64,000 nt of DNA from assembly GCA_016839585.1 (NCBI GenBank), contig JAEOTZ010000070.1, positions 1 through 64,000 of the forward strand, written 5' to 3'. The position numbers and the translations under genes are program-made. This stretch comes from Promethearchaeota archaeon. Lineage in GTDB: Archaea > Asgardarchaeota > Lokiarchaeia > Sigyniarchaeales > SOKP01. The notes beneath the pieces are model-generated. The model was not told the origin of the DNA. It saw nothing but the letters and a program-made list of their open reading frames with translations, and did no database searches. Within the stretch, counting starts at the first letter, position 1, and every line of letters begins with the position of its first letter. This document shows positions 1 through 64,000 of the stretch, one piece after another.

Positions 1-414
1 GGATTCAAATGCTTCCTCAAACTCCTTTTCATCCCAGAGGTTGTAAGTTCGTCCCACTAATTTTGTTTGCACATCAAAGCATCGACATGACCCAAATTTT
101 TCTACATATATGTCATGAAGTTGTTTAACGAGAGCATAGGATTTCTTTGACTTATACATATCCTCAAAATCTTTATGTTCTCTTCCAAAAAGGTATCCTA
201 TAACCATGGATGCCCCAATTAATGCCCCACATGACCCATCTCCTGTTAATCCTAGACCATCAGCTAATCCACTTGCTGCTTTGAACACATCTTCATTCCA
301 AATCCCTAATGCTTCAAAAATAGCTGCTATAGCTGTTTGAGCACACCCAGTGAAATTCTTTTCATACTTTTTTCCTAATTCAAAAGCCTTATTTAATATA
401 TCTTTTTCAGACAT
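1..414 (-). CDS. C_GCAxxG_C_C family redox protein (3' end outside window)
   Basis: Manual translation from ATG at 414: MSEKDILNKAFELGKKYEKNFTGCAQTAIAAIFEALG...GLADGLGLTGDGSCGALIGASM; GGTGG SD just upstream; not in ORF track. Confidence 0.85.
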   Translation of the reverse strand, partial: MSEKDILNKAFELGKKYEKNFTGCAQTAIAAIFEALGIWNEDVFKAASGLADGLGLTGDGSCGALIGASMVIGYLFGREHKDFEDMYKSKKSYALVKQLHDIYVEKFGSCRCFDVQTKLVGRTYNLWDEKEFEEAFES

Positions 415-493
415 TTTATCCACCTAAATTATATTCTATCTTAATTAAGATATACATGAAATTTAATATAAGGTTTTAAATTTTATAGAATAA

Positions 494-652
494 AAAAAAT
501 GTTCAAATTGTGGGGAATGCTCCGATTGGTGTTATTTTGGTGCAAGAACTATAGAAGATGGAAAATTGCATTTTAATTCCATTAGATGCTTTGGATGTGG
601 CATTTGTGTCTCTAAATGTCCTAATAATGCGATTTTTTTACTTAAAAAATAG
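494..652 (+). pseudogene. 2x[4Fe-4S] ferredoxin-domain fragment without a start codon
   Basis: KKCSNCGECSDWCYFGA...RCFGCGICVSKCPNNAIFLLKK*; in-frame TAA at 491-493 immediately upstream. Confidence 0.7.
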
Positions 653-689
653 CAGTAATTTTATAATAAAGAATCATTATTCAAAATAT

Positions 690-1376
690 ATGAATTTAAA
701 ATATTCTTTTCAAATTAGTATTGTATTCGATAATAAGTGTGTAGAAGAAGGATTTTTACCTGGATTTGGATTTTCAGCATTAATTTATGATTTTTCAACG
801 GAAAATTATTTACTTTTTGACACAGGAGGAAATAGCAGGACTTTACTTCATAATATTAACAAGCTAAAGGTTGATATCTCCAGCATTAAAAAAGTTATAA
901 TCTCACATAATCATGGTGATCATGCTGGAGGGCTGGAGGGAATCTATAAATTGAACCCTAATATTGAAATATATGTCCCTTTAGCAAATCTAGCACCATA
1001 TAAAAAAGCATTTTCTGAATCGAAGGTTCATGGTATTTCAGAATTAACCATAATTGGAAAAAATCTATATTCCTCAGGTCAATTTGGACAGCATTCTATA
1101 AAGGAACAGGCTTTATTTTTAAGAACTAAAAATAATGAAATTATAATAACTGTTGGTTGTGCTCATCCAGGGTTAGAGAAATTTATTATAGAAGCACAAA
1201 AATTAGGCAAGATCCTAGCTATAATTGGTGGATTTCATGGTTTTGATAAGTTTTCTTATTTAAATGGGATTAATTTAATTGGTGCCTGTCATTGCACACA
1301 ACACATAAAATCGATTCGTGAACAATTTCCTAACCAATATCAAAGAATATGTGTAGGAAATTCTTTCTCATTTTAA
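690..1376 (+). CDS. MBL-fold metallo-hydrolase
   Basis: GFSALI, LLFDTGG, SHNHGDHAGG, GCAHPG, GGFH, CHCT motifs; start moved from 558 to ATG 690 because 558-652 overlaps the ferredoxin fragment. Confidence 0.85.
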   Translation: MNLKYSFQISIVFDNKCVEEGFLPGFGFSALIYDFSTENYLLFDTGGNSRTLLHNINKLKVDISSIKKVIISHNHGDHAGGLEGIYKLNPNIEIYVPLANLAPYKKAFSESKVHGISELTIIGKNLYSSGQFGQHSIKEQALFLRTKNNEIIITVGCAHPGLEKFIIEAQKLGKILAIIGGFHGFDKFSYLNGINLIGACHCTQHIKSIREQFPNQYQRICVGNSFSF

Positions 1377-1535
1377 AATTTATTAAATAATAATTTATTA
1401 TTACTTTTCATAAATCGCAATTTTTTAAGGAAGTTTAATATTTTATTTAAAATTAAATAGTAAAAAGTCTTTTAATTTCTTAATATGATCTATTGATAAT
1501 TCAACTGATAAAATACTATAATAGGTGGATCTGTT

Positions 1536-1979
1536 ATAGCGCCTTTAAGCGAATATCTCTATGAGTTAGGAATAGTGTTTCGAGGTTTTGTGCTTATAAA
1601 TTATATACTCAAAGAGATACATGCTCAAAAAGAAACGGGTGTTGCAAAAGATCTAAGAGGAGCTTTTATATCTGCAATAAATACATTTGCCGAGAGTGCG
1701 TTCAATAATACATCTTTAGAATATTTAGAATCTGGTTCAATTCTTTTTATTTTCAAAATTTCAGAAATTAAATCACGAGATAGTGGATTAAAGGAACCTA
1801 TTATTATGTATGGTTTAGTGGACAAAAAAAAGAAGAATCCAGATAAATTGGTAAAAAAGTTCTTTGAAACTGCAGAACCAATTTTAGAATTATTTAATCA
1901 AAGATATTATAATACAGATTTTACAGAATTAAATCAATTTGGATCTTTTTTAGATGAGATAAAAGCATTTTTCGAATAG
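1536..1979 (+). CDS. Small longin-like protein; start uncertain (ATA 1536 or GTG 1575)
   Basis: LYELGIVFRGFVLINY...DLRGAFISAINTFAESAF...LEYLE pattern resembles longin beta-beta-alpha topology; frame is open upstream of 1575 to a GGTGG SD. Confidence 0.5.
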   Translation: MAPLSEYLYELGIVFRGFVLINYILKEIHAQKETGVAKDLRGAFISAINTFAESAFNNTSLEYLESGSILFIFKISEIKSRDSGLKEPIIMYGLVDKKKKNPDKLVKKFFETAEPILELFNQRYYNTDFTELNQFGSFLDEIKAFFE

Positions 1980-1998
1980 TTTCTACATTATAAAACCC

Positions 1999-3657
1999 TT
2001 ATTTTTTGACTAAACTCCACCCACTTGGTTTTCCTCGTGAATAGGTAATTATTCCTTGCTCTTTCATTGAATCGATTTCCTTATCAACGTCATCTTTGTC
2101 AAATCCTTTCTGAACTATATCCTCGACAAATTTATTTTTAGTAGAAACAACTTTTTTTTGGTTTAAATAATCAATAATAACATTATTTAAAGATGCATCT
2201 GAAGAAGGTTTAGCCGTTGGAACAGCTTCTTCCGAATATATATCAAGGGCATCAACTAATCTTTCTTTATCAGATTTGGTAACTTCTTCAATTACCATAG
2301 GTTTCACAATAACCTTTGGTTCTTCTGCTGGAATTTCAACTTCCTCAGCTTTTTCTGGTTTTTCTTCTCCAGGTAAACTCCAAACTGGATATGTTATTTT
2401 CTCATAGGTGATCATTTTTTGTGTTCTCATAATTTCAAATTCTTCAAGAATCTCACTGCGAGTATATCCTAACTTCATTAATTCTTTAATTAAATCCTGC
2501 AAAAATCCTATATCTTTTAAGATTTTAAATATATATTCTCTTATATTAGTAGGTACTTTTTCTATTTTAACCTCTTCTTCAATCTTCTTCTCTTCACTTA
2601 TTTGCACTTCTGGAATTTGAATTTGTTGAGGAATTTCCAAAATAGGTTTTTGACCCCATTCAAAATCTGTAAGATTTCGTAGAGATCTATCATAACCCCC
2701 AAATACTATATGTTTTACATCTTGTTCCGTCCCCATAAGATAGCAGATATCCTGAATAGATGTTGACACTTTTGTTTTCCATTTTAACTCAATATCTTTA
2801 GAATTCAATGAAGGATTGTGAAAAACTTTTAATGAGCCATCAGCACATCCAGCAATAATTTCCTTGGCATTATCACCGTCTATATCTTCAATTAATAAGG
2901 AAAGTGGACGCCCTTCTTCGATTGGGATCTCTTTTAAGAGTTCACCTTCGCTGTTAAGAACTTTAATGTTAGAATCATCAGTACTCAATATAATTTCATT
3001 AAATCCATCATTTGTAACGTCTCCAACTTGAATATCATTAATCTGGGAATGAAAATCTCTTTGCCAAATAATATCAGGTGTACCTTCCTGAATTTGGATT
3101 AGCTGAACTGAACCATTTTTAGTACCAACTAATAATCCATATATAGGAATTTTATCATCAGGTAATTTTAAATATCCCAAAGTACAAGCCGTTACCCAAG
3201 AATCATAATAGAATACGTATCTTGATTCTTTAGAACTTATTTCATCAAAAATTTTAAGTGTTTTGTCTTCACCTCCAAATATTAAATCTGCTTTACCATT
3301 TCTAGTAAAATCGCCAGCAATACAACAATTCACCTTCCCCTTAGATCTATATCGCATTATCCCTAGTAACTTCTGCTTCTCGACATTTAACTTTAGAACC
3401 ATGAAACTCCCATCTCCTGCCCCAACTAAAATCTCATCACATCCATCTCCATCTAAATCAATAGCATAACTACATCGACACCAACCATCAAATGATCTAT
3501 CATCTACGATATTCATTTTCTCGTCCATAAGATATAATGTCTTATCATGTCCACCAAATACTAAGTAGTTATTATTATGACATTTTAAAATACAGCAAGT
3601 TAAAACCGCTTCAGGACACTCAAACATCCAATTTAGTCGATATCGCTTCCTTATCAT
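1999..3657 (-). CDS. FG-GAP/beta-propeller protein (BBS2/7- or ITFG-like) with C-terminal wHTH-like region
   Basis: Repeated DLDGDGCDEILVG, GDFTRNGKADLIFG, GDVTNDGFNEII, DIDGDNAKEIIAG blades. Confidence 0.7.
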   Translation of the reverse strand: MIRKRYRLNWMFECPEAVLTCCILKCHNNNYLVFGGHDKTLYLMDEKMNIVDDRSFDGWCRCSYAIDLDGDGCDEILVGAGDGSFMVLKLNVEKQKLLGIMRYRSKGKVNCCIAGDFTRNGKADLIFGGEDKTLKIFDEISSKESRYVFYYDSWVTACTLGYLKLPDDKIPIYGLLVGTKNGSVQLIQIQEGTPDIIWQRDFHSQINDIQVGDVTNDGFNEIILSTDDSNIKVLNSEGELLKEIPIEEGRPLSLLIEDIDGDNAKEIIAGCADGSLKVFHNPSLNSKDIELKWKTKVSTSIQDICYLMGTEQDVKHIVFGGYDRSLRNLTDFEWGQKPILEIPQQIQIPEVQISEEKKIEEEVKIEKVPTNIREYIFKILKDIGFLQDLIKELMKLGYTRSEILEEFEIMRTQKMITYEKITYPVWSLPGEEKPEKAEEVEIPAEEPKVIVKPMVIEEVTKSDKERLVDALDIYSEEAVPTAKPSSDASLNNVIIDYLNQKKVVSTKNKFVEDIVQKGFDKDDVDKEIDSMKEQGIITYSRGKPSGWSLVKK

Positions 3658-3810
3658 GATATCTTAAAATTCCTTTAAATTTTGGAATCTTTTTATAATA
3701 TTTAAAATAAATAAATTTTCTATGTTCTTTTAATTTTTATTCCTAAATTTATTTAACCCTTATGTCAATATAAAAATAAAAAAAATAAAAAATAATTATA
3801 TTTAATTTTA

Positions 3811-5961
3811 TTAGAAAGCTATTTGTGCATCCGATGGACTATATGCACCAGTACCAGTAATTTCATATGTGATTTCTAATCGGTCTCCAACTTCTAAGGT
3901 ATCTATTTCCCACTTTAATGTGTCAGCTCCAACCTCGTCGGTGATTTCTGGGGTCATAGAATATGTACCATACTCGAATTTGTCAGGAACTTTATCTAAA
4001 AGCTTCAAGTTATAAAGCCGTGATTCTCCTATATTTTCAAGTGTTAAAATAATTCTATAATTTCCCAACGCCCCGACAGGAACAACTTCTTTTCCAACAC
4101 GGAACTTCCTTCTGATGTGCAATGCTTCTATTGTTGGAACCTCAGGCTTGAATTCTAACTCCTGGCTTACTGGAAAGGTATTAGCACGGTAGAACATTTC
4201 TGATTCAAATGTAGAACCTTTTGCAGGATTGACACAATGGACGGGATATTCAAATTCAATAGTAGAATCTGGTTCAAACATCCCAGTACTACTATCTTTC
4301 AGATCCATCAGAGAGATAGTAAATACATTAGCTTCAACACTTACAGCTGCGGGAGCTAACTCTACTTCATCTCCATCCCATAACATTTTTATTTCACTAG
4401 CTTTAGGAGGTTGGTATTCATCTGAGAAGTATTGTTGTACAATTTTTAGTTCATTTAGAGGAGCAGAACCATTATTAGCCATCTTAAGGGTAGTGACGAT
4501 ATCTTGCGCCTTATAAGTTGGAGTTTCAGTTTTATCATATTTCATTTCTCCAGTGATACTAGCTATTTCTAAGATCACATCAGATATCGCTGTTGAACCA
4601 TTTACTATTGTTCGGAAATCAGGCATTACTCTAAATTCCAGCTTTTTTCTGAAAGAAGGATAATCATCGCTTTCATATTGCCATTTCTTTGAGTGCCATT
4701 GAGCTCCAGCAGGTAGCATAGGAACATCATCAGGATCAATATCTACGAATTTTGTAGATTTATCCTCAGGAGAATATACATCGGCATTAAAAAGCTGAAT
4801 TATAAATTCCGAAGAATTATCAAAAACAAGCTTACAATCCCATACTCCTGGTTCTTCATCCCTTTCAACTGTATCAACATAGAATTTGTTTCGTGTATAA
4901 GCATCAAATTTATCTATATCTAGACCCTCGGCAAATGAAGAAGCTGCTTGATAAGTAACCTCAATAGGTCCCGTTCTTCTTTTGGTAATATCAGTTACAA
5001 AGATAGAACATGTAAATTTTAATAAGGCAGTTCTTTCAGGTGGTAATATATCAATTGTCCAGATAATTTTATTACCTTCAATATCAGCCCTTCCTACGGA
5101 TGTATCTCGAACTACTGGATTAGTAAAATCGTCGGAAATAGTTTTAACAACTTTGATATTACCAACATTTTTATCAAATTCGCTTCTAACAGCAATAGCA
5201 AATGTTACTGTATTTTCTTTATCAATGGAAATACCATAAGTTTCTAATCCAGATTCGGCAGAAGTACCTCCATCCTCCCATGTTTCACCTTCATCCTCTT
5301 CTTCCTCCTCTTCCTCTTCATATTCAGTAGCCTTTACTACTTTTGGTTTGCTTGCCATCTTTGAAGGTTTACTTGTTACCTCTTTTAATTTCAAAAGGTT
5401 ATTCTCAATATCATGTATGGTTAATACATCATCGGCATTAGTTAATGTACTGATGTATTCTTTTACTAATAAAAGGTTTTTAACCTCTCCAGTTAATTGA
5501 AAATCACGAGAGTCAATATTTTCAGGAGGATCTGTACTTAATTCTCTAATTGAAATATCTTTTGATTTTAAGTTAGTACTTCCAATATTTTTAAGCGATA
5601 AATCTATATCCCAAATACGATCAGTCTTCGAAGGATTCTCGATATTTAGTTTTCCAGCAAAACTTATGGATTCAAGATTTCCGTCATGGTCTTGTTTTAC
5701 ATCTACTTCTTCAATTATCTTCACTTGAGCTAATAATCCTTCTCGATTTCTATCTTTTAAGATAATTGATCCTTCAAGTTCTCCTGTGTCTTTATCATAA
5801 GTTTCTATAACCGGTGTAGATGTATCTCTATCAATTAATTTTACACGCCCTTCATCCAAATCAGTTCTTTTTAATGCTTCAGCAACTAATTCTTCTCCAG
5901 CTTCCTCAGCACCCCAGCCCATTCGGCGTTCAGTTTTCTTTTTTTTATCTTTTTTTCCCAT
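3811..5961 (-). CDS. Large acidic beta-sandwich protein, possible mu-homology-domain-like
   Basis: IIEEVDVKQDHDGNLESISFAGKL and IIWTIDILPP segments; repeated Ig-like modules; poly-E tract. Confidence 0.5.
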   Translation of the reverse strand: MGKKDKKKKTERRMGWGAEEAGEELVAEALKRTDLDEGRVKLIDRDTSTPVIETYDKDTGELEGSIILKDRNREGLLAQVKIIEEVDVKQDHDGNLESISFAGKLNIENPSKTDRIWDIDLSLKNIGSTNLKSKDISIRELSTDPPENIDSRDFQLTGEVKNLLLVKEYISTLTNADDVLTIHDIENNLLKLKEVTSKPSKMASKPKVVKATEYEEEEEEEEDEGETWEDGGTSAESGLETYGISIDKENTVTFAIAVRSEFDKNVGNIKVVKTISDDFTNPVVRDTSVGRADIEGNKIIWTIDILPPERTALLKFTCSIFVTDITKRRTGPIEVTYQAASSFAEGLDIDKFDAYTRNKFYVDTVERDEEPGVWDCKLVFDNSSEFIIQLFNADVYSPEDKSTKFVDIDPDDVPMLPAGAQWHSKKWQYESDDYPSFRKKLEFRVMPDFRTIVNGSTAISDVILEIASITGEMKYDKTETPTYKAQDIVTTLKMANNGSAPLNELKIVQQYFSDEYQPPKASEIKMLWDGDEVELAPAAVSVEANVFTISLMDLKDSSTGMFEPDSTIEFEYPVHCVNPAKGSTFESEMFYRANTFPVSQELEFKPEVPTIEALHIRRKFRVGKEVVPVGALGNYRIILTLENIGESRLYNLKLLDKVPDKFEYGTYSMTPEITDEVGADTLKWEIDTLEVGDRLEITYEITGTGAYSPSDAQIAF

Positions 5962-6157
5962 TATTTCTTACCAAATTATATATTTTTTTATAAATTAAGA
6001 TTTATTTATGGATTAATAAACATTAATCGATAAAATAATTTAACCCACAATCTTTAAAAAATTTTTACTTACAATGTAGTTATTAAGAAATAGAATTTTT
6101 TTTAATTAGTATTAAAAACTAGAATTTTCTCAGTAAGCTCTTTCTTTAAGCTTAAAG

Positions 6158-6370
6158 TTAAAAGAATTTTTTATCAAATTCATCTGGTTTGCTAGGAAGG
6201 ATATTGGGTTCAATAGATTTATGACCACACATTGGACAAACAGTTATTTTCTTTTTTGTTTTTGGATCATATGGTTTGAAGCTAAAACCACAAACGGGGC
6301 ATACTTTTATTAAATTATTAGCAAATCCTTTTATTTTTAAATTGTTATTATTTTTCTTCATGATTTTCAA
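6158..6370 (-). CDS. Small zinc-ribbon protein
   Basis: CPVCG...CPMCG. Confidence 0.6.
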   Translation of the reverse strand: MKIMKKNNNNLKIKGFANNLIKVCPVCGFSFKPYDPKTKKKITVCPMCGHKSIEPNILPSKPDEFDKKFF

Positions 6371-6386
6371 TTAGATCAAGATACCA

Positions 6387-7817
6387 TTAACTATTTATTT
6401 TTTTGCAAATTAGAATGAGTATTAAATCATTTACATTACAACCTGTTTGTCCTGTAATTAATTCACTTTGTAAAATTTTGAAAAAAGAATTAGAGTCATT
6501 TGATTTTAAGTATTTTTTAGGGTTAATATTTCTCTCAATCATTTGATTTACTACAAAATTATCAACTAAAGCGCCCATTGCTTTGCTATTACCCTCGATA
6601 CCATCAAGGTTTACAGCCACAATTAAGAAATTGTAATAAACATCTTGACTTTTAATATTTTCAAGAAAACTAAGCAACATTTCTTGATTTCTCCCCCCAA
6701 CACCATCTCCTTTAATTGTCACTGTTAATTCACCCGTTCCAATCAAAGCAATTTTTGAGATTTTTTCATTTTCTAATTTTACGTTAATTTTTTTGGACAT
6801 TATATTAAAAAGCAATGATCCAAATTCATTTGCTTCTCCCGTAATTTCTTTAGAAAAATATTCTACCGTAAAAGATTGCTCTCTTAAATAAGAATTAATT
6901 TCTTCGGCAGCAAATATTACGCTTCCTATTAAATAATTATGTACATTATTAAAACAGGCATCATTAGGTTTTGGAGTTTCTAATTCTACATTAAGCACGG
7001 CATACTCTAGATGCTTTAGAACAGAGTCTGGAACCTTGTTATAAATTTTATATTTTTTTAAAATATCAATTGCATCTTTGTATTTAGTTAGATCTGGCAC
7101 AGAGGGTCCAGAAGCAATAGAATCTAATTTATCTCCTACTACATCAGAAATAATTAAAGAAATTAACGTTGCCCCGCTTGAATAATATAATTTCTTTGCC
7201 AAATTACCCCCTTTAAAATCTGACAAATGTTTTCGAATAGTATTTATCTCATGAATAGACGCACCAGATGCTAAAAGGAGTGAATTAATTTCTTGTAAAT
7301 CTTTAAGTGTAATACCTTTTTTTGGTAGAGGTAATAATGTAGAACCACCACCAGATATGAGACAGAAAATTATATCTTTTTGAGAGGTATTTTCAATTAT
7401 TTCCATCATTTGTTTAGTTCCAATTAGTCCATTTAGATTAGGAATAGGATGTGATGCATAGTTAATTTTGATTTTTCTAGATAATATAGATTGGTCTATA
7501 TTTAAGCCTTCGGGAATGTTTATGATTCCTTCATAGTTAATATTGGAATCTACTAAGATATTTTCCAATGAAAATGCCATATCAGCAGTAGCTTTTCCGC
7601 CCCCTATTATGTATACTTTGTCAAAATCATTTAGATTATATTCATCATTCATGATGGATAATTTGTTATTAAAAATTTTGATTGCTTTTTGAATTAACTC
7701 TTTTGGTTGTACAGATTTTAAAGCTACCTCAATTGAATTTATCCCAATTTGCCTTAAATATAATTGATCTTCGTTTAATTGCTCGATAAAGAGTTGGGAG
7801 GTATTTTTGATATACAT
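6387..7817 (-). CDS. Glycerate 2-kinase (DUF4147/MOFRL family)
   Basis: GGGKA, HPIP, LISGGGS, NTIRKHLSDFKGG, SDVVGD..IASGP, GGRNQE, TGCNVND. Confidence 0.92.
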   Translation of the reverse strand: MYIKNTSQLFIEQLNEDQLYLRQIGINSIEVALKSVQPKELIQKAIKIFNNKLSIMNDEYNLNDFDKVYIIGGGKATADMAFSLENILVDSNINYEGIINIPEGLNIDQSILSRKIKINYASHPIPNLNGLIGTKQMMEIIENTSQKDIIFCLISGGGSTLLPLPKKGITLKDLQEINSLLLASGASIHEINTIRKHLSDFKGGNLAKKLYYSSGATLISLIISDVVGDKLDSIASGPSVPDLTKYKDAIDILKKYKIYNKVPDSVLKHLEYAVLNVELETPKPNDACFNNVHNYLIGSVIFAAEEINSYLREQSFTVEYFSKEITGEANEFGSLLFNIMSKKINVKLENEKISKIALIGTGELTVTIKGDGVGGRNQEMLLSFLENIKSQDVYYNFLIVAVNLDGIEGNSKAMGALVDNFVVNQMIERNINPKKYLKSNDSNSFFKILQSELITGQTGCNVNDLILILICKKINS

Positions 7818-8061
7818 AAAATTTCAACTATATTTAATATACTTATCTTAGTTTTAATTAATGATTTTTATCAACTATTAATGAAGACGATCGTTGTTTT
7901 TCTTACTTTTAATGTAATTAATCAAATACCTTACTTTATTTACTAATTTTGATCTTTTTCAATAAAAAGGATTGTTTAAATAAACTTAATATTTACTGAT
8001 TTATTTAATTACTCAATAAAATAAATAATTACGTGTATAATACACGTCTTTTTTGAGAAAA

Positions 8062-9549
8062 ATGACTGAACAACAATATGATATAGCAATCATAGGAGCA
8101 GGTCCAGGAGGTTATCATGCTGCTGTAAGAGCCGCTCAATATGGAGCTAAAGTTGCTTTAATTGAGAAGAAGTATATTGGAGGGACATGTTTAAATAGGG
8201 GATGCATTCCAACAAAAGCTTTATATGCTTCAGCCCATATGATTGAAAAGGTGGAAGAGGCTGGAGAGTTTGGTGTAGAAATCACTGATTTTAAGGTCGA
8301 TTTTGCTAAAGCTGTAGATAGAAAAAATAAAATTGTACAAGAATTAGTCGAGGGTATCGCTGCGTTAGAAAATGCATGGAAGAACGATATATTCATCGGG
8401 TATGGTAAAATAAATGGAGGTATTCCTGAAACTGGATTTGAAATATCAATTCAAAGTGAAGATAATAGACTTATAAATGCCAAAAGAATTATCATAGCTA
8501 CTGGATCATCACCAGCATTAATTCCTGCATTTAATATTGATCATGAAAGAATATTAACCAGTGATGATATATTAGATCCAAATTTTAAAACAATTCCTAA
8601 AAAATTATTGATAATTGGAGCTGGTGTTATTGGATGTGAATTTGCTAATATATTTAATGCTTTTGGAAGTAAGGTAATTCTGTTAGAATACCTTCCCTCA
8701 CCAATCGCAACCGAAGAACCTATGATAGTTAAACAATTACAAAAGAAATTTCAATCACTGGGGATCGAAATAAATGTTTCACAGAATGTGTTATCTGTTG
8801 AAAATACTGGCTCCGGGGTGAAGGCTACTACTTGCTCTGCTTCTATTCCAAGAGATCAAGTTGATAGTGCTGAAAAATTTACTTTTGAAGCTGATCTCTG
8901 CTTAGTATCAATAGGTAGAGCTAAAGAGTCAAAAAATATTGGATTAGAGGAAATGGGGATTAAATCTGATAGAGGAGCAATCAAAGTTAATCCTAAAACT
9001 TTAAAAACTGATGCAGAAGGGATATATGCAATTGGGGATGTTACTGGCGGACTTATGCTCGCACATGTAGCATATCATGAGGCAGATGTAGCAGTAGCAA
9101 ATGCATTAGCAAGTATAGGTGGATTTCCAGTTCATGAAAAGACTCCTGATTATAATATAGTTCCTGCAACCATTTTTACTTCACCCAATATAGGATCTGT
9201 CGGACTGAGAAGGAAAGTAGCAAAAGATCAAGGCATTGATGTTTTAATGGGACAATTCCCGTATCAATCTCTTGGTAAAGCTAAGTGTATGGGAAAGGCG
9301 GAAGAAATTGGTTTCTTAATGATATTAGCAGAAAAGCAAACTCATAAAATCATTGGTGCATCTTGTATAGGTGTTGAAGCATCTGAATTAATCGCGGAAA
9401 TTGCCTTAGCAATGCAGCATGGGTTAACAGTTCATGATATCGGTGAAACAATCCATAGTCATCCTACTATTTCTGAGATGGTTTTGGAGGCAGCAGAAGC
9501 GGTTGTTGGTATGGCAATACACAAAAAAGGGCGACCTATTTTCCATTGA
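8062..9549 (+). CDS. lpdA: Dihydrolipoamide dehydrogenase; 3' end probably supplied by the integrated element
   Basis: GAGPGG, GGTCLNRGCIPTK, GAGVIG, HSHPTISE; ATG 8062 preferred to TTG 8053. Confidence 0.95.
   Translation: MTEQQYDIAIIGAGPGGYHAAVRAAQYGAKVALIEKKYIGGTCLNRGCIPTKALYASAHMIEKVEEAGEFGVEITDFKVDFAKAVDRKNKIVQELVEGIAALENAWKNDIFIGYGKINGGIPETGFEISIQSEDNRLINAKRIIIATGSSPALIPAFNIDHERILTSDDILDPNFKTIPKKLLIIGAGVIGCEFANIFNAFGSKVILLEYLPSPIATEEPMIVKQLQKKFQSLGIEINVSQNVLSVENTGSGVKATTCSASIPRDQVDSAEKFTFEADLCLVSIGRAKESKNIGLEEMGIKSDRGAIKVNPKTLKTDAEGIYAIGDVTGGLMLAHVAYHEADVAVANALASIGGFPVHEKTPDYNIVPATIFTSPNIGSVGLRRKVAKDQGIDVLMGQFPYQSLGKAKCMGKAEEIGFLMILAEKQTHKIIGASCIGVEASELIAEIALAMQHGLTVHDIGETIHSHPTISEMVLEAAEAVVGMAIHKKGRPIFH
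9328..9416 (+). repeat. attL-like direct repeat (89 bp, within lpdA)
   Basis: GCAGAAAAGCAAACTCATAAAATC...GCCTTAGCAATGCA identical to 33057-33145. Confidence 0.95.
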
Positions 9550-9556
9550 GATTCTA

Positions 9557-12500
9557 TTATTTTTTTTTAATCAGGTTTATCGATTCATTATATCCTTTTT
9601 CAGTTAAACTATAAATTCTAGGAAGATCTCCGTAGATTAGGTTTCCTTTTTTTATCTTTTTAGTTTCTCTTTTTAATTCAATCAGCCCCATATTTACCAA
9701 CTTCTTGAGAAATCGATTTATTATTTCTTTATTATGTCCTATAAAATCAATTAATTCATTGCCACTAATTTCATTATTATTTTTCTTTATAATGATTTCA
9801 TAAATAAGAGATAGATATTTTTTCCAACCCTCACCATATTTAAATTCTTTTCTAAGAGGATCATTAATTTTGATATTTTTGAATTTAAAATTATTAATAT
9901 TTCTGAGAATATTTATATAATTTGACTTTGCTTTCTCTTTAATATCTTTAAACTCTTTTCCAAAGATTTTATCAATATGTTTAATAAACTGGAAATGAGT
10001 TATAATTTTGTGACAATTGGAACAAAGAGCAACACATTCTTCTTCTTTTAATATTTTAATTATTTTTAGAACGTCAAACTTATTTATTTCGTCCCATCTA
10101 GATTTTTTTTTATTTGAATCTTCATTTCTATGATGGAAATCAAAGCTAGGTAAATTGTTTTGAATATGAATTTCCCCGCATCCTATACATTTTCCATTAT
10201 ATAGATTCTCAATAATGAATCTTTTCTTGAGCCATCTCTTGATTTGTGTTTTAAAACTACTTTTTTTTGAGGGAGTTAATTCCCTTAAATCTAGAGATGT
10301 CTCAATATAGTTATTAATAATTTTATCAATTTCATCAGGGGTGTTTTCAAAAAGATCATTTTTTAAAATTATTTTCTTGAATTTCTTAAAGATTTTAACT
10401 TGCTTTTTTGAATGGCAATTTGCACATAATAAGGAAACATTCTCTTTTTCTAACTCCTTAATAATGATATTTAAATTTTTATTGAAAATATCACCTAAAT
10501 TAGTTTTCTTAATTTTTTTATCTTTATGATGAAATTCTAAAGCACTAAGTTTTGTCAAATCGGTCTTGCATTCACTGCATTTTATCTTTGATTTTGAACC
10601 TAATAATTTCAATATAACAAAAATTTTCTTTTTATATTTTCTTATCGCATCTTCCTCTAATCTACATTCTTTACACTTACTTTCTAAAGATTGCTCTGAT
10701 TTATTGCTAAACTCACTATATGGCTTAATTTCATGACATTGACCACATTCCTTTCTATAACCATCATCATATAAAATTTGAAATTTCAATTTTTCTGCTT
10801 TAAACTCATCACTATTATCATTTAAATAATCAATTAATTCAGAAATGAAACTTAAAAGAGTACGTCGAGAAAGACCCAAAGTTACTTTTTTATTAATTAA
10901 CCTCGAAACAAATCGTTTTATATTGAAGATATTTCCAGTCTTCTTAATTTCTATACTTTTAAGATTTAGTTCATTAATAAGCATTACCAAATCCTTAAAA
11001 TAAAACTTAAGAGCATCAATTTCATTTTTATTGTGCACCTTTTTACTTAACTTATCCAATTCCATTCTTGGTATCTTATTAACCCATTCGGGTCTAATAT
11101 GCTCAATTTTAAAACTTTTTATTAAATATTCTACAATATCTTGATAAGTTGATATTATATTTTCATTATTTTGACTTAAACAATTAAAAATAGCTAAACT
11201 AATTATTAATCTTGCATTTCTTGGGAATTTTTTAATTGTATTAATACCCCTAGTAGACACCATATCAGTTAATTCTTTTTTATATATGTCAAGTCTAGTA
11301 AAAAAATTACTCAAAATCAATTTCCTTAAGCCTTGATCGAAATCCCAGCCCCATCTTATGTAATTTTTAGTATAATGTTTAAAAGGTTCCCCAAAAATTT
11401 GGATTAAATTTTCAGTATCGAGTTTAGTTAAAATAGATATGAGTTTTCTTCTTTTTTCTTCAGAAATATCTGACTTATTGATGATTTGGGCAATTAATTG
11501 TTTATCAATTTCGTTCAAATCCTTTAATGAGTCCATATTTTCCTTAATACATGCCTTCCAATTATAATTAAGAAGAAAGTTTTCATCGCTGGTCGTTTCT
11601 TTAAGTCTTCTTAGTTTTTGAGCGAGATGCTTCACAAATCTAGTTTTTTGTTCAGTAATACGTTCTTTAAACCAAATAATATTTCTATTATAGAAAGTTT
11701 TAAACCTTTCAAAAGCAATAAATAGTCCTTCTAAATATTCTGTTAATTCACTAACTTTATCTATCAATTTCTCAATCTCAATGATTTCCTCTTTAGTGTG
11801 ATTAGGTTTTGCTAGTAAATCCATCAATATTTTTTCGAGTTTTCTAACACTTCGATATTTCCTGATTATTTCAATCAATTCATCTTTACTTTCTTTTGAG
11901 ATTTCATTCTCATCAGCGTCATTTATCCATTTTTCTAATAGAATTTCCCATTCTTCTTTGATTTCCTCATGCTCTTTCTTTTCTAGATTTTCTTTTTTGG
12001 ATTCCTGTTGTTCCTTTAACCATTCTTCAAAACTTTTAGTAATCTTTCCTGCATATATAGGGCGTCTTCTTGTTTGTTCTTTATATTTTTCCTTAAGTTC
12101 CTTCGAAATCTCTTGAGTTTTTTCGTTATGAGTGCTTGATCTTATCTCTTCTTCTTTTTTAATCTCTGCTTTAACTTCATTGGTTTCTTCATTTTTGATA
12201 AAATTTTTTTCTTTGGTTTCTCTTGATTCCTTATTAATCTCTTTATCTGATTTTTTCTCATCCTTTTGACTATTTATTTCTTGTTTCGATTCTTGATTTT
12301 CTGTTTTTATTTCTTGTGATTTTTGAATATCCTGCGATTTCTCTAAAGCAACTATTTCAGCAATAAAGCTAGCCAACTTTGATAATTCAGGAGAAGAATA
12401 TTCATTATTTGCATAAACTAAAACCTCTTCTTTTTCTTGACTTTCATGATCTTCATCATCTTCAAATTCAAATGTATCATCAGGAACTAGGATCGGATAT

Positions 12501-13489
12501 ATTTCCTCTCCAGCTAAATCTTCAGGATCTGCCCAATCTCCATCAGGCCATTGATCTGACTCTTGATCAGGAGTTCTTATAGGTTCTTGATCCTCATCCC
12601 TCGCAACTTCAAAAGTATCATCTGGAAGAGGTATTTCATTCAATTCTTCTCCTGCTAAATCTTCTGGATTTGCCCAATCTCCATCAGACCATTGATCTGA
12701 TTCTTGTTCGGGAGATTCTACGGGTTCTTGATCTTGATCACTTGAATTATCAAATGTATCATCAGGAACCGAAATCGAATATATTGCCTCTCCAGCTAAA
12801 TCTTCAGGATCTGCCCAATCTCCATCGGGCCATTGATCTGACTCTTGCTCAGGAGTTTCTACAGGTTCCTGATCTGGTTCACTTACTTGTTCAAATGTAT
12901 CATCTGGTATTGGAATCTCTGGGATCTCTTGTCCTGCTAGATCGTCGGGATTTGCCCAATCTCCATCAGGCCATTGATCAGGCTCTTGTTCTTGATCACC
13001 TGGAAAGTCAAAGGTATCATCTGGTACTGGAATTTCAGGAATTTCATCACCAGCCAATTCCCAATCATCCTCTCCATCTGGAATCTCCTCTTGTTCAGGT
13101 TCTTCTTCAGGAGTATCAACAGGCTCATTAATATTTTCTTCTACTGATTCGGTTTCAGGGGGTAGCATAACTGTAACAGTTCCGTTCCTCCCTTGATTTG
13201 GGTTATAATTATCGTTTATATCCTCCTCATCATTACTTTCCTCATTATTATCAGATGTGGTTTCCCCATCATCGTTATTATCAGAAGTTGTATCTTGATC
13301 ATTATCATTTTCTTCACCCCAGTCATATTCTTCATTGGGATCAAAGCTATCACTCCAATCATATTCCTCATCGGGATCAAAATTATCACTCCAGTCGTAA
13401 TCTTCATTTGGATCAAACTCCTCCTCGGTATCACCATCTGGCTCATTTTCTGGCTCTCCTTCATCGTATTCATCGCCAGATTCACTAAT
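9557..13489 (-). CDS. Giant acidic-repeat protein with Zn finger, two HNH-like nuclease domains and C-terminal wHTH (~1310 aa with ATT start)
   Basis: Frame open 107 codons upstream of ATG 13168 to ATT 13489, GGAGG 9 nt upstream; CGQC..CKEC; CSEC..LEFHH..LCANCH; CIGC..FDFHH..LCSNCH; RFLKKLVNMGLI..YSLTEKG. Confidence 0.75.
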   Translation of the reverse strand: MSESGDEYDEGEPENEPDGDTEEEFDPNEDYDWSDNFDPDEEYDWSDSFDPNEEYDWGEENDNDQDTTSDNNDDGETTSDNNEESNDEEDINDNYNPNQGRNGTVTVMLPPETESVEENINEPVDTPEEEPEQEEIPDGEDDWELAGDEIPEIPVPDDTFDFPGDQEQEPDQWPDGDWANPDDLAGQEIPEIPIPDDTFEQVSEPDQEPVETPEQESDQWPDGDWADPEDLAGEAIYSISVPDDTFDNSSDQDQEPVESPEQESDQWSDGDWANPEDLAGEELNEIPLPDDTFEVARDEDQEPIRTPDQESDQWPDGDWADPEDLAGEEIYPILVPDDTFEFEDDEDHESQEKEEVLVYANNEYSSPELSKLASFIAEIVALEKSQDIQKSQEIKTENQESKQEINSQKDEKKSDKEINKESRETKEKNFIKNEETNEVKAEIKKEEEIRSSTHNEKTQEISKELKEKYKEQTRRRPIYAGKITKSFEEWLKEQQESKKENLEKKEHEEIKEEWEILLEKWINDADENEISKESKDELIEIIRKYRSVRKLEKILMDLLAKPNHTKEEIIEIEKLIDKVSELTEYLEGLFIAFERFKTFYNRNIIWFKERITEQKTRFVKHLAQKLRRLKETTSDENFLLNYNWKACIKENMDSLKDLNEIDKQLIAQIINKSDISEEKRRKLISILTKLDTENLIQIFGEPFKHYTKNYIRWGWDFDQGLRKLILSNFFTRLDIYKKELTDMVSTRGINTIKKFPRNARLIISLAIFNCLSQNNENIISTYQDIVEYLIKSFKIEHIRPEWVNKIPRMELDKLSKKVHNKNEIDALKFYFKDLVMLINELNLKSIEIKKTGNIFNIKRFVSRLINKKVTLGLSRRTLLSFISELIDYLNDNSDEFKAEKLKFQILYDDGYRKECGQCHEIKPYSEFSNKSEQSLESKCKECRLEEDAIRKYKKKIFVILKLLGSKSKIKCSECKTDLTKLSALEFHHKDKKIKKTNLGDIFNKNLNIIIKELEKENVSLLCANCHSKKQVKIFKKFKKIILKNDLFENTPDEIDKIINNYIETSLDLRELTPSKKSSFKTQIKRWLKKRFIIENLYNGKCIGCGEIHIQNNLPSFDFHHRNEDSNKKKSRWDEINKFDVLKIIKILKEEECVALCSNCHKIITHFQFIKHIDKIFGKEFKDIKEKAKSNYINILRNINNFKFKNIKINDPLRKEFKYGEGWKKYLSLIYEIIIKKNNNEISGNELIDFIGHNKEIINRFLKKLVNMGLIELKRETKKIKKGNLIYGDLPRIYSLTEKGYNESINLIKKK
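12470..13080 (-). repeat. 141-bp (47-aa) tandem coding repeat, 4 full units plus a partial one
   Basis: DQWPDGDWAxPEDLAGEEIxxIxxPDDTF units; CATCxGxCCA anchors at 12541, 12682, 12823, 12964. Confidence 0.9.
13310..13418 (-). repeat. 36-bp (12-aa) coding repeat x3
   Basis: FDPNEDYDWSDN / FDPDEEYDWSDS / FDPNEEYDWGEE; GGATCAAA at 13338, 13374, 13410. Confidence 0.85.
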
Positions 13490-13532
13490 AGATAATCTCC
13501 TCCAAAATTGTATTTATAAAATTGCTCATTAA

Positions 13533-15689
13533 TCAATTTTTCTCTTTAAGTTTAGTAGATTCTTCTACTGGATTATCACCACTCAGCTTAGAATCTAAAT
13601 TTAAAGGAATCCCACAGGCACTACAAAAATTATCATAAGGCTCTATGTAATTATCACATAAAGGGCATAACTTCTCAGGATTCTTTACAGTCTGGGGTGG
13701 TACTTTCTCATAATTAAAATCTATGGTATAAATAGCAAAATTTCGGCTATTAATACCATCTTTTACTATTGCTTTTCTTTTTCCTAAAAGCATTAAGGAA
13801 TCTTGCTCTTCTCTGTCATTCGTAAATAATTTAGTACAGCCATGTCCTAATGTAAATAAAATATGAATATTTGGAAGAGTATATATCGATTCGAATAGCT
13901 GAGAAGGTAATTGGGCAGTAGTTATAAGACCAATTCCTCTACTTCTAAAAGCTTCTAAGAAATTACAAAAAACCTCTTCTAGAAAATACTGTGATACAAA
14001 ATCATCATCACGAGCTATATTAGTGGCGGGTATTTTTAAGATATCTCCAACTTCATCTAAAATAACTAAGTTCTTTAATTCATTAGTTTTAATTTGAGGA
14101 AAAAAAATCTGTATCATCTGGAATATTAAATTGATTAAGAGCTTTTTCATAAATTTATTGCAAATAGATTCGGATATATCAATAAATACGTTTTTACCAT
14201 TCATCCATTCAATAAACCAATATGGCTTAATAGAAGGTAATCTTGTTATCTTATCTAAGATTGGAGATTTTACCCATTTATAAATCCGATTTTCAATAGC
14301 ATTCACAATATTGGTTTGGTATTCCTTATCATAGGGATGATCTTTAAACCAAATTAGAAGTTTTCCAACCAAGGACTTTAATGAGGGGGGAAGATCATTA
14401 TTTTTTTCAAAATATGCAATCATTGCATTGTACATAGCATGATCGACTGGCTGTTTTAATCCCATTGAGGAAACTAATAAAGCTGCTAATTCCTCAAATG
14501 TAACCTCAATATTTTCTCTTTTAAAGTAATATGGAACTCTAAAATCTGGATCTCCATATCTCAATGTTATATCCAAATTGTAAGGGATATCTTCTTTACT
14601 TTTCCTTAGACCAATAATCAGAACTCCACATTTAGGAATTTTTTTAGATATCTCATGCTGTAAAAAGTTTACAAATCTGGTTTTTCCAACTCCCGTTTTA
14701 CCGCCTACAAAAGCATGACGAGTAAGATCATTAACTGGTAATGAAGCTATTCTTTCCGTTATTACTCCACGACTTATATAATACCCAAGAGAAATCTCAT
14801 TTTTATTAGGTCTTTGAGTAAAACTTATATTTTCATTTCTTACATGAATTGCTTTATCAATTAGTATATGTTCAGGAATTTCAAAATCCACAATTTCTGG
14901 ATTCACAAATCCAGGCATTTTATCTTCTGAAATTTGATCCTGAATACCTCTATAATACCTTCCTGTTACCTTACCTAAAAGGTTTTTCCAAAAAGGTCTT
15001 TCACTCAATATGTTCTCCCATGTCTCATTTGGTGCCTGTCTAATGGTAGCTTTCATACCATCGATATTGTGGATATCAGTTGTTAAATATTCTATATGCC
15101 CTTTCAGTTCTTCCATTTGTTTTTCAATATCTGAACTTTCATCGAACCTCGGCATTATAGAAACAAAGATTTTTATTTTGTAATTTTCATCAAGCTTATA
15201 TTCCTTTTCTAATTCTGTCTCTTCAATTCCTCCTCCTAATATAGAGTCATCTTTTTGCCATAGAACATATATCTTAATTGAGTGTTTGTTATTAAAGGTA
15301 AAAAGATTGATGATCTTTTTAAAAAGATTTATCTTTTTATTGAATGGTGGTTTTGGGAGTACAACTTCGAAAAAGATTTTCTTTTCATTTAATTTTTTGG
15401 AGTATAATGGTTTCACTTTCACAGTTCCTGATAATCCGGGATAAATTTCTTTTAAATAATCCAAAAATTTATATCCACTCTTGAGAGCTTCTGCTTTAGA
15501 ATTTTCTTTTAAAAAAAATTTCCATGAAAAATATTCATCATCTATTGTAAATTTTGTACCATATACATGACCATCGACAAAAGGATCGCATAACCACGAT
15601 ATGTTCTCTTCACTTTTGTTTTTCAGATTGGGAACTTGAGTTATTTTTATAACAGCATGATAAAACTCAGGTTTTACTATTATCACCAA
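13533..15689 (-). CDS. HerA/FtsK/VirB4-superfamily ATPase with C-terminal zinc ribbon
   Basis: RHAFVGGKTGVGKT (Walker A), LVILDE (Walker B), RSRGIGLITTAQLPS; CPLC...CSACG. Confidence 0.85.
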   Translation of the reverse strand: MVIIVKPEFYHAVIKITQVPNLKNKSEENISWLCDPFVDGHVYGTKFTIDDEYFSWKFFLKENSKAEALKSGYKFLDYLKEIYPGLSGTVKVKPLYSKKLNEKKIFFEVVLPKPPFNKKINLFKKIINLFTFNNKHSIKIYVLWQKDDSILGGGIEETELEKEYKLDENYKIKIFVSIMPRFDESSDIEKQMEELKGHIEYLTTDIHNIDGMKATIRQAPNETWENILSERPFWKNLLGKVTGRYYRGIQDQISEDKMPGFVNPEIVDFEIPEHILIDKAIHVRNENISFTQRPNKNEISLGYYISRGVITERIASLPVNDLTRHAFVGGKTGVGKTRFVNFLQHEISKKIPKCGVLIIGLRKSKEDIPYNLDITLRYGDPDFRVPYYFKRENIEVTFEELAALLVSSMGLKQPVDHAMYNAMIAYFEKNNDLPPSLKSLVGKLLIWFKDHPYDKEYQTNIVNAIENRIYKWVKSPILDKITRLPSIKPYWFIEWMNGKNVFIDISESICNKFMKKLLINLIFQMIQIFFPQIKTNELKNLVILDEVGDILKIPATNIARDDDFVSQYFLEEVFCNFLEAFRSRGIGLITTAQLPSQLFESIYTLPNIHILFTLGHGCTKLFTNDREEQDSLMLLGKRKAIVKDGINSRNFAIYTIDFNYEKVPPQTVKNPEKLCPLCDNYIEPYDNFCSACGIPLNLDSKLSGDNPVEESTKLKEKN

Positions 15690-15721
15690 TTTTTTTAGTT
15701 GTAATTAAAATGAACTAATGC

Positions 15722-15756
15722 TAAGTATTTATAAATAAAAAATTAGAATTTGAGAA
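15722..15756 (-). promoter_or_regulatory. Shared island promoter motif, copy 1
   Basis: TAAGTATTTATAAATAAAAAATTAGAATTTGAGAA (+ strand), closely similar to 24326-24359. Confidence 0.55.
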
Positions 15757-16349
15757 AGAGTAAATTTTAGAATATGTCCCAAACCTATTCCATTATGAAA
15801 TCTATGACAGAATATCACGAGAAGTTATGTATCAAACATTAATAATTGGTAATGATATGATAAGATTTCACTTACTTCTAATAAGTTAAATGTTATTTAG
15901 GTGGAAAGATTTCTGGATAAACTCCTTCTCCATCTGGAGAATATCTTTTAGCTTGTCTTAAGACTTTTCTATAAGAAATTTCTGGATCAATAAATCTTTT
16001 CTTGTCATTTCTCATAAGATTAAAAATTTGTCAGAGTCTAACAATTTCTTATTTTGACTGAATAATCTAAAATTTAAAATGAAATATAATTAATCATTCA
16101 AATAAATTTATAATGATGATTTCCATTCAATTTTTCAAAAATTAAATATTCCAAATTAGGTTATTATTAACCTACTTAACAATACTTTGAATAAAATTAG
16201 AGAGATTAATGACATTCCAGAACTTAAAAATAACAAAATACCCTCAATTGAAAATTTCACTAAATTTAGGGAATGGATTTTACAAAAACTTGATGAGATT
16301 GAAAAACTTATAAACTAATTAAATTATTTGTAGGTACTTAGTGCTGGGG

Positions 16350-16386
16350 GTCCTTATTCAAAAATGCTTTTCGAAGGAATTGAAAG
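16350..16386 (+). CRISPR. Solitary 37-nt CRISPR-like repeat (no array)
   Basis: GTCCTTATTCAAAAATGCTTTTCGAAGGAATTGAAAG: GT start, CTT-TTCG-AAG hairpin, ATTGAAAG 3' handle; 54 nt from the cas6 stop. Confidence 0.7.
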
Positions 16387-16440
16387 AATATCTTAATATT
16401 TTTCACCAAATAAAATTTACATTATCTTAGAAAAAGATCA

Positions 16441-17310
16441 TCATTTTACCAGTAAATCCTTTTCTGAAAGATAGAATTTAGAATAATAGCGAATTACTCC
16501 CATCCCTGCTGTTCGATTTGCCCCTACATTAGTATATTCGCCAAGTTTACATAAGATTTCCAACCACCTACAGTTATTCGAATAATCTTCATTGACAAAC
16601 TCGTAATCATATTCTCGATTTAATTTTATTAAGAAATGCTTGTAATAATTTTTATTTATTTTTGTTACTTTAAAGCTCGCATTTCCTAAAAAACCCACAA
16701 CAGGCTTTGGCTTACCTATATCTGTTCTAACTGTCCTCATTTTATGCCCGCTTACATACACATGAGCATTTACCCAATTTATAAAAGTTTCCCGATCGAT
16801 TTCTGCCTCACTCCTTAATATATCGTTCCAGATATTTACCAAATTCCCAAATAAAAGATTTGGAATTGGTAACCTCACAGGATAATCCCCCATGCTCGTA
16901 TTAAAATATGCCGGCTTAACAAAATTTAAGCTAAATACTTTTACTGGCTTTGCCTGTTCTAAAAATGTTCGAAAATTAAGACGCTCGATTTTAACTCTCG
17001 AAACAAAATAATTTTTTTCACCAATTCTAAGCTTAGCCTTTTCGTTTGACAATAAATCTTCAAGCAAAGTATCACTTAAAACCTCGTTGTAAGAAACTAA
17101 AATAAAATTAATTTTCGGAATTTTTTTGTCAATTTTACAATTTATTGAATATGGTCGAATTTCCTCGTATTCATGAAGTTGATGGACTAACTCTGGTTTA
17201 ATATTTTTTAACCACTCCATAATAACTCCACGAAAGATGTATCCATATGGATGATCGTAAGGCTTAATTCGTCCATCTTCCGGATACAATTCAAATGTTA
17301 ATTTTATCAT
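16441..17310 (-). CDS. cas6: CRISPR-associated endoribonuclease Cas6
   Basis: LHE..EIRPYS, VVGFLG, C-terminal G-loop GEYTNVGANRTAGMG. Confidence 0.92.
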   Translation of the reverse strand: MIKLTFELYPEDGRIKPYDHPYGYIFRGVIMEWLKNIKPELVHQLHEYEEIRPYSINCKIDKKIPKINFILVSYNEVLSDTLLEDLLSNEKAKLRIGEKNYFVSRVKIERLNFRTFLEQAKPVKVFSLNFVKPAYFNTSMGDYPVRLPIPNLLFGNLVNIWNDILRSEAEIDRETFINWVNAHVYVSGHKMRTVRTDIGKPKPVVGFLGNASFKVTKINKNYYKHFLIKLNREYDYEFVNEDYSNNCRWLEILCKLGEYTNVGANRTAGMGVIRYYSKFYLSEKDLLVK

Positions 17311-17362
17311 GCTCTTTATTTTAAAAAAAAAGATTTTAAGATTTATTATATTTTAAAAAGTC

Positions 17363-18700
17363 CTATTCAAATGCTTTAAACATATCTATAAATGTCAATT
17401 CAGAATAATTTTCTATAAATTTCTTTAGAAAAGAATCATTCATTTCTATAATTTTTTTTAAAAATTCTAATAATAATGTTTCAAATTCATTATAATCAAT
17501 TTTTTCAATTGGTATGAAACCATGTGCTAAAATTGACTCATTTCTTTTGTTTAATAAAGATAAAATTTTCTCTTCTCTTTCTTTGAAAAATTTAAATATC
17601 GGATCTTCGGGGTCTAGTTCGCCTAATAGACCAAAGCTTGCTTTTAATGCTAATTTATGATCATCTCCGAGAGATTCTTTCCCTTTTTGATAATAATTTT
17701 CAAAGAAAAATTCAGAACATTTCTCTATTATATCTGATGGAACTTGAGATGTATTAATTTTATACCCCTCTTTTAAACGAGTTTGAACTATTAATTCAAT
17801 TGTTCTATATAACCTGGCAATTGCATCATCAAAACACCCGATTATAGCTCTTCTTTTTGCATTGTTGAAGATATCCCATGATAAGATATAATTATTTTTT
17901 CGTGCTATGGTTTCTTTAAGTTTTTTGCCTAAAAATTTTTTTTCTTCTATTATTTTTTCTAAATATTCGATATATTTATAATAATACCTCCTATAAGGTT
18001 TTAATAAATCTAAAGCTTTATTATGATCAAATTTATCCCACGCCTCAATTGCATTAATTAAGTTCAAATAATTAATTAATTTTGAATGAATTTCTTCATT
18101 TATATCATATAAATCAGTTAGATCTTCTAATATATTTTTTGCTGATTGGAACTCATATTTATTAGCAAACATCATCGCCTGATTTATTTGTTTTTCGATC
18201 ATTGCTTTTGTATTCTTTATCAACCATTTTTTTTCTGTTCCATCCCTAACTTGAATTAAATCAGACCTCGTTCCCCGCATTATACAGAATACTATATTTC
18301 CAATTTCTAATCCAGAAACTACTAATCCTGCAGACATTGTCTTGGTTCCCCCTGTATAATCTAATATAATTTCTCCATTTGGATACTTTTTATTACATTT
18401 CTTAATAATTTTATGTGAGAGAGAATACATTTCATTGAGATTATCATATTTAGTTGTTTTAACGACTTCATAACTTTCTTGCATTAATTCAAGTTGTTCA
18501 ACTATGCTTGGAAGCGGCGATTTATCTTTTTCACGCGGGATACATGGTTTTCCCTTACCAGCTACTATACGCCAAGTTCCCTTTACAGTAGGAGAATCAT
18601 CTGAGCAAATAAAATAAATAAAATCAGGATTATTATCTCTAATAGAACTTATAATGGGTTGAAAACTTCCTCCGACTGTTATTATTAATATTTTTTCCAA
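17363..18700 (-). CDS. CARF-HEPN protein (TIGR02710 / Csm6-Csx1-like)
   Basis: ILIITVGGS..PI, DYTGGTKTMSAGL (CARF); DDAIARLYRTIE; RNESILAHG (HEPN). Confidence 0.88.
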   Translation of the reverse strand: MEKILIITVGGSFQPIISSIRDNNPDFIYFICSDDSPTVKGTWRIVAGKGKPCIPREKDKSPLPSIVEQLELMQESYEVVKTTKYDNLNEMYSLSHKIIKKCNKKYPNGEIILDYTGGTKTMSAGLVVSGLEIGNIVFCIMRGTRSDLIQVRDGTEKKWLIKNTKAMIEKQINQAMMFANKYEFQSAKNILEDLTDLYDINEEIHSKLINYLNLINAIEAWDKFDHNKALDLLKPYRRYYYKYIEYLEKIIEEKKFLGKKLKETIARKNNYILSWDIFNNAKRRAIIGCFDDAIARLYRTIELIVQTRLKEGYKINTSQVPSDIIEKCSEFFFENYYQKGKESLGDDHKLALKASFGLLGELDPEDPIFKFFKEREEKILSLLNKRNESILAHGFIPIEKIDYNEFETLLLEFLKKIIEMNDSFLKKFIENYSELTFIDMFKAFE

Positions 18701-18735
18701 TTTTTAAATCACTTATTTTAATTATTTTTTTTATT

Positions 18736-18978
18736 TTATACAAAAGTTAATAATCCTTTTTTAAATAATGAACTAAAAAATTCAATTTCTGCTGGATTTT
18801 TAGGGTTATAATTAAATAGAATTTTACTATATTTATAATCCATCACTAATGAATCTGAATTTAAAATCTTTTCAGAAATTTTTCTTTTTTCTTGTAAAGT
18901 TGTATAATTTAAAATTAATTCAAAATAATTAGTTAAACTATTTGCATCTATTATAAAGTTAAAATTAGATAGGTTCAA
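18736..18978 (-). CDS. Short hypothetical protein, possibly a truncated PIN-like fragment
   Basis: N-terminal FIIDANSL only; 80 aa. Confidence 0.3.
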   Translation of the reverse strand: MNLSNFNFIIDANSLTNYFELILNYTTLQEKRKISEKILNSDSLVMDYKYSKILFNYNPKNPAEIEFFSSLFKKGLLTFV

Positions 18979-19200
18979 AATATTATAATTCTTCAGCGTA
19001 AAATTAAATACTGGTTTAAAATAATAAAGTAAAAATTTGATTTTGGCGTTTTTAATTGATTTCTCAAATTTTAATTTATTAAAGTTATAAATTGAATTTC
19101 TATAATTACTCCAATTAAAAAAATTATTACTAAAGATTTCTGTTCGATTATTTTCATATGGATTTTCGTAGAAAAAATATTTTCCTCTTAATTTATACAG

Positions 19201-20175
19201 TTGAGACTCTTGAGCTGTTTAGCTGGAGTTGGTATTTTAATTCTTCACATCATCCCTTGTATTATCTCTCCTTACTATTTTCTAGAAGTTTCTATAATTT
19301 TTGTTTTAATTTTTGGAATACTATTAATTCTAATTGGTAGAAGATTTTATATGAAACCAATGGAACCGATAGAAGGAGATAAAAAATTAGGTCATCTTTT
19401 GCATATTTTTGGAGTTCTTACATTTATTTTAGCCTTAATTGGTTTTCTAATTTTCTTTTTACCCAATATTTGGGTAGATTGGACATCTACAGGAGAAATA
19501 TTTGAACCCATTGAATTGTTACTTTTCGGAATTGTATTAGTATTTATTGGAAGATTTATCATGAGACCAATGGAAATCTCAGATAAAAAGATGAAATTGG
19601 GAATTAAAATGTTTACTATTGGTGTTATCACATTAATCTTATCATTAATTAGTATTGGTATTGATACTGTCAATTTTATAATATTTCTCATTTCTGTCGG
19701 GATTCCAATATATGGAATATTATTAATTCAAAAAGCAATGATTGGAGTAACTGATATTATCAAAGAAGTGAAGGAGGAGACAAAAGAATGGGGCAAAGAG
19801 AGAGTCTTAATTGAGTTGAAAGATACGAAAAAGAAATACGTGGCGTATAGAGGAATAGGTATAACTATTTTTCTAATAGGTGTGGGATGTTTTGGTGGAT
19901 TAATACCATCCCTCTTCTTTAATAATATTCAATACGGCTTTTTAATAGCTGGCATAATTATTATCTTTTTTTCCTTCCCATTCTTTGTCTTGTATTCGAA
20001 AGGACATCAGAAATATAACATCTTAAAAGGTATTGTAGATCAAAAAGAAGAACCACAAATAAGTCAAACTTCAGAATATTTAGATGAGTTAGAGAGACTA
20101 AAAGAATTGCTTGATAAGGATATCATCACTAAAGAAGAATTTGAAGCAAAGAAAAAACAATTATTAGGTTTATGA
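19201..20175 (+). CDS. Multi-pass membrane protein with C-terminal SHOCT domain
   Basis: About 8 hydrophobic segments; internal repeat IGRRFYMKPME/IGRFIMRPME; ELERLKELLDKDIITKEEFEAKKKQLL. Confidence 0.75.
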   Translation: MRLLSCLAGVGILILHIIPCIISPYYFLEVSIIFVLIFGILLILIGRRFYMKPMEPIEGDKKLGHLLHIFGVLTFILALIGFLIFFLPNIWVDWTSTGEIFEPIELLLFGIVLVFIGRFIMRPMEISDKKMKLGIKMFTIGVITLILSLISIGIDTVNFIIFLISVGIPIYGILLIQKAMIGVTDIIKEVKEETKEWGKERVLIELKDTKKKYVAYRGIGITIFLIGVGCFGGLIPSLFFNNIQYGFLIAGIIIIFFSFPFFVLYSKGHQKYNILKGIVDQKEEPQISQTSEYLDELERLKELLDKDIITKEEFEAKKKQLLGL

Positions 20176-20673
20176 AAAGGTAAATAAGATTTAATCTTTA
20201 TCGTCGTGTCTGCCATTATATTTAAAAACGTCTTAAGTAAACTTTGATAATGATTAATCAGATCTTTATATACAGAATTTAAAAAAATTTATTTTGCGAC
20301 TATATAGATGAACAGCTAGGAACAATAAATTAAAAATAATTTATCTCTTGCTTTTAGCACGGTCTCTCTGGTTGTATTCAAAATAAAAATAAAGTTTGAT
20401 TAGATATTAAACTTTATCTAATTTTAGGAATAATTTTATAGAATGATTTAAGTAAGACGATGGTAACATTTTTATAAATTTTTTACTTACTTGTAATTTA
20501 ATAAAAATTGGGAAATCTCCAATTTTTGACTGTAAATAATTAAAATTTAATTAGAAATCTTAAATGCTCACATTACACTTTTAGCAAATAGCTAAATCTA
20601 ATAAGATTGAAAAAAAGTGTTAAAATGGGCAATAATTTTAAAAATCTCAACAAATAAGGTAAGAAAATAGAAG

Positions 20674-23463
20674 GTGGGTAAAATGGGAAGAATAAGAAAA
20701 GGATTCATTGTTATGATGCCCTTGATTTTAATTCTATTATTATTCTTGAATAACAGTATTAATGATTTCTCATTAAAGCAAGATTCCTCCAAATTGCACT
20801 TGAGTGACATTCCGATCCAATTTGGCGAGACTATAACTGATTCTATTGATTTTGTTGGTGATATTGGCAACTACACTTTTTCGGCTAATGCCGGTGATAC
20901 TGTTTTGATTAGGATAAGCGAACTTTCAGGAATTAATTTTGATCCAGAAGTAAGATTGTATTCTCCATCTGGAATTGAACTTTCAAGTGCTTGGTCGTAT
21001 GCTGTTACCGAATTATCTTATAATTTACCACAGAACGGAGTCTATAAAGTTAGCGTCTGTGATCATGAAGAAGTTGATACCGGTACTTACTGCATTTATA
21101 TTCAAAGAGTCAATAATCCTGGAAGTGCTACATCCATTAAATTTGGTGAAATCATGTATGGTTCTATTGATCTTCCTTGTGAAGCAAATTCCTATAATTT
21201 TTCAGCCAGCGATGGTGATGCAGTTCTCATCAAGATAGGGAAGTCTTCAGGAACCAATTTCGCACATGAAATAAGGTTATACTCACCTACCGGAACTGAA
21301 ATTGCACGAGATTGGGACTCCACTACTTCTTCTGAAATATATTATGCCTTACCTCAAAATGGAATATATACAATTTTAGTATGCGATTATAGTTCTCTTT
21401 ATTCAGGTGCCTACTACATCTTTATTCAGAGACTCAATAATCCTGAAAATGCAACAGTTATTGATTTTGGTAACACTACTCCTGCTTCCATTGGATTTCC
21501 TGGTGAAGCTGATACATTTACTTTTTCGTCAAATGCGGGTGATACTGTGTTGGTTAGGATAAGCGAAGTTTCAGGAGTTAATTTTAATCCAGAAATAAGA
21601 TTGTATTCTCCATCTGGAATTGAACTTACACGTGCTTGGTGGTATGATGCTACTGAATTATCTTATACTTTGCCGCAAAATGGAATATATACGGTTTTAG
21701 CCTGTGATCATGAAGGAATTGATAGTGGTGCTTATTGTATTTATATTCAAAAAGTTAATAATCCAGGGAATACAATACCTATTAAATTTGGTTCTATTAA
21801 ATTCGGCTCAATTGATCAGCCTGGTGATGCAAAATCTTATACTTTTTCAGCAAGTACAGGTGATATTATTCTCACTAGAATAGGTAAAGTTTCAGGAGCC
21901 AATTTCGCACATGAGATAAGGTTATACTCACCTACCGGAACTGAACTTGCACGAGATTGGGACTCCACTACTTCTTCTGAAATATATTATGCCTTACCTC
22001 AAAATGGAATATATACAATTTTAGTATGCGATTATAGTTCCCTTTATTCAGGTACCTACTACATTTTTATTCAAAGAGTCAATAATCCTAACAATACTGC
22101 ATTTATTGAATTTAGTAAAATTGGTATAATTATAACTGCATCCATCGAGCTTCCCAGTGAAGCTGATACATTTACTTTTTCGTCAAATGCGGGTGACATT
22201 GTGTTGGTTAGGATAAGCGAAGTTTCAGGAGTTAATTTTAATCCAGAAATAAGATTGTATTCTCCATCTGGAATTGAACTTACACGTGCTTGGTGGTATG
22301 ATGCTACTGAATTATCTTATACTTTACCGCAAAATGGAATATATACGGTTTTAGCCTGTGATCATGAAGGAATTGATAATGGAGCCTACGAGATATTCTT
22401 TCAATGGCTTTATAAAAATGATACTTCCATCATTAATTTATCTGTTCCTTATATTCATCAATGTTGGGATACACCAAACGATTTTGACGGTCGCTGGGCA
22501 TGTGGGGCTACAAGTGCTGTAATGATATTAGCTTATTATGGTATAATTGCTCCTTGGCCCTGTGAATGTACAATGCCTTACACACATACAAGCAATTATG
22601 GAAATTATGTATGTAAAGAATATACTTATGGAAATTATACTTTCAATGATATTACCTTAGATGCTAGTTATAATCCTGCTTATGGTGCTTATGGATATAT
22701 TCATTATTCGGATGGTTTAGCTAAGTTGGGAAGAATGGTCGACTATTTTGAGATTCATGGACTCGAATCTTGGGAAGTTTATAGTCCTTCAGAATCTGAA
22801 ATTAGAGCTGAACTTGATTCTGGGCATCCTGTACCCGCTTCTACTAAATTAACAGAACTTGGCCATTGGGTAGTTATTGTAGGTTATACCGAGGATGGTT
22901 ATTATATAGTTCATGATCCTTTCGGAAGTAAACCTTATGGAAGTAATCCTGGTGGAAACTATAATGGATCTTATGTTCTATATACATGGGAAGAAATGAA
23001 AATCAATGAAAAATGGATAGCTGTCGTACATCCTAAGGAAGAGGCAAATCTGATTCTAGAAATTGTAGATCAATTTTTCTCAACTGAAAAATTTGATATA
23101 AAATTCTTAATTTTTGATGATAATGGTATAAAAATTAGTTCTGCGAACATACAAATGTGGTGGAATGAAACTGATGTGTCCACTAGCGTTCAGAACCTTG
23201 GAAATGGATTATATTTTGTATCTTTAGAGCCAATAACAGTAGCTCCTGGTGAAGATCCAATATTATTAAAAATTATAGTATCTGCTGACGGATATCCAAA
23301 TAAATATTTCGAAACTACTATTGCAGTTGATCCTGAATCTTTAAATAAGCCAGATGGTGCTAAGCCTTCAACACAATTAATTCCTGGATACAATTTATAC
23401 TTTCTAATCATAGTTATGTGCTTAATATCAATTTACTTTTATTCGAAGCGAAAAAAAAGTTAA
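20674..23463 (+). CDS. Cell-surface C39-like cysteine peptidase with five PPC-like beta modules and a Loki-CTERM-type anchor
   Basis: Signal/TM segment; 5x YTF.A..GD.....FxPEIRLYSPSG; PYIHQ..CGATS..GHWVVIVGY..VHDP; IPGYNLYFLII..KRKKS. Confidence 0.8.
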   Translation: MGKMGRIRKGFIVMMPLILILLLFLNNSINDFSLKQDSSKLHLSDIPIQFGETITDSIDFVGDIGNYTFSANAGDTVLIRISELSGINFDPEVRLYSPSGIELSSAWSYAVTELSYNLPQNGVYKVSVCDHEEVDTGTYCIYIQRVNNPGSATSIKFGEIMYGSIDLPCEANSYNFSASDGDAVLIKIGKSSGTNFAHEIRLYSPTGTEIARDWDSTTSSEIYYALPQNGIYTILVCDYSSLYSGAYYIFIQRLNNPENATVIDFGNTTPASIGFPGEADTFTFSSNAGDTVLVRISEVSGVNFNPEIRLYSPSGIELTRAWWYDATELSYTLPQNGIYTVLACDHEGIDSGAYCIYIQKVNNPGNTIPIKFGSIKFGSIDQPGDAKSYTFSASTGDIILTRIGKVSGANFAHEIRLYSPTGTELARDWDSTTSSEIYYALPQNGIYTILVCDYSSLYSGTYYIFIQRVNNPNNTAFIEFSKIGIIITASIELPSEADTFTFSSNAGDIVLVRISEVSGVNFNPEIRLYSPSGIELTRAWWYDATELSYTLPQNGIYTVLACDHEGIDNGAYEIFFQWLYKNDTSIINLSVPYIHQCWDTPNDFDGRWACGATSAVMILAYYGIIAPWPCECTMPYTHTSNYGNYVCKEYTYGNYTFNDITLDASYNPAYGAYGYIHYSDGLAKLGRMVDYFEIHGLESWEVYSPSESEIRAELDSGHPVPASTKLTELGHWVVIVGYTEDGYYIVHDPFGSKPYGSNPGGNYNGSYVLYTWEEMKINEKWIAVVHPKEEANLILEIVDQFFSTEKFDIKFLIFDDNGIKISSANIQMWWNETDVSTSVQNLGNGLYFVSLEPITVAPGEDPILLKIIVSADGYPNKYFETTIAVDPESLNKPDGAKPSTQLIPGYNLYFLIIVMCLISIYFYSKRKKS
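21250..22380 (+). repeat. Recent internal duplication of a two-module block (~0.65 kb offset)
   Basis: ~21250-21430 nearly identical to ~21895-22075; ~21507-21725 nearly identical to ~22161-22377. Confidence 0.8.
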
Positions 23464-23576
23464 TTTATAATCTTCTTCTTTTTTTTATTTGTATTCCTCT
23501 TTATCTTTAACCTATTCATAAAATAGAGAAAATTGATATTGATCAGTTTATATTAAATATAATGTTCTAAAAGTTC

Positions 23577-24272
23577 TTAATGTTTTAATTTTAATTTCCT
23601 GCTTGAGTTAACCAAGTGAACCATTGAGTTTAAAAATTTAAAGCTATATTTCCATATATAGTAGAAAACCATAATCATCAGGTATATAATAATTTCATGG
23701 AATTTGGAAAAATATAGATTCGATAAGATTGTCCAAACAATAAAGATTGACAAAATTAAAAGAATAATCTGATAAGCAGAATATTTAGGATTGTTAATGA
23801 AAGAATCTGGAATATTTTTTAAATCTGTGGAAGAAGGAGCGGCAGAGAACATAATTGAAAGTATTATGAAGAAACTTAAGAAAAATGATATTTCATCTCT
23901 TGGATGAACTACAAAATCTAATAGTAAAAAGCAAATCCAGAATGAAAATAATAAAGGAGCTAATCCCACTAATAGAGCTTGAAGGAAAGTTATCTTATCT
24001 TCTCCTTTAACCATTATACATCCATTAAATTCATATTTTTTATATCTTGGACCCAGTTCTGTTTTGGTTATTTCTAAAAATTTTACATTATTAATTGGAG
24101 TATTTGTAATTATACACATGACAATATGAAAGAATTCGTGAATTATGATACCTACTATCATTAGACCTACAATAATCTTTTTGAACGGTTCGGGGGTATA
24201 TTTCATCAAAAGATAAGAAACAACAAGTGAGAACAATAGAAAAATAATAATAGCTGGAATTTCCTCAAACAT
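23577..24272 (-). CDS. Membrane zinc metallopeptidase (M50/M50B-like)
   Basis: IIIHEFFH within a TM segment, GLAPLL, APSSTD. Confidence 0.75.
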   Translation of the reverse strand: MFEEIPAIIIFLLFSLVVSYLLMKYTPEPFKKIIVGLMIVGIIIHEFFHIVMCIITNTPINNVKFLEITKTELGPRYKKYEFNGCIMVKGEDKITFLQALLVGLAPLLFSFWICFLLLDFVVHPRDEISFFLSFFIILSIMFSAAPSSTDLKNIPDSFINNPKYSAYQIILLILSIFIVWTILSNLYFSKFHEIIIYLMIMVFYYIWKYSFKFLNSMVHLVNSSRKLKLKH

Positions 24273-24325
24273 ACTTTTATCACATTCTCATATTTCATTT
24301 GAGACAATTTAGATCATTTTAGAAT

Positions 24326-24359
24326 TAAATATTTATAAATAAAAAACGAAATTTGTGAA
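24326..24359 (-). promoter_or_regulatory. Shared island promoter motif, copy 2
   Basis: TAAATATTTATAAATAAAAAACGAAATTTGTGAA. Confidence 0.55.
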
Positions 24360-24446
24360 TTGCTTTTTTTCATTTATAAATGCTGGTTATATTTGAGATT
24401 AAAAACATTAATTACGAAAAATAATAATGAAATTACTTTGGTTTCT

Positions 24447-24978
24447 ATGAATTCACTAATGGAAAATAAAAATTCTTCAGATCCGTTTTGGGAGCAGGAT
24501 TTAACCAATGCTGACATTAATACCTTAATCATTAAAATTCTTAGATTTAAACCTGAATGGATTTATCAAATTTGTGAAAATCCTCAAAGACTAAAAGAAG
24601 AATATGGATTGCGTGAATTTTTTGAAAAAGCTAATGTGCTAAAGTATATAGTGAAGAATTTTAATAGAATTCCATTAAAGAATTTCATATCTGATATTTT
24701 AGCAGACTCTCATATATATTGATGAAGACAATATTATTTCAGAAGAAGTTAAAGCAATTAATAAAAATACATATAATTCTTCGAGATTATACAATAAACT
24801 TCCCCCTAACGAGCATGTTTATCAAGATAGTCATGGAAACAGTTTGGAATTAAATTATCATATAAAAATGGAGAATTATTTAAATATTTTAGAATTTTAT
24901 TGCGTCATTTCTATTATTTGCGAAAAAAATCATCAAATCTCTTATTATGTAAAAAAAAGTAAAAAAAAAGTAATTTAA
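24447..24978 (+). pseudogene. Hypothetical protein frameshifted in an AT dinucleotide run
   Basis: ORF ends CAT ATA TAT TGA at 24722; the +1 frame stays open 24718-24978; adding one AT unit fuses the two. Confidence 0.5.
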
Positions 24979-24980
24979 AA

Positions 24981-26981
24981 TTAGGATACTTTATTATGCT
25001 TTTTCTTAATTATTAGAGATATAAACAAGATAATAAATATCATCAGTAAGCACACAGGATATCCTGGAATAATACCACCTCCGTTTCCATCTTCTTGACC
25101 CCCATCTATAATAGTCCAATTAAAATTAGTAATGATAAATTGTCTTGCATCCGCAGCTGCGCTACTGTATGTGGAATTACCTGCATGAAAGGTTACACCG
25201 GTTTGCAAGGTTAATTGCGACCAGCCTAATAATAAATTATCATAATTAGGCGTTGATAATGTAACACCATAGAACATATCACTCATGTCTGTGACGCTCG
25301 AGACATCCCAGCTACCGATGGGCTGGTTGAATGAAAAGGCCCAAAAGAACATAGACCTCATGTTTGTGTCGCTCGAGACATCCCAGCTTCCGATGGGTTG
25401 GTTGAATGAAGAAGCCTCGTAGAACATAACCACCATGTTTGTGACGCTCGAGACATCCCAGCTGCCGATGGGTTGGTTGAATGAAGAAGCCCCCAAGAAC
25501 ATAGCCACCATGTTTGTGACGCTCGAGACATCCCAGCTGCCGATGGGCTGGTTGAATGAATAAGCCCCCCAGAACATATACCCTATGTCTGTGACGCTCG
25601 AGACATCCCAGCTGTCGATGGGCTGGTTGAATGAAGAAGCCCCCAAGAACATAGAATACATGGATGTCACGCTCGAGACATCCCAGCTGCCGATGGGCTG
25701 GTTGAATGAAGAAGCCCACGCGAACATATGACCCATGTTTGTGACGCTCGAGACATCCCAGCTACCGATGGACTGGTTGAATGAAGAAGCCTCCGCGAAC
25801 ATAGCATACATGTTTGTGACGCTCGAGACATCCCAACTCCCGATGGACTGGTTGAAGGAATCAGCCCCCGCGAACATATACTCCATGTTTGTGACGCTCG
25901 AGACATCCCAGCTGTCGATGGACTGGTTGAATGAAGAAGTCCCCCAGAACATATGACCCATGTTTGTGACGCTCGAGACATCCCAGCTGTCGATGGGCTG
26001 GTTGAAGGAATCAGCCCCATAAAACATATACCCCATGTTTGTGACGCTCGAGACATCCCAGCTGTCGATGGGCTGGTTGAAGGAATCAGCCCCATAGAAC
26101 ATATACCCCATGTTTGTGACGCTCGAGACATCCCAGCTGTCGATGGGCTGGTTGAATGAAGAAGCCACCCAGAACATAGAATATATGGATGTCACGCTCG
26201 AGACATCCCAGCTGCCGATGGGCTGGTTGAAGGAAGAAGCCCCCAAGAACATAGAATACATGGATGTCACGCTCGAGACATCCCAGCTGCCGATAGGTTG
26301 GTTGAAGGAAGAAGCCCTATAGAACATACTCCTCATGTCTGTGACGTTCAGGACATCCCAGCCGTCCATGTTACCGCTATTACCAAGATTATAGCAATTT
26401 CTAAAAGCCATATATAAGGTGGTCGTTCCCGTTAAATTCAAATTATCAGTAGAAGTGAGTTCTAAATTGGAGCACCCATAAAAATAACTCCCTGAATCTC
26501 CTAATTGCAAGCAACCCCATTGTTGGATTTCAAGGATTTTCAATCGATCTCCCCCATTATCAAAACACCAACCAATAATCTTTCCTGTGATATTAATGGT
26601 GTACACTCCCTCGGAAGGATAAGTGTGTGTCACCTCATCTTGATTCCAGATTGTGATCGTGTCATTGCTCTCGTCTCCCCAATCCACCAAGAAATTATAA
26701 TCTCCACCCGATTGCAATGGTAAGGTCACTTGATTACTAAGACTGGAACCAGAGCTTGTCTTGGTCGTGTCCCAGACTGAGAGAAACTCGTCTGGGTTTT
26801 GTGCATTCCGTATAGTAAACTCCACGCTGGTGGGCGTTTGCTTTTGTTCATGAAATGGAGGCATAGAGGTTGAAATATTTAGCAACACCAAAGAAGATAA
26901 TAGTAAAAGTGTTATACTTAACTTTAATAATTTATTTTTCATCAATCTAATCACATATATGATTAATAGTATATTTCTCAA
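24981..26981 (-). CDS. BspA/DUF285 LRR-like surface protein with Loki-CTERM-type anchor
   Basis: Signal peptide; VDWGD PKD-like region; 25-aa [20 protein letters not shown] repeats; [12 protein letters not shown]; true start probably the second Met (MKNKLLK). Confidence 0.9.
25280..26370 (-). repeat. 75-bp tandem coding repeat, 14 full units (15 WDV motifs)
   Basis: Conserved GACGCTCGAGACATCCCAGC core in nearly every unit; visibly more GC-rich than the flanks. Confidence 0.95.
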
Positions 26982-27087
26982 TTTTAATTACATTTTATTT
27001 TTGTCTTATTATTGTATAGGATACTCAAAATTATAAATCATTTTATCAATAATGACTATACTAAATAGAGAATTAAAAAAAGATATA

Positions 27088-30000
27088 TTAACTTATATAG
27101 GATTGAAATTTAGTATAAAACTCAAATAATAAATCATGAAGATTTTTAACAGTTTTTTCAATATTTGAGGTATTTGATATAATTTCCTTGTATTTTTTAA
27201 AATAATCTCTAAGTTCATCTTTAGTTAAAGGAATTAGGTTATTTTTAGCTAAATGGTCAAAAAATATTTCAGGATCATTAATCTCAGGTATAGAGATATC
27301 ATTTTCTTGGAGATATGATTGATGGAGATTAATTAAGAAGTCTTTTATGAAATTTTCTCCAATTTTAAGAGATTTACCATATTCATTTTTGTTGTTAGCA
27401 GAAAATATTTTATAGGATTTCCATAATAATTTACTGCATTGTTCAAGTAATATCTCATTGAACTTTTCATGATTTATGATGTCTTTCTTGGTCTCTTTCC
27501 GAAAATAATCAAGAATATTTGAATCTGAATCAGAGTTTCTCTCAATGACTTCAACAGAAGCATTGGTTAAATAATCTCCTTTTGTTTGAAAGTAATCATT
27601 CAAAGCTTCATCGTATTTTGTTCCCACTTTATAACAAGTCCTAATGGATTCTGAACCACCTGCTTTATGAGGATGAGCTTCAACTAAATATCCGTGTTTA
27701 ACAAGAATATGGAACAAATCATCTCGTAATTCGCTTATCTGCTTTTTATTTTTTACTTTTTTAGAAGCTTTTGAAGCTATGAACTTTGAAAGTTCACTTT
27801 TAAGTTTTTGGCGGTATAATCCTCCTACTTTATCAACAGTTTTAACAGCATTTAGAAAGTTAATAATCTCATCAATAAAGTCAATATACAGACCTAAATC
27901 TTTTTCAAATAGGGTTTTTTTAGCTTTCTCTGTTATTCTTCTTTCAGCTAATTTTAATTTATACCCTTGTTTTTCCATATAAATTAAAATTTTTTCATAT
28001 TGAAGAGGTTGAATGCCTTTAAGTTCAGTCAATTCAATAACTCCTGGAAAAGGTTGATAAATGTCCGTTCTTTTAATTATTACTTCATTTTCACGCATAT
28101 TCATTAAATAATTAATTTGGTAAGTATTATTCCTTTTAGAGCTATAATATCCGGTACCCTGTAATTCTTGTAAATTCATTTGATTTTTCAATACGGCTAT
28201 ATCTCGTGTATCAGTTGCTCTAAAAGTTATGATATTATGTAAAAAACTGAAAACATTAGGATGCAGATATCTAATTTGATTTGCTGAGCAAATTAATCCA
28301 AATCCACATTCAAGGAAAGGTTCTAAAAATTTACTAACTTTACCGTAATTTGTGGTATTATAGTTATTATCAATAAAAAAGGAATCAAAAAACATATCAA
28401 TATTAGGTATAAAAATGACTTTTTTATAATAATCGGTAGAATTTTGGAGGTAATGAATTAGTTTTGAAATAATTATAAAAGTGACAAAAGTTTTTTGCTC
28501 TAAGTCTTTTAAAATTGAAAGATCGACTATAATTGACTTATCATTTCTCAAAAAGTCAATTGGATTAATCTCATCCTCATGATCAAGTGTTAAATTAGAA
28601 AAAATTTGACTCTGACTTCTAAAATCCCTAAATATTGCTATTAAATTATTAGTTTTGTAATCTCTTTCCCATTTATTTTTCATTTCAAGATCTAAGGATA
28701 TTGAAGATACATCTAATTCATCCTGTTTTAAAAAGGAGTCTTTTAGAAGATCGACATATCTTTTTTCTGCTTTAAAGGCTAAAGCAAACGTATCAAAGAA
28801 TAGATTTAAATAATCAATATTATTCTTATCATATTTCATACCCGAGTGCTTTAGATCGATGCTAAATGAACTTCCCAACTTGAAATACAAAATATTTCTA
28901 TTATATTGAGAGTCTTTGAAAAAGTTAATTAATTTTGAACATTTTCCTGAGTAATCAAAAACTAAACAAGATTTATTTGCTTTGACAAGCTCAGACACAA
29001 TTTTCATTTTTGCATGTTCTCGATTGTAAGAAAGACCATTTGTTATAAGTAATTGTCGCAATTGGTCAAAAGTCAATCCAAAAGGAACCTCTTCATCTAA
29101 GAACTCCGTATTGATTGTATTTCCAATTGTTATAAAATTGTTTAATTGTAAAGGGGTATTAAATTCAGCAGCAATTCTCGTATCTATTCCTTTTTTAAAT
29201 TCATTAACTATCTTCGCAAGCTCTATTAGACTTTTACCTTGGAAGTATACATAATTTAAATGAGTTCCATTCAATCTAAAGGAATGATTTTTAAGACATT
29301 CACTTAAAAATCCTGAAATTAAGAGTTGGTTTTTTAATCCAACAAGTTTAAAATTTAAGAAATTATCTTCAAATGTTCTTTTCAAAATTTTTGCATTTGT
29401 GGATAATTCTTTATCTAACTCAATGAAATTCTTAAATGTTAAGTCTTTTGTAAATAAATAGGAAGAGGTTGACACAGTTAACATTGTCTTCCAAACACCA
29501 GATCTCATATCTAACCATTTTTCAAATTCAATTTCCGGATGTTTAACTTTTTTTGAAGAAGTTTTATCTAAAGTAATATATAGTATTCCTTCGAGGCTTT
29601 CTTTCGTTTTATCATTCAACAACTTAAGACATTCTTTTGAAAAGAGATTAGCAGATATTGGAGTAACTTGTAAATTGTAATTGAAAATAATCTTATATTT
29701 ATCGATTCCCCTAATAAATTTATCAAAATAAGTTAAAGTTGGCTGTGCGGCAAATTTGAGGTTAAATATTTTTGAAGCCAATAGTAATTGGTTGTTAATA
29801 TAAGTAAAAATTAGATCATTGTATTTCTTTAATCGATAAAACTCAACATCTGTAAATGGATTTATTTGAGTTAATTCCAAATTACGAGATAGACGCGATT
29901 TTAAGAAATAAAAAAGAATTTCTCTCCACCATATACAAATTATAAGCAATTCCAAGAGGAAATTAATGAGTATTATAAATCCTAATGGAAAAATTAGACT

Positions 30001-30957
30001 TAATAATAAATATGAGAGATATATTATAAGAAAAGACACAAAACCTGTTTTGAATAATACTTTAGGTAAATTTCTTTTAGCTATAAAAAGATCTTCCTTA
30101 TCTACAGGTTGTATGGATGATTTACAGAAAAATGCTCTTATTGCATTTATTAAATCAATTCCATCTAATAATGAGATTTTTGTATGGTGAAAGTTAGCAC
30201 TAAAATTTGATTTGAATTCATTAGAAAGATCAGTAACAATTTCTATTAGTTTATCTATTTTATTGCTAGATAAAATCCCATTAATATTATAATACACACA
30301 AAAATAAATTGAGGTATGGAATGAATCAATAGAACTTAAATTTTGAGATCTAATTGATTCCACTTGAAATCTATTTTCAGAGGATGGTTCAGAAAAATCT
30401 AAATACGGACTTTGAACCACTTGATACGTATATGATATTTGAGCTTTATTCAATGCTTTGAGAAATTGATTTAATGTGGGATAAACATTTTCTGGAAGTG
30501 TTTCGATTTTGAATATTCGCATTGCTGTTGATATGGCATCCTTTTTATTAAAAATTAAAAGAAAAGTGGGTTCTTCCTTTATTGTGCAAAAAGATAAATT
30601 TTCAAAAGGATTTATAGAAATAAATTTATGGAATAGGTAATAGTATAGGTTTTTGAGATTAAAGAAATTATCAGAAAAAGCGAATATAAAAAAGAGCAAT
30701 GTAAATATTGTCAATCCGATTGAAATATATAAATTAGTAGTTAATAGATAAGTTGAAATAGCTAAAAAAAATAAAATAATTGTTAATGATATTCCTTTAA
30801 TTATGGAAAATCTCGAATTAATATCCTTATATGAAGGATTCACATCCCAAATATCCAAATAATCAGATGAGAATTCTGCTACTTCGTATGATTCTATCTT
30901 ATCATCTTTTTTGATCTTACTATTTGCCTTTGAAAGATCCTTATACATAGCACACAT
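27088..30957 (-). CDS. Membrane-anchored VirB4/HerA-like protein with degenerate Walker motifs
   Basis: Two N-terminal TM hairpins; LLITNGLSYNREH at the Walker A position, CLVFDYSG, IIVDLS, VIFIPNID at Walker B, GFGLICSANQ. Confidence 0.65.
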   Translation of the reverse strand: MCAMYKDLSKANSKIKKDDKIESYEVAEFSSDYLDIWDVNPSYKDINSRFSIIKGISLTIILFFLAISTYLLTTNLYISIGLTIFTLLFFIFAFSDNFFNLKNLYYYLFHKFISINPFENLSFCTIKEEPTFLLIFNKKDAISTAMRIFKIETLPENVYPTLNQFLKALNKAQISYTYQVVQSPYLDFSEPSSENRFQVESIRSQNLSSIDSFHTSIYFCVYYNINGILSSNKIDKLIEIVTDLSNEFKSNFSANFHHTKISLLDGIDLINAIRAFFCKSSIQPVDKEDLFIAKRNLPKVLFKTGFVSFLIIYLSYLLLSLIFPLGFIILINFLLELLIICIWWREILFYFLKSRLSRNLELTQINPFTDVEFYRLKKYNDLIFTYINNQLLLASKIFNLKFAAQPTLTYFDKFIRGIDKYKIIFNYNLQVTPISANLFSKECLKLLNDKTKESLEGILYITLDKTSSKKVKHPEIEFEKWLDMRSGVWKTMLTVSTSSYLFTKDLTFKNFIELDKELSTNAKILKRTFEDNFLNFKLVGLKNQLLISGFLSECLKNHSFRLNGTHLNYVYFQGKSLIELAKIVNEFKKGIDTRIAAEFNTPLQLNNFITIGNTINTEFLDEEVPFGLTFDQLRQLLITNGLSYNREHAKMKIVSELVKANKSCLVFDYSGKCSKLINFFKDSQYNRNILYFKLGSSFSIDLKHSGMKYDKNNIDYLNLFFDTFALAFKAEKRYVDLLKDSFLKQDELDVSSISLDLEMKNKWERDYKTNNLIAIFRDFRSQSQIFSNLTLDHEDEINPIDFLRNDKSIIVDLSILKDLEQKTFVTFIIISKLIHYLQNSTDYYKKVIFIPNIDMFFDSFFIDNNYNTTNYGKVSKFLEPFLECGFGLICSANQIRYLHPNVFSFLHNIITFRATDTRDIAVLKNQMNLQELQGTGYYSSKRNNTYQINYLMNMRENEVIIKRTDIYQPFPGVIELTELKGIQPLQYEKILIYMEKQGYKLKLAERRITEKAKKTLFEKDLGLYIDFIDEIINFLNAVKTVDKVGGLYRQKLKSELSKFIASKASKKVKNKKQISELRDDLFHILVKHGYLVEAHPHKAGGSESIRTCYKVGTKYDEALNDYFQTKGDYLTNASVEVIERNSDSDSNILDYFRKETKKDIINHEKFNEILLEQCSKLLWKSYKIFSANNKNEYGKSLKIGENFIKDFLINLHQSYLQENDISIPEINDPEIFFDHLAKNNLIPLTKDELRDYFKKYKEIISNTSNIEKTVKNLHDLLFEFYTKFQSYIS

Positions 30958-30963
30958 AATTAA

Positions 30964-32424
30964 TCATTTTCCAAATTTATTTGTTAAATAGTTTTTAATT
31001 TTATTACTGATTGTTATATATAAATAAAAAATTAAATTTGGCATCAATCTTTTTATAATACTTAAAAATTCCGTAAATATAGTTCTTAATATTGAATCAT
31101 TCTGATGAATAGCAGTATAAGCTATTCTTAGATAATAGAGTACATTAGTATTATTTGGATCTTTTTCTAAAGCCTTTTTACATAATTCAATTGTTTCATC
31201 AAAATTTTCATTTTCAATTAAAACCTCACATAAAGTATTTAATGCAGGTTCCAAAAAAGGATAAAAAGTTAGAGTATATCTACATGTCATGATAATCCCT
31301 TCAACATCTTTTAGTTTTCTACAAATATTAATTAGGAATTTTAATGTATTAGGTTCTTTTGGATTAATTTTAAAAGCTTCCATATACGAATCCAAAGCTG
31401 ATTCAAAATCTCCTTTTTCTTCATACACTTTTCCAAGTGAAAACCAAACCTCCAAACTAGCTGATTTGAATTTAATTATTTTTTTATAGGTATTAATTGC
31501 TTCATTATACTTTGAGATTTTATGATATGAAGACGCAATTTCATTTAACACGATAATATTATTTGGAAGAATTTCTAATGCTTCCTTTAATGTTTTAATC
31601 GCTAATCTATATCTAGATTCTTCTTTTAGAAGGATTCCAAAGTGTAACCAAACACCAAAATGTCTTCTATCTATTTTTAAACTATTCAGAAAAGCATAAA
31701 TAGCAATATCAGGTATATTATATGCTTTACAATACATGCCTATATCATACCATAATAGAAATTCTTCAAAATAGTATTTTTCTTTTAAAATATTAAAAAA
31801 AATATTAAAGATATAATTATGTATATGATTTTTTAATTTTTTAAACCCTATAGCTAAGAAGAAGATTATTTCATCTGTATTTAAATTCAGATTTTTATTG
31901 GATTCCATTTGAAAAACGTATGCTTCCAACAAACATTTAAATTCATATTCAGTTAAAATATCTACATATCCTTCATTATACAAAAAATGTTTGTTTTGGA
32001 GAGAACCATTTAGGAATCTTGCTGCAATCTCATCTTTAAATACCTTTTTTGCAGAAAAATCACCAACTTCAGTCAATTTCTTTAATAATGGGAATGCTAG
32101 ATTACTATGAAGTAATCGAGTATCGTATCTATTTTCATACCATGTCTGTAAATTCGAACAATGCCCCCAGAATTCCATTTCAGATGAGATATCATATTGT
32201 AGAGGTGAATTTACCTCTAAAGAATTATCACAATTTTCTTTAATATCATCAATAGAATTAATATTCTCATAGTCTTCTATTCTATCGATGGGGATATTCA
32301 ATAGCAAGTATTTGCAATTGATAAATTTCTCATTATTAATATAAATTGCAGTCTTATTATATTCTAATTTCAGGGTAATATATTGGTTTACTTGAAATTC
32401 TTTACTTTTTAATGATATTGACAT
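30964..32424 (-). CDS. TPR protein with Lokiarchaeia-type N-terminal domain
   Basis: ITLKLE..KT.IYIN...EFWGHCSNLQTWYEN.YDTRLLHSNLAFPLLKKL; C-terminal TPRs; ATG 32424 preferred. Confidence 0.8.
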   Translation of the reverse strand: MSISLKSKEFQVNQYITLKLEYNKTAIYINNEKFINCKYLLLNIPIDRIEDYENINSIDDIKENCDNSLEVNSPLQYDISSEMEFWGHCSNLQTWYENRYDTRLLHSNLAFPLLKKLTEVGDFSAKKVFKDEIAARFLNGSLQNKHFLYNEGYVDILTEYEFKCLLEAYVFQMESNKNLNLNTDEIIFFLAIGFKKLKNHIHNYIFNIFFNILKEKYYFEEFLLWYDIGMYCKAYNIPDIAIYAFLNSLKIDRRHFGVWLHFGILLKEESRYRLAIKTLKEALEILPNNIIVLNEIASSYHKISKYNEAINTYKKIIKFKSASLEVWFSLGKVYEEKGDFESALDSYMEAFKINPKEPNTLKFLINICRKLKDVEGIIMTCRYTLTFYPFLEPALNTLCEVLIENENFDETIELCKKALEKDPNNTNVLYYLRIAYTAIHQNDSILRTIFTEFLSIIKRLMPNLIFYLYITISNKIKNYLTNKFGK

Positions 32425-32438
32425 TTCATCCCCACAAA

Positions 32439-32954
32439 TTATAGATAATATGCCTGTTCTTGGCAAAATATTTTGGTTCCTTGATGGATTTTCACAACTT
32501 CAGTCTGTGGAGTATGATTTACTACTATTAAATCAATTTTTTCACTTCCACACCGAAAAGTTAAAATGTCTCCTTTTGAAACTACTCGATCCTTTAAAGT
32601 TTTTACTAAAACGTCTGGGGATTTTAGAATTATTCCTTTTTTATATCCTGCAAAAGAAACTTGTTGAGCAAGATAATTTTTTGTTTTTTTAGTCCTTACG
32701 ATATCTTCGAGAGATGCATTAAGATTTCTCCTTAATAATGCGTCAATTCTGATTATATTTGTACCTTCATCTCTAGGATAATTAGGAGACACTATTGCAG
32801 CGGTTAATTTTTTTTTAGAATCATTATAAATGCAAATGGTATCACCAACGTCGATATTACTCTCTAAAACTATTTTTGGATCAATTCGAGCAATGCTCTT
32901 CCCGAAATCACCTTTAAAGGCATCTTTAACCTTTAATTTTATGTCATTTATCAT
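32439..32954 (-). CDS. Stand-alone CDC48/p97 N-domain protein
   Basis: LKVKDAFKGDFGKSIARIDP...IRIDALLRRNLNAS; colinear with the N-domain of 36427-38709; no AAA domain. Confidence 0.85.
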   Translation of the reverse strand: MINDIKLKVKDAFKGDFGKSIARIDPKIVLESNIDVGDTICIYNDSKKKLTAAIVSPNYPRDEGTNIIRIDALLRRNLNASLEDIVRTKKTKNYLAQQVSFAGYKKGIILKSPDVLVKTLKDRVVSKGDILTFRCGSEKIDLIVVNHTPQTEVVKIHQGTKIFCQEQAYYL

Positions 32955-33038
32955 AATTATAATTTCTTTATTCTCAGTCTATTTAAATAAAAAAATAATA
33001 GTGAATATATTTAAAAGAAAAAAAAATAGAAAATGGTA

Positions 33039-33278
33039 TTTTTTATAATGGTACTCGCAGAAAAGCAAACTCATAAAATCATTGGTGCATCTTGTATAGG
33101 TGTTGAAGCATCTGAATTAATCGCGGAAATTGCCTTAGCAATGCAACATGGCTTAACAATACATGATGTTACAGAAACTATTCATAGTCATCCAACAGTT
33201 TCAGAAATGGTCCTAGAAGGGTGTGAAGCCGTAGTAGGAAAAGCAATCCATAAAAAAGGAAGACCTATTCACCATTAA
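33039..33278 (+). pseudogene. lpdA: Displaced 3' fragment of lpdA (attR side)
   Basis: FIMVLAEKQTHKIIGASCIG...HSHPTVSEMVLEGCEAVVGKAIHKKGRPIHH*. Confidence 0.9.
33057..33145 (+). repeat. attR-like direct repeat (89 bp)
   Basis: Identical to 9328-9416. Confidence 0.95.
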
Positions 33279-33459
33279 AGTTAACTTTTAAATGTGAATG
33301 TATTATTTTTTTTTCTCTATTAATTGATACAAATTTGTTAATGATCAATCTCTAGCATTTAGATGCCGAAATCCGAACACTTAAATATCTTGTTTGATAA
33401 TTCATATTATGGAAAACAGTAATTAAATATTAAATTTTAAAAAATTAGGAGGTAAAATT

Positions 33460-33789
33460 ATGTCTAAAATAATAAGATATTCTAAAGAAGTTAAAAGGAA
33501 AATGGAACTAGAAGATTTTAACCTTATAATTGAAAAAAATGATAAAATTAAACCTCAAGTTAAAATTGCAACATTCAATCTCTTACAAGAACGACTTCCT
33601 TATGAGGATTTATGTTGGCAACTTGCTGAATTTCAACTATTATTTGAAAAAGGTCGTAAAAATTATTCAGAAAGAGATATTTGTGGAAGAGCTAAGGCAG
33701 TTTTTGACTCCACTTTAACTTATGTTGAGCTTTGTTGGCTCATTTGTGAATTTAAATCATATCTTAAACAAGAAAAAGTCTATCCATAA
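33460..33789 (+). CDS. Small protein with duplicated helical motif
   Basis: LPYEDLCWQLAEF / LTYVELCWLICEF; GGAGGT SD. Confidence 0.75.
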   Translation: MSKIIRYSKEVKRKMELEDFNLIIEKNDKIKPQVKIATFNLLQERLPYEDLCWQLAEFQLLFEKGRKNYSERDICGRAKAVFDSTLTYVELCWLICEFKSYLKQEKVYP

Positions 33790-33830
33790 ATATTATTTTT
33801 TTTTTAATAAAAATAAGCAAGAAAGAAATT

Positions 33831-33917
33831 ATCCTGCTAATTCAAAGAGTATAATTTTCTCCGAAAACCCTTGCTATGGGTTAGTTTCCTCTCAACTATA
33901 ATTTTTTTGAAAGGATC
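33831..33917 (-). promoter_or_regulatory. Candidate SECIS stem-loop in the hdrA 3' UTR
   Basis: UAUAGUU/AAUUAUA stem, GAGAG/GGAGAA internal loop, GAAA/UUUC, UAA bulge, CCC/GGG apical stem; outer UUCAAA/UUUGAA and AUCCU/AGGAU. Confidence 0.45.
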
Positions 33918-35967
33918 ATTCTATTTCGGGTAATATTTTAAGAGGAGTTATTGCTTCAATTTTGCTCTTTATATATTCAATTAATTCAATGTTTTCTACC
34001 TTATATTCAATTTCAGTACTACAAATTCCTTTTATTTCTTCAATAATTTGTTTATCTCTATAATATTTAAGATCAATTGCTCGAGCAGGACAGGATGTTA
34101 CACAAACTCCACAACCTTTACATTTTAGACTATCTACTTCAGCAAGGCCTTCTTTATTAACCAATATAGCTTTGTAATTACACACTTTGCTACATCTATG
34201 ACAACCCATGCAAAGATTTTTGTCTACTTCAGCAATTATTAATTCTTGAGTTATTATATCTTTAGAAAGTAATGTTGATACTTTGCTTGCTGCGGCTAAT
34301 GCTGTTGATACTGTATAAGGAATATTTTTAGGACCTGTTGCACATCCACAAATATAAATACCCATATTGTTTGTCTCTTGAGGTTTTAAACATCCATGAA
34401 CTTCAGTTAAAAAACCATTTACATCTTTACTTAAGCCTAAAATCTCGCTAATTTTTGCTGTATTTTGAGAAGGGACCATACCGGTTGATAATACAACCAA
34501 ATCTGCATTTGTTGTAATGATTTCACCAGTTAAGGTAGAAGATGCATGGATTTTTAGTTTTTTTGTATCCGGATCTTCCCGAATATCTCCAACTTTTCCC
34601 CGAATCATCATTATGCCTGCTTCTCTTGCTTTTCTATAATATTCTTCATTTCCTTTATCCCATGTTCGAATATCTATATAAAAAATAGCAATATTCATAT
34701 CAGGATATTCTTGTTTTAATAGTTGAGCGTTTTTAAGGGCAACATTACAGCATACTCCAGAACAATATGGATTACCTTTTAAGGATCTACTGCCAACGCA
34801 TTGAATCATAACTACGGTTTTTGGGGTTTTTCCATTAGAAATCTTATAAAGATGTCCATTTGTTGGTCCAACCGGGCTTAACATACGTTCTAACTCTAAT
34901 TGAGTAATTACATCAGGGTAAATACCATATTTATATTCATTACTTCTCATAATTGAGTATTCATCCCATCCTGTGGCCATGATTACTGCTCCAACTTTTA
35001 AATCTACATACTCTGGAACTTGTTCAAAATCAATAGCCTCCGCATGACAAGATCTTTGGCAATTTTTGCATTCTATACACGTATTCTTATCAATTAGGGC
35101 AATCTTAGGTATTGCTTGAGGAAAAGGTATGTAAATTGCGCTTCGTTCCCCAATGCCTCTATTAAATTCGTTAGGTATTTTTATTGGACATTTTGCCATG
35201 CATAATCCACAACCAGTACATTTACTTTCATCAACATAACGGGGATTTTTTCTTATTTTAAAATCATAATTCCCAGGGATTCCACTGAACCCGACAATAT
35301 CACTATAAGTCATTAAATTTATATTTGGATGCTTTGAAGTACTCACCATAATAGGTGCAAGAACTCATATAGCACAATCATCTGTTGGATAAATTCGATC
35401 TAATTGTGCCATTTTTCCACCGATAGTAGCTTCTTTTTCTATTAAATAAACAATAAATCCTTGATTTGCTAAATCTAATGCTGCATTCATCCCAGCAATT
35501 CCTGCACCAATAATTAATACAGCCTTTTCCAATGAAATTTTATTATATGGGATAATTTCTAATTCCCGTGAGCGATTTATACCTGCTTTTATTAATCTAA
35601 TAGCTTTTTTTGTTGCAGCTTTTTTATTACCAGAATGAATAAATGAACAATGTTCCCGAATATTAACCATTTGAAAATAATAAGGACTTAATCCCGCTTC
35701 AACTAAAACAGCTCGGTAGGTGGATTCATGAATTTTTGGTGTACAAGCAGCAACAACAACTCTATTTAAATTTAGTTCTATAATATCGTTTTTAATAATT
35801 TTTTGCCCTGAATCGCTGCAAGTAAAATCATTAACTCTGGCAATAATTATATTCGGGAGGAATTCAACATAATCCCTTATAAGATCACAATCAATATTAG
35901 CACCAATATTAACTCCTCATCTACAGATATATACTCCGATTCTCACTATTGTCTGCATTTCAGACAT
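33916..35967 (-). CDS. hdrA: Heterodisulfide reductase subunit A, selenoprotein (683 aa; Sec17, Sec201)
   Basis: One continuous frame from ATG 35967 with TGA at 35917-35919 (GVYICR-U-G) and 35365-35367 (PTDDCAI-U-VLAP), both at conserved Cys positions; joins the track ORFs 35365..35670 and 33916..35349. Confidence 0.92.
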
Positions 35968-36426
35968 TTAATCCACCTTTGTGAAACATCACCATTATTT
36001 TTTAAAATAAAATTTAATACATTTATGATTTCAAAAATAATATTGATTGTTTTAGTGAGTGATATGATCCCTATGATAAATATAAATTATCAGGTTATAT
36101 AAAGATGATCATTTTCGTGTATTGTGTGATCGATATGTATACACATCGATAGGTTGAATGGTCGATAACCTAATTATATTGTTAGGATTTAGTCATTAAT
36201 ATTATGGAGAGTGAATCATATAATGATCAATCCTGTCTATTAATTGAAAAAAATTTTTAATCAACATAGGTGAAAGAAAGTAGCAAAATTGCACAATTAT
36301 GTGAGGTTTTTTTACCTGCTAATTCTAGAGAGTAATAATTAAAAATAGTATTTCCAATGATTAATGTATTTTAATCCAATCTATAAAAAGGAAAAAATTT
36401 TTTTGGAAAATTGAATTCAGGATGAC

Positions 36427-38709
36427 TTATCTATATATTTCCCCGTAGGAAACTTCCTTGTAGGATTTATTTGCTTGATCTGCAACTTTTTTGATTTTTG
36501 CTATAGCTTTTTCAAAGTCTTCTTGGGAAATTTTAATTTTAGAATAAGAGTTAGGATTCGATGCATCAATATCAATGTGGAAAACACCTTTTCGAATTGC
36601 TAAAATTGTAGCTTCTTCACATACTGCTTTAATATCAGCACCACTATATCCTTCTAATTCTTGAGCTAATGATTCTATATTTATTTCATCATTAATAGGA
36701 CGATCTTTTAGATGAATTTTGAAGATATTTATACGAGTATTTTTACCTGGGAGAGGAATTTCAATATGTCTGCCAAATCTACCTGATCTAAGTAAAGCAG
36801 GATCGAGCAAATCAGGTCTATTAGTAGCTGCAATCAACACTACATCTTTCAATTCTTCCAAACCATCCATTTCAGTTAAAAGTTGTGCTACAATCTGATT
36901 TATTACTTTTGTATCAGAAGATTCTGAACGTCTAGATGCGATAGCATCTATCTCATCAAAGAAAATAATACATGGTGCCGTAGATCGTGCTTTGCGGAAA
37001 GTCTCTCGAACAGCTTTAGCACTTTCTCCTACCCATTTAGATAAGAATTCGGGACCTTTTACTGAGATCAAGTTAATTTCAGTTTCATGAGCAAGAGCTT
37101 TAGCAAGTAAAGTTTTTCCAGTACCAGGGAGACCATATATAAGAATACCATTAGGAGGTCTTGATTTCATATAATTATAAAACTCTGGATATTTTAAGGG
37201 CCATTCAACTATTTCTTTTAATTCTTGTTTTGCTTCCTCCAGTCCCCCAACATCATCCCATGTTTCTGAAGGATGAGTTATCAACACTTCTCTTAAAGCT
37301 GAGGGCTCAATGTTAGTTAGAGCTTCAAGAAAGTGGTTCATTTTAATTTTTAATTCATTTAAAACTACTTCCGGAACTGGTTCATCTAAATCAATTTCAG
37401 GAATTATTTCACGAATAGCAATGATTGCAGCTTCTTTGCATAGAGATTTTACGTCTGCTCCAACAAACCCGTGAGTTTTTTCAGCTATCAATCTTAAATT
37501 CACATCTTCACCTAAAGGCATTCCTCTGGTATGAATTAATAATATTTCAAAACGTCCATTACTATCTGGGACTTTTATTTCAATTTCTCTATCAAATCTT
37601 CCGGGTCTTCGTAATGCAATATCAATATTATTTACTTTATTTGTTGCTCCTATTACAATTACCTCTCCTCTTCCTTTTAAACCATCCATAAGGGATAATA
37701 ATTGAGCAACAACCCTTAATTCAACTTGGTTTTTCCCTTCATCCCTTTTTGGTGCAAGAGAATCTAATTCGTCCAGAAAAATTATCGAAGGAGAATTCTC
37801 TTTAGCCTCTTCAAATATTTTTCTGAGATTTTCTTCACTCTGCCCAAAAAACTTACTCATTATTTCAGGGCCACTAATACTAATAAAATTTGCATCTGTT
37901 TCTGAGGCAACTGCTTTTGCTAATAATGTTTTCCCTGTGCCTGGGAGGCCATATAATAAAACCCCTTTAGGTGGTTCAATTCCTATTCTCTCAAAAAGTT
38001 CTGGATGCCTTATGGGAAGTTCAATAATTTCACGAATCTTTTGAATTGATGCTTCTAATCCACCAATATCCTCATAAGTTACTTTTTCACGTATTTTCTG
38101 TAATTTTTCTTCAATATCACTTATCTTTTCATATTTAGCTATGGAACTTCTTGTTTCAATAGTATCTTGAGGTTTTTCTGTAAATATTATATTTGTATTA
38201 AGAGAAATTTTAACGGCTTCTGTCTTTGGAGTATAATTAACAACAACTAGATCAATTCTATGTCCCATTGCGTAAAAACTCAGACTGTCTCCCAGAGTAA
38301 TGACCCGATTTTCTAATTTTCTTGCCAAAGCTTGAGGGTCCCGAGGGATTAATGAGATATTTAATCCAGCAAAACTTACACTCGTAGCTAAATCTACTTC
38401 AATTTTTTTTATCTCCACAAGATCATCAATAGAAGCCTTTAAATTTCTCCTTAAAGAAGGATCCATTCTAATTACTTGTGTTCCATTATCTTCAATTCTT
38501 CCTGATGATAACAACGCAACAGTTTTTTTATTCACAAAAGGATGAGAAATTCTAATAACATCACCTACTTTCAACTTTAATTTTTTTATTACATCTGGAT
38601 CTATTCTTATAATTCCTCTTCCCGCATCCTCTTTAAAAGCATCTTTAATTCTTAATTTTTGCTCTGATTCCATATCTATAACCCTCATATCCTTTTTATT
38701 TTCTATCAA
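36427..38709 (-). CDS. cdc48: CDC48/p97 (VAT) AAA+ ATPase
   Basis: N-domain, two GLPGTGKT Walker A motifs, DELD/DEID, RRPGRFDR, C-terminal IYR (HbYX). Confidence 0.95.
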   Translation of the reverse strand: MIENKKDMRVIDMESEQKLRIKDAFKEDAGRGIIRIDPDVIKKLKLKVGDVIRISHPFVNKKTVALLSSGRIEDNGTQVIRMDPSLRRNLKASIDDLVEIKKIEVDLATSVSFAGLNISLIPRDPQALARKLENRVITLGDSLSFYAMGHRIDLVVVNYTPKTEAVKISLNTNIIFTEKPQDTIETRSSIAKYEKISDIEEKLQKIREKVTYEDIGGLEASIQKIREIIELPIRHPELFERIGIEPPKGVLLYGLPGTGKTLLAKAVASETDANFISISGPEIMSKFFGQSEENLRKIFEEAKENSPSIIFLDELDSLAPKRDEGKNQVELRVVAQLLSLMDGLKGRGEVIVIGATNKVNNIDIALRRPGRFDREIEIKVPDSNGRFEILLIHTRGMPLGEDVNLRLIAEKTHGFVGADVKSLCKEAAIIAIREIIPEIDLDEPVPEVVLNELKIKMNHFLEALTNIEPSALREVLITHPSETWDDVGGLEEAKQELKEIVEWPLKYPEFYNYMKSRPPNGILIYGLPGTGKTLLAKALAHETEINLISVKGPEFLSKWVGESAKAVRETFRKARSTAPCIIFFDEIDAIASRRSESSDTKVINQIVAQLLTEMDGLEELKDVVLIAATNRPDLLDPALLRSGRFGRHIEIPLPGKNTRINIFKIHLKDRPINDEINIESLAQELEGYSGADIKAVCEEATILAIRKGVFHIDIDASNPNSYSKIKISQEDFEKAIAKIKKVADQANKSYKEVSYGEIYR

Positions 38710-38743
38710 GAATTTTTAAAGCTTATATAAAATTTAAAAATTC

Positions 38744-41530
38744 TCATTTTATCTTCTCTTTCTTAATTGTCTTAATTTCCAACATTTCAACTTCAATAGA
38801 ATCTACCTTATTCAGAAATTTATTTCTAAGATATTTATCTATAGCCACTGAGGCTATTCTTCCAGCGCCCATAGCAGAGATTACTGTAGCACTTCCAGTC
38901 ACTATATCTCCTCCAGCATATACACCTTCTATACTCGTTCTTTCATCCGTATCAGTTTCGATATAACCCCATTTGTTTAATTTTAAACCAGGGACTGACT
39001 TCGTTAGAACAGGATTTGCCAAAGCCCCAATTGCAAGTATTACTGTATCAGTTTCAATTATAAATTCCGAATCCTCAGTGGGAATAGGTCTTCGCCTTCC
39101 TGAATCATCTGGTTCTCCTAATTTCATTCTAAGGCACTCCATTTTTTTAGCATTATCATTCTCATCACCAATGATTCTTGTTGGGTTTGTTAAAAATTGA
39201 AATTCAATACCTTCTTCTACAGCATGATGATATTCTTCCCTTCTAGCAGGCATTTCTGCTTCTGACCTTCTATAGACCACAATTACTTTCTCTGCACCTA
39301 ACCTTAATGCTGTTCTGGCTGAATCTAAAGCAACATTCCCACCACCGATAACAGTAACAATCTTTCCAACCTTTATTGGAGTATCATATTCTGGAAATCT
39401 ATATGCTTTCATCAAATTAGATCTTGTTAGAAATTCGTTTGCTGTTAGAACCCCATTCAAACTTAGTCCAGGAATTCTTAGGAACATAGGAAGCCCTGCT
39501 CCAACACCTATAAAAAATGCGCTAAAACCCTCTTCTTTTAAATCTTCTAGAGTTAAAGTTTTACCAACAATAGTATTATATTTTATCTCAATACCAAGCA
39601 TTTTCAAAGTTTCAATCTCATCTTTAACGATTTCCTTAGGCAATCTAAATTCAGGTATTCCATAGACCAATACTCCTCCACCTGCATGAAAAGCTTCAAA
39701 CAGTGTAACATCATAACCTTTCATTGCAAGATCGCCCGCACATGTTAACCCAGCAGGTCCCGATCCAATAACAGCCACTTTAATATTATTGGGCGTTTGA
39801 CAATCAGGACATTCTTTAAGCTTATTTTTCCTTTCCCAGTCAGCAAGAAACCTTTCTAAATAACCAATTGAAATAGGTTCTCCAAGTGAATTTAATAAGC
39901 ATTTTTCTTCGCATTGAGTTTCTTGAGGACAAACTCTTCCACAAATAGCTGGTAATAAATTATCTCTTTTAATTAGATGTAATGCATCAGCATTTTTGCC
40001 TAATTTGATTAATCTAATAAATTCAGGGATATTTATATTTACTGGACATCCTGTAATGCACAAAGACCTCCCACATTGTAAACATCTTTGAGCTTCTAAT
40101 TTCACCATTTCTTCAGTTAATCCGAAAGGGACTTCATCAAAGTTTTTTATTCTTTCTTTAGGATCTTGTTCAATCATTTTAGGTCTGCATCCTTCCTTAT
40201 ATATCTTCTTTTTTAATTTTGCTATCCGTTCTAAATCACCAAGACGCTTATCATCTTCCTTAATTAATTTCTTTTCGATTATTTTTAAATCCAATGCTTT
40301 TTGAAATAGATCAGCACCTTTTTGAGTCCTAATTATAACTGTTGACCATCCCGGCTCAGAACTAATAGACCCTACTGATATATCTGCTTGTTCAGCAGTC
40401 AAATCATCACAGAAGAAACAACCCAATCTTCCATACTTTTTGATCTTTTTTAAAGGAATATCTATTGAAGTACCATCATTATTATAAAGGAGAAATTTAC
40501 CTTTATCTATATTCATTTTAATAATATCATCAGCAGGTTTTTGAAATTCATTTTTTAACAGCTCTAAAATTTGTGAGTAATCGAATGATTCCATACAGAA
40601 TAATCCAATTTTTATAGCGATATTATTATAAAAAGGTTCGTTAAATGGATAAATGGATATTTTTTTAAGCCCCTCCATCATACAAGGTGTCCCGACTATC
40701 GCAATATCTTTATATTTTTTAGATTCATGTAAAATTTTTAAAGAAGGTGTATTACTATATTTTGTTCCAGCCGTTTTTAATAAATCATCTACATCTTCAA
40801 CGATGATAGGTACTGGCTTGTGAGGTTTATTTGCTAATTCCACAGCTAAAGCAGAATCAATCATATTTACTTGAAAAGCAGTTTTTAATAAGCTTGTTAC
40901 GATACCTCCATCTTGAGCAACTTCAATTATTTGATTATCATTTGTCTGGGCAGTGCAGACTTCTCGGTAATAATTTATTTGATCAGAAAATTTAGCTTTT
41001 ATCTCTTCATTCTCTTTAAGAAATTTGAGATTTATTGGAAAAAATGATCTTGGACAACATGCAAAACATAATCCACAATTGATACAGTCTTCCTCAAGGA
41101 CTTCAAAAGTATCCTCAGAATATTTAATTGCATTTAAAGGACATACAGAAACGCATAATCCACAACCGCAACATAGGTTTTTTTCTTTAATAATAGATAC
41201 ATTAGGAAAAATACCCTTAGATCTATATTCATCCAATAAATATTGGAAAAATCGCGATTCCTTTCCTACAGATTTCAAAAAACCTAATTCTTGTAAGTAA
41301 TCAATCTCCAATGTTAAATTCTGACGCGAGATTGCTAATTCTTGACTGAATTTTTCTATATTAAATTCTCCCATATCTTTAATTTTCTGTAAAATCTTTT
41401 TTCTTTGCTTTTCAGCTTTATTTAGTTTGAAGATTAAGCAATCAAACTCGGTTTCATCGAATTTTGCTGCTTTCAAAATCTTCTGTTTATTATCTAATAA
41501 AATGTTAATAATAGTTGTTTGATTTTGCAT
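38744..41530 (-). CDS. Fusion: wHTH-like + ferredoxin + FrhB (F420-binding) + NfnB/GltD-like
   Basis: CCGCGLC..CP, AQDGGIVT, AGTKY, VGTPC, IGLFCME, DISVGS; then RCLQC, CPV, GRVCPQE.QCE, GSGPAG, YGIPEFRLP, GGGNVA.D, GGDIVTGSATVI. Confidence 0.9.
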   Translation of the reverse strand: MQNQTTIINILLDNKQKILKAAKFDETEFDCLIFKLNKAEKQRKKILQKIKDMGEFNIEKFSQELAISRQNLTLEIDYLQELGFLKSVGKESRFFQYLLDEYRSKGIFPNVSIIKEKNLCCGCGLCVSVCPLNAIKYSEDTFEVLEEDCINCGLCFACCPRSFFPINLKFLKENEEIKAKFSDQINYYREVCTAQTNDNQIIEVAQDGGIVTSLLKTAFQVNMIDSALAVELANKPHKPVPIIVEDVDDLLKTAGTKYSNTPSLKILHESKKYKDIAIVGTPCMMEGLKKISIYPFNEPFYNNIAIKIGLFCMESFDYSQILELLKNEFQKPADDIIKMNIDKGKFLLYNNDGTSIDIPLKKIKKYGRLGCFFCDDLTAEQADISVGSISSEPGWSTVIIRTQKGADLFQKALDLKIIEKKLIKEDDKRLGDLERIAKLKKKIYKEGCRPKMIEQDPKERIKNFDEVPFGLTEEMVKLEAQRCLQCGRSLCITGCPVNINIPEFIRLIKLGKNADALHLIKRDNLLPAICGRVCPQETQCEEKCLLNSLGEPISIGYLERFLADWERKNKLKECPDCQTPNNIKVAVIGSGPAGLTCAGDLAMKGYDVTLFEAFHAGGGVLVYGIPEFRLPKEIVKDEIETLKMLGIEIKYNTIVGKTLTLEDLKEEGFSAFFIGVGAGLPMFLRIPGLSLNGVLTANEFLTRSNLMKAYRFPEYDTPIKVGKIVTVIGGGNVALDSARTALRLGAEKVIVVYRRSEAEMPARREEYHHAVEEGIEFQFLTNPTRIIGDENDNAKKMECLRMKLGEPDDSGRRRPIPTEDSEFIIETDTVILAIGALANPVLTKSVPGLKLNKWGYIETDTDERTSIEGVYAGGDIVTGSATVISAMGAGRIASVAIDKYLRNKFLNKVDSIEVEMLEIKTIKKEKIK

Positions 41531-41531
41531 T

Positions 41532-42404
41532 TTAAATTAACCCTCCCATTTTGAGTTTTTCTACAGCCTTACATTCATGTTCATAGCGTTCAATACTCTC
41601 CTTTTCTTGAGCCATAAATCTTTTAGCACGTTTTAATAGATTATCAAAATCTACCATATGACCATCCACACAGGCAAAATATATTTTCCCATCTATTGTG
41701 GAAAATCGGCATCCTCCACACATACCAGTACCATCGATCATAATCGTATTTAGAGAAACCATTGTTTTTACTTTAGGTAATCCTTCATACCCATTTGTCG
41801 TTAAAGCTACAAATTTCATCATAATTAATGGTCCTATAGAAATAACTAGACTTAAAGGCTCTCTCTTTAAAAGTTCCTTAAGAGGTTCAGTAACCACACC
41901 CTTTTTCCCTTCGGTTCCATCATCTGTACAAATTATTAACTCATCACTAACCTGTTTCATCTTTTCTCTCCAAAATAATAAATCACTACTCCTTGCACCA
42001 ATAATTGATATTACCTTGTTTCCTGTTTCTTTCAATTCTTTTGCTTGAGGATAACAAGGAGCAATACCCACTCCACCTCCAATAATTACAACAGGATAGT
42101 CATACTTTTTCAGATGAATTTCATTTCCTAAAGGTCCAACAACATCAAGAAGGAAATCTCCCTTTTCTAATGTCGATAATAATTTTGTTGTTTTACCAAC
42201 AACCTGAAAAACAATCGTTATAGTACCTTTTTCTCGATTATAATCAGCAACAGTTAAAGGAATTCTCTCTCCTTTTTCATTTATTCTGGTTATAATAAAA
42301 TTTCCAGCCCGCGCCTTTTTAGCAATTAAAGGCATGTCTAGTTCCATTTCAAATAACGTTCTACTACTTCCTAATTCTTTTTTCATTAAAATTTTATAGA
42401 CCAT
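41532..42404 (-). CDS. nfnA: NfnA/SudB (NAD-binding small subunit of bifurcating transhydrogenase)
   Basis: GERIPLT, GPLG, GGGVGIAP, TDDG, GPLIMMK, MIDGTGMCGGCR, CVDG. Confidence 0.88.
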   Translation of the reverse strand: MVYKILMKKELGSSRTLFEMELDMPLIAKKARAGNFIITRINEKGERIPLTVADYNREKGTITIVFQVVGKTTKLLSTLEKGDFLLDVVGPLGNEIHLKKYDYPVVIIGGGVGIAPCYPQAKELKETGNKVISIIGARSSDLLFWREKMKQVSDELIICTDDGTEGKKGVVTEPLKELLKREPLSLVISIGPLIMMKFVALTTNGYEGLPKVKTMVSLNTIMIDGTGMCGGCRFSTIDGKIYFACVDGHMVDFDNLLKRAKRFMAQEKESIERYEHECKAVEKLKMGGLI

Positions 42405-42453
42405 AATTGAAACCCTTATTTTTATTTACAATTATAAAAATTTAAAAAAAGTA

Positions 42454-42476
42454 AATTAGAAATTGAATTTCTAATT
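42454..42476. repeat. Perfect 11-bp inverted repeat (operator- or terminator-like)
   Basis: AATTAGAAATT-G-AATTTCTAATT between the mtdB-like gene and nfnA. Confidence 0.5.
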
Positions 42477-42497
42477 CTATATAAGTTTCTGCTTTCT

Positions 42498-43493
42498 TTA
42501 AGCTGTAATTTCAATTTCTTCATCGAAAAGAATCCTACATGCTAGTTTGAAAGCGTTATGATAATCAAAGATTTTATTACCTTTGCTCTCTGATGCTTCT
42601 TTAAAAATATTACTCTCAGTCTTGTATTTTAGTCTTCCTACACCTAAAGCTCCAATTCCATAAATTCCTGGAACTATTTCATCACCTTCAAATTTTGGTT
42701 TTAATCCCTCAATTCCGTAGGGAGGTACTAAATTGATATCAACTGCGATCTTATTCTTAGGTAATTTTTCCAATAGCTCTTTTGAAACCATTTGGACTCC
42801 TGCTTTAGCTACAGACCAAATAATGTCAGCTTCTTTAAGAAATTTATATTTTTGCTCATCAGTAATCCCTACAGCACCAATAATTTCGGTTACTCCTTCT
42901 CCTGCTTTTTCAGTTAAGCTCTTTGCCAAAGTTTTGATAATTTCCTCCCGTCGGGATGTTATCACAGCAGTACAATTAAGCTTTGCAGCTAAAATTGCAC
43001 CAATTTGTCCGACTGGACCTGTACCTCCTAAAATGACTACTTTTTTACCAGAGAGATCATGCCATCCTAGCTTTCGAGTAATCTCTATAGTCTTAGCGAC
43101 CATTGCTGCAGCGGTTGTATAAGCACCTCTTGGATCTATGATTACAGGAGATTCAAAAGGGGGTACAAGCGAACTTAATACAGTTTTGGCAACTTTATCA
43201 ACTTCTTCTACATCGGAACCACCAATAAAATAAACTGTTGGAGCACCTGCTTTTCTCGAAAACATGGCATCTTGGACTAATTGAGTTACTTTATCAACCT
43301 TTATATTGTTATAAGGGATTACAACATCAAAACCGGCATCATATGCCATATTGATATCAAATGGAGATGCATGATCATCCGTATCAAAAAAATAACAAAT
43401 TTTATCGGATGTATCTTTCTTTTTAATAATAATCGGTGTCAGTTCTATTATTGATTTTTTTCCAAGGATATTTTCAATTTCTCTTTCTACCAT
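42498..43493 (-). CDS. NAD(P)-dependent methylene-H4MPT/H4F dehydrogenase (MtdA/MtdB family)
   Basis: SPFDINMAYDAG, LVQDAMFSR, DPRGAYTTAAA, GGTGPVG, DINLVPP, GIGALGVG..K. Confidence 0.88.
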   Translation of the reverse strand: MVEREIENILGKKSIIELTPIIIKKKDTSDKICYFFDTDDHASPFDINMAYDAGFDVVIPYNNIKVDKVTQLVQDAMFSRKAGAPTVYFIGGSDVEEVDKVAKTVLSSLVPPFESPVIIDPRGAYTTAAAMVAKTIEITRKLGWHDLSGKKVVILGGTGPVGQIGAILAAKLNCTAVITSRREEIIKTLAKSLTEKAGEGVTEIIGAVGITDEQKYKFLKEADIIWSVAKAGVQMVSKELLEKLPKNKIAVDINLVPPYGIEGLKPKFEGDEIVPGIYGIGALGVGRLKYKTESNIFKEASESKGNKIFDYHNAFKLACRILFDEEIEITA

Positions 43494-43542
43494 TTACATC
43501 AACTATTTTTTTTATATTTAAAAATTTAATAAAAATTAACTT

Positions 43543-44268
43543 TTAATTATCAATTTCTAAATCTTTTTCAAATATTTCTCCGACTTCTTCAGTTTTAATC
43601 TTCCTATTTATTTTCACTTGTTCTGTTTCAATACCAAGATCCAATGAAAGTTTCTCAAGACCGTTAAAGTGTCGAGGATCACATATGAATAAACATTTCA
43701 ATTTCTTTCCTTCAAATTCCTTCGCAAACTTCAAAATATTCATCATCATCCATGCTTCTCGAACTTTATATCTAACTTCATCTTCTTGACTCTTGTAATC
43801 CATTTGTAAATATTCTTTCCATAATACTAATCGTTGAATAAATTCATCTTTTTCAGGTTTCTCTTTAAATTCTTTCATTATACCATTGACTCTTTTTTCG
43901 AGATTCTTAATCATTGTCCTGTGTTCATCCAATGCTGAAGAGAGATATAATTCAGCATTTTCTGAAATATCAGTATGTTTAAACGGAATTCCACGTTTTT
44001 TAAGAAGTATTTTTAAAGGATCATTTTTATTCAGTTCTTCACTCCATGAATTTGGCCTTTCTTCTAAAATAAAATTCGGTTTATATTTTTCTATTAACGA
44101 ATCAATTAATTGAAGGTATTCCTTAGAAATTAAATGAAGATTCCAAAAAAGATCTTCTTTATAATCCTTGGGAACTTCAAACCACCAGTCGATAGGAAAC
44201 TCACTCTCAATCAAAATCAACTTTAAGTTCTTATTTTTTAAAGGTTTTAATTCTAATACTTCTGGCAT
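43543..44268 (-). CDS. Hypothetical protein (paralog of the adjacent gene)
   Basis: Begins MPEVLELKPLKNK; VREAWMMMNIL resembles LRPQWIVKKML of its neighbour. Confidence 0.7.
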   Translation of the reverse strand: MPEVLELKPLKNKNLKLILIESEFPIDWWFEVPKDYKEDLFWNLHLISKEYLQLIDSLIEKYKPNFILEERPNSWSEELNKNDPLKILLKKRGIPFKHTDISENAELYLSSALDEHRTMIKNLEKRVNGIMKEFKEKPEKDEFIQRLVLWKEYLQMDYKSQEDEVRYKVREAWMMMNILKFAKEFEGKKLKCLFICDPRHFNGLEKLSLDLGIETEQVKINRKIKTEEVGEIFEKDLEIDN

Positions 44269-44292
44269 TTATTATCGCCTCTCTTTTTTTTA

Positions 44293-44922
44293 TTAAAATA
44301 TTATATTTTGAATTGTATGTTTTTTATTATAAGATATAACTTTTACACTTAATTCTCTTAAATTTTCAACTATTTGCGGACAAATATCTTCACAGATATC
44401 TTCTTGAACAAAATGAACAAATACCACAGTATCTTTCTTATAAGATAATGCTAAATCTAACATTTTTTTAACAATCCATTGAGGTCTCAATTTTAAACTA
44501 AGAAAAATTTCTCTTTCCTGAATTTCCTCTCCTAACATATCTATCCAATTTTTTAAACTAAGCCCTTTAAACGATTCTTTATCTTCCATATTTTCATACT
44601 CTTCAAACAATTCATTTTGAAATTGTTGTTTGTCAATAATTTCCTGATATAGATACCCCATAGCATAATCTGGAATATCTAATTGAAAATATTGTATGTC
44701 TAGTTCATTTAATGTTTGAGCAAATGGTGTTGTTCTGAATTCTTTCATATCAACTTGAAAATCAATAGTCACAAAGTCAATATTTTTCTTTTTTAAAAAT
44801 TCTATAAGTTTAGAATTATCAGTATTTTGGAAATATTTAGCATTCTCTTTAGATGACATATATACTACGATTTTTTTGTTTTTTATTGGCTTAAATTCTA
44901 AAACTTCCATTAAGTTATACAC
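44293..44922 (-). CDS. Hypothetical protein (paralog of the adjacent gene)
   Basis: MEVLEFKPIKNK N-terminus. Confidence 0.7.
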   Translation of the reverse strand: MYNLMEVLEFKPIKNKKIVVYMSSKENAKYFQNTDNSKLIEFLKKKNIDFVTIDFQVDMKEFRTTPFAQTLNELDIQYFQLDIPDYAMGYLYQEIIDKQQFQNELFEEYENMEDKESFKGLSLKNWIDMLGEEIQEREIFLSLKLRPQWIVKKMLDLALSYKKDTVVFVHFVQEDICEDICPQIVENLRELSVKVISYNKKHTIQNIIF

Positions 44923-45255
44923 CTTCTTATGTTTAAATTTACAAGTAATTTTCTTTCTAAGTAAATGATTATTTCTTCAAAATAAAAAGAATTTGACAAG
45001 AATAATTTCTTCAAATTTGATAAATTTTTTAATCAAAAATTCTAATATGACAATTTTTTTAGTTATATCTAAAATTAACAAAAAATCGACTAATACCAAT
45101 AATATAGGCTACGATTATCATAAATTATATGATCAAGATTTCACAAAGATTTAAATAATTCGATAATAATAATTATCATGAGGAAAAATAAATTTATCAA
45201 AAATTAAAAATTAAGAAAAAAACCATAATAAAAGAGAAATAGGGAGGATTTTGAA

Positions 45256-47802
45256 ATGGATCTTTACTCAATATTATCACATCCTTTTCGTAGAAAGATT
45301 CTCTTACTTTTGGAAAGAGAGGGATTCATTCCTTACACCGATTTAATGGAAAAATTGGGTTTAGACCAAACGGGGCAATTAAATTTCCACTTAAAAAAGC
45401 TTGGGTCATTGATTAGCAAAGATAAAAGATCTTATTTTTTGACAGAAGATGGTAAACGAGTATTAAAAATTATAAGTTTAAACAAACGTATTTTATCAGG
45501 CGAAGAATTAGAATACTCGGATAAAAAAGGAAGTTTAATAAATCGCATAGGAGTAATAATCTGTAATTGTAATACTGAAATTTCTAATGTTATTAATATT
45601 AAAATTTTAGAGAAGTATATTGCAAAGTTGAATGATGTTGTTTCTGTCAAGATATTTGATAATTTATGTCAAGAAAAGAATTTGAATAAAATCACATCTT
45701 GGGCAAAAGAAAATTTTCTAAATAAAGTAGTAATTGCAGCTTGTTCTCCTAAAACACACCAACATATTTTTGAACGTATCTTTAAAGATGTGATTGAACA
45801 TACAAATATAGAAATTGCAAATATTAGGGAGCAATGCTGTTGGGTTCATGATTCAAATCTTGAAAAATTTAGTGCAGTTCTAATTCTAAGAAAAGCAGAA
45901 TTATTAATAGAAGCAGGAATTGAACGTGTAAAACTTCAAAAGGAAGTAAAAATTAAAACGGTAGAAGTTGAGAAAGCTTGTGCAATATTAGGGGGAGGTA
46001 TTGCAGGTATGACTTTAGCACTCAATTTATCAAAAGCAGGAATAAAAGTATATCTTATTGAAAAATCACCAACATTAGGAGGTAAGGTAGCTAGATGGCA
46101 CCGTATCTCTGAGATGGGTGATTGTTCTATTTGTTTCACTTCAGAATTGATTGGAGAAATAGTTAAAGAAAAGAATATCAAAATATTTACAAATAGCGAA
46201 ATTGAAACAATCTCGGGAGAAGTGGGAAATTTTACAATTGAATTAATTAAAAAACCTAGATATGTAGATGAAAAGAAATGTACCGGTTGTAAACAATGCA
46301 TTAATGTATGTGGTAAGGAGAAAAAGAATCAATATGATTTCGGTTTATCAAATCGAAAAGTTATATATATCCCTTTTCAGAATTCATATCCATATGTCCC
46401 TTTAGTTGATCACGAAGATATTGAAGACTGTCTCGATTGTAGGATTTGTGAACGAGCTTGTATTAATAAAGCAATTAATTTAAATGAAAAACCGGAAAAA
46501 GTCCGAATTAAGGTTGGTGTAAAAGTTATAGCTATCGGGTCAGATTTTAGTGAGAATTTAAAGGATTATCATTATAATCCTCAAAATAATATTATTACTT
46601 CACCTGAATTTGAGCGTATATTATCTTCTGACGGTATTACAGAAGGGAAATTATTAAGAATCTCAGATAAGAAACAAGTAAATTCGGTTTCTATTATTCA
46701 AGAGGTGGGGCCTTCAAAATTACTCTCAGATTACTCTGAAATTTTAGCAGAAAAATATATTGAGGATATTAAAATAAGAAATTCTAAATGTGAAGTTAAT
46801 GTTTTTTATGATTTGAGTAAATTAAATGATAAGGATCAGATTTTGTTAAGATCAACTAATCCTAGATTTATTTACGCTAATCATATTTCTATTAAATGTA
46901 ATAAAGATATAAACAGTGTTGTTGCTGATGATACTGAATTTCCAAGTGATTTGATTGTATTAAACCTTAAATATATTCCCAACAAAGATCTAAAAGATCT
47001 TCGAAAATATATGGACTTTTCTTTAGACGATAATGGTTTCATGAGTAGAGAAACATTAGCATCTGGTATTTATGGCGTTGGTACAATTTTTGGACCATTA
47101 AATTATAAATCTACAATTTCAACAACACATCAAATAGCTTTAGAAATAATTTATCTTCTTTCAAATGACTATTTAGTATCAGAATTTACAGGAATTAAAA
47201 TAAATGAAGAAAAATGTGGGTTGTGCGGATTATGCGTAGATTCATGTCCATATAATGCCATAATAATCGGAAGAGATAAAATAAATATCGATAAGTTTAA
47301 ATGTAAAGGCTGTGGAACATGTGTAAGTGTTTGTCCTACAAATGCTATTGATTTGAATATTGATACTTCCAAAAAAATACTTAAAACAATAGAAATTTTT
47401 TCTAAATTTAATAAAAAACCTAAGATTATTGCTTTTTGCTGTAAATCTTGTGGCTATGCTGCTGCAGATGATGCAGGATTAAAGAAACTATTCTATCACC
47501 CAAATGTGTTTATAATTAAAGTTCCATGCACAGGGCGTATTGATACAGAATTTATCCTTAAATCTTTTGAGTTTGGATTTGATGGTGTAATGGTTATTGG
47601 TTGTAGAAAAGATGCATGCAGATATATTGATGGAATTCAAAAAGTTCAGAAAAAAGTAGACCTGTTAAAGAGAGTATTAGGTCCCCGATTAAGTAGGAGG
47701 ATTATTATAAAAAATCTGAATGCTGTAGAAGGTTCCAAATTTACAAATACAATAAATAAATTTTATAATCTATTAACGGAGGAGATTAGATCTGAAACTT
47801 AA
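45256..47802 (+). CDS. ArsR-type wHTH + degenerate HdrA-like + MvhD fusion
   Basis: LSHPFRRKILLLL..GQLNFHLKKL..YFLTEDG; CNC, AACSP, NIREQC, GGGIAG; ferredoxin motifs; MvhD IIAFCC..CGY..AD, PCTGRID, GC...C. Confidence 0.88.
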   Translation: MDLYSILSHPFRRKILLLLEREGFIPYTDLMEKLGLDQTGQLNFHLKKLGSLISKDKRSYFLTEDGKRVLKIISLNKRILSGEELEYSDKKGSLINRIGVIICNCNTEISNVINIKILEKYIAKLNDVVSVKIFDNLCQEKNLNKITSWAKENFLNKVVIAACSPKTHQHIFERIFKDVIEHTNIEIANIREQCCWVHDSNLEKFSAVLILRKAELLIEAGIERVKLQKEVKIKTVEVEKACAILGGGIAGMTLALNLSKAGIKVYLIEKSPTLGGKVARWHRISEMGDCSICFTSELIGEIVKEKNIKIFTNSEIETISGEVGNFTIELIKKPRYVDEKKCTGCKQCINVCGKEKKNQYDFGLSNRKVIYIPFQNSYPYVPLVDHEDIEDCLDCRICERACINKAINLNEKPEKVRIKVGVKVIAIGSDFSENLKDYHYNPQNNIITSPEFERILSSDGITEGKLLRISDKKQVNSVSIIQEVGPSKLLSDYSEILAEKYIEDIKIRNSKCEVNVFYDLSKLNDKDQILLRSTNPRFIYANHISIKCNKDINSVVADDTEFPSDLIVLNLKYIPNKDLKDLRKYMDFSLDDNGFMSRETLASGIYGVGTIFGPLNYKSTISTTHQIALEIIYLLSNDYLVSEFTGIKINEEKCGLCGLCVDSCPYNAIIIGRDKINIDKFKCKGCGTCVSVCPTNAIDLNIDTSKKILKTIEIFSKFNKKPKIIAFCCKSCGYAAADDAGLKKLFYHPNVFIIKVPCTGRIDTEFILKSFEFGFDGVMVIGCRKDACRYIDGIQKVQKKVDLLKRVLGPRLSRRIIIKNLNAVEGSKFTNTINKFYNLLTEEIRSET

Positions 47803-48550
47803 ATTTTTAATAGCATCCCTTACCTCCTGTAGTGGATGTATCTCTACATTAATCTCAAGTGATATATTTCCTGAGTTTTTAGAAAGAACAAATATCTCTT
47901 ATTTTCCCTTTATCTCTGATGAGGATAAAATTACTGAATGTGATATTGCTTTAATAGAAGGTTGTATCTCGATGGATTCACAAATTGAATTATTAAAAGA
48001 GATTAGAAATAATGCAAAAAAAGTATACGCTTTAGGTACTTGTGCAGCATTTGGGGGAATTTTAAGTTTATCAGAAAAGAAAAAAGCAGGTGCAATATCA
48101 GATATTGTCCAAATCGATGGTATTATACCTGGTTGTCCTCCTCCTTTAAAACTAATAGGAAATTGTTTAATAAGATTAATAGAAAATAAAGAAATAGAAT
48201 TGTCAGAAAAAAATCTATGTTCATCATGCCCACTAAGAGGAAATAATAACATGCTTTTTGAAAAACAAATTTATAAATTAAATCCTTCTGGTGATGAGAT
48301 AATGTCTCTAGATGAAAATTCAAATTGTTTTTTAAACAATGGAATTTTATGCTTAGGACCAATAACTAGGGAGGGCTGCGATTATAAATGTATAGAATAT
48401 GGAATACCCTGTGAAGGATGTTTAGGACCTGTATCTAAGGATTATACCTCAAATTTGATAAATTTCTTAAGCCTTGTTAATCTCTCTAAAGATTTAAGAA
48501 AATATAAAGGAATCTTCTATAGATTCTCGAAACCAAAATTAAAATGGTGA
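47792..48550 (+). CDS. Group 3 [NiFe] hydrogenase small subunit (MvhG/HydD-like), CTG start
   Basis: Frame extends 60 codons above ATG 47972 to CTG after a GGAGG SD, adding SLTSCSGC and DIALIEG; GTCA..GG, PGCPP, CLGP.T..GC. Confidence 0.88.
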   Translation: MKLKFLIASLTSCSGCISTLISSDIFPEFLERTNISYFPFISDEDKITECDIALIEGCISMDSQIELLKEIRNNAKKVYALGTCAAFGGILSLSEKKKAGAISDIVQIDGIIPGCPPPLKLIGNCLIRLIENKEIELSEKNLCSSCPLRGNNNMLFEKQIYKLNPSGDEIMSLDENSNCFLNNGILCLGPITREGCDYKCIEYGIPCEGCLGPVSKDYTSNLINFLSLVNLSKDLRKYKGIFYRFSKPKLKW

Positions 48551-48554
48551 TATT

Positions 48555-49853
48555 CTGCAAAAAGTTATTGATGTTTGTACAAGGGTTGAGGGGCACGGTA
48601 ATGTAAAAATTTTTATTCAAAATGATGATATTTCGAGTGTGGAATTTGAAATTTCAGCCTTCAGGGGATTTGAAAATATATTAATAGGTAAAAAATTATC
48701 AGATGTTCCTAAAATTATCTCTAGAATATGTGGATTATGCCATGCATCCCAGACTATAGTAAGTTGTAAAGGCATTGAAGAAATGTATAAAATTAAAGTT
48801 AATCGACAATCTATTCTAATAAGAAGGCTCTTAATGTCAGGAGAGTTATTGAAATCACATACTATGCATTACTTTTTCCAATCCTTACCAGATCTCTTAA
48901 ATATTTTTGATATCTATAAAAAACCTCTTGATGTTAATGATTTAATAAAATTTCACCCGCAATTAACATCACACATATATGATATAATTAAAATAGGAAA
49001 TGATATAGATTATCTCTTTGGAGGGAGATCAGTTCATACAATAACTCCTATCCCAGGGGGAACTGTTTACAGACCATCACAAAATAAGAAAAATATAATC
49101 AAAAAGTATTTTTTAAAAGTTTTAAGCAATTTAGAATGGATTATTGAAAACTACATTGATTTATTCTCAAAATTTAACCCTCCAGAAGATTTTATAATCC
49201 CAAATGTTAATTTCCTTTCATTAAATAATAATAGATCCTATGATAGATATGATGGTATTATTACTATAAAAAAGGACTTAGCAAAACGTCAGGACTTCGG
49301 ATTAGAAGAATATTTTAATTACTTTGACAAAGATCCTACAATACGGGGTATTGATTTTGCTGATAAAGATCATAATTTCTTAGTTGGCCCAATTTCTCGA
49401 AACCAGGTTGTAGAAAGTTATGGATCAGATGAAATTTCTGAATATTTAAGTCTTTTTGATAAAAAATGGAGAAATAATATTCTATATGCGCCCTTTTTAA
49501 GATTAATTGAGATGTATGTTGAATCACAAAATTCATTAAAAATTTTGGAGGATCCTATTCTAAAAAGTACCATTCCTCTTCCAAATCTTAAATCAATTAT
49601 TTCTCGAGAAGGGATTGGAGTTGTGGAAGCGCCTAGAGGGTTGCTTATTCATCATTATCGAATAAATAATAAAAATGTTCTTGAAGAAGCTAAATTATTT
49701 ATAGCAACAGAAATAAATATACCACTTATTAACGAGATGATTAGTAATTATGCTCGAAAACTCTACGAAAGAGAAGATTTAAATACAGTTAAGAAAGAAA
49801 TTCAAAAAATTATAAGAGCTTTTGATCCATGTATTTCTTGCGCCACCCACTAA
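48555..49853 (+). CDS. Group 3 [NiFe] hydrogenase large subunit, CTG start
   Basis: CTG after a GGTGA SD adds TRVEGHG; RGFE, RICGLC, EAPRG..IH, DPCISCATH*. Confidence 0.92.
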   Translation: MQKVIDVCTRVEGHGNVKIFIQNDDISSVEFEISAFRGFENILIGKKLSDVPKIISRICGLCHASQTIVSCKGIEEMYKIKVNRQSILIRRLLMSGELLKSHTMHYFFQSLPDLLNIFDIYKKPLDVNDLIKFHPQLTSHIYDIIKIGNDIDYLFGGRSVHTITPIPGGTVYRPSQNKKNIIKKYFLKVLSNLEWIIENYIDLFSKFNPPEDFIIPNVNFLSLNNNRSYDRYDGIITIKKDLAKRQDFGLEEYFNYFDKDPTIRGIDFADKDHNFLVGPISRNQVVESYGSDEISEYLSLFDKKWRNNILYAPFLRLIEMYVESQNSLKILEDPILKSTIPLPNLKSIISREGIGVVEAPRGLLIHHYRINNKNVLEEAKLFIATEINIPLINEMISNYARKLYEREDLNTVKKEIQKIIRAFDPCISCATH

Positions 49854-50204
49854 TATATTAAAACTCAAGTCATTATTTTATCGAGTCCTATCTTTATGGG
49901 GGGAGTTAATTCATATATGAGAGCTTTTATGGAAAGAACTTGGCATTTAAGGAAAGGGCAATTAAAAGGTAAAACCGGTAGCTATATTATTGTTGGTCGG
50001 CGTGATATTGGCTCTGGAATAAATGAGATGGAAGAGTATTTATCACGTCTTAAAGTGAATAAGATTGCGGGCGTTTTAGGCTTCGGCTTCCATGAAAGGG
50101 ATGTTTTAAAAGATGAAGAAGCATTGATAAATATTCAAAGACTAAGTAATCAAATCATTAGTTTAAAAAAGAATAAGAGTGAAACTAATAATCAACTTTT
50201 ATAA
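49854..50204 (+). pseudogene. N-terminally truncated flavodoxin / iron-sulfur flavoprotein
   Basis: VIILSSPIFMGGVNSYMRAFMER..LKGK begins directly at the hydrogenase stop; N-terminal FMN and Cys motifs absent. Confidence 0.65.
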
Positions 50205-50415
50205 ATTAGAAGATTTGATAGTTTCTGACCCGTTAATTGAAGCAGTCGTAGATTTAAGCTTAATACTTTTGAATTGTTCTTTAAGGAAAAAAATTGCTTA
50301 AATTAATTGATCATAATTATAATGTCAATCGACTTCTCAATTATTAGTAAATAGTAAATAAATTTTACAGAGAAATGGAGCAAGATATTCACCAAGAACA
50401 TTTGCAAGTGAAGAT

Positions 50416-50835
50416 ATGATAAATGAAAAATTATTTCCAATCAGTATAAATCCAAATTTATGTGTACGATGTCAAAGCTGTATGTATAGTTGCCCCCAAA
50501 AAGCAATTTTTTTTAAGAATTCAATGCGTTATGTGGATTATAATAAATGTAAGGGGTGCTTAAAGTGTGTGGATGTTTGCGAGCATGGAGCTATTGAAGT
50601 TATTTCCATTGAGGAAGGTCGTCTAAAAGGATTCTTTATTGATTCAGAAAGATGTACGCTTTGTAAGCTTTGCTTAAATGATGATTTTTGTTTTCAAAAT
50701 CTTTTTGAACTCAAAAAAGATAAAAATAGAAGAGATTTTATTTATTTCCGAAAAAAAAATTTTTCAAAATGTAATAAATGTTTAAATTGCTTCAAAAATT
50801 GTCCTAATTCTGCGATTCTACCAGAAATAATCTAA
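50416..50835 (+). CDS. Polyferredoxin (about four [4Fe-4S] motifs)
   Basis: CVRCQSC..CP, CKGCLKC..C, CTLCKLC, CNKCLNC..CP. Confidence 0.88.
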   Translation: MINEKLFPISINPNLCVRCQSCMYSCPQKAIFFKNSMRYVDYNKCKGCLKCVDVCEHGAIEVISIEEGRLKGFFIDSERCTLCKLCLNDDFCFQNLFELKKDKNRRDFIYFRKKNFSKCNKCLNCFKNCPNSAILPEII

Positions 50836-52859
50836 CGATTAATATATTGTACTCTAAATGAGCTCAATTTACCATTCTTTATAATAATCTCTCGATATGC
50901 TCCTGCTGTTTTAGGATTTTTATATCCACCTAATCCTAAAGCAGGAGTTTGAACTATATAAGGTTTATTTTTCTCAATCATTTCTGACGTTGTTAGCATC
51001 TCTGAATAATTATCATAAAAAATAGCTGCTGGATTTTCAATTTTTTTTAATTTAAAAGGAGGGGCGTCATATACATAGGATTTTTCCTTTGGTTCTTCTA
51101 ATCGGAATTCTCGTAATGTATGTGTATGACCTGATAGAGTCAATATACAATAATCTTTACAAAACTTAATGAGTTTCTCCCAATTTGATGATATACATCC
51201 ATATTTTACATTAAATGAGTTATCTATTCTTGCCATTGAGAGCGGTTTTCCCAACTTTTTAAGGAAAGACTCCTTAAAATCCTCAAGCTTCCATTTAAGA
51301 ATTTTGCTACCTTTTTTTCCAAATAGTTGTAAACTATAATGTTTAGTCCCTGTATTTATTGGTGGTCCATGTAAAAAGAGGAAATTGTTAGTTTTTTCAT
51401 TCATTTTGTGATTAATCAAGTTCTCTAAATATTTTATTTGCTTACTAGAAAGACCTGTTACTGATGGATGGCCAGTTAATAAATCTCTTATATTTTTAAA
51501 TGAATCTGCTCCACTATTTAAAAAAATAAACATATTATTCCCCAACATAAAATAAAAATCATTAAATGGATTAATTTCTGATGAATATGCCTTTAACGCA
51601 AAAGGAGATTTTGTTAATGCTGATATGGGGGATGCTGAAAACATTTCATTTAAAGCAATAGCTTCTGCAGCATTTAAACCAATTTTCTTATACATTTCTG
51701 CCCATGTTAAATCATAAGGATAGGGTCGATAATCATGATTACCTACAGTAGTAATGATAGGACAAAGTAATTCTTCACCTTTTTTTACTCCTTTTTGGTT
51801 TTTTTTAGGTATCACATTTAATATTATATTTTTGAAGATCTGCCAATTAGTTTCTTCATATTTAAATTCATTAAGATTTTTAATTTTTTTCGACAATCTG
51901 CTTAAAATTGTATAATCAACAAGATCTCCAGTTAGCACAATAAAGTCTATTTCATTTTTAAGAACCTTTCTATTCATCAATTTAATAAATTTCCTAAATT
52001 GATTGTTTGGGTTAATTAAGCGTTTTCTCAGGGGGATCGTAATTTCTGATAGAGATTTCTCCTTTTGCTTTAGTTTTTTAATCTTTAGTTTTTTCATTGC
52101 TTGCTTTAAAAAATCCTCTACATTTGTTTTAATAGATGATTCAGTCCATTTTTTAATGATTTTATAGATTCGATCGTTTCTTTCTGCTAAATGCAAATCT
52201 GTTGCATGGATAAAAGTGAAATTCTTCCAATCTTGCTTAGATACGACAAGAGAATGATAATTTATTCGATTTTTTGACAAAATTAAATCAAACATAACGA
52301 AATTCCTTTCCTTTAAAAAGTTCCTAATTTCCTTGCTAAGTTTAAATTCTATTCGCACTCTATAGAATTTTTCCAAGTTTGAAAAAACTTGATACTTTAT
52401 TAAATAATCCTGAGGACTAAGACTTTCTAAATAAGAAATATTATTAATTGATATTGTAGATACTATTTTTGCATCTATAATCTTTGGATAAATTGAATTT
52501 CCTCTATAGGCTTTAATCTTTAATTTCTTTAATTTATAATCGACATCGTCGGACTTAAAATCTTGTACACTTTCATCCAATGTATATTTTTTTGCAAAAA
52601 ACTTCATTCTTTTCTTTTTCTTTTTCTTCTTGAAAACCTTTCTTAATTTCCATTTATAATCAAATATTGGGACGAATTGTATATTATCTCCAATAATTTT
52701 CTCAAATTCTTGTTTATCTACTATATTACTTATAAATAATAGCTCAGTTTGGTGAATTTTCGTTTTTAATTTAGGATCAATGCTTAAAAAAGTTGGGTGC
52801 CCCAAATTTGGATTAATGATTAATGATTTTGGTGTTTCTAAAGATTTTTGAGTAATCAA
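50832..52859 (-). CDS. Calcineurin-like metallophosphoesterase
   Basis: TDLH, TGDLVD, GNHD, LHGP, GHTH. Confidence 0.88.
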   Translation of the reverse strand: MITQKSLETPKSLIINPNLGHPTFLSIDPKLKTKIHQTELLFISNIVDKQEFEKIIGDNIQFVPIFDYKWKLRKVFKKKKKKKRMKFFAKKYTLDESVQDFKSDDVDYKLKKLKIKAYRGNSIYPKIIDAKIVSTISINNISYLESLSPQDYLIKYQVFSNLEKFYRVRIEFKLSKEIRNFLKERNFVMFDLILSKNRINYHSLVVSKQDWKNFTFIHATDLHLAERNDRIYKIIKKWTESSIKTNVEDFLKQAMKKLKIKKLKQKEKSLSEITIPLRKRLINPNNQFRKFIKLMNRKVLKNEIDFIVLTGDLVDYTILSRLSKKIKNLNEFKYEETNWQIFKNIILNVIPKKNQKGVKKGEELLCPIITTVGNHDYRPYPYDLTWAEMYKKIGLNAAEAIALNEMFSASPISALTKSPFALKAYSSEINPFNDFYFMLGNNMFIFLNSGADSFKNIRDLLTGHPSVTGLSSKQIKYLENLINHKMNEKTNNFLFLHGPPINTGTKHYSLQLFGKKGSKILKWKLEDFKESFLKKLGKPLSMARIDNSFNVKYGCISSNWEKLIKFCKDYCILTLSGHTHTLREFRLEEPKEKSYVYDAPPFKLKKIENPAAIFYDNYSEMLTTSEMIEKNKPYIVQTPALGLGGYKNPKTAGAYREIIIKNGKLSSFRVQYINR

Positions 52860-53030
52860 CTTCTACAAATCTAGGGTATAAATTTTATTTAAATTATTAA
52901 ATATGTCCTAATAAATAATGATTAACTTTAATATAGTTATTTATTATAATATTTCCAGAAATTTTCATTTAAATTTATAATGAGAAGGAAATGTAAACAA
53001 CAAACGATTAAAAATCGAAGGAACTCTTAT

Positions 53031-53330
53031 TTATTTACCTTCTATATTAGCTAAATTCACAAATATCACATTATCTCCACGTACAACAATGGATCCTAAG
53101 TTTTCATGCTCCTCCCTTATGTTACCATCCTCATCTTGATATTCAAAAATCTGGCTAGTTTCTTCAAGGTAAAGATTCAGGTGTTCATCGAAACCTTCGA
53201 GTTTAGGGTGATCCAGAAAACTGGTAAATCATCTCCCTCTGAACAACCTATTTCGCTTTACCTTTATTAGAATTATTTGATTTATAGAATCTTTTAAATA
53301 ATCGATTGGTCTATTAGATCTTCTTTCCAT
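53031..53330 (-). CDS. Sm/Lsm protein (SmAP), two exons: 53330-53233 and 53202-53031; 89 aa after splicing
   Basis: MERRSNRPIDYLKDSINQIILIKVKRNRLFRG|RLEGFDEHLNLYLEE...LGSIVVRGDNVIFV (Sm1 and Sm2 motifs); missed by the ORF track because of an intronic TGA. Confidence 0.92.
53203..53232 (-). other. 30-nt bulge-helix-bulge mRNA intron
   Basis: AGGG/CCCU 4-bp helix with AGA and AAA 3-nt bulges; inner UGAU/AUCA and CCAG-UUUU-CUGG; removal deletes the in-frame UGA. Confidence 0.85.
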
Positions 53331-53465
53331 CTTTTAAAAACTCGATAAAACAATTATTAATGAAAAAACTATTTATAATTACAATTAAATTAAAACTAAT
53401 TAAAACCTTTTGATTATTTTTATATTCTTATACATTAAAATGTAATCAAAAAATATCTGATAATA

Positions 53466-53618
53466 TTGAATGAAGAAAATAATAAGAAAAAAATAGTAAC
53501 ATGTTGCGTAATGAATTGTCAAGCAGAAGTACTAATTGAAAAAGCAATTATAATCGAAGGAAAATGTTTTTGTCCCTCTTGTGGTACGGCCTATTATCGA
53601 AGTATTCTAAATTTATAA
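53466..53618 (+). CDS. 50-aa zinc-finger microprotein
   Basis: TTG start; MNEENNKKKIVTCCVMNCQAEV...IEGKCFCPSCG; below the ORF-track cutoff. Confidence 0.65.
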   Translation: MNEENNKKKIVTCCVMNCQAEVLIEKAIIIEGKCFCPSCGTAYYRSILNL

Positions 53619-53700
53619 TTTCATTCTAGATTTAAAATATTAATCGTTTAAGTTTTTATTCAATAATACTTTTATTAGATAATAGAGTACCGCATTTTTT

Positions 53701-53808
53701 AGGCCCGTGGCCCAGACTGGATAAGGCGGCAGCCTCCTAAGCTGAAGATCGGGGGTTCAATGAGATTCGCCTTGGGCGAATTCCGAACAAATCCCCCCGG
53801 GCCTGCCA
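53701..53808 (+). tRNA. tRNA-Arg(CCT) with 30-nt BHB intron in the T-loop (53761-53790, position 58/59); CCA encoded
   Basis: AGGCCCG/CGGGCCT acceptor stem, CT-CCT-AA anticodon loop, GGGGG/CCCCC T-stem; GUUC/GAAC helix with AAU and AAA bulges. Confidence 0.93.
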
Positions 53809-53855
53809 TTTTTTAAATTTGAAACTTTTTAAGGTATTGTATTTTTTTCAAACTA

Positions 53856-55796
53856 ATGAAAGAAAAATGTGTTACTGATTTCTCATATTTAAAATTAGTA
53901 GTAAGACCAAGATTTCCAAAATTCCTGCGAAGAATCATTTCGATCTTTATGAGATCTATACCTTTTGTAAAGATTGCAAGAATGATTCTGGGTATTGGTT
54001 TTCCCAAAAATGGTGTTAAAAGATACCCTGAATGTTTTGTAAAATTAAAGGATGGAACAAGATTAGCTACTGATATATACGTGCCAAAGAATATTTTTAA
54101 AGAAAAGGGGAAATGTGCTACAATCTTAGTGCGTTTACCTTATTGGAAAGATAGTTTCAGCATGTTGGGATATGCTTATGCTGCTTATGGGTTTGTAGCG
54201 ATTATACAAGATATACGTGGGACAGGTCATTCTGATGGGTTCAATTATTATTTATTTACAGAAAGAGAAGATGGATTAGAAATGCTTGAATGGATTACTA
54301 AACAATATTGGTATAATGGAAAGATTGGAATGGCTGGAGCAAGTTATTTTGGAATAACACAACTTGCGTTGTCTTGGGATAATGAGTATTTAACTTGTAT
54401 TTCCCCTGCCATCACCTCAACTTTGAATTTATGGAAAAATAATGGAGGTCTCGAAATTCATTCCCTAACGACTTCAATTTATAGAATAATGGTTAATATA
54501 GTAGCTCATCGTGAAATTCCTGATGTGGATACTTTAACGACTTTAATGCAGGAAAGATATTTAAATCCCAGATATGGGTTATTCAATGATCCTATTAAAA
54601 AGCAAACTCGTATTAAACTTTCTCAATTAAAAGGAAAATCTATTAAAGAAGTTCAAGATCTCTTAGTCGCTTATTATAATGTTGAAAATTTTGATTCTTC
54701 TAAACGAAATTTTAAGACATACTTCAAATTTCTAAATGATTTCTTAATAACTCGTGGTTTGGACAAGGATACTGAAAAAATGTCCGGATTCTTAGAAATG
54801 GATGCAAAAAAATTTTCACAACCTGCATTGATGCTAGCTGGCTGGCAAGACATGTTTTTTGAAAAACAATTGGAAGATTTTTTAGAAATTAAAGCTAATG
54901 CTATAGGGGAAGCAAAAAAATATTCAAAATTGGTAATAGGTTCATGGGCTCATGGAGCGAGTGGACATCCTGAGAGCAAACTTCGAAATTCTGGGATGCC
55001 ACGATTTTTTAAGGATTTTTTAAACATTGATTGGAATCGTTATTGGCTAATGGATGATAAGAATGCCTTTCCTGAGATTAATAAACCTTCAATTAAATAT
55101 TGGATCATGGGAAAAAACTGTTGGAGATATACGGAAGATTGGCCTCCAAAGAATCTAAAATATCAAAGACTTTATATTCATTCTAATGGTAATGCTAATA
55201 GCGTTAAAGGTGATGGAACTCTTAGTTTTGAAGAGCAATATGAGGAACCGGAAGATACTTATATCTTTGATCCGATGAATCCGGTTATAACTAAAGGTGG
55301 AAGAAATCTAGGAATTTTGAAGGGAGCCCAAGATCAAAAAGAAGCAGAAAATCGAGAAGATGTACTTGTATATTCTACAGAACCATTAGAAAAGGGAATA
55401 GAAATTATTGGCTCTGTTAAAATGATACTTTATGCATCTTCTTCAGCAAAAGATACTGATTATATGGCAAAATTAGTTGATGTCTTTCCCAATGGTAAAG
55501 CTTATAATATTTTGGATGCTGGAATTCGAGCTCGTTATAGAGATAGAGTAGATATTCCCTTACTTATCCAACCTGGAGAAGTATATAAATACGAGATAGA
55601 ATTAGGAAATACTTCTAACTATTTTAGAAAAGGACATCAAATCAGTATTGAAATAACTTCCAGTAATTTTCCTAGATTTGATATCAATTCAAATTTAGGA
55701 GGAATTGGTAAACCTGGTGAGTATTTAGTTGCAGAACAAAAAATCTTTCATGATCGAGAATTTCCTAGTCATCTTTTAATTCCTGTTTTTAAATAA
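53856..55796 (+). CDS. CocE/NonD family serine hydrolase (S15)
   Basis: DGTRLATDIY, RLPY, QDIRGTG.SDG, GASYFG, GWQD, GSWAH, SSNFPRFD. Confidence 0.93.
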   Translation: MKEKCVTDFSYLKLVVRPRFPKFLRRIISIFMRSIPFVKIARMILGIGFPKNGVKRYPECFVKLKDGTRLATDIYVPKNIFKEKGKCATILVRLPYWKDSFSMLGYAYAAYGFVAIIQDIRGTGHSDGFNYYLFTEREDGLEMLEWITKQYWYNGKIGMAGASYFGITQLALSWDNEYLTCISPAITSTLNLWKNNGGLEIHSLTTSIYRIMVNIVAHREIPDVDTLTTLMQERYLNPRYGLFNDPIKKQTRIKLSQLKGKSIKEVQDLLVAYYNVENFDSSKRNFKTYFKFLNDFLITRGLDKDTEKMSGFLEMDAKKFSQPALMLAGWQDMFFEKQLEDFLEIKANAIGEAKKYSKLVIGSWAHGASGHPESKLRNSGMPRFFKDFLNIDWNRYWLMDDKNAFPEINKPSIKYWIMGKNCWRYTEDWPPKNLKYQRLYIHSNGNANSVKGDGTLSFEEQYEEPEDTYIFDPMNPVITKGGRNLGILKGAQDQKEAENREDVLVYSTEPLEKGIEIIGSVKMILYASSSAKDTDYMAKLVDVFPNGKAYNILDAGIRARYRDRVDIPLLIQPGEVYKYEIELGNTSNYFRKGHQISIEITSSNFPRFDINSNLGGIGKPGEYLVAEQKIFHDREFPSHLLIPVFK

Positions 55797-55825
55797 AAAG
55801 CTCAACTATTAACTGAAATCTTTTC

Positions 55826-56113
55826 TTAAAATATTTTCTCTGAGTATAGTTTCAATTTATTTCCAAATTTTTTAAAAATTAGATTTAAAGGCAATTCTAA
55901 ATCAGAATTCCCTAACATCTTACCCTCTTCATTGCTAATAAATACATCCTTTTCCTTTACTTTTAACTCTTTTAATATTGGAACATAAAATTCTTTTAAG
56001 TTCTTCCTTAAATTTTTATCTGATATTGCAATTTTAATAATCTCTCCACTTTGGATAATTTTAAGAGAGAGATATTTATTTTCTAATTTCCCTTTTTTGC
56101 TCATTTTATTCAA
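55826..56113 (-). CDS. Small hypothetical protein, possible beta-grasp fold
   Basis: 95 aa, beta-beta-alpha pattern with NEEGKML; no C-terminal GG. Confidence 0.5.
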   Translation of the reverse strand: MNKMSKKGKLENKYLSLKIIQSGEIIKIAISDKNLRKNLKEFYVPILKELKVKEKDVFISNEEGKMLGNSDLELPLNLIFKKFGNKLKLYSEKIF

Positions 56114-56290
56114 AAAGATATGAAGCCTTTAAGATTAAAAAGTTTTATTGATTCTATGTTAAAAGAAATTCAAATTGCTAGATTTTTCACAAGTCGATTG
56201 GAATCTTAATACATATCGAACTGATAATACGGATTGAAAAGCTATAAATACGACCTCATCAATATCATATAATGCCTAAAAAATAAAGAG

Positions 56291-58030
56291 GTGAAAAATT
56301 TGCCAAAAAGAATTTTAAGAGTAAATATGAGTAATCTAGAGGCTAAATTTGAAGATTTACCTGAAGAATATAAAACACTGGGTGGACGTGGTATGACTTC
56401 AACTATAGTAGCCAAAGAAGTCCCTGCAACCTGTGATCCACTAGGTCCTCATAATAAGTTGGTTTTAGCTCCTGGAATCGTAACTGGAACTGCTGCTCCA
56501 AGCTCAGGGAGAATTTCCGTTGGTGGAAAATCACCTTTAACTGGTACTATTAAGGAGGCTAATTCTGGAACTCCTTTCTCTCAAATGGTAGCAAGAATGC
56601 GTATAGGTGCTATAATTATAGAGGGCAAGCATGAAGGAGATGATTATTACTTATTAAAAGTGACTAATGATGGTGCCGAATTTATTAATGCAAATAAATG
56701 GTTTGGGAAAGGCTTATATGGGGTTTATAAAGATCTATATAAGCAATTTGGAGATAAAGTGGGTATTTGCGGTGTTGGAATAGCAGCTGAACTTCTTGGA
56801 GGTAATTCGGGAGTATGTTTTGGTGACCCTGAAGGATTACCCAGTAGATATGCAGGAAGAGGTGGTTTAGGTGCAGTTATGGCATCTAAAGGTCTGAAAT
56901 TTATTGTTGTGGATGAAACTGGTGCTCTAGGAGTGGAGATTGCAAATCAAGAAATCTTTAAGCAAGGAATTAAAAAACTTAGAGATGCACTTACAACGCA
57001 TGATGTTACTAAACCTGGGGGTGCTCTCAATACATATGGGACTGCTGTATTAGTTAACATTATAAATGAAGCAGGCGGATTACCTCAAAGAAATTTCTCA
57101 AGTGGTCAAGATTCTCGATCTGAGAAAGTTTCTGGTGAAGCAAAGGCTGCAGAAATTGAGAAGAGAGGTGGTCAACGACCTCACTTTTGTAATCCTGGTT
57201 GCATAATACAATGTTCTGAAGTCTGGGTAAAACCAGGAGGAAAAGATCCAGTTGGAGTATTAGAGTATGAAAGTGTCTGGGCTCTTGGTCCTAATAGTGG
57301 AATTTATGACTTAGATGAAATAGGTGAATTAAATCGAGCTTGTAATGATTTAGGGATGGACACAATCGAAACAGGAGATACTATTGCCGTGGCAATGGAA
57401 GGTGGCTTAATAAATTTCGGAGATGGAAAAGGTGCTCTTAAACTAATGGAGGAAATTCGTAAAAAAACCCCTACTGGAAAAATATTAGCTAATGGAACAG
57501 AAATTACTGGTAAAGTATTGGGAGTAACTAGGATACCTACAGTTAAAGGACAGTCATTACCTGCTTATGATCCAAGAGCTATAAAGGGGATAGGTGTTAC
57601 TTATGCTACTACCCCTATGGGGGCTGACCACACAGCAGGTTATGCTATCGCTCCTGAAATATTAGGAGTAGGAGGTCAATTAGATCCAAGAGACCCTAAT
57701 AAAGCAGAGGTTTCTCGTAATTTACAGCTTGCCACCGCGGCTGTTGATGCAACAGGATACTGTCTTTTCATTGCTTTTGCGGTACTTGATATTCCTGAAG
57801 GTTTAGAAGGCGTAGTAGAATCTTTAAATGGTGTCTTAGGAGCAAATTTAACTGTTGATGATGTAGCACCAATTGGAAAGTCAATTATCGACACAGAACT
57901 TGATTTCAATAAGAGGGCAGGATTTACTAATATACATGATAGACTACCTGAATTCTTCCTAGAGGAAAAACTACCTCCAACTGATGAAGTATTCAATGTA
58001 ACGGATGAAGATTTAGATAGCGTATTTTAA
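56291..58030 (+). CDS. aor: Tungsten aldehyde:ferredoxin oxidoreductase
   Basis: ILRVNM, LGGRG, KSPLTG.I.EAN.G, GRGGLGAVM.SK, C..GC...C, EYES, GMDTI, PAYDPR, GADH. Confidence 0.93.
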   Translation: MKNLPKRILRVNMSNLEAKFEDLPEEYKTLGGRGMTSTIVAKEVPATCDPLGPHNKLVLAPGIVTGTAAPSSGRISVGGKSPLTGTIKEANSGTPFSQMVARMRIGAIIIEGKHEGDDYYLLKVTNDGAEFINANKWFGKGLYGVYKDLYKQFGDKVGICGVGIAAELLGGNSGVCFGDPEGLPSRYAGRGGLGAVMASKGLKFIVVDETGALGVEIANQEIFKQGIKKLRDALTTHDVTKPGGALNTYGTAVLVNIINEAGGLPQRNFSSGQDSRSEKVSGEAKAAEIEKRGGQRPHFCNPGCIIQCSEVWVKPGGKDPVGVLEYESVWALGPNSGIYDLDEIGELNRACNDLGMDTIETGDTIAVAMEGGLINFGDGKGALKLMEEIRKKTPTGKILANGTEITGKVLGVTRIPTVKGQSLPAYDPRAIKGIGVTYATTPMGADHTAGYAIAPEILGVGGQLDPRDPNKAEVSRNLQLATAAVDATGYCLFIAFAVLDIPEGLEGVVESLNGVLGANLTVDDVAPIGKSIIDTELDFNKRAGFTNIHDRLPEFFLEEKLPPTDEVFNVTDEDLDSVF

Positions 58031-58046
58031 AAGACAATTTAGAAAA

Positions 58047-58334
58047 ATGACAATTCAAGTAAAACTATTCGGAGACTTAAGGAAAAAAACACATCAAAAA
58101 ATAACTCAAGTAGGATCACCGGTTATTTTAGATATGGATAATACAGAGGTTACATATATTTCAGATATCTTGATAAAGTTGAACATTAATGAAAATGAAG
58201 TGACTCATATATTTGTCAATCACAGATACTCAGGATTTCATAAAAAAGTAGAAAATGGAGATCTAATCGCTTTATTTCCAAAAAACATGGGATTGTTATA
58301 TAAATGGTATTTTAAGAGAGAAGAAGATGATTAA
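58047..58334 (+). CDS. MoaD/ThiS-like protein lacking C-terminal GG
   Basis: IQVKLFGDLR...IFVN...GDLIALFP followed by KNMGLLYKWYFKREEDD. Confidence 0.75.
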   Translation: MTIQVKLFGDLRKKTHQKITQVGSPVILDMDNTEVTYISDILIKLNINENEVTHIFVNHRYSGFHKKVENGDLIALFPKNMGLLYKWYFKREEDD

Positions 58335-58575
58335 CAATGAAATTATTTCAGTTACAGTCAAATTCTTTGCTACATTAAGGAAATTTGGGCCAGCTAAGGA
58401 AAATCTGATAATTCCAGAAGATAGTAATATAAGATTTTTATTTGAAAAATATAAAATTCCAAGAGAAGAACGAAGAACTATAATTATGGTTAATGGAAGA
58501 CCACATCAGGATAAGAGTACAGTGCTTAAAGATGGAGATATTATTGCGATTTTCCCACCTATAGGTGGAGGTTAA
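58327..58575 (+). CDS. MoaD/SAMP sulfur carrier
   Basis: VKFFATLR...VNG...LKDGDIIAIFPPIGGG. Confidence 0.9.
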   Translation: MINNEIISVTVKFFATLRKFGPAKENLIIPEDSNIRFLFEKYKIPREERRTIIMVNGRPHQDKSTVLKDGDIIAIFPPIGGG

Positions 58576-58818
58576 AAGGTTTTTTTAATAATCCTTTTTT
58601 TTTTATTTTTAAGATAATTACTTGTGTTTGACTAAAGAACGTACATATCTAATTTTTGAGCTATTTTTAAAATTATTAACATTACTTTTAAGTAAGAATT
58701 TTAAAAACATATATTAAAGAAGTATTCTAAATAATATCCAAATAAAGAGAAAGATTGTACCTTTAAAATTTCAAAAGAGTTTTTTGAATAAGTGTAAAAT
58801 GATTAATATGTAAAAATT

Positions 58819-61188
58819 TTGGTGAATTTAATGACATCTATAGAAAAACTTTTAATAAATTCTGAAGAATATATTAGAAAACTATTTGAAGGAATCCCAA
58901 TCCCTATATATGTTTGGCAACGTCATGATAACGACTTTATTTTAGTAGATTATAATGATGCTACAAATAGAGACTTAACAGGAAAATTTAAAAAAAAAAT
59001 TGGTGTAAAAGCTTCAGAATTTTATAAAGATAATCCTAAAATTATACAAGATTTAAATAAATGTTTTATTAAACAGAAAAACATATCTAAAGAGATAGAC
59101 TATACCGTTAAATCAACTCAAGAATTAAGATCTTTAAGTATAAGATATAGTTTTATTCCTCCTGAGTTAGTTTTAATACATTTAGAAGATATTACTGAAA
59201 AAAGATTTGCTAAGCAAAAAATAATAGCTTCAGAAATGAAATGTAAACAATTAAATAAAGAACTTGAGCAAAAAGTAAAGGAAAGAACTAAAGAGTTGGA
59301 AGAATCTGAAGAAAAATATCGAACCGTAGTAGAAAAATCACTACAGGGAATTTGTATACTTCAAGATATTAAATTTATTTTTACCAATAATGCTTTAGCT
59401 GAAATCTTGGGATATTCAGTTAATGAATTATATTCTTTGTCTACTGAAGAAGTAGTGAATCTTATTTACATTGAGGATAGAAATTTTGTGTTGAAACGTC
59501 ATAAAGAGCGCTTAAAGGGTAAAAAGGTTCCATCACATTATGCTTTTCGAGTTATTAGAAAAAATAAAGAAATAAGATGGGTAGAAATGTATGCTACTCT
59601 TATTGAGTACGACGGAAAGCCTGCTGTGCAGGAACTCTTTATCGATATCACTGAAAAAAAGTTAGCCGAAGTGAAATTAAAAGAATCTGAAGCAAAATAT
59701 CGAGCCATGACTGAGTTATTACCTGATATAATTTATGAAGCTGATTTGAATTTAAACATTACTTATGTTAATCCAATTGGATTTAAAAAGTTCGGATATA
59801 CTCCTGAGGATCTTAACAGAGGTGTTAATATCAAGAATTTAGTATCTCCAGAATATGCTGAGAAAGCATTCTCTACAATAAAATCCATTTTTAAAAGAAA
59901 CATAACTGAACCTACTGAATATTTAATGGTAAGAAAAAATGGGACAAAATTTTATGCCAGAGTTCATTCCAGACCGATAATAAAAAATGAAAAAGTAGTT
60001 GGATTAAGAGGTACTGTAACTGATATAAATGATATGGTCATTGCTGAACAAAAATTAAAAGAATCAGAAAATCACCTCCAAGAAAGAGTTAAAGAACTCA
60101 ATTGCTTATATGGAATCTCTAAGATTGCTGAAAGCCCTAACATATCATATAAAGAATTAATCTTGGAAACTCTAAAACTTATTCCGCCAGCGTGGCAAAC
60201 TCCGGATATTACATATGCTCGAATAATTTATGAAGATATGGAGTATAAAACGAAAGATTTTAAAGAATCAAATTGGAAATTAGCAACTAACATTGAAATT
60301 AATAAGAAACCTATGGATATTGAAGTTTATTATCATATTGACAAAGTACAATTTCTAAAAGAAGAAGAATACTTAATTAAAGAGATTGGAAAGCGGTTAA
60401 AAACCATCATTGAAAAGAAGATATCAGAGAAAAAATTAAAAGAATCAGAAAAATTATATCGTGAAGCTTTCAATCGTGCTAGTTTCTATAAAGATCTTTT
60501 TGCTCATGATATTAATAATATTCTACAAATTATGAATTCTTCAGCAGAACTCATATCGCTCCAGCTTAAGGATTCTGATCGGATAGAGGATATAGAAAAT
60601 ATTGCGAATATAATCAAGAAACAAGTTAATAGAGGTACAAAATTGGTTAATAACGTTAGACTTCTTTCTGAACTTGAAGAAAGCGAAATTTCGATTCAAC
60701 CTACTAAGGCTTGCGATATATTGTTAAAATCAGTTGAATATGTTAAAAAGGCTTATAGTGATAGAGAGATAAATATTAAGATAGAATGTTCTGACGATGA
60801 GATATATATTATAGCAAATGAACTCCTCCAAGATGTCTTTGAAAATATTTTAATCAATGCGATAAAATATAATGAAAATCCATCTATTGACATATTAATT
60901 AATGCCTATAGATGGACATATGAAAACAATCCATATTATAGATTTGAATTTATCGATAACGGAATTGGAATTCAAGATGAGAGAAAGAAAATTATCTTTG
61001 AAAGAAAAAATGGAGATTTAAGAAGTGATAAGGGTATGGGGCTTGGACTTTCTTTAGTTAGTAAAATTGTCAATTATTATCACGGAAAAATTTGGATAGA
61101 GGATAAAGTAAAAGGGGATTATTCTAAAGGGAGTAAATTTGTTATAATATTACCAGAATCAAATGATCTAACTCTAAAAAAAAATTGA
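58819..61188 (+). CDS. Multi-PAS sensor histidine kinase
   Basis: Three PAS domains; FAHDINN H-box, NILINAIKY, DNGIGI, GMGLGLS. Confidence 0.92.
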   Translation: MVNLMTSIEKLLINSEEYIRKLFEGIPIPIYVWQRHDNDFILVDYNDATNRDLTGKFKKKIGVKASEFYKDNPKIIQDLNKCFIKQKNISKEIDYTVKSTQELRSLSIRYSFIPPELVLIHLEDITEKRFAKQKIIASEMKCKQLNKELEQKVKERTKELEESEEKYRTVVEKSLQGICILQDIKFIFTNNALAEILGYSVNELYSLSTEEVVNLIYIEDRNFVLKRHKERLKGKKVPSHYAFRVIRKNKEIRWVEMYATLIEYDGKPAVQELFIDITEKKLAEVKLKESEAKYRAMTELLPDIIYEADLNLNITYVNPIGFKKFGYTPEDLNRGVNIKNLVSPEYAEKAFSTIKSIFKRNITEPTEYLMVRKNGTKFYARVHSRPIIKNEKVVGLRGTVTDINDMVIAEQKLKESENHLQERVKELNCLYGISKIAESPNISYKELILETLKLIPPAWQTPDITYARIIYEDMEYKTKDFKESNWKLATNIEINKKPMDIEVYYHIDKVQFLKEEEYLIKEIGKRLKTIIEKKISEKKLKESEKLYREAFNRASFYKDLFAHDINNILQIMNSSAELISLQLKDSDRIEDIENIANIIKKQVNRGTKLVNNVRLLSELEESEISIQPTKACDILLKSVEYVKKAYSDREINIKIECSDDEIYIIANELLQDVFENILINAIKYNENPSIDILINAYRWTYENNPYYRFEFIDNGIGIQDERKKIIFERKNGDLRSDKGMGLGLSLVSKIVNYYHGKIWIEDKVKGDYSKGSKFVIILPESNDLTLKKN

Positions 61189-61193
61189 TTAAA

Positions 61194-61403
61194 TTAAAGT
61201 CCTAATTCTTCTACTTTAATTTTATTTTCAGCAGCTTTTTCTTTGGATATCTTGTACATGAGAGCAAAAGCGATTGTGCCTATTAAAAATATTATCATTG
61301 GAATTATCGATATTTGAAAAAGCAAACCAAACTTAGCAACATTACTATTTCCTGTGTCAAGATCAGGATCATAGTCCGTTATTCCCGAAACTATGGCAAA
61401 TAT
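61194..61403 (-). pseudogene. C-terminal remnant of a GPH/MFS sugar transporter
   Basis: IFAIVSGITDYDP...AKFGLLFQISIIP...YKISKEKAAENKIKVEELGL*; no upstream gene body. Confidence 0.6.
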
Positions 61404-61521
61404 GTGCCAATTTATGATTTAATGTTAAGTGATTATGATTTCTGAGATTAAACTATTTATAGATTTTTATTAAGATTCAAAATAAAAATAGAATTTAACT
61501 ATAATTAATAAAGTTTTTTTC

Positions 61522-61775
61522 CTAGGATTTCATCCAATTTTCTTTAAGAATAGAATAAAAATAAGTATCTAAGAATTCTCCATCAATAAATACATCTTGT
61601 TTCAATACTAGAAATTTTTTTATTTCTTCAACAGTTTGAGGCAATACACTTCGAGCATATATGCGTACTTTAGGGTTATTGACCATTTTGAATAAAGATC
61701 AACATGATTAGAGTTTAAAGGTAGAAGATCAATTAATTCACCTTTGATAAATATATGAACTTCTGAATTTTCCAT
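61522..61775 (-). pseudogene. RimJ/RimL-type GNAT acetyltransferase remnant
   Basis: MENSEVHIFIKGELIDLLPL..LYSKW / NNPKVR..(core missing)..LKQDVFIDGEFLDTYFYSILKENW*; frameshift plus internal deletion. Confidence 0.65.
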
Positions 61776-61885
61776 ATTTTAATCAATTCTTCTGAATTTA
61801 TTTAAAGTAAAACCTATTAAAAAAGAATAATTAAGCTCTTCAAGTTAATGGAATGTTTAAATTTAAACTTAAAAATTACGAAAAA

Positions 61886-63076
61886 TTAAAGATATTCATT
61901 TTTTACTCTTGTAAATAAAGTAAAAATTAGAATCATTATTCCTATTATTATAAACACTACAAAGGGATTCCATTCCACAATAAGTCCAATAAATGGATAA
62001 GCAATAGCCATTAGAAAGCTTCCAAACATGTTTATAGTGCTAAGAACTGTTGCTCTATTTTCTGATTCGATTTGTTTATTAATTCCATTAATATATATCA
62101 GATATCTGGGATACCCAAAAGCAACTATTACTAAAAGAAAAAGGATTCCTAAGATAGGATTTACAGTAAATCCTAATAAAATAAAAGCAGTACCAATTAT
62201 TAGATTAACTGTAATTAAAAATAATAACTTCTTTTTAAACAATTTTAAAAACCATGGTATTAAAAGCGTAAAAACCATGTTAATAACATTCATTAGTGCT
62301 AATATAAAACCAAACCATAACCTATGAATATTAACTTCTTCTAGATATATTTGATATGTCCAAAATAGAAAAAAAGTTAAAACTCCTATAAATACTCTGT
62401 CAAAACATAAAATTCTCAATATTTTATTTTTCCTTAATTCATGAAAACCATCCTTTAAAATGGTTAAGTATCTCTGAGATTTCTTCTCATGTTCAATTTT
62501 AGGTTCTTTAAAAGTTAATGATGTGAGAAAACCTCCGATATAAATAAATGAAAGGCAAGTCATAGTAAATTTTAAGGAAATATATTCGGCGATAATGCCC
62601 CCCAGTGGTGCAGATATTGTTAAAGCTATTAAATTAATTGTTTGAATTCTTCCTAAAATACTAGGAAGTCTTTTTTCTTCGTTCATTGTTTTCAATGTAT
62701 TAAATGTGAATGCTTCTTGTGTACCTGAGAATAAAGCAGAGCTAAAAGCCCAAAATGTCTCGGCTAAAAAGAATAAAAGAAGATTGGGTGCAATACTATA
62801 AGTAAAAGCAGCTATAGCAACAGATAGAGCAGATAACATCAATGCTATATTTCTACCTATATGATCCGCAATAGCTCCTGAGGGGATTTCAAGAAGAAAA
62901 ATCATTAACATAAAATAACTTTGTAGGATCATAATCTGAAAGAATGTCAGACCACCCCAATCCATCATAAACGGTATGTAAACCCCCCTCACCGTATGAA
63001 TTCCCATAATAAAATAGAAAATATATAACTTGTTTATATTAGACTTATATTTTTTTACTAGAGGGGTGGGTTCCAT
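61886..63076 (-). CDS. MFS transporter
   Basis: LEIPSGAIADHIGR, SGT.EA, NKQIESENRATVLS; about 12 TM segments. Confidence 0.92.
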   Translation of the reverse strand: MEPTPLVKKYKSNINKLYIFYFIMGIHTVRGVYIPFMMDWGGLTFFQIMILQSYFMLMIFLLEIPSGAIADHIGRNIALMLSALSVAIAAFTYSIAPNLLLFFLAETFWAFSSALFSGTQEAFTFNTLKTMNEEKRLPSILGRIQTINLIALTISAPLGGIIAEYISLKFTMTCLSFIYIGGFLTSLTFKEPKIEHEKKSQRYLTILKDGFHELRKNKILRILCFDRVFIGVLTFFLFWTYQIYLEEVNIHRLWFGFILALMNVINMVFTLLIPWFLKLFKKKLLFLITVNLIIGTAFILLGFTVNPILGILFLLVIVAFGYPRYLIYINGINKQIESENRATVLSTINMFGSFLMAIAYPFIGLIVEWNPFVVFIIIGIMILIFTLFTRVKNEYL

Positions 63077-63232
63077 TATTTCAAAATAGTGTTATTAATT
63101 CCCTATGAAGAATAATCTATACAAATCTAGAGTTATATTTATTTATATTTACAACTCTTTAATGAAGAATTGATTTATTGAAAAGATATTAAAAAAAAAA
63201 GATTTTTAAAAATTTAGGTCATAATTTATGAT

Positions 63233-63445
63233 TTATAATAATTTCATTGCTAGGTTCATATCGTTGAGAGTTAATTTCTTTCTTCCTGCGTGTCGTGTCA
63301 TCTCAAGAGCTTTATTTGTTGCTCCCTTAGCCATTTTTTCTAAATAGTCAATTAAGGCATCAACAGCATCTCTAGCAACCATTTCAGCGCCATTATCTTT
63401 CATTAACTTTCGAACGGGCGACCAGGCAAAGATTTTCTTGGCCAT
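63233..63445 (-). CDS. Archaeal histone (HMf-like)
   Basis: SPVRKLMK..GAEMVARDA...HAGRKKLT..D; GGAGG SD. Confidence 0.92.
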   Translation of the reverse strand: MAKKIFAWSPVRKLMKDNGAEMVARDAVDALIDYLEKMAKGATNKALEMTRHAGRKKLTLNDMNLAMKLL

Positions 63446-63848
63446 CTTATTATTCCTCCACTTTTTATTTATTTTGGTTAATTTCCTCTTTTTTAGAGGA
63501 AATTTGAGTTTCTTTTTCTACTTTATAATTAAATTTTTTTAAAAAGTTTTTAATTTTTACAAAAAACTTCTTTAAATTATAATACTTTATTTAAATATAT
63601 AAAGATTACGGTAGATTACCGATACTATATGATAGGGTTAATAATTTCATCCGATCGACAAAATTGCGATGTCTGAGAAGAACATCCACAGATATAGTTC
63701 TGAGCCATTAGATCTGAGATTTTTTTTAATTTTAAAAATTGTAGTTAAATATGTCTAATAAATCACAATTTTGAACCAATTTTATAAAATCTAAATATAA
63801 ATAGGATATCTAAATAAACCAGTTATGAAATTTGTAGATTTGCTTAAT

Positions 63849-64000
63849 TTACACTTTATCCTTAATAGCACTAAGCATTACGTTTAATTGATCGAATACT
63901 TCTAGTTTATAGTCATCTCCAATTCTAAAGAATAGAAGATTTACAACTTCCTTTTTATCTAACTCTTCATCTACATTTAATTCTTCAATCAGCTGAGACC
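63849..64000 (-). CDS. 3' end of a hypothetical protein (5' part outside window)
   Basis: Open frame SQLIEELNVDEELDKKEVVNLLFFRIG...IKDKV*. Confidence 0.55.
   Translation of the reverse strand, partial: SQLIEELNVDEELDKKEVVNLLFFRIGDDYKLEVFDQLNVMLSAIKDKV

Follow-up and report, generated by a model that had tools for sequence, protein, structure and literature searches.

A probable homing island that replaces the 3' end of lpdA in an Asgard archaeon

Introduction

Among homing elements, a third class that replaces the end of the invaded gene has been described from a few yeasts (PMC7282813). These WHO elements are located at FBA1 in Torulaspora and Lachancea yeasts; they encode intein-derived LAGLIDADG proteins with a zinc finger, which have HO and VDE as relatives and act in homing at meiosis, and inserts of transposed WHO10 measure 2.8-6.6 kb (PMC7282813; bioRxiv 10.64898/2026.08.13.744650). 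Positive selection on codons has been reported for FBA1. In fungal mitochondria, mobile endonuclease ORFs (mORFs) with a foreign C-terminus are represented in atp6 of Allomyces and in atp6, atp9, cox2 and nad3 of Glomus (PMC3630166). T4-like phages possess free-standing HNH homing endonucleases, for example mobE, for which gene conversion mobilises both the gene and the DNA that flanks it, with no intron or intein (PMC2790892). Integrated elements have also been reported in Asgard archaea (PMC11529989, PMC8813620). Islands formed by integrase-driven elements are likewise flanked by two copies of a gene tail or site, but such elements use a tyrosine integrase or insert at a tRNA gene or short att motif. 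Phage 21 and e14, which occupy icd of Escherichia coli, are driven by an integrase and carry a replacement 3' end.

Here we describe an island of approximately 24 kb next to lpdA in an Asgard archaeon, contained in a window of 64,000 nt (the whole stretch of DNA analysed, from contig JAEOTZ010000070.1; Table 1). We consider it probable that this is a homing element which gives its host gene a new 3' end and works like the WHO elements of yeast. As in the latter, an endonuclease gene lies between an intact lpdA and a displaced 3' fragment with neither intron nor intein, the functional 3' end is foreign, the fragment is the former end of the host gene, the breakpoint is fixed and fragments are stacked. 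The locus differs from WHO in being archaeal, in encoding a double HNH and winged-helix nuclease on a 900-aa acidic/charged stalk, and in carrying ~20 kb of cargo that includes two HerA/VirB4-like proteins. With an HNH nuclease and lpdA as the target, as against LAGLIDADG at FBA1, it does not belong to the WHO family by descent, and we claim no homology. The mORFs share the hybrid gene with an inserted foreign tail, followed by an endonuclease ORF and then a native tail that groups with host relatives; they are, however, organellar, about 1 kb in size, of LAGLIDADG or GIY-YIG type, often co-transcribed or in frame and free of cargo, whereas the nuclease gene here is on the opposite strand. The mobE type is of the same HNH family but phage-borne, and a displaced gene tail and large cargo do not appear in the available part of its description. 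Gene-end-replacing homing is thus known from yeasts and fungal mitochondria; we found no archaeal report in the mainly open-access literature searched.

Table 1. Features of the lpdA island (positions within the window)
Feature	Position	Strand	Remarks
lpdA, dihydrolipoamide dehydrogenase, intact and chimeric	8062..9549	+	Pfam Pyr_redox_2, Pyr_redox_dim; host 5' part and replacement 3' end
Altered sequence across the inferred cut site	9295..9327	+	G-KAEEIG^FLMIL in place of G-EEEG^FIMVL
Core, left copy	9328..9416	+	89-bp perfect; host-lineage sequence, read as gene-conversion tract
Foreign recoded lpdA tail, element-carried	9417..9549	+	HPTISE..GMAIHKKGRP; 93/130 to displaced tail
Giant protein, ~1310 aa, probable ATT start	9557..13489	-	Convergent with lpdA; open frame; candidate homing endonuclease
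HerA/FtsK-superfamily ATPase	13533..15689	-	Intact Walker A
cas6 and CARF-HEPN gene	16441..18700	-	Remnant of type III CRISPR-Cas cargo
Variable cargo	19201..26981	.	SHOCT membrane protein, PPC/C39 peptidase, DUF285 surface protein
M50-like membrane protein	23577-24272		Within variable cargo; recurs beside ATPases in many loci
HerA/VirB4-like protein, 1289 aa	27088..30957	-	Hydrophobic N-terminal segments, degenerate Walker A
TPR protein and stand-alone CDC48 N-domain gene	30964..32954	-	First genes of conserved module
Conserved far end of island	32979..33041	.	AT-rich promoter motif of CDC48-N gene
Displaced original host lpdA tail	33042..33278	+	Starts at Phe codon of G^FIMV; contains right core 33057-33145

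Results and Discussion

A chimeric lpdA and its displaced 3' end

The island is bounded by a 236-nt direct repeat (82% identity, spacing 23,729), within which an exact repeat of 89 bp is nested (9328-9416 and 33057-33145). An earlier note on this DNA had reported both the perfect repeat and the diverged homology on either side of it, and both were confirmed: upstream of the core the left copy encodes FLMIL and the right copy FIMVL, and the tails 3' of the core, which span the HPTxSE motif, show 8 amino-acid and 20 synonymous codon differences (stop codon counted). The altered left segment begins at 9295 rather than at 9328, where that note had placed the start. The GC content of the island is 29%, against 30-31%, with no shift in composition.

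Comparison with the close relative G063 distinguishes the two tails. The 5' part of lpdA is 93% identical to that of G063 (7% mismatch) and the post-core tail matches at only 94/130 nt (28% mismatch; Fisher p 3e-11), whereas the displaced tail matches at 120/130 nt (8% mismatch). The amino-acid identity of the displaced tail to intact lpdA is 99% for G029 and 95% for G063, and its downstream flank is orthologous to G029. On these identities the right copy is the former lpdA tail of the host and the left copy is foreign, in keeping with the suggestion of the earlier note that the element supplies an lpdA 3' end from another lineage and keeps the gene intact; the two tails differ with pN 0.11 and pS 0.86. 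A phylogeny of the tails, which that note had advised, agrees: displaced tails cluster with host lineages and the left tail falls outside the host clade, although the AU test is not significant with tails of 133 nt, and a single clade for all G000-lineage tails is not rejected (p-AU 0.127).

An identical run of 89 was never reached in 200,000 shuffles of 42 randomly placed mismatches (maximum 72), and the longest identical run against any other lpdA tail tested is 41. The core matches intact lpdA at 86/89 (G029) and 80/89 (G063) positions, and other element-borne or distant tails at 66-72/89. Because the core is host-type sequence, it is read as a conversion tract and not an att site, as the earlier note had preferred. 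The length of 89 bp is near common k-mer sizes, which would suit an assembly chimera joining the chromosome to an episome across the repeat, but the same linear layout is observed in G023, G036, G029 and G003, where the repeats are not identical over a long stretch, both outer flanks are common to G029, and the alternative path would place host-type FIMVL on the episome; such a chimera is exceedingly improbable.

The point of entry

A crossover within the core predicts host sequence before the left core and element sequence before the right core. The reverse was found: the 15 nt 5' of the right core match intact lpdA of G029 and G063 at 15/15 positions and the left copy does so at 10/15, with a two-codon insertion and substitutions just upstream of G^F. 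The sequence therefore places the entry point upstream of the core, at GEEEG^FIM, and the polarity of the flanks rules out the core as an att site or entry crossover. Four displaced tails begin at this same Phe codon behind unrelated DNA (one in G000, two in G003 and one in G034).

Integration by a single crossover in the core, as the earlier note had envisaged, was accordingly not borne out. The related proposal, that a circle with an lpdA fragment integrated by homologous recombination inside the core, draws on the existence of the long identical tract, which could now support excision or re-integration. Besides the reversed polarity, the G023 and G036 islands lack a comparably long perfect core, and a common codon-precise breakpoint is unexpected from general recombination. 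We regard this route as very unlikely; core crossover is largely refuted as a means of entry and is possible as a secondary exit route.

All four nuclease-adjacent lpdA alleles carry a changed residue before the Gly and Leu for Ile after the Phe, although these are not independent, G023 and G036 being kin. Among the remaining alleles 34/45 read EEEG^FI and only 3 carry both changes; similar changes at G^F occur with no adjacent nuclease in G024, G067 and G103. The altered sequence may confer immunity to the nuclease, and the putative allele-specific cleavage, in which the naive allele is cut and the element allele resists, rests on this correlation.

A giant HNH protein beside lpdA

The earlier note did not name an HNH nuclease gene; one lies directly beside lpdA and is likely to be the agent of insertion. 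The giant protein comprises, in order, acidic Trp repeats, a charged helical region, a zinc finger, two HNH domains and a winged helix (C-terminal part 9560-10780). It matches the PHROGs HNH endonuclease over two stretches (E=3.8e-24) and the invariant C/H/N residues of HNH are conserved. The model of the nuclease region has a pLDDT of 90; in fold searches the whole region returned only the winged helix (Z 12), and a single HNH domain gave HNH or Endo VII as top matches, all weak (Z up to 4.6). The dN/dS of 0.17-0.34 indicates a gene under purifying selection. Among islands the tip varies, and may be HNH, LAGLIDADG, DUF4379 zinc fingers or repeats without assignment.

Absence of an identifiable integrase

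Consistent with the earlier note, no recombinase or transposase was found among the island ORFs with Pfam, NCBIfam, PHROGs or PADLOC, and phmmer, run over six frames with two tyrosine recombinases from Asgard archaea as queries, found nothing, although a very divergent recombinase could escape detection. The single PF00589 gene of the genome is Xer-like, is located on C35 and is present in nearly all relatives; PF07508 and PF00239 have no match in the genome. No integrase occurs in or beside any related module examined, the nearest being 33 kb away in G077, beyond core genes. There is no tRNA target, and no Rfam RNA matched at E up to 0.1 in a guide-RNA test, among described families, for a link to OMEGA or HEARO.

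Site-specific recombination of the kind known from phage 21 and e14 at icd, with the integrase acting in trans or lost in the meantime, would give similar anatomy, and an att crossover suits a breakpoint that is fixed at the duplication's 5' edge. Island alleles are, however, also changed upstream of the breakpoint, including the two-codon insertion of the left copy, which an att crossover does not produce; none of the related modules examined has a linked integrase, the sole tyrosine recombinase of the genome is the conserved Xer-like gene, and the family sits at unrelated targets with different nuclease tips. The in-trans recombinase offered by the earlier note is thus not supported, and we consider this explanation quite unlikely.

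Related islands and the homing mechanism

Homologues of the nuclease adjoin the lpdA stop codon in G023, G036 and G147, the last belonging to another genus, and nucleases of the lpdA clade keep to this gene (61% identity in G023 and G036). Remnants of the 3' end of the nuclease gene lie behind tails in G003 and G029; in G003 two displaced tails are stacked, each followed by such a remnant. The empty site for the G023/G036 insertion is present in G033, G061 and G150, and none of about 50 lpdA loci is an empty site with the exact o109-hdrA downstream flank. The same layout is found at other genes. For example, the tail of a glycerol-3-phosphate dehydrogenase gene is duplicated by a related island whose tip is of LAGLIDADG type, dapB, two ABC genes and a GH20 gene each have a duplicated end next to a related HNH gene, and short stand-alone HNH genes with no nearby ATPase partner adjoin duplicated gene ends in G155, G034 and G081. 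Nuclease-adjacent tails, stacked fragments, empty sites, an altered target and the same layout at other genes are all predicted by the published WHO model (PMC7282813).

The earlier note had asked whether homologous ATPase/nuclease loci are also flanked by duplicated gene tails. In neighbour tests a terminal duplication was present at 5 of 31 loci and none was evident at the rest, where contigs are often truncated and insertions often seem to be intergenic; within the stretch fetched, no displaced end was found for smc, trpS, GTPase or HDAC neighbours. Relatives with these genes but no duplication, which that note held to count against its reading, do occur in part, as G063 has the ATPase module elsewhere and no lpdA tail adjoins it there; counterparts of the CRISPR remnant and of the shared far end likewise occupy different loci in this close relative.

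In the homing mechanism that we propose, the mobile unit would consist of the replacement tail of lpdA and, convergent with it, the HNH-HNH-winged-helix gene, and about 20 kb of further DNA would hitch-hike with them. The nuclease would cut naive lpdA at or near GEEEG^FIM, and the break would be repaired from an island-bearing copy, the repair relying on 5' lpdA at one side and at the opposite side on the displaced tail. The recipient would thereby gain the island and a resistant tail, its own tail shifting downstream, and the 89-bp core would have been made later by conversion between the two direct repeats. More speculatively, the ATPase pair and membrane proteins might deliver donor DNA, or else the nuclease, to other cells.

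Homing accounts for spread at one site and not for the occurrence of the same far end beside about ten different, unrelated host loci, where similarity to related islands ends within about 60 nt of the far end and unrelated host DNA lies beyond. This conserved end, the swappable tip and the missing gene-end duplication in most related islands would also fit a conflict or defence effector with a polymorphic-toxin-like tip, delivered by the ATPase pair, with another break-capture or transposition route and the tail duplications as by-products. We think this unlikely, as the tips that could be identified are all known from homing endonucleases, no gene for immunity was recognised adjacent to the tip, stand-alone HNH genes adjoin duplicated gene ends even without an ATPase partner, and the lpdA-clade nuclease remains at lpdA with its target altered beside it.

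If gene-end-replacing homing is correct, Asgard archaea would acquire islands of 10-25 kb without any integrase, conserved genes would receive chimeric 3' ends able to mislead phylogenies, and homing would imply that cells often come into DNA contact in a lineage about whose genetic exchange little is known. As a test system the locus is clean, with a single nuclease domain, a single predicted cut site and putatively sensitive and resistant alleles that occur in nature. It is a tentative and rather doubtful extension that Loki-type Asgard archaea harbour integrase-free self-transmissible islands, conjugative-like but with homing in place of an integrase, in which a conserved chassis transfers DNA from cell to cell and the site is picked by a swappable homing-endonuclease tip and its matching recoded gene end, and which are able to carry whole CRISPR-Cas systems.

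Cargo and conserved module

In most of the related islands that were examined, the HerA/FtsK ATPase gene lies immediately upstream of that for the giant protein. The 1289-aa HerA/VirB4-like protein, probably inactive in view of its Walker A motif, has no Pfam or PDB match; its Atlas neighbours are DUF87/TrwB clusters at 0.90-0.91, and copies in G063 are 92-94% identical. In PDB sequence searches with both ATPases single queries returned nothing and profiles gave weak HerA or packaging-ATPase matches. With regard to the VirB4 and coupling-protein ATPases of conjugative (type IV secretion) elements, the pair is HerA/FtsK-superfamily-like, the match to TraD is weak (E=0.026), and no relaxase family matched any island ORF in general profile searches. 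Relatives differ in their cargo at the island; G063 encodes a 92% identical cas6 with cas10, RAMP genes and a repeat array behind it. The TPR/CDC48-N gene order is identical in two G063 elements. The proposed chassis would comprise CDC48-N, TPR, the pseudo-ATPase, a membrane protease-like protein, a HerA-like motor and the giant acidic stalk.

Ancestry of the lpdA tails

The ~24-kb island lies between an intact lpdA gene and a displaced lpdA 3' fragment, which together form a 236-nt direct repeat with 82% identity and a spacing of 23,729 nt. The nearest Atlas clusters point to a Promethearchaeota (Loki-type) archaeon as the host. The perfect repeat described in the earlier note is real and corresponds to an exact 89-bp core, a run length reached in 0 of 200,000 random placements of the mismatches. 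Past the core the copies differ at 8 amino acids, as counted previously, and also at 20 silent codons.

The proposal that an lpdA 3' end had arrived from another lineage is borne out for the functional tail, which differs from G063, one of the two closest relatives, at 36 of 130 post-core nucleotides (Fisher p 3e-11), compared with 10/130 for the displaced tail (Fisher p 0.72) and 85/1209 for the 5' part of the gene. The protein encoded by the right fragment is 99% and 95% identical to intact lpdA of G029, the other close relative, and G063 respectively, and this fragment is the old tail of the host gene. The functional tail is under purifying selection (pN 0.11, pS 0.86). The phylogeny suggested in the note supports this ancestry in part: displaced copies cluster with host lineages and the functional tail of the window falls outside, but the AU test on the 133 nt is not significant. 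The final 200 nt ahead of the junction are nearer to G029 (95-96%) than to G063 (91-93%), unlike the lpdA 5' part as a whole, and it is possible that this flanking DNA was co-converted.

The core itself is host-lineage sequence, with identity to G029 at 86/89 and G063 at 80/89 positions and 66-72/89 in other element-borne or distant tails. The preferred reading is therefore a tract made by later conversion, one of the origins considered in the note. The other, entry by crossover within the core, would predict the reverse of the observed polarity: over the 15 nt preceding the right core the identity to intact host genes is 15/15, and over those preceding the left core it is 10/15, with two added codons just 5' of the latter stretch (G-KAEEIG^FLM versus G-EEEG^FIM, where G^F marks the breakpoint). 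We therefore consider such a crossover very improbable.

The breakpoint in related genomes

Among 54 genomes of the genus, orphan lpdA tails are found in G003 (two), G023, G036, G029, G034 and G019. One shared Phe codon opens four tails (that of the window, both of G003 and that of G034), each behind unrelated DNA; three further tails start later, as after deletions, and one lies at a contig edge. In G023 and G036 almost the only gene between lpdA and the tail is a homologue of the giant ORF described below, G036 retaining a stub of a HerA-like gene, and the matching empty site is present in G033, G061 and G150. G029 has the same outer flanks as the island, different cargo, a host-type junction and a remnant of the giant ORF that is a few terminal codons long. 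In G147, from another genus, the same nuclease abuts the lpdA stop. Island anatomy, tail ancestry, breakpoint and recurrence are observed, and misassembly as the source of the arrangement has a negligible claim. The layout of a split hdrA-like gene beside a full cdc48 is shared by the window and G029.

Coordinates of features in the window and at related loci
Feature	Sequence	Coordinates
Intact lpdA	window	8062-9549
lpdA ahead of junction	window	9000-9290
89-bp core, left	window	9328-9416
GGAGGAG motif 7 nt ahead of in-frame ATT (minus strand)	window	13487-13502
Probable ATT start of giant ORF	window	13489
PPC/C39 peptidase gene	window	20821-22419
DUF285 gene	window	25197-26471
1289-aa pseudo-ATPase	window	27088-30957
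lpdA 3' fragment	window	33042-33278
89-bp core, right	window	33057-33145
hdrA-like pieces (101-aa and 477-aa ORFs) beside full cdc48	window	35365-36427 and 33916-35349
Scar of related island (L130)	G000 (this genome) C43	18167-18304
Further chassis locus	G000 C76	5435-17568
Further chassis locus	G000 C27	17743-22642
Stand-alone double-HNH gene	L043	5980-6933
Stand-alone double-HNH gene	L048	5659-6615
Stand-alone double-HNH gene	L099	7646-8602
Stand-alone double-HNH gene	L100	4265-5227
Stand-alone double-HNH gene	L101	7974-8930

The giant ORF and a proposed route of entry

Convergent with lpdA is a giant ORF of ~1310 open codons (dN/dS 0.17-0.34). Its non-canonical ATT start is probable and would add 107 codons; homologues begin MSESG or MSEGG. 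The last 400 residues comprise a zinc finger, two HNH domains (PHROGs E=3.8e-24) and a winged helix (Z 12), and retain the invariant Cys, His and Asn of the family; a fold search with one HNH domain gave weak matches, mostly to HNH enzymes. All four lpdA alleles beside the nuclease have a changed residue before Gly and Leu for Ile after Phe, while EEEG^FI is found in 34 of 45 other alleles and both changes in 3. The G034 allele, whose displaced tail is on a separate contig, has a two-codon insertion like that of the window. Given the kinship among alleles, the association of altered G^F sequence with an adjacent nuclease is suggestive rather than statistical.

The most likely route begins with cleavage of naive lpdA by the nuclease, close to G^F; the break would then be repaired from an island-bearing donor, with 5' lpdA and the displaced tail as homology arms, so that the island is copied in. 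We infer this cleavage and repair route together with immunity and cell-to-cell transfer. The tip of the giant ORF could instead be toxin-like, with mobility supplied by another route, which we regard as unlikely. An integrase acting in trans is more doubtful still: the one tyrosine recombinase of the genome is Xer-like and is conserved in almost every relative, and neither of two serine recombinase families has a match in this genome. As in the note, searches of the island turned up neither a recombinase nor a transposase, and we do not class it as an integrase island.

Cut-and-copy repair matches the model published for WHO elements, yeast homing elements at FBA1 (PMC7282813), for which allele-specific cleavage has been demonstrated (PMC7282813; bioRxiv 10.64898/2026.08.13.744650). 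The island would work like these and like the mobile endonuclease ORFs of fungal mitochondria (PMC3630166), although membership of the WHO family by descent is rejected. The Asgard mobile elements described in passages of PMC11529989 and PMC8813620 are of integrase or tRNA-site types, unlike this island.

Related nucleases at other genes

Of the 161 genomes in the class, 56 have related HNH genes. Duplicated gene ends bracket such genes at dapB, at a GH20 gene and at two ABC genes. An island in G077 sits between a glycerol-3-phosphate dehydrogenase gene and the displaced tail of that gene; its tip is LAGLIDADG, and it has the two ATPase-like genes as well as the shared far-end motif. Duplication was seen at 5 loci among 31 neighbour tests; most other neighbours showed none, and many contigs end early. 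At L097 (G081 C1) both ends of one ABC transporter gene have displaced copies, of the head and of the tail, and in each case a separate HNH gene lies between the copies. At least five genomes from two genera have a stand-alone double-HNH gene of ~318 aa directly upstream of a small Lsm-like gene; no duplicated gene end was noticed near the five listed in the table.

Chassis, cargo and far end

The recurring chassis consists of CDC48-N, TPR, the pseudo-ATPase, an M50-like protein, a HerA-like ATPase and the acidic stalk of the giant ORF, with swappable tips. Most chassis genes are present in G063 as copies at other loci (83-94% identity), and its lpdA has a host-type junction without an adjacent nuclease. 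The far end is common to about ten loci, each joined to unrelated host DNA. One G063 copy ends with a 73-nt piece from another locus, just as WHO10 elements, once transposed, bear fragments of earlier sites. The C43 scar consists of the far end and ~15 CDC48-N codons, and G063 has a fuller island at the corresponding site.

The C76 stalk ends in unassigned helical repeats and an 86% identical G063 stalk, beside trpS, in HNH domains; by eye, the C27 tip looks like an intein-type LAGLIDADG region. In the family, 101 of 134 genomes have relatives of the pseudo-ATPase, mostly as a single copy with ~40% identity; this hints that, in addition to the mobile copies, there is one that is resident or domesticated. 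The cas6 and CARF-HEPN genes are leftovers of a type III system, of which G063 has a more complete version. Related G063 islands (L052-L053 on C22 and L056 on C70) contain long CRISPR-like repeat arrays, one with a type III cas operon. In the window, the DUF285 gene has tandem 75-nt repeats and a GC content of 42-47%, well above that of the island, and the PPC/C39 peptidase gene has ~324-nt repeats.

What the first reader, a model, noticed from the sequence alone, without database searches (positions are those of the whole stretch)
53031..53330. Bulge-helix-bulge mRNA intron inside an Asgard Sm/Lsm gene
Seen: the Sm gene reads ...LFRG-R*FTSFLDHPK-LEGFDEHLNL, a 30-nt in-frame insertion with a UGA in the middle of the Sm1 motif. 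The RNA folds into a canonical BHB: central helix AGGG(53238-53235)/CCCU(53208-53205), 3-nt bulges AGA and AAA each 3' of the helix, and flanking helices. Cutting after the second nucleotide of each bulge (the EndA rule) removes exactly 53203-53232 and gives LFRGRLEGFDEHLNL. Established: BHB introns are excised by the tRNA splicing endonuclease, and the best-known archaeal mRNA case is crenarchaeal cbf5. Inference: EndA/RtcB-type splicing gates expression of the archaeal homologue of the spliceosomal Sm core in a lineage close to eukaryotes. I am not aware of this being described, and gene callers would miss the gene.
Basis: partly seen in the sequence, partly recalled or inferred. Interest (0 to 1): 0.92.

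Follow-up and report, generated by a model that had tools for sequence, protein, structure and literature searches.

The report
tRNA-type mini-intron in Asgard Sm gene
An Sm (LSm-family) RNA-binding protein gene of an uncultured Loki-type Asgard archaeon is split by a 30-base insert shaped like a tRNA intron. Comparison with about 80 related gene copies indicates that the tRNA-splicing enzymes cut it out of the mRNA, which published work shows inside an archaeal coding sequence only for cbf5.

Summary
The LSM-domain gene on the minus strand (53330-53031) carries a 30-nt insert (53232-53203) with an in-frame UGA. The insert and its flanks form a 4-bp helix, AGGG/CCCU, between two 3-nt bulges. 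Cutting after the second bulge base removes exactly what 45 congeneric species lack.

The insert is not an artefact. The same-site intron occurs in nine alleles from independent assemblies, with lengths 29, 30, 32, 32, 33, 33, 33, 34 and 34 nt. Five of these lengths break the frame unless removed. All exons are intact and under strong purifying selection (pN/pS 0.07-0.14). The helix-bulge core is kept while the loop varies. The exon codons that pair with the intron are AGAGGG in 7/7 intron-bearing copies and 9/70 intronless copies.

The genome encodes EndA alpha and beta subunits and RtcB. A tRNA-Arg 370 nt away has a 30-nt intron of the same build.

No RNA data were available, so splicing itself is inferred (confidence 0.85). 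The "gates Sm expression" idea is not supported: the intron is sporadic, in about 9% of copies, and a 96%-identical sister copy lacks it. This scan has already reported many such mini-introns on other DNA, several of them in this genome.

The parts
53233..53330 (-). Sm/LSM gene, exon 1 (ATG at 53330-53328; 32 codons plus the first two bases, AG, of the split codon)
   Evidence: Pfam LSM profile 2-24; 84-100% identical to the N-termini of congeneric orthologues.
53203..53232 (-). 30-nt BHB mini-intron (begins A-UGA-UUU..., ends ...CCCUAA)
   Evidence: Absent from 45 congeneric species and 33 metagenome copies at exactly this place. Single copy in the genome. Homologous same-site introns of 29-34 nt in L053 and L198-L202 and in runs X5, X6 and X12.
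53031..53202 (-). Sm/LSM gene, exon 2 (last base of the split codon, 56 codons, stop TAA at 53033-53031)
   Evidence: Pfam LSM profile 25-65, E = 3.5e-9.
53229..53231 (-). In-frame UGA directly after the 5' splice site; would end translation of unspliced mRNA after 33 residues
   Evidence: The UGA is kept in all nine alleles.
53235..53238 (-). Central helix, 5' strand AGGG (exon-encoded, from the Arg-Gly codons AGA GGG)
   Evidence: 100% paired in 8 alleles. AGAGGG in 7/7 intron-bearing versus 9/70 intronless copies.
53205..53208 (-). Central helix, 3' strand CCCU (intron-encoded; CUCU in three alleles, which keeps a G-U pair)
53232..53234 (-). 5' bulge AGA; predicted cut between 53233 and 53232
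   Evidence: The cut rule (between the 2nd and 3rd bulge residue) is as stated for cbf5 in PMC2738675. The middle base varies (G, U or A) among alleles and sets the junction codon to Arg, Ile or Lys.
53202..53204 (-). 3' bulge AAA; predicted cut between 53203 and 53202
   Evidence: AAA or AUA among alleles.
53209..53231 (-). Intron hairpin: inner helix UGAU (53231-53228) with AUCA (53212-53209), then CCAG/CUGG with loop UUUU
   Evidence: The first two inner pairs are invariant. Loop length and sequence vary among alleles.
53200..53201 (-). Outer helix 3' strand CU (start of the Leu codon), pairing with AG at 53240-53239
   Evidence: invariant in 8 alleles. Leu codon is CUN in 7/7 intron-bearing versus 40/70 intronless copies. 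Only 2 contiguous pairs, not formed in the minimum-free-energy fold.
53370..53378 (-). TTATAAATA, a putative TATA box about 40 nt upstream of the ATG
   Evidence: Read from the sequence; conserved in the aligned congeneric orthologues. Promoter function is inferred.
53701..53808 (+). Neighbouring tRNA-Arg(CCU) gene with a 30-nt non-canonical T-loop intron (53761-53790) of the same geometry: helix GUUC/GAAC, bulges AAU and AAA
   Evidence: ARAGORN and the Rfam gathering threshold miss it unspliced (16.9 bits). After removing 53761-53790 by the same cut rule, ARAGORN calls a complete tRNA-Arg(CCU).

Best explanation
The 30 nt at 53232-53203 are a tRNA-type (bulge-helix-bulge) intron inside the coding sequence of an Sm-like archaeal protein gene of a Loki-type Asgard (Promethearchaeota) archaeon.

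Proposed mechanism, with each step marked as shown or inferred:
1. The gene is transcribed from its conserved TATA-like promoter (inferred).
2. In the pre-mRNA, the exon bases AGGG pair with the intron bases CCCU. This gives a 4-bp helix flanked by two 3-nt bulges, an intron hairpin on one side and a short exon-exon helix on the other (shown in sequence, and kept in all nine alleles).
3. The heterotetrameric (alpha-beta)2 splicing endonuclease EndA cuts after the second base of each bulge (inferred from the rule established for cbf5 and tRNA introns).
4. RtcB joins the exons (inferred).
5. The product is AGA GGG AG|A CUC GAA, reading FRGRLEGFDEHLNL, and an 89-residue Sm protein with an intact Sm1 motif (shown by homology).
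6. Unspliced mRNA would end at the UGA after 33 residues.

The intron is not a conserved regulatory device. It is a sporadic, heritable element found in a minority of lineages of this genus. Its loop is free to vary in length and sequence, while the exon codons that pair with it are held fixed.
For: 1. Exact boundaries. 45 congeneric species, 47 species-representative loci and 32 of the 33 metagenome copies that could be scored have exon 1 and exon 2 directly adjacent. The Pfam LSM profile runs 2-24 then 25-65 across the junction. PDB SmAP1 aligns with a 10-residue gap at the insert.

2. The helix-bulge register matches those boundaries. The background frequency of such a motif in one fixed register is 4e-5 to 7e-4.

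3. It is real DNA. Contigs from three further studies (X5, X6, X12) hold it, and six independent assemblies carry a homologous intron at the same site (L053, L198-L202).

4. The nine alleles measure 29, 30, 32, 32, 33, 33, 33, 34 and 34 nt. Five break the frame unless removed. Every spliced CDS is intact.

5. Purifying selection acts among intron-bearing alleles: pN/pS is 0.07-0.14 with synonymous sites near saturation (pS 0.72-0.87). dN/dS between the window and its intronless sister is 0.04.

6. The central helix is 100% paired in 8 alleles, with G-C to G-U changes only. The first two inner pairs and both outer pairs are invariant. Variation sits in the loop and in the middle base of the bulges.

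7. Exon synonymous sites are coupled to intron presence. AGAGGG occurs in 7/7 intron-bearing versus 9/70 intronless copies (Fisher 4.8e-6). The Gly third base is G in 7/7 versus 16/70. The Leu codon is CUN in 7/7 versus 40/70.

8. The machinery is present. There are two EndA paralogues with both Pfam endonuclease domains; by my reading of the two sequences, one keeps the conserved His and the other does not. One RtcB is present. Asgard EndA is reported as the broad-specificity (alpha-beta)2 type with the L1 loop (PMC5829648).

9. There is a positive control in the window: tRNA-Arg(CCU) at 53701-53808 becomes detectable only after a 30-nt intron of the same geometry is removed.

10. Other conserved genes of this genome carry about 30-nt inserts with in-frame stops: RNase HII within the DEAGR|GP motif, PFK, and a ubiquitin-conjugating (E2) gene.
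Against: There is no RNA evidence. No RNA run holding this DNA was listed, so neither the spliced junction nor the excised intron has been seen.

There is no compensatory (two-sided) base-pair change in any helix. The 5' strand of the central helix is also protein-coding, so part of its conservation is explained by the Arg-Gly codons.

The outer helix has only two contiguous pairs and is not formed in the minimum-free-energy fold, and the fold energy is ordinary (z = -0.97).

The codon-coupling test counts related sequences. Only about 3-5 independent lineages are involved, so its p-values overstate the evidence.

The X5 and X12 alleles were rebuilt from difference tables of single contigs. 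The 34-nt class is, however, independently seen in L198.

Three other LSM-domain genes exist in the genome, so loss of this one might be tolerated.
Confidence: 0.85

Rival explanations
1. Regulated switch. The intron is spliced, and the splicing is controlled so that it gates how much Sm protein is made. One possible route is Sm protein binding the U-rich intron loop.
For: The UGA directly after the 5' splice site is kept in all alleles, so unspliced mRNA is silent. Some alleles have U-rich loops: UUUU in the window and L053, AAUUUUUGG in L200. These resemble the U-rich sites that Sm proteins bind (general knowledge, not tested). A negative regulatory role was proposed for the cbf5 intron (PMC2738675).
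Against: 45 congeneric species and a 96%-identical sister copy do without the intron. It is in about 9% of sampled copies and scattered on the tree. Loop sequence is not conserved; L198, X5 and X12 have no U tract. Unrelated genes in the same genome have similar inserts, which points to a general, non-specific phenomenon.
Confidence: 0.1
2. Dead gene. The insert is a disabling insertion that is not removed, and the other LSM paralogues cover the function.
For: An in-frame UGA sits in the Sm1 motif. Three other LSM-domain genes are intact in the genome. No RNA evidence of splicing exists.
Against: Seven DNA-verified interrupted alleles, diverged to synonymous saturation, all keep intact exons with pN/pS 0.07-0.14. 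Changes in the insert are confined to the loop, while the helix-bulge core and the exon codons that pair with it are held. A random 30-nt insertion gives this geometry in this register at 4e-5 to 7e-4.
Confidence: 0.05
3. Translational bypass or recoding. The ribosome hops over the insert (as in phage T4 gene 60) or reads UGA as an amino acid, without RNA splicing.
For: A stop codon directly follows the last exon-1 codon, followed by a hairpin, which is reminiscent of gene 60. Hopping would also tolerate inserts that are not multiples of three.
Against: The take-off and landing codons do not match (AGA versus AAA in the window). Reading UGA through cannot work for the 29-, 32- and 34-nt alleles, and it would put 10 residues into the middle of the Sm1 motif, where SmAP1 has none. 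Hopping does not explain the 4-bp helix with two 3-nt bulges or the coupled exon codons.
Confidence: 0.04
4. Assembly or sequencing artefact.
For: The window comes from a metagenome-assembled genome. The species representatives of the genus lack the insert.
Against: The source run's contig matches the window over the whole 1001 nt laid, at depth about 94. Contigs from three other studies span the insert. Six other public assemblies (NCBI, ENA, Logan, JGI) carry homologous same-site inserts.
Confidence: 0.01

Closest known systems
cbf5 pre-mRNA intron of Crenarchaeota (Aeropyrum, Sulfolobales, Desulfurococcales; Watanabe 2002, Yokobori 2009, PMC2738675)
   Same: Both are short BHB-type introns inside a protein-coding sequence. 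Both are cut between the 2nd and 3rd bulge residues by a hetero-oligomeric EndA and must be removed to give the functional protein. Both are patchily distributed, with inferred gain and loss.
   Different: The phylum (Asgard) and the gene (Sm/LSM) differ. Here the motif is close to the strict form, with a 4-bp helix and two 3-nt bulges, whereas the cbf5 motifs are described as unconventional or relaxed. cbf5 splicing was shown by cDNA and in vitro cleavage; here it is inferred. This intron is polymorphic at strain level and has nine length alleles.
BHB intron in the 5' UTR of Haloferax volcanii HVO_1309 (PMC7714728)
   Same: It is an mRNA substrate of the archaeal splicing endonuclease. The excised intron was found as a circle and the cleavage was reproduced in vitro.
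   Different: That intron lies in the untranslated leader (46 nt) and does not interrupt a reading frame.
Non-canonical tRNA introns of Asgard archaea (PMC11291895; bioRxiv 10.64898/2026.10.13.758758; PMC5829648)
   Same: The machinery and size class are the same. Gains are frequent and lineage-specific, with no known route of arrival. The window's own tRNA-Arg has a 30-nt intron with the same geometry.
   Different: The host RNA is a messenger. The exon strand of the helix therefore has to satisfy the protein code as well, which is seen here as fixed synonymous codons.
HAC1/XBP1 unconventional mRNA splicing in eukaryotes (IRE1 cut, tRNA-ligase/RtcB join)
   Same: Both are spliceosome-independent excision of a short intron from an mRNA by an endonuclease and a tRNA-type ligase (mentioned in PMC4090602).
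   Different: The endonuclease (IRE1) and its stem-loop recognition differ, and that splicing is stress-regulated. No regulation is shown here.

Membership tests
Archaeal bulge-helix-bulge (BHB) intron | Two 3-nt bulges on opposite strands, each 3' of its strand of a 4-bp central helix | tested here: met
   AGGG-AGA ... CCCU-AAA at 53238-53232 and 53208-53202. The same register is kept in all nine alleles, and the central helix is 100% paired in the eight that were aligned and counted.
Archaeal bulge-helix-bulge (BHB) intron | Flanking helices on both sides (h and h') | tested here: inconclusive
   The inner helix has 4-7 pairs in the window and 2-7 among alleles. The outer helix has only 2 contiguous pairs (AG/CU), which are invariant but are not formed in the minimum-free-energy fold. 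Broad-specificity (alpha-beta)2 EndA is reported to accept relaxed motifs (PMC5829648).
Archaeal bulge-helix-bulge (BHB) intron | Cuts between the 2nd and 3rd bulge bases give the correct mature RNA | tested here: met
   Predicted excision of 53232-53203 equals the insert defined by intronless orthologues, Pfam and PDB alignments. The rule is as stated in PMC2738675.
Archaeal bulge-helix-bulge (BHB) intron | Host encodes the splicing endonuclease and an RNA ligase | tested here: met
   EndA alpha-like (contig C2, 201 aa) and beta-like (contig C39, 200 aa) ORFs and RtcB (contig C7).
Archaeal bulge-helix-bulge (BHB) intron | Spliced RNA and excised (circular) intron observed | not testable with these tools
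   No RNA run holding this DNA was listed. No protein equal to the spliced product is on record.
Archaeal bulge-helix-bulge (BHB) intron | Base pairs supported by compensatory changes | tested here: not met
   There are 0 two-sided changes in 12 pairs over 8 alleles; only G-C to G-U and U-A to U-G changes occur. Indirect support comes from exon codon choice coupled to intron presence.
Sm/LSM protein family (Pfam PF01423) | Match to the LSM profile above the curated cut-off, covering the Sm1 and Sm2 motifs | tested here: met
   46.8 bits against a cut-off of 23.4 over profile positions 2-65. The best solved relatives are archaeal SmAP1 heptamers.
Programmed translational bypass (T4 gene 60 type) | Matching take-off and landing codons flanking the gap | tested here: not met
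   Take-off codon AGA versus AAA before the resumed frame.
UGA recoding (selenocysteine or read-through) | The insert stays in frame, so that reading UGA gives a full protein | tested here: not met
   Alleles of 29, 32, 32, 34 and 34 nt shift the frame.

The most novel reading that the evidence does not exclude
The Sm intron is one heritable intron family that has sat at a single site across a Lokiarchaeial genus. On this reading it is lost, or gained, at the DNA level by short-patch recombination between co-occurring relatives.

The evidence is a trio of copies. The window/L198 copy has the intron; L038 and L118 do not. The three are 95-98% identical outside a stretch of about 100-150 nt centred on the intron site, and only 74-80% identical inside it. 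Other equally close pairs show no such dip.

The 5' half of the intron (AUGAUUU) is invariant between lineages whose synonymous sites are saturated.

If this is right, presence/absence pairs such as window versus L038 would show how tRNA-type introns arrive in and leave Asgard genes. A recent preprint on Asgard tRNA introns calls that question open.
Probability: 0.35. Interest if true: 0.75.

Novelty: new member of a known kind. Interest (0 to 1): 0.62.

Why it matters
In the papers I could search, a BHB intron inside an archaeal coding sequence is documented only for cbf5 of Crenarchaeota, with one further intron in a Haloferax 5' UTR. An Sm gene in the archaeal group closest to eukaryotes adds a well-supported case. 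Together with the other interrupted genes in this genome, it suggests that the tRNA-splicing enzymes routinely process messenger RNAs in these organisms.

There are practical consequences. Gene callers mis-annotate such genes; public records hold chimaeric 60-74-residue "hypothetical proteins" that start inside the intron. Completeness and pseudogene counts for Asgard genomes are therefore biased.

This locus is useful beyond one more example. It offers nine natural length alleles, intron-bearing and intronless copies at 96% identity, and exon codons visibly constrained by the intron. That makes it a compact system for testing EndA substrate rules and the gain and loss of such introns.

That the interrupted gene is the homologue of the spliceosomal Sm core is a curiosity. 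There is no evidence of a mechanistic link.

Tried and rejected
- RNA evidence. No RNA holder was listed for window 52700-53700, so expression and splicing could not be examined.
- Exact-pattern scans for the intron found nothing in JGI metagenome contigs, GTDB genome contigs or viral contigs. The own genome may be left out of these scans.
- Look-up of the 33-residue exon-1 ORF: not on record.
- Copies or donors in the own genome. blastn-short found no match longer than 14 nt, so the insert is not a repeat or a copy of a tRNA intron in this genome.
- Genome-wide scan for helix-bulge motifs whose removal joins two open frames. It gave 833 sites against 779 for a mirror-topology control, and 93 against 94 distinct sites at the strictest setting. 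There is no excess. The test is swamped by gene junctions and short chance ORFs, so it says nothing either way about how many mRNA introns the genome has.
- Comparison with the tRNA introns that ARAGORN predicts in the genome (18 tRNAs, 11 with introns). The predicted boundaries did not map cleanly onto strict motifs. This is probably because the genes hold several non-canonical introns. I dropped this line in favour of the hand-checked tRNA-Arg in the window.
- Fold energy is not distinctive (z = -0.97).
- Covariation: no two-sided changes.
- Donor of the divergent patch: no sampled allele is close to the window's patch (best 79.5%), so the direction of any recombination (gain or loss) stays open.
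- The RNase HII insert noted earlier in this genome is confirmed as a 30-nt in-frame insert with a stop. Its central helix has a G-G mismatch, so it did not pass my strict motif filter.
Full report
WHAT IS THERE

On the minus strand, 53330-53031 reads as a 100-codon frame: MERRS...LFRGR, then UGA, then FTSFLDHPK, then LEGFDEHLNL...EGK and a stop.

Pfam LSM (PF01423) matches the read-through at 46.8 bits against a cut-off of 23.4. Taken separately, the piece before the UGA matches profile positions 2-24 and the piece from LEGFD onward matches positions 25-65. The two pieces are therefore contiguous in the family model, and ten codons in between belong to nothing. Solved archaeal SmAP1 structures (1loj, 1jbm, 1jri) align along the whole protein with a 10-residue gap exactly there.

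- AGGG (53238-53235) pairs with CCCU (53208-53205).
- Each strand of that helix is followed on its 3' side by a 3-nt bulge: AGA at 53234-53232 and AAA at 53204-53202.
- Inside lies UGAU/AUCA, extendable to 7 pairs with G-U, or alternatively followed by CCAG-UUUU-CUGG.
- Outside lies AG/CU, then a C-C mismatch, then two more pairs.

Cutting after the second base of each bulge is the rule stated for cbf5 in PMC2738675. It removes 53232-53203 and gives AGA GGG AG|A CUC GAA, reading FRGRLEGF.

WHO IT IS

Record titles of the closest genomic relatives are Promethearchaeota/Promethearchaeia (Loki-type Asgard) metagenome-assembled genomes. The window is contig C59 of a 3.45-Mb genome that is 99% complete, with G+C of about 30%.

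IS THE INSERT REAL, AND IS IT AN INSERT?

The evidence that relatives lack it:
- In a search of 54 genomes of the genus, 45 other species have the orthologue with an open frame of 82-151 residues. Only this genome's frame is cut, at 65.
- Direct alignment of 21 of these, of 47 species-representative loci, and of the 33 JGI metagenome copies that could be scored shows exon 1 and exon 2 adjacent everywhere, with one exception.
- The 30 nt occur once in the genome and have no partial copy longer than 14 nt.

The evidence that it is real DNA: the source run's contig matches the window over the whole 1001 nt laid, at depth about 94. Contigs from three other studies of marine sediment and cold seeps span the insert.

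MORE ALLELES

The one exception among the JGI contigs, L053, has a 33-nt insert at the same site with a clearly related sequence.

A protein search with exon 2 turned up odd 60-74-residue "proteins" that begin MIYQI..., MVCHP..., or MGCSEGDDLPVE... and then run into LGGFDEHLNL. These are gene-caller products that start inside or before the intron. Their contigs all carry the same-site intron:
- L198, from NCBI GCA_023133715.1
- L199, from ENA
- L200 and L201, from Logan
- L202, from ENA

With the variants rebuilt from runs X5 and X12, the lengths are 29, 30, 32, 32, 33, 33, 33, 34 and 34 nt. Five of the nine are not multiples of three. In those, exon 2 lies in another frame than exon 1, and only exact removal restores the protein. 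The 34-nt class is seen twice independently, in L198 and X12.

Every spliced CDS translates into an intact Sm protein.

SELECTION

Among the seven DNA-verified intron-bearing alleles, synonymous sites are near saturation (pS 0.72-0.87 between lineages), while pN is 0.06-0.11, giving an uncorrected pN/pS of 0.07-0.14. Between the window and its intronless sister L038, dN/dS is 0.04. A gene that was dead because of the insert would not look like this.

STRUCTURE ACROSS ALLELES

In an alignment of eight alleles:
- The central helix is paired in 100% of cells, with G-C replaced by G-U in three alleles.
- Both outer pairs and the first two inner pairs never vary.
- All indels and most substitutions lie in the loop.
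- The middle base of each bulge varies. In the 5' bulge this base decides whether the junction codon is Arg, Ile or Lys, the same residues seen in intronless relatives.

There is no two-sided compensatory change, so covariation in the strict sense is absent.

A different kind of coupling is present. The exon codons that supply the 5' strand are AGA GGG in 7/7 intron-bearing copies and in 9/70 intronless copies (Fisher 4.8e-6). The third base of the Gly codon is G in 7/7 versus 16/70. The Leu codon after the junction is CUN in 7/7 versus 40/70, never UUR. These counts are not phylogenetically independent; the tree suggests 3-5 independent lineages. They still fit a requirement that the exon pair with the intron.

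Chance was estimated on the genome. A helix-bulge motif in one fixed register at spacing 30 is found at 4e-5 of positions with strict criteria and 7e-4 with the loosest.

MACHINERY AND A LOCAL CONTROL

The genome has two roughly 200-residue proteins with both tRNA-intron-endonuclease domains. By my reading of the two sequences, one has the conserved His in the motif ...EHSPF... and the other lacks it. This fits the (alpha-beta)2 enzyme with broad specificity reported for Asgard archaea (PMC5829648). RtcB is present.

ARAGORN finds only 18 tRNA genes in this near-complete genome, 11 of them with introns. Published work reports that Asgard tRNA genes are heavily interrupted (PMC11291895; bioRxiv 10.64898/2026.10.13.758758).

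About 370 nt from the Sm gene, on the other strand, a G+C-rich stretch scores only 16.9 bits as a tRNA. Removing 53761-53790 by the same rule (helix GUUC/GAAC, bulges AAU and AAA) yields a complete tRNA-Arg(CCU) that ARAGORN then calls. This organism thus has non-canonical 30-nt introns of this build in a gene that must be functional.

DISTRIBUTION AND HISTORY

On a tree of 77 spliced CDS (246 nt, limited resolution), the seven intron-bearing rows need five changes of state, at least three of them forced by well-supported branches:
- The window groups with L198 (intron), and next with L038 (no intron).
- L053 groups with L145 and L143 (no intron).
- L201 groups with L202.
- L200 and L199 stand apart.

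Because the introns are plainly homologous (the 5' half AUGAUUU is invariant, and the 3' end reads CAC-C/U-CU-A), the pattern means either one old intron with many losses or exchange between lineages.

One observation bears on this:
- The window and L038 are 96.0% identical over 1203 nt, yet 18 of the 48 differences lie within 53151-53262, around the intron (Fisher 2e-10).
- Within the CDS, a 78-nt patch is 79.5% identical while the rest is 97.6% identical.
- L118, a third close and intronless copy, shows the same dip against both (74% versus 95-98%).
- Seven other equally close pairs show no dip.

So three nearly identical backgrounds carry three different versions of the 100-150 nt around the intron site. 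I read this as short-patch recombination at that site, for instance intron loss by conversion from foreign intronless alleles. The direction cannot be settled, because no sampled allele is close to any of the three patches.

WHAT IT IS NOT

- Artefact: excluded by the independent assemblies.
- UGA read-through or selenocysteine: excluded by the frame-breaking alleles, and by the position in the middle of the Sm1 motif.
- Gene-60-type ribosome hopping: would tolerate any length, but needs matching take-off and landing codons (here AGA versus AAA), and explains neither the helix-bulge geometry nor the coupled exon codons.
- A regulatory "gate" on Sm expression: cannot be excluded, but nothing supports it. 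Most species and a 96%-identical sister lack the intron, the loop is not conserved, and unrelated genes in this genome have similar inserts. RNase HII has a 30-nt insert with UAG inside DEAGR|GP, PFK has in-frame TAG and TAA, and an E2 gene is split across two frames.

RELATION TO EARLIER WORK

In print, as far as I could search:
- Splicing of an archaeal coding sequence by EndA is documented for cbf5 (PMC2738675).
- An intron in a 5' UTR is documented in Haloferax, in a paper stating that cbf5 was until then the only other mRNA case (PMC7714728).
- Asgard tRNA introns are described, but I found nothing on Asgard mRNA introns. Subscription journals are largely missing from that library.

Within this scan the class has been reported many times. 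There are notes on thioredoxin, uS3, a Rab GTPase, dnaG, RNase HII, pfk and E2 in this same genome, and on many other Asgard genomes. Two of those notes claim RNA-derived evidence of exact removal. I treated them as leads. I re-checked three, for RNase HII, pfk and E2, only to the extent of confirming the interruptions.

VERDICT

This is a genuine new member of a known kind: a BHB intron in an archaeal mRNA. It is well supported by comparative evidence and lacks only RNA proof (confidence 0.85).

Its particular value lies in three things: the nine natural length alleles, the near-identical intronless sister, and the visible constraint on exon codons. The link to the spliceosomal Sm core is incidental.

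Noticed in passing
window 53701-53808 (+): A tRNA-Arg(CCU) gene missed by ARAGORN and by Rfam at the gathering threshold. It has a 30-nt non-canonical intron in the T-loop (53761-53790) with helix GUUC/GAAC and bulges AAU and AAA. After removal, ARAGORN calls a complete tRNA.
   Followed up: yes
window 53151-53262, versus L038 and L118: Three gene copies that are 95-98% identical elsewhere (one with the intron, two without) differ at 20-26% of positions in the roughly 100-150 nt around the intron site. Other close pairs in the genus show no such dip. This may be a short-patch recombination hot spot tied to intron gain or loss.
   Followed up: partly
G000 contig C52:9077-9706 (-), contig C62:42490-43461 (-), contig C5:68003-68463 (-): RNase HII has a 30-nt insert with in-frame UAG inside the DEAGR|GP motif. 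PFK has in-frame TAG and TAA inside its Pfam match. A ubiquitin-conjugating (E2) gene is split into two frames. These look like further mini-introns. The RNase HII central helix has one mismatch.
   Followed up: partly
proteins P0001, P0024, P0090, P0100, P0118 (public records): Public gene calls for intron-bearing copies of this Sm gene are chimaeric. Translation starts at the AUG formed at the 5' splice site, or upstream in a wrong frame, and runs through the intron into exon 2. One (P0001) carries the name 'hypothetical protein'; the others carry no name.
   Followed up: yes
whole genome G000: ARAGORN finds only 18 tRNA genes (11 with introns) in a 99% complete genome. This suggests that most tRNA genes are hidden by several or non-canonical introns.
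   Followed up: partly
L200:349-381: The loop of this 33-nt allele contains AAUUUUUGG, which reads like the classical Sm-site consensus. Other alleles have UUUU loops or no U tract at all. Probably chance in an A+T-rich genome.
   Followed up: no
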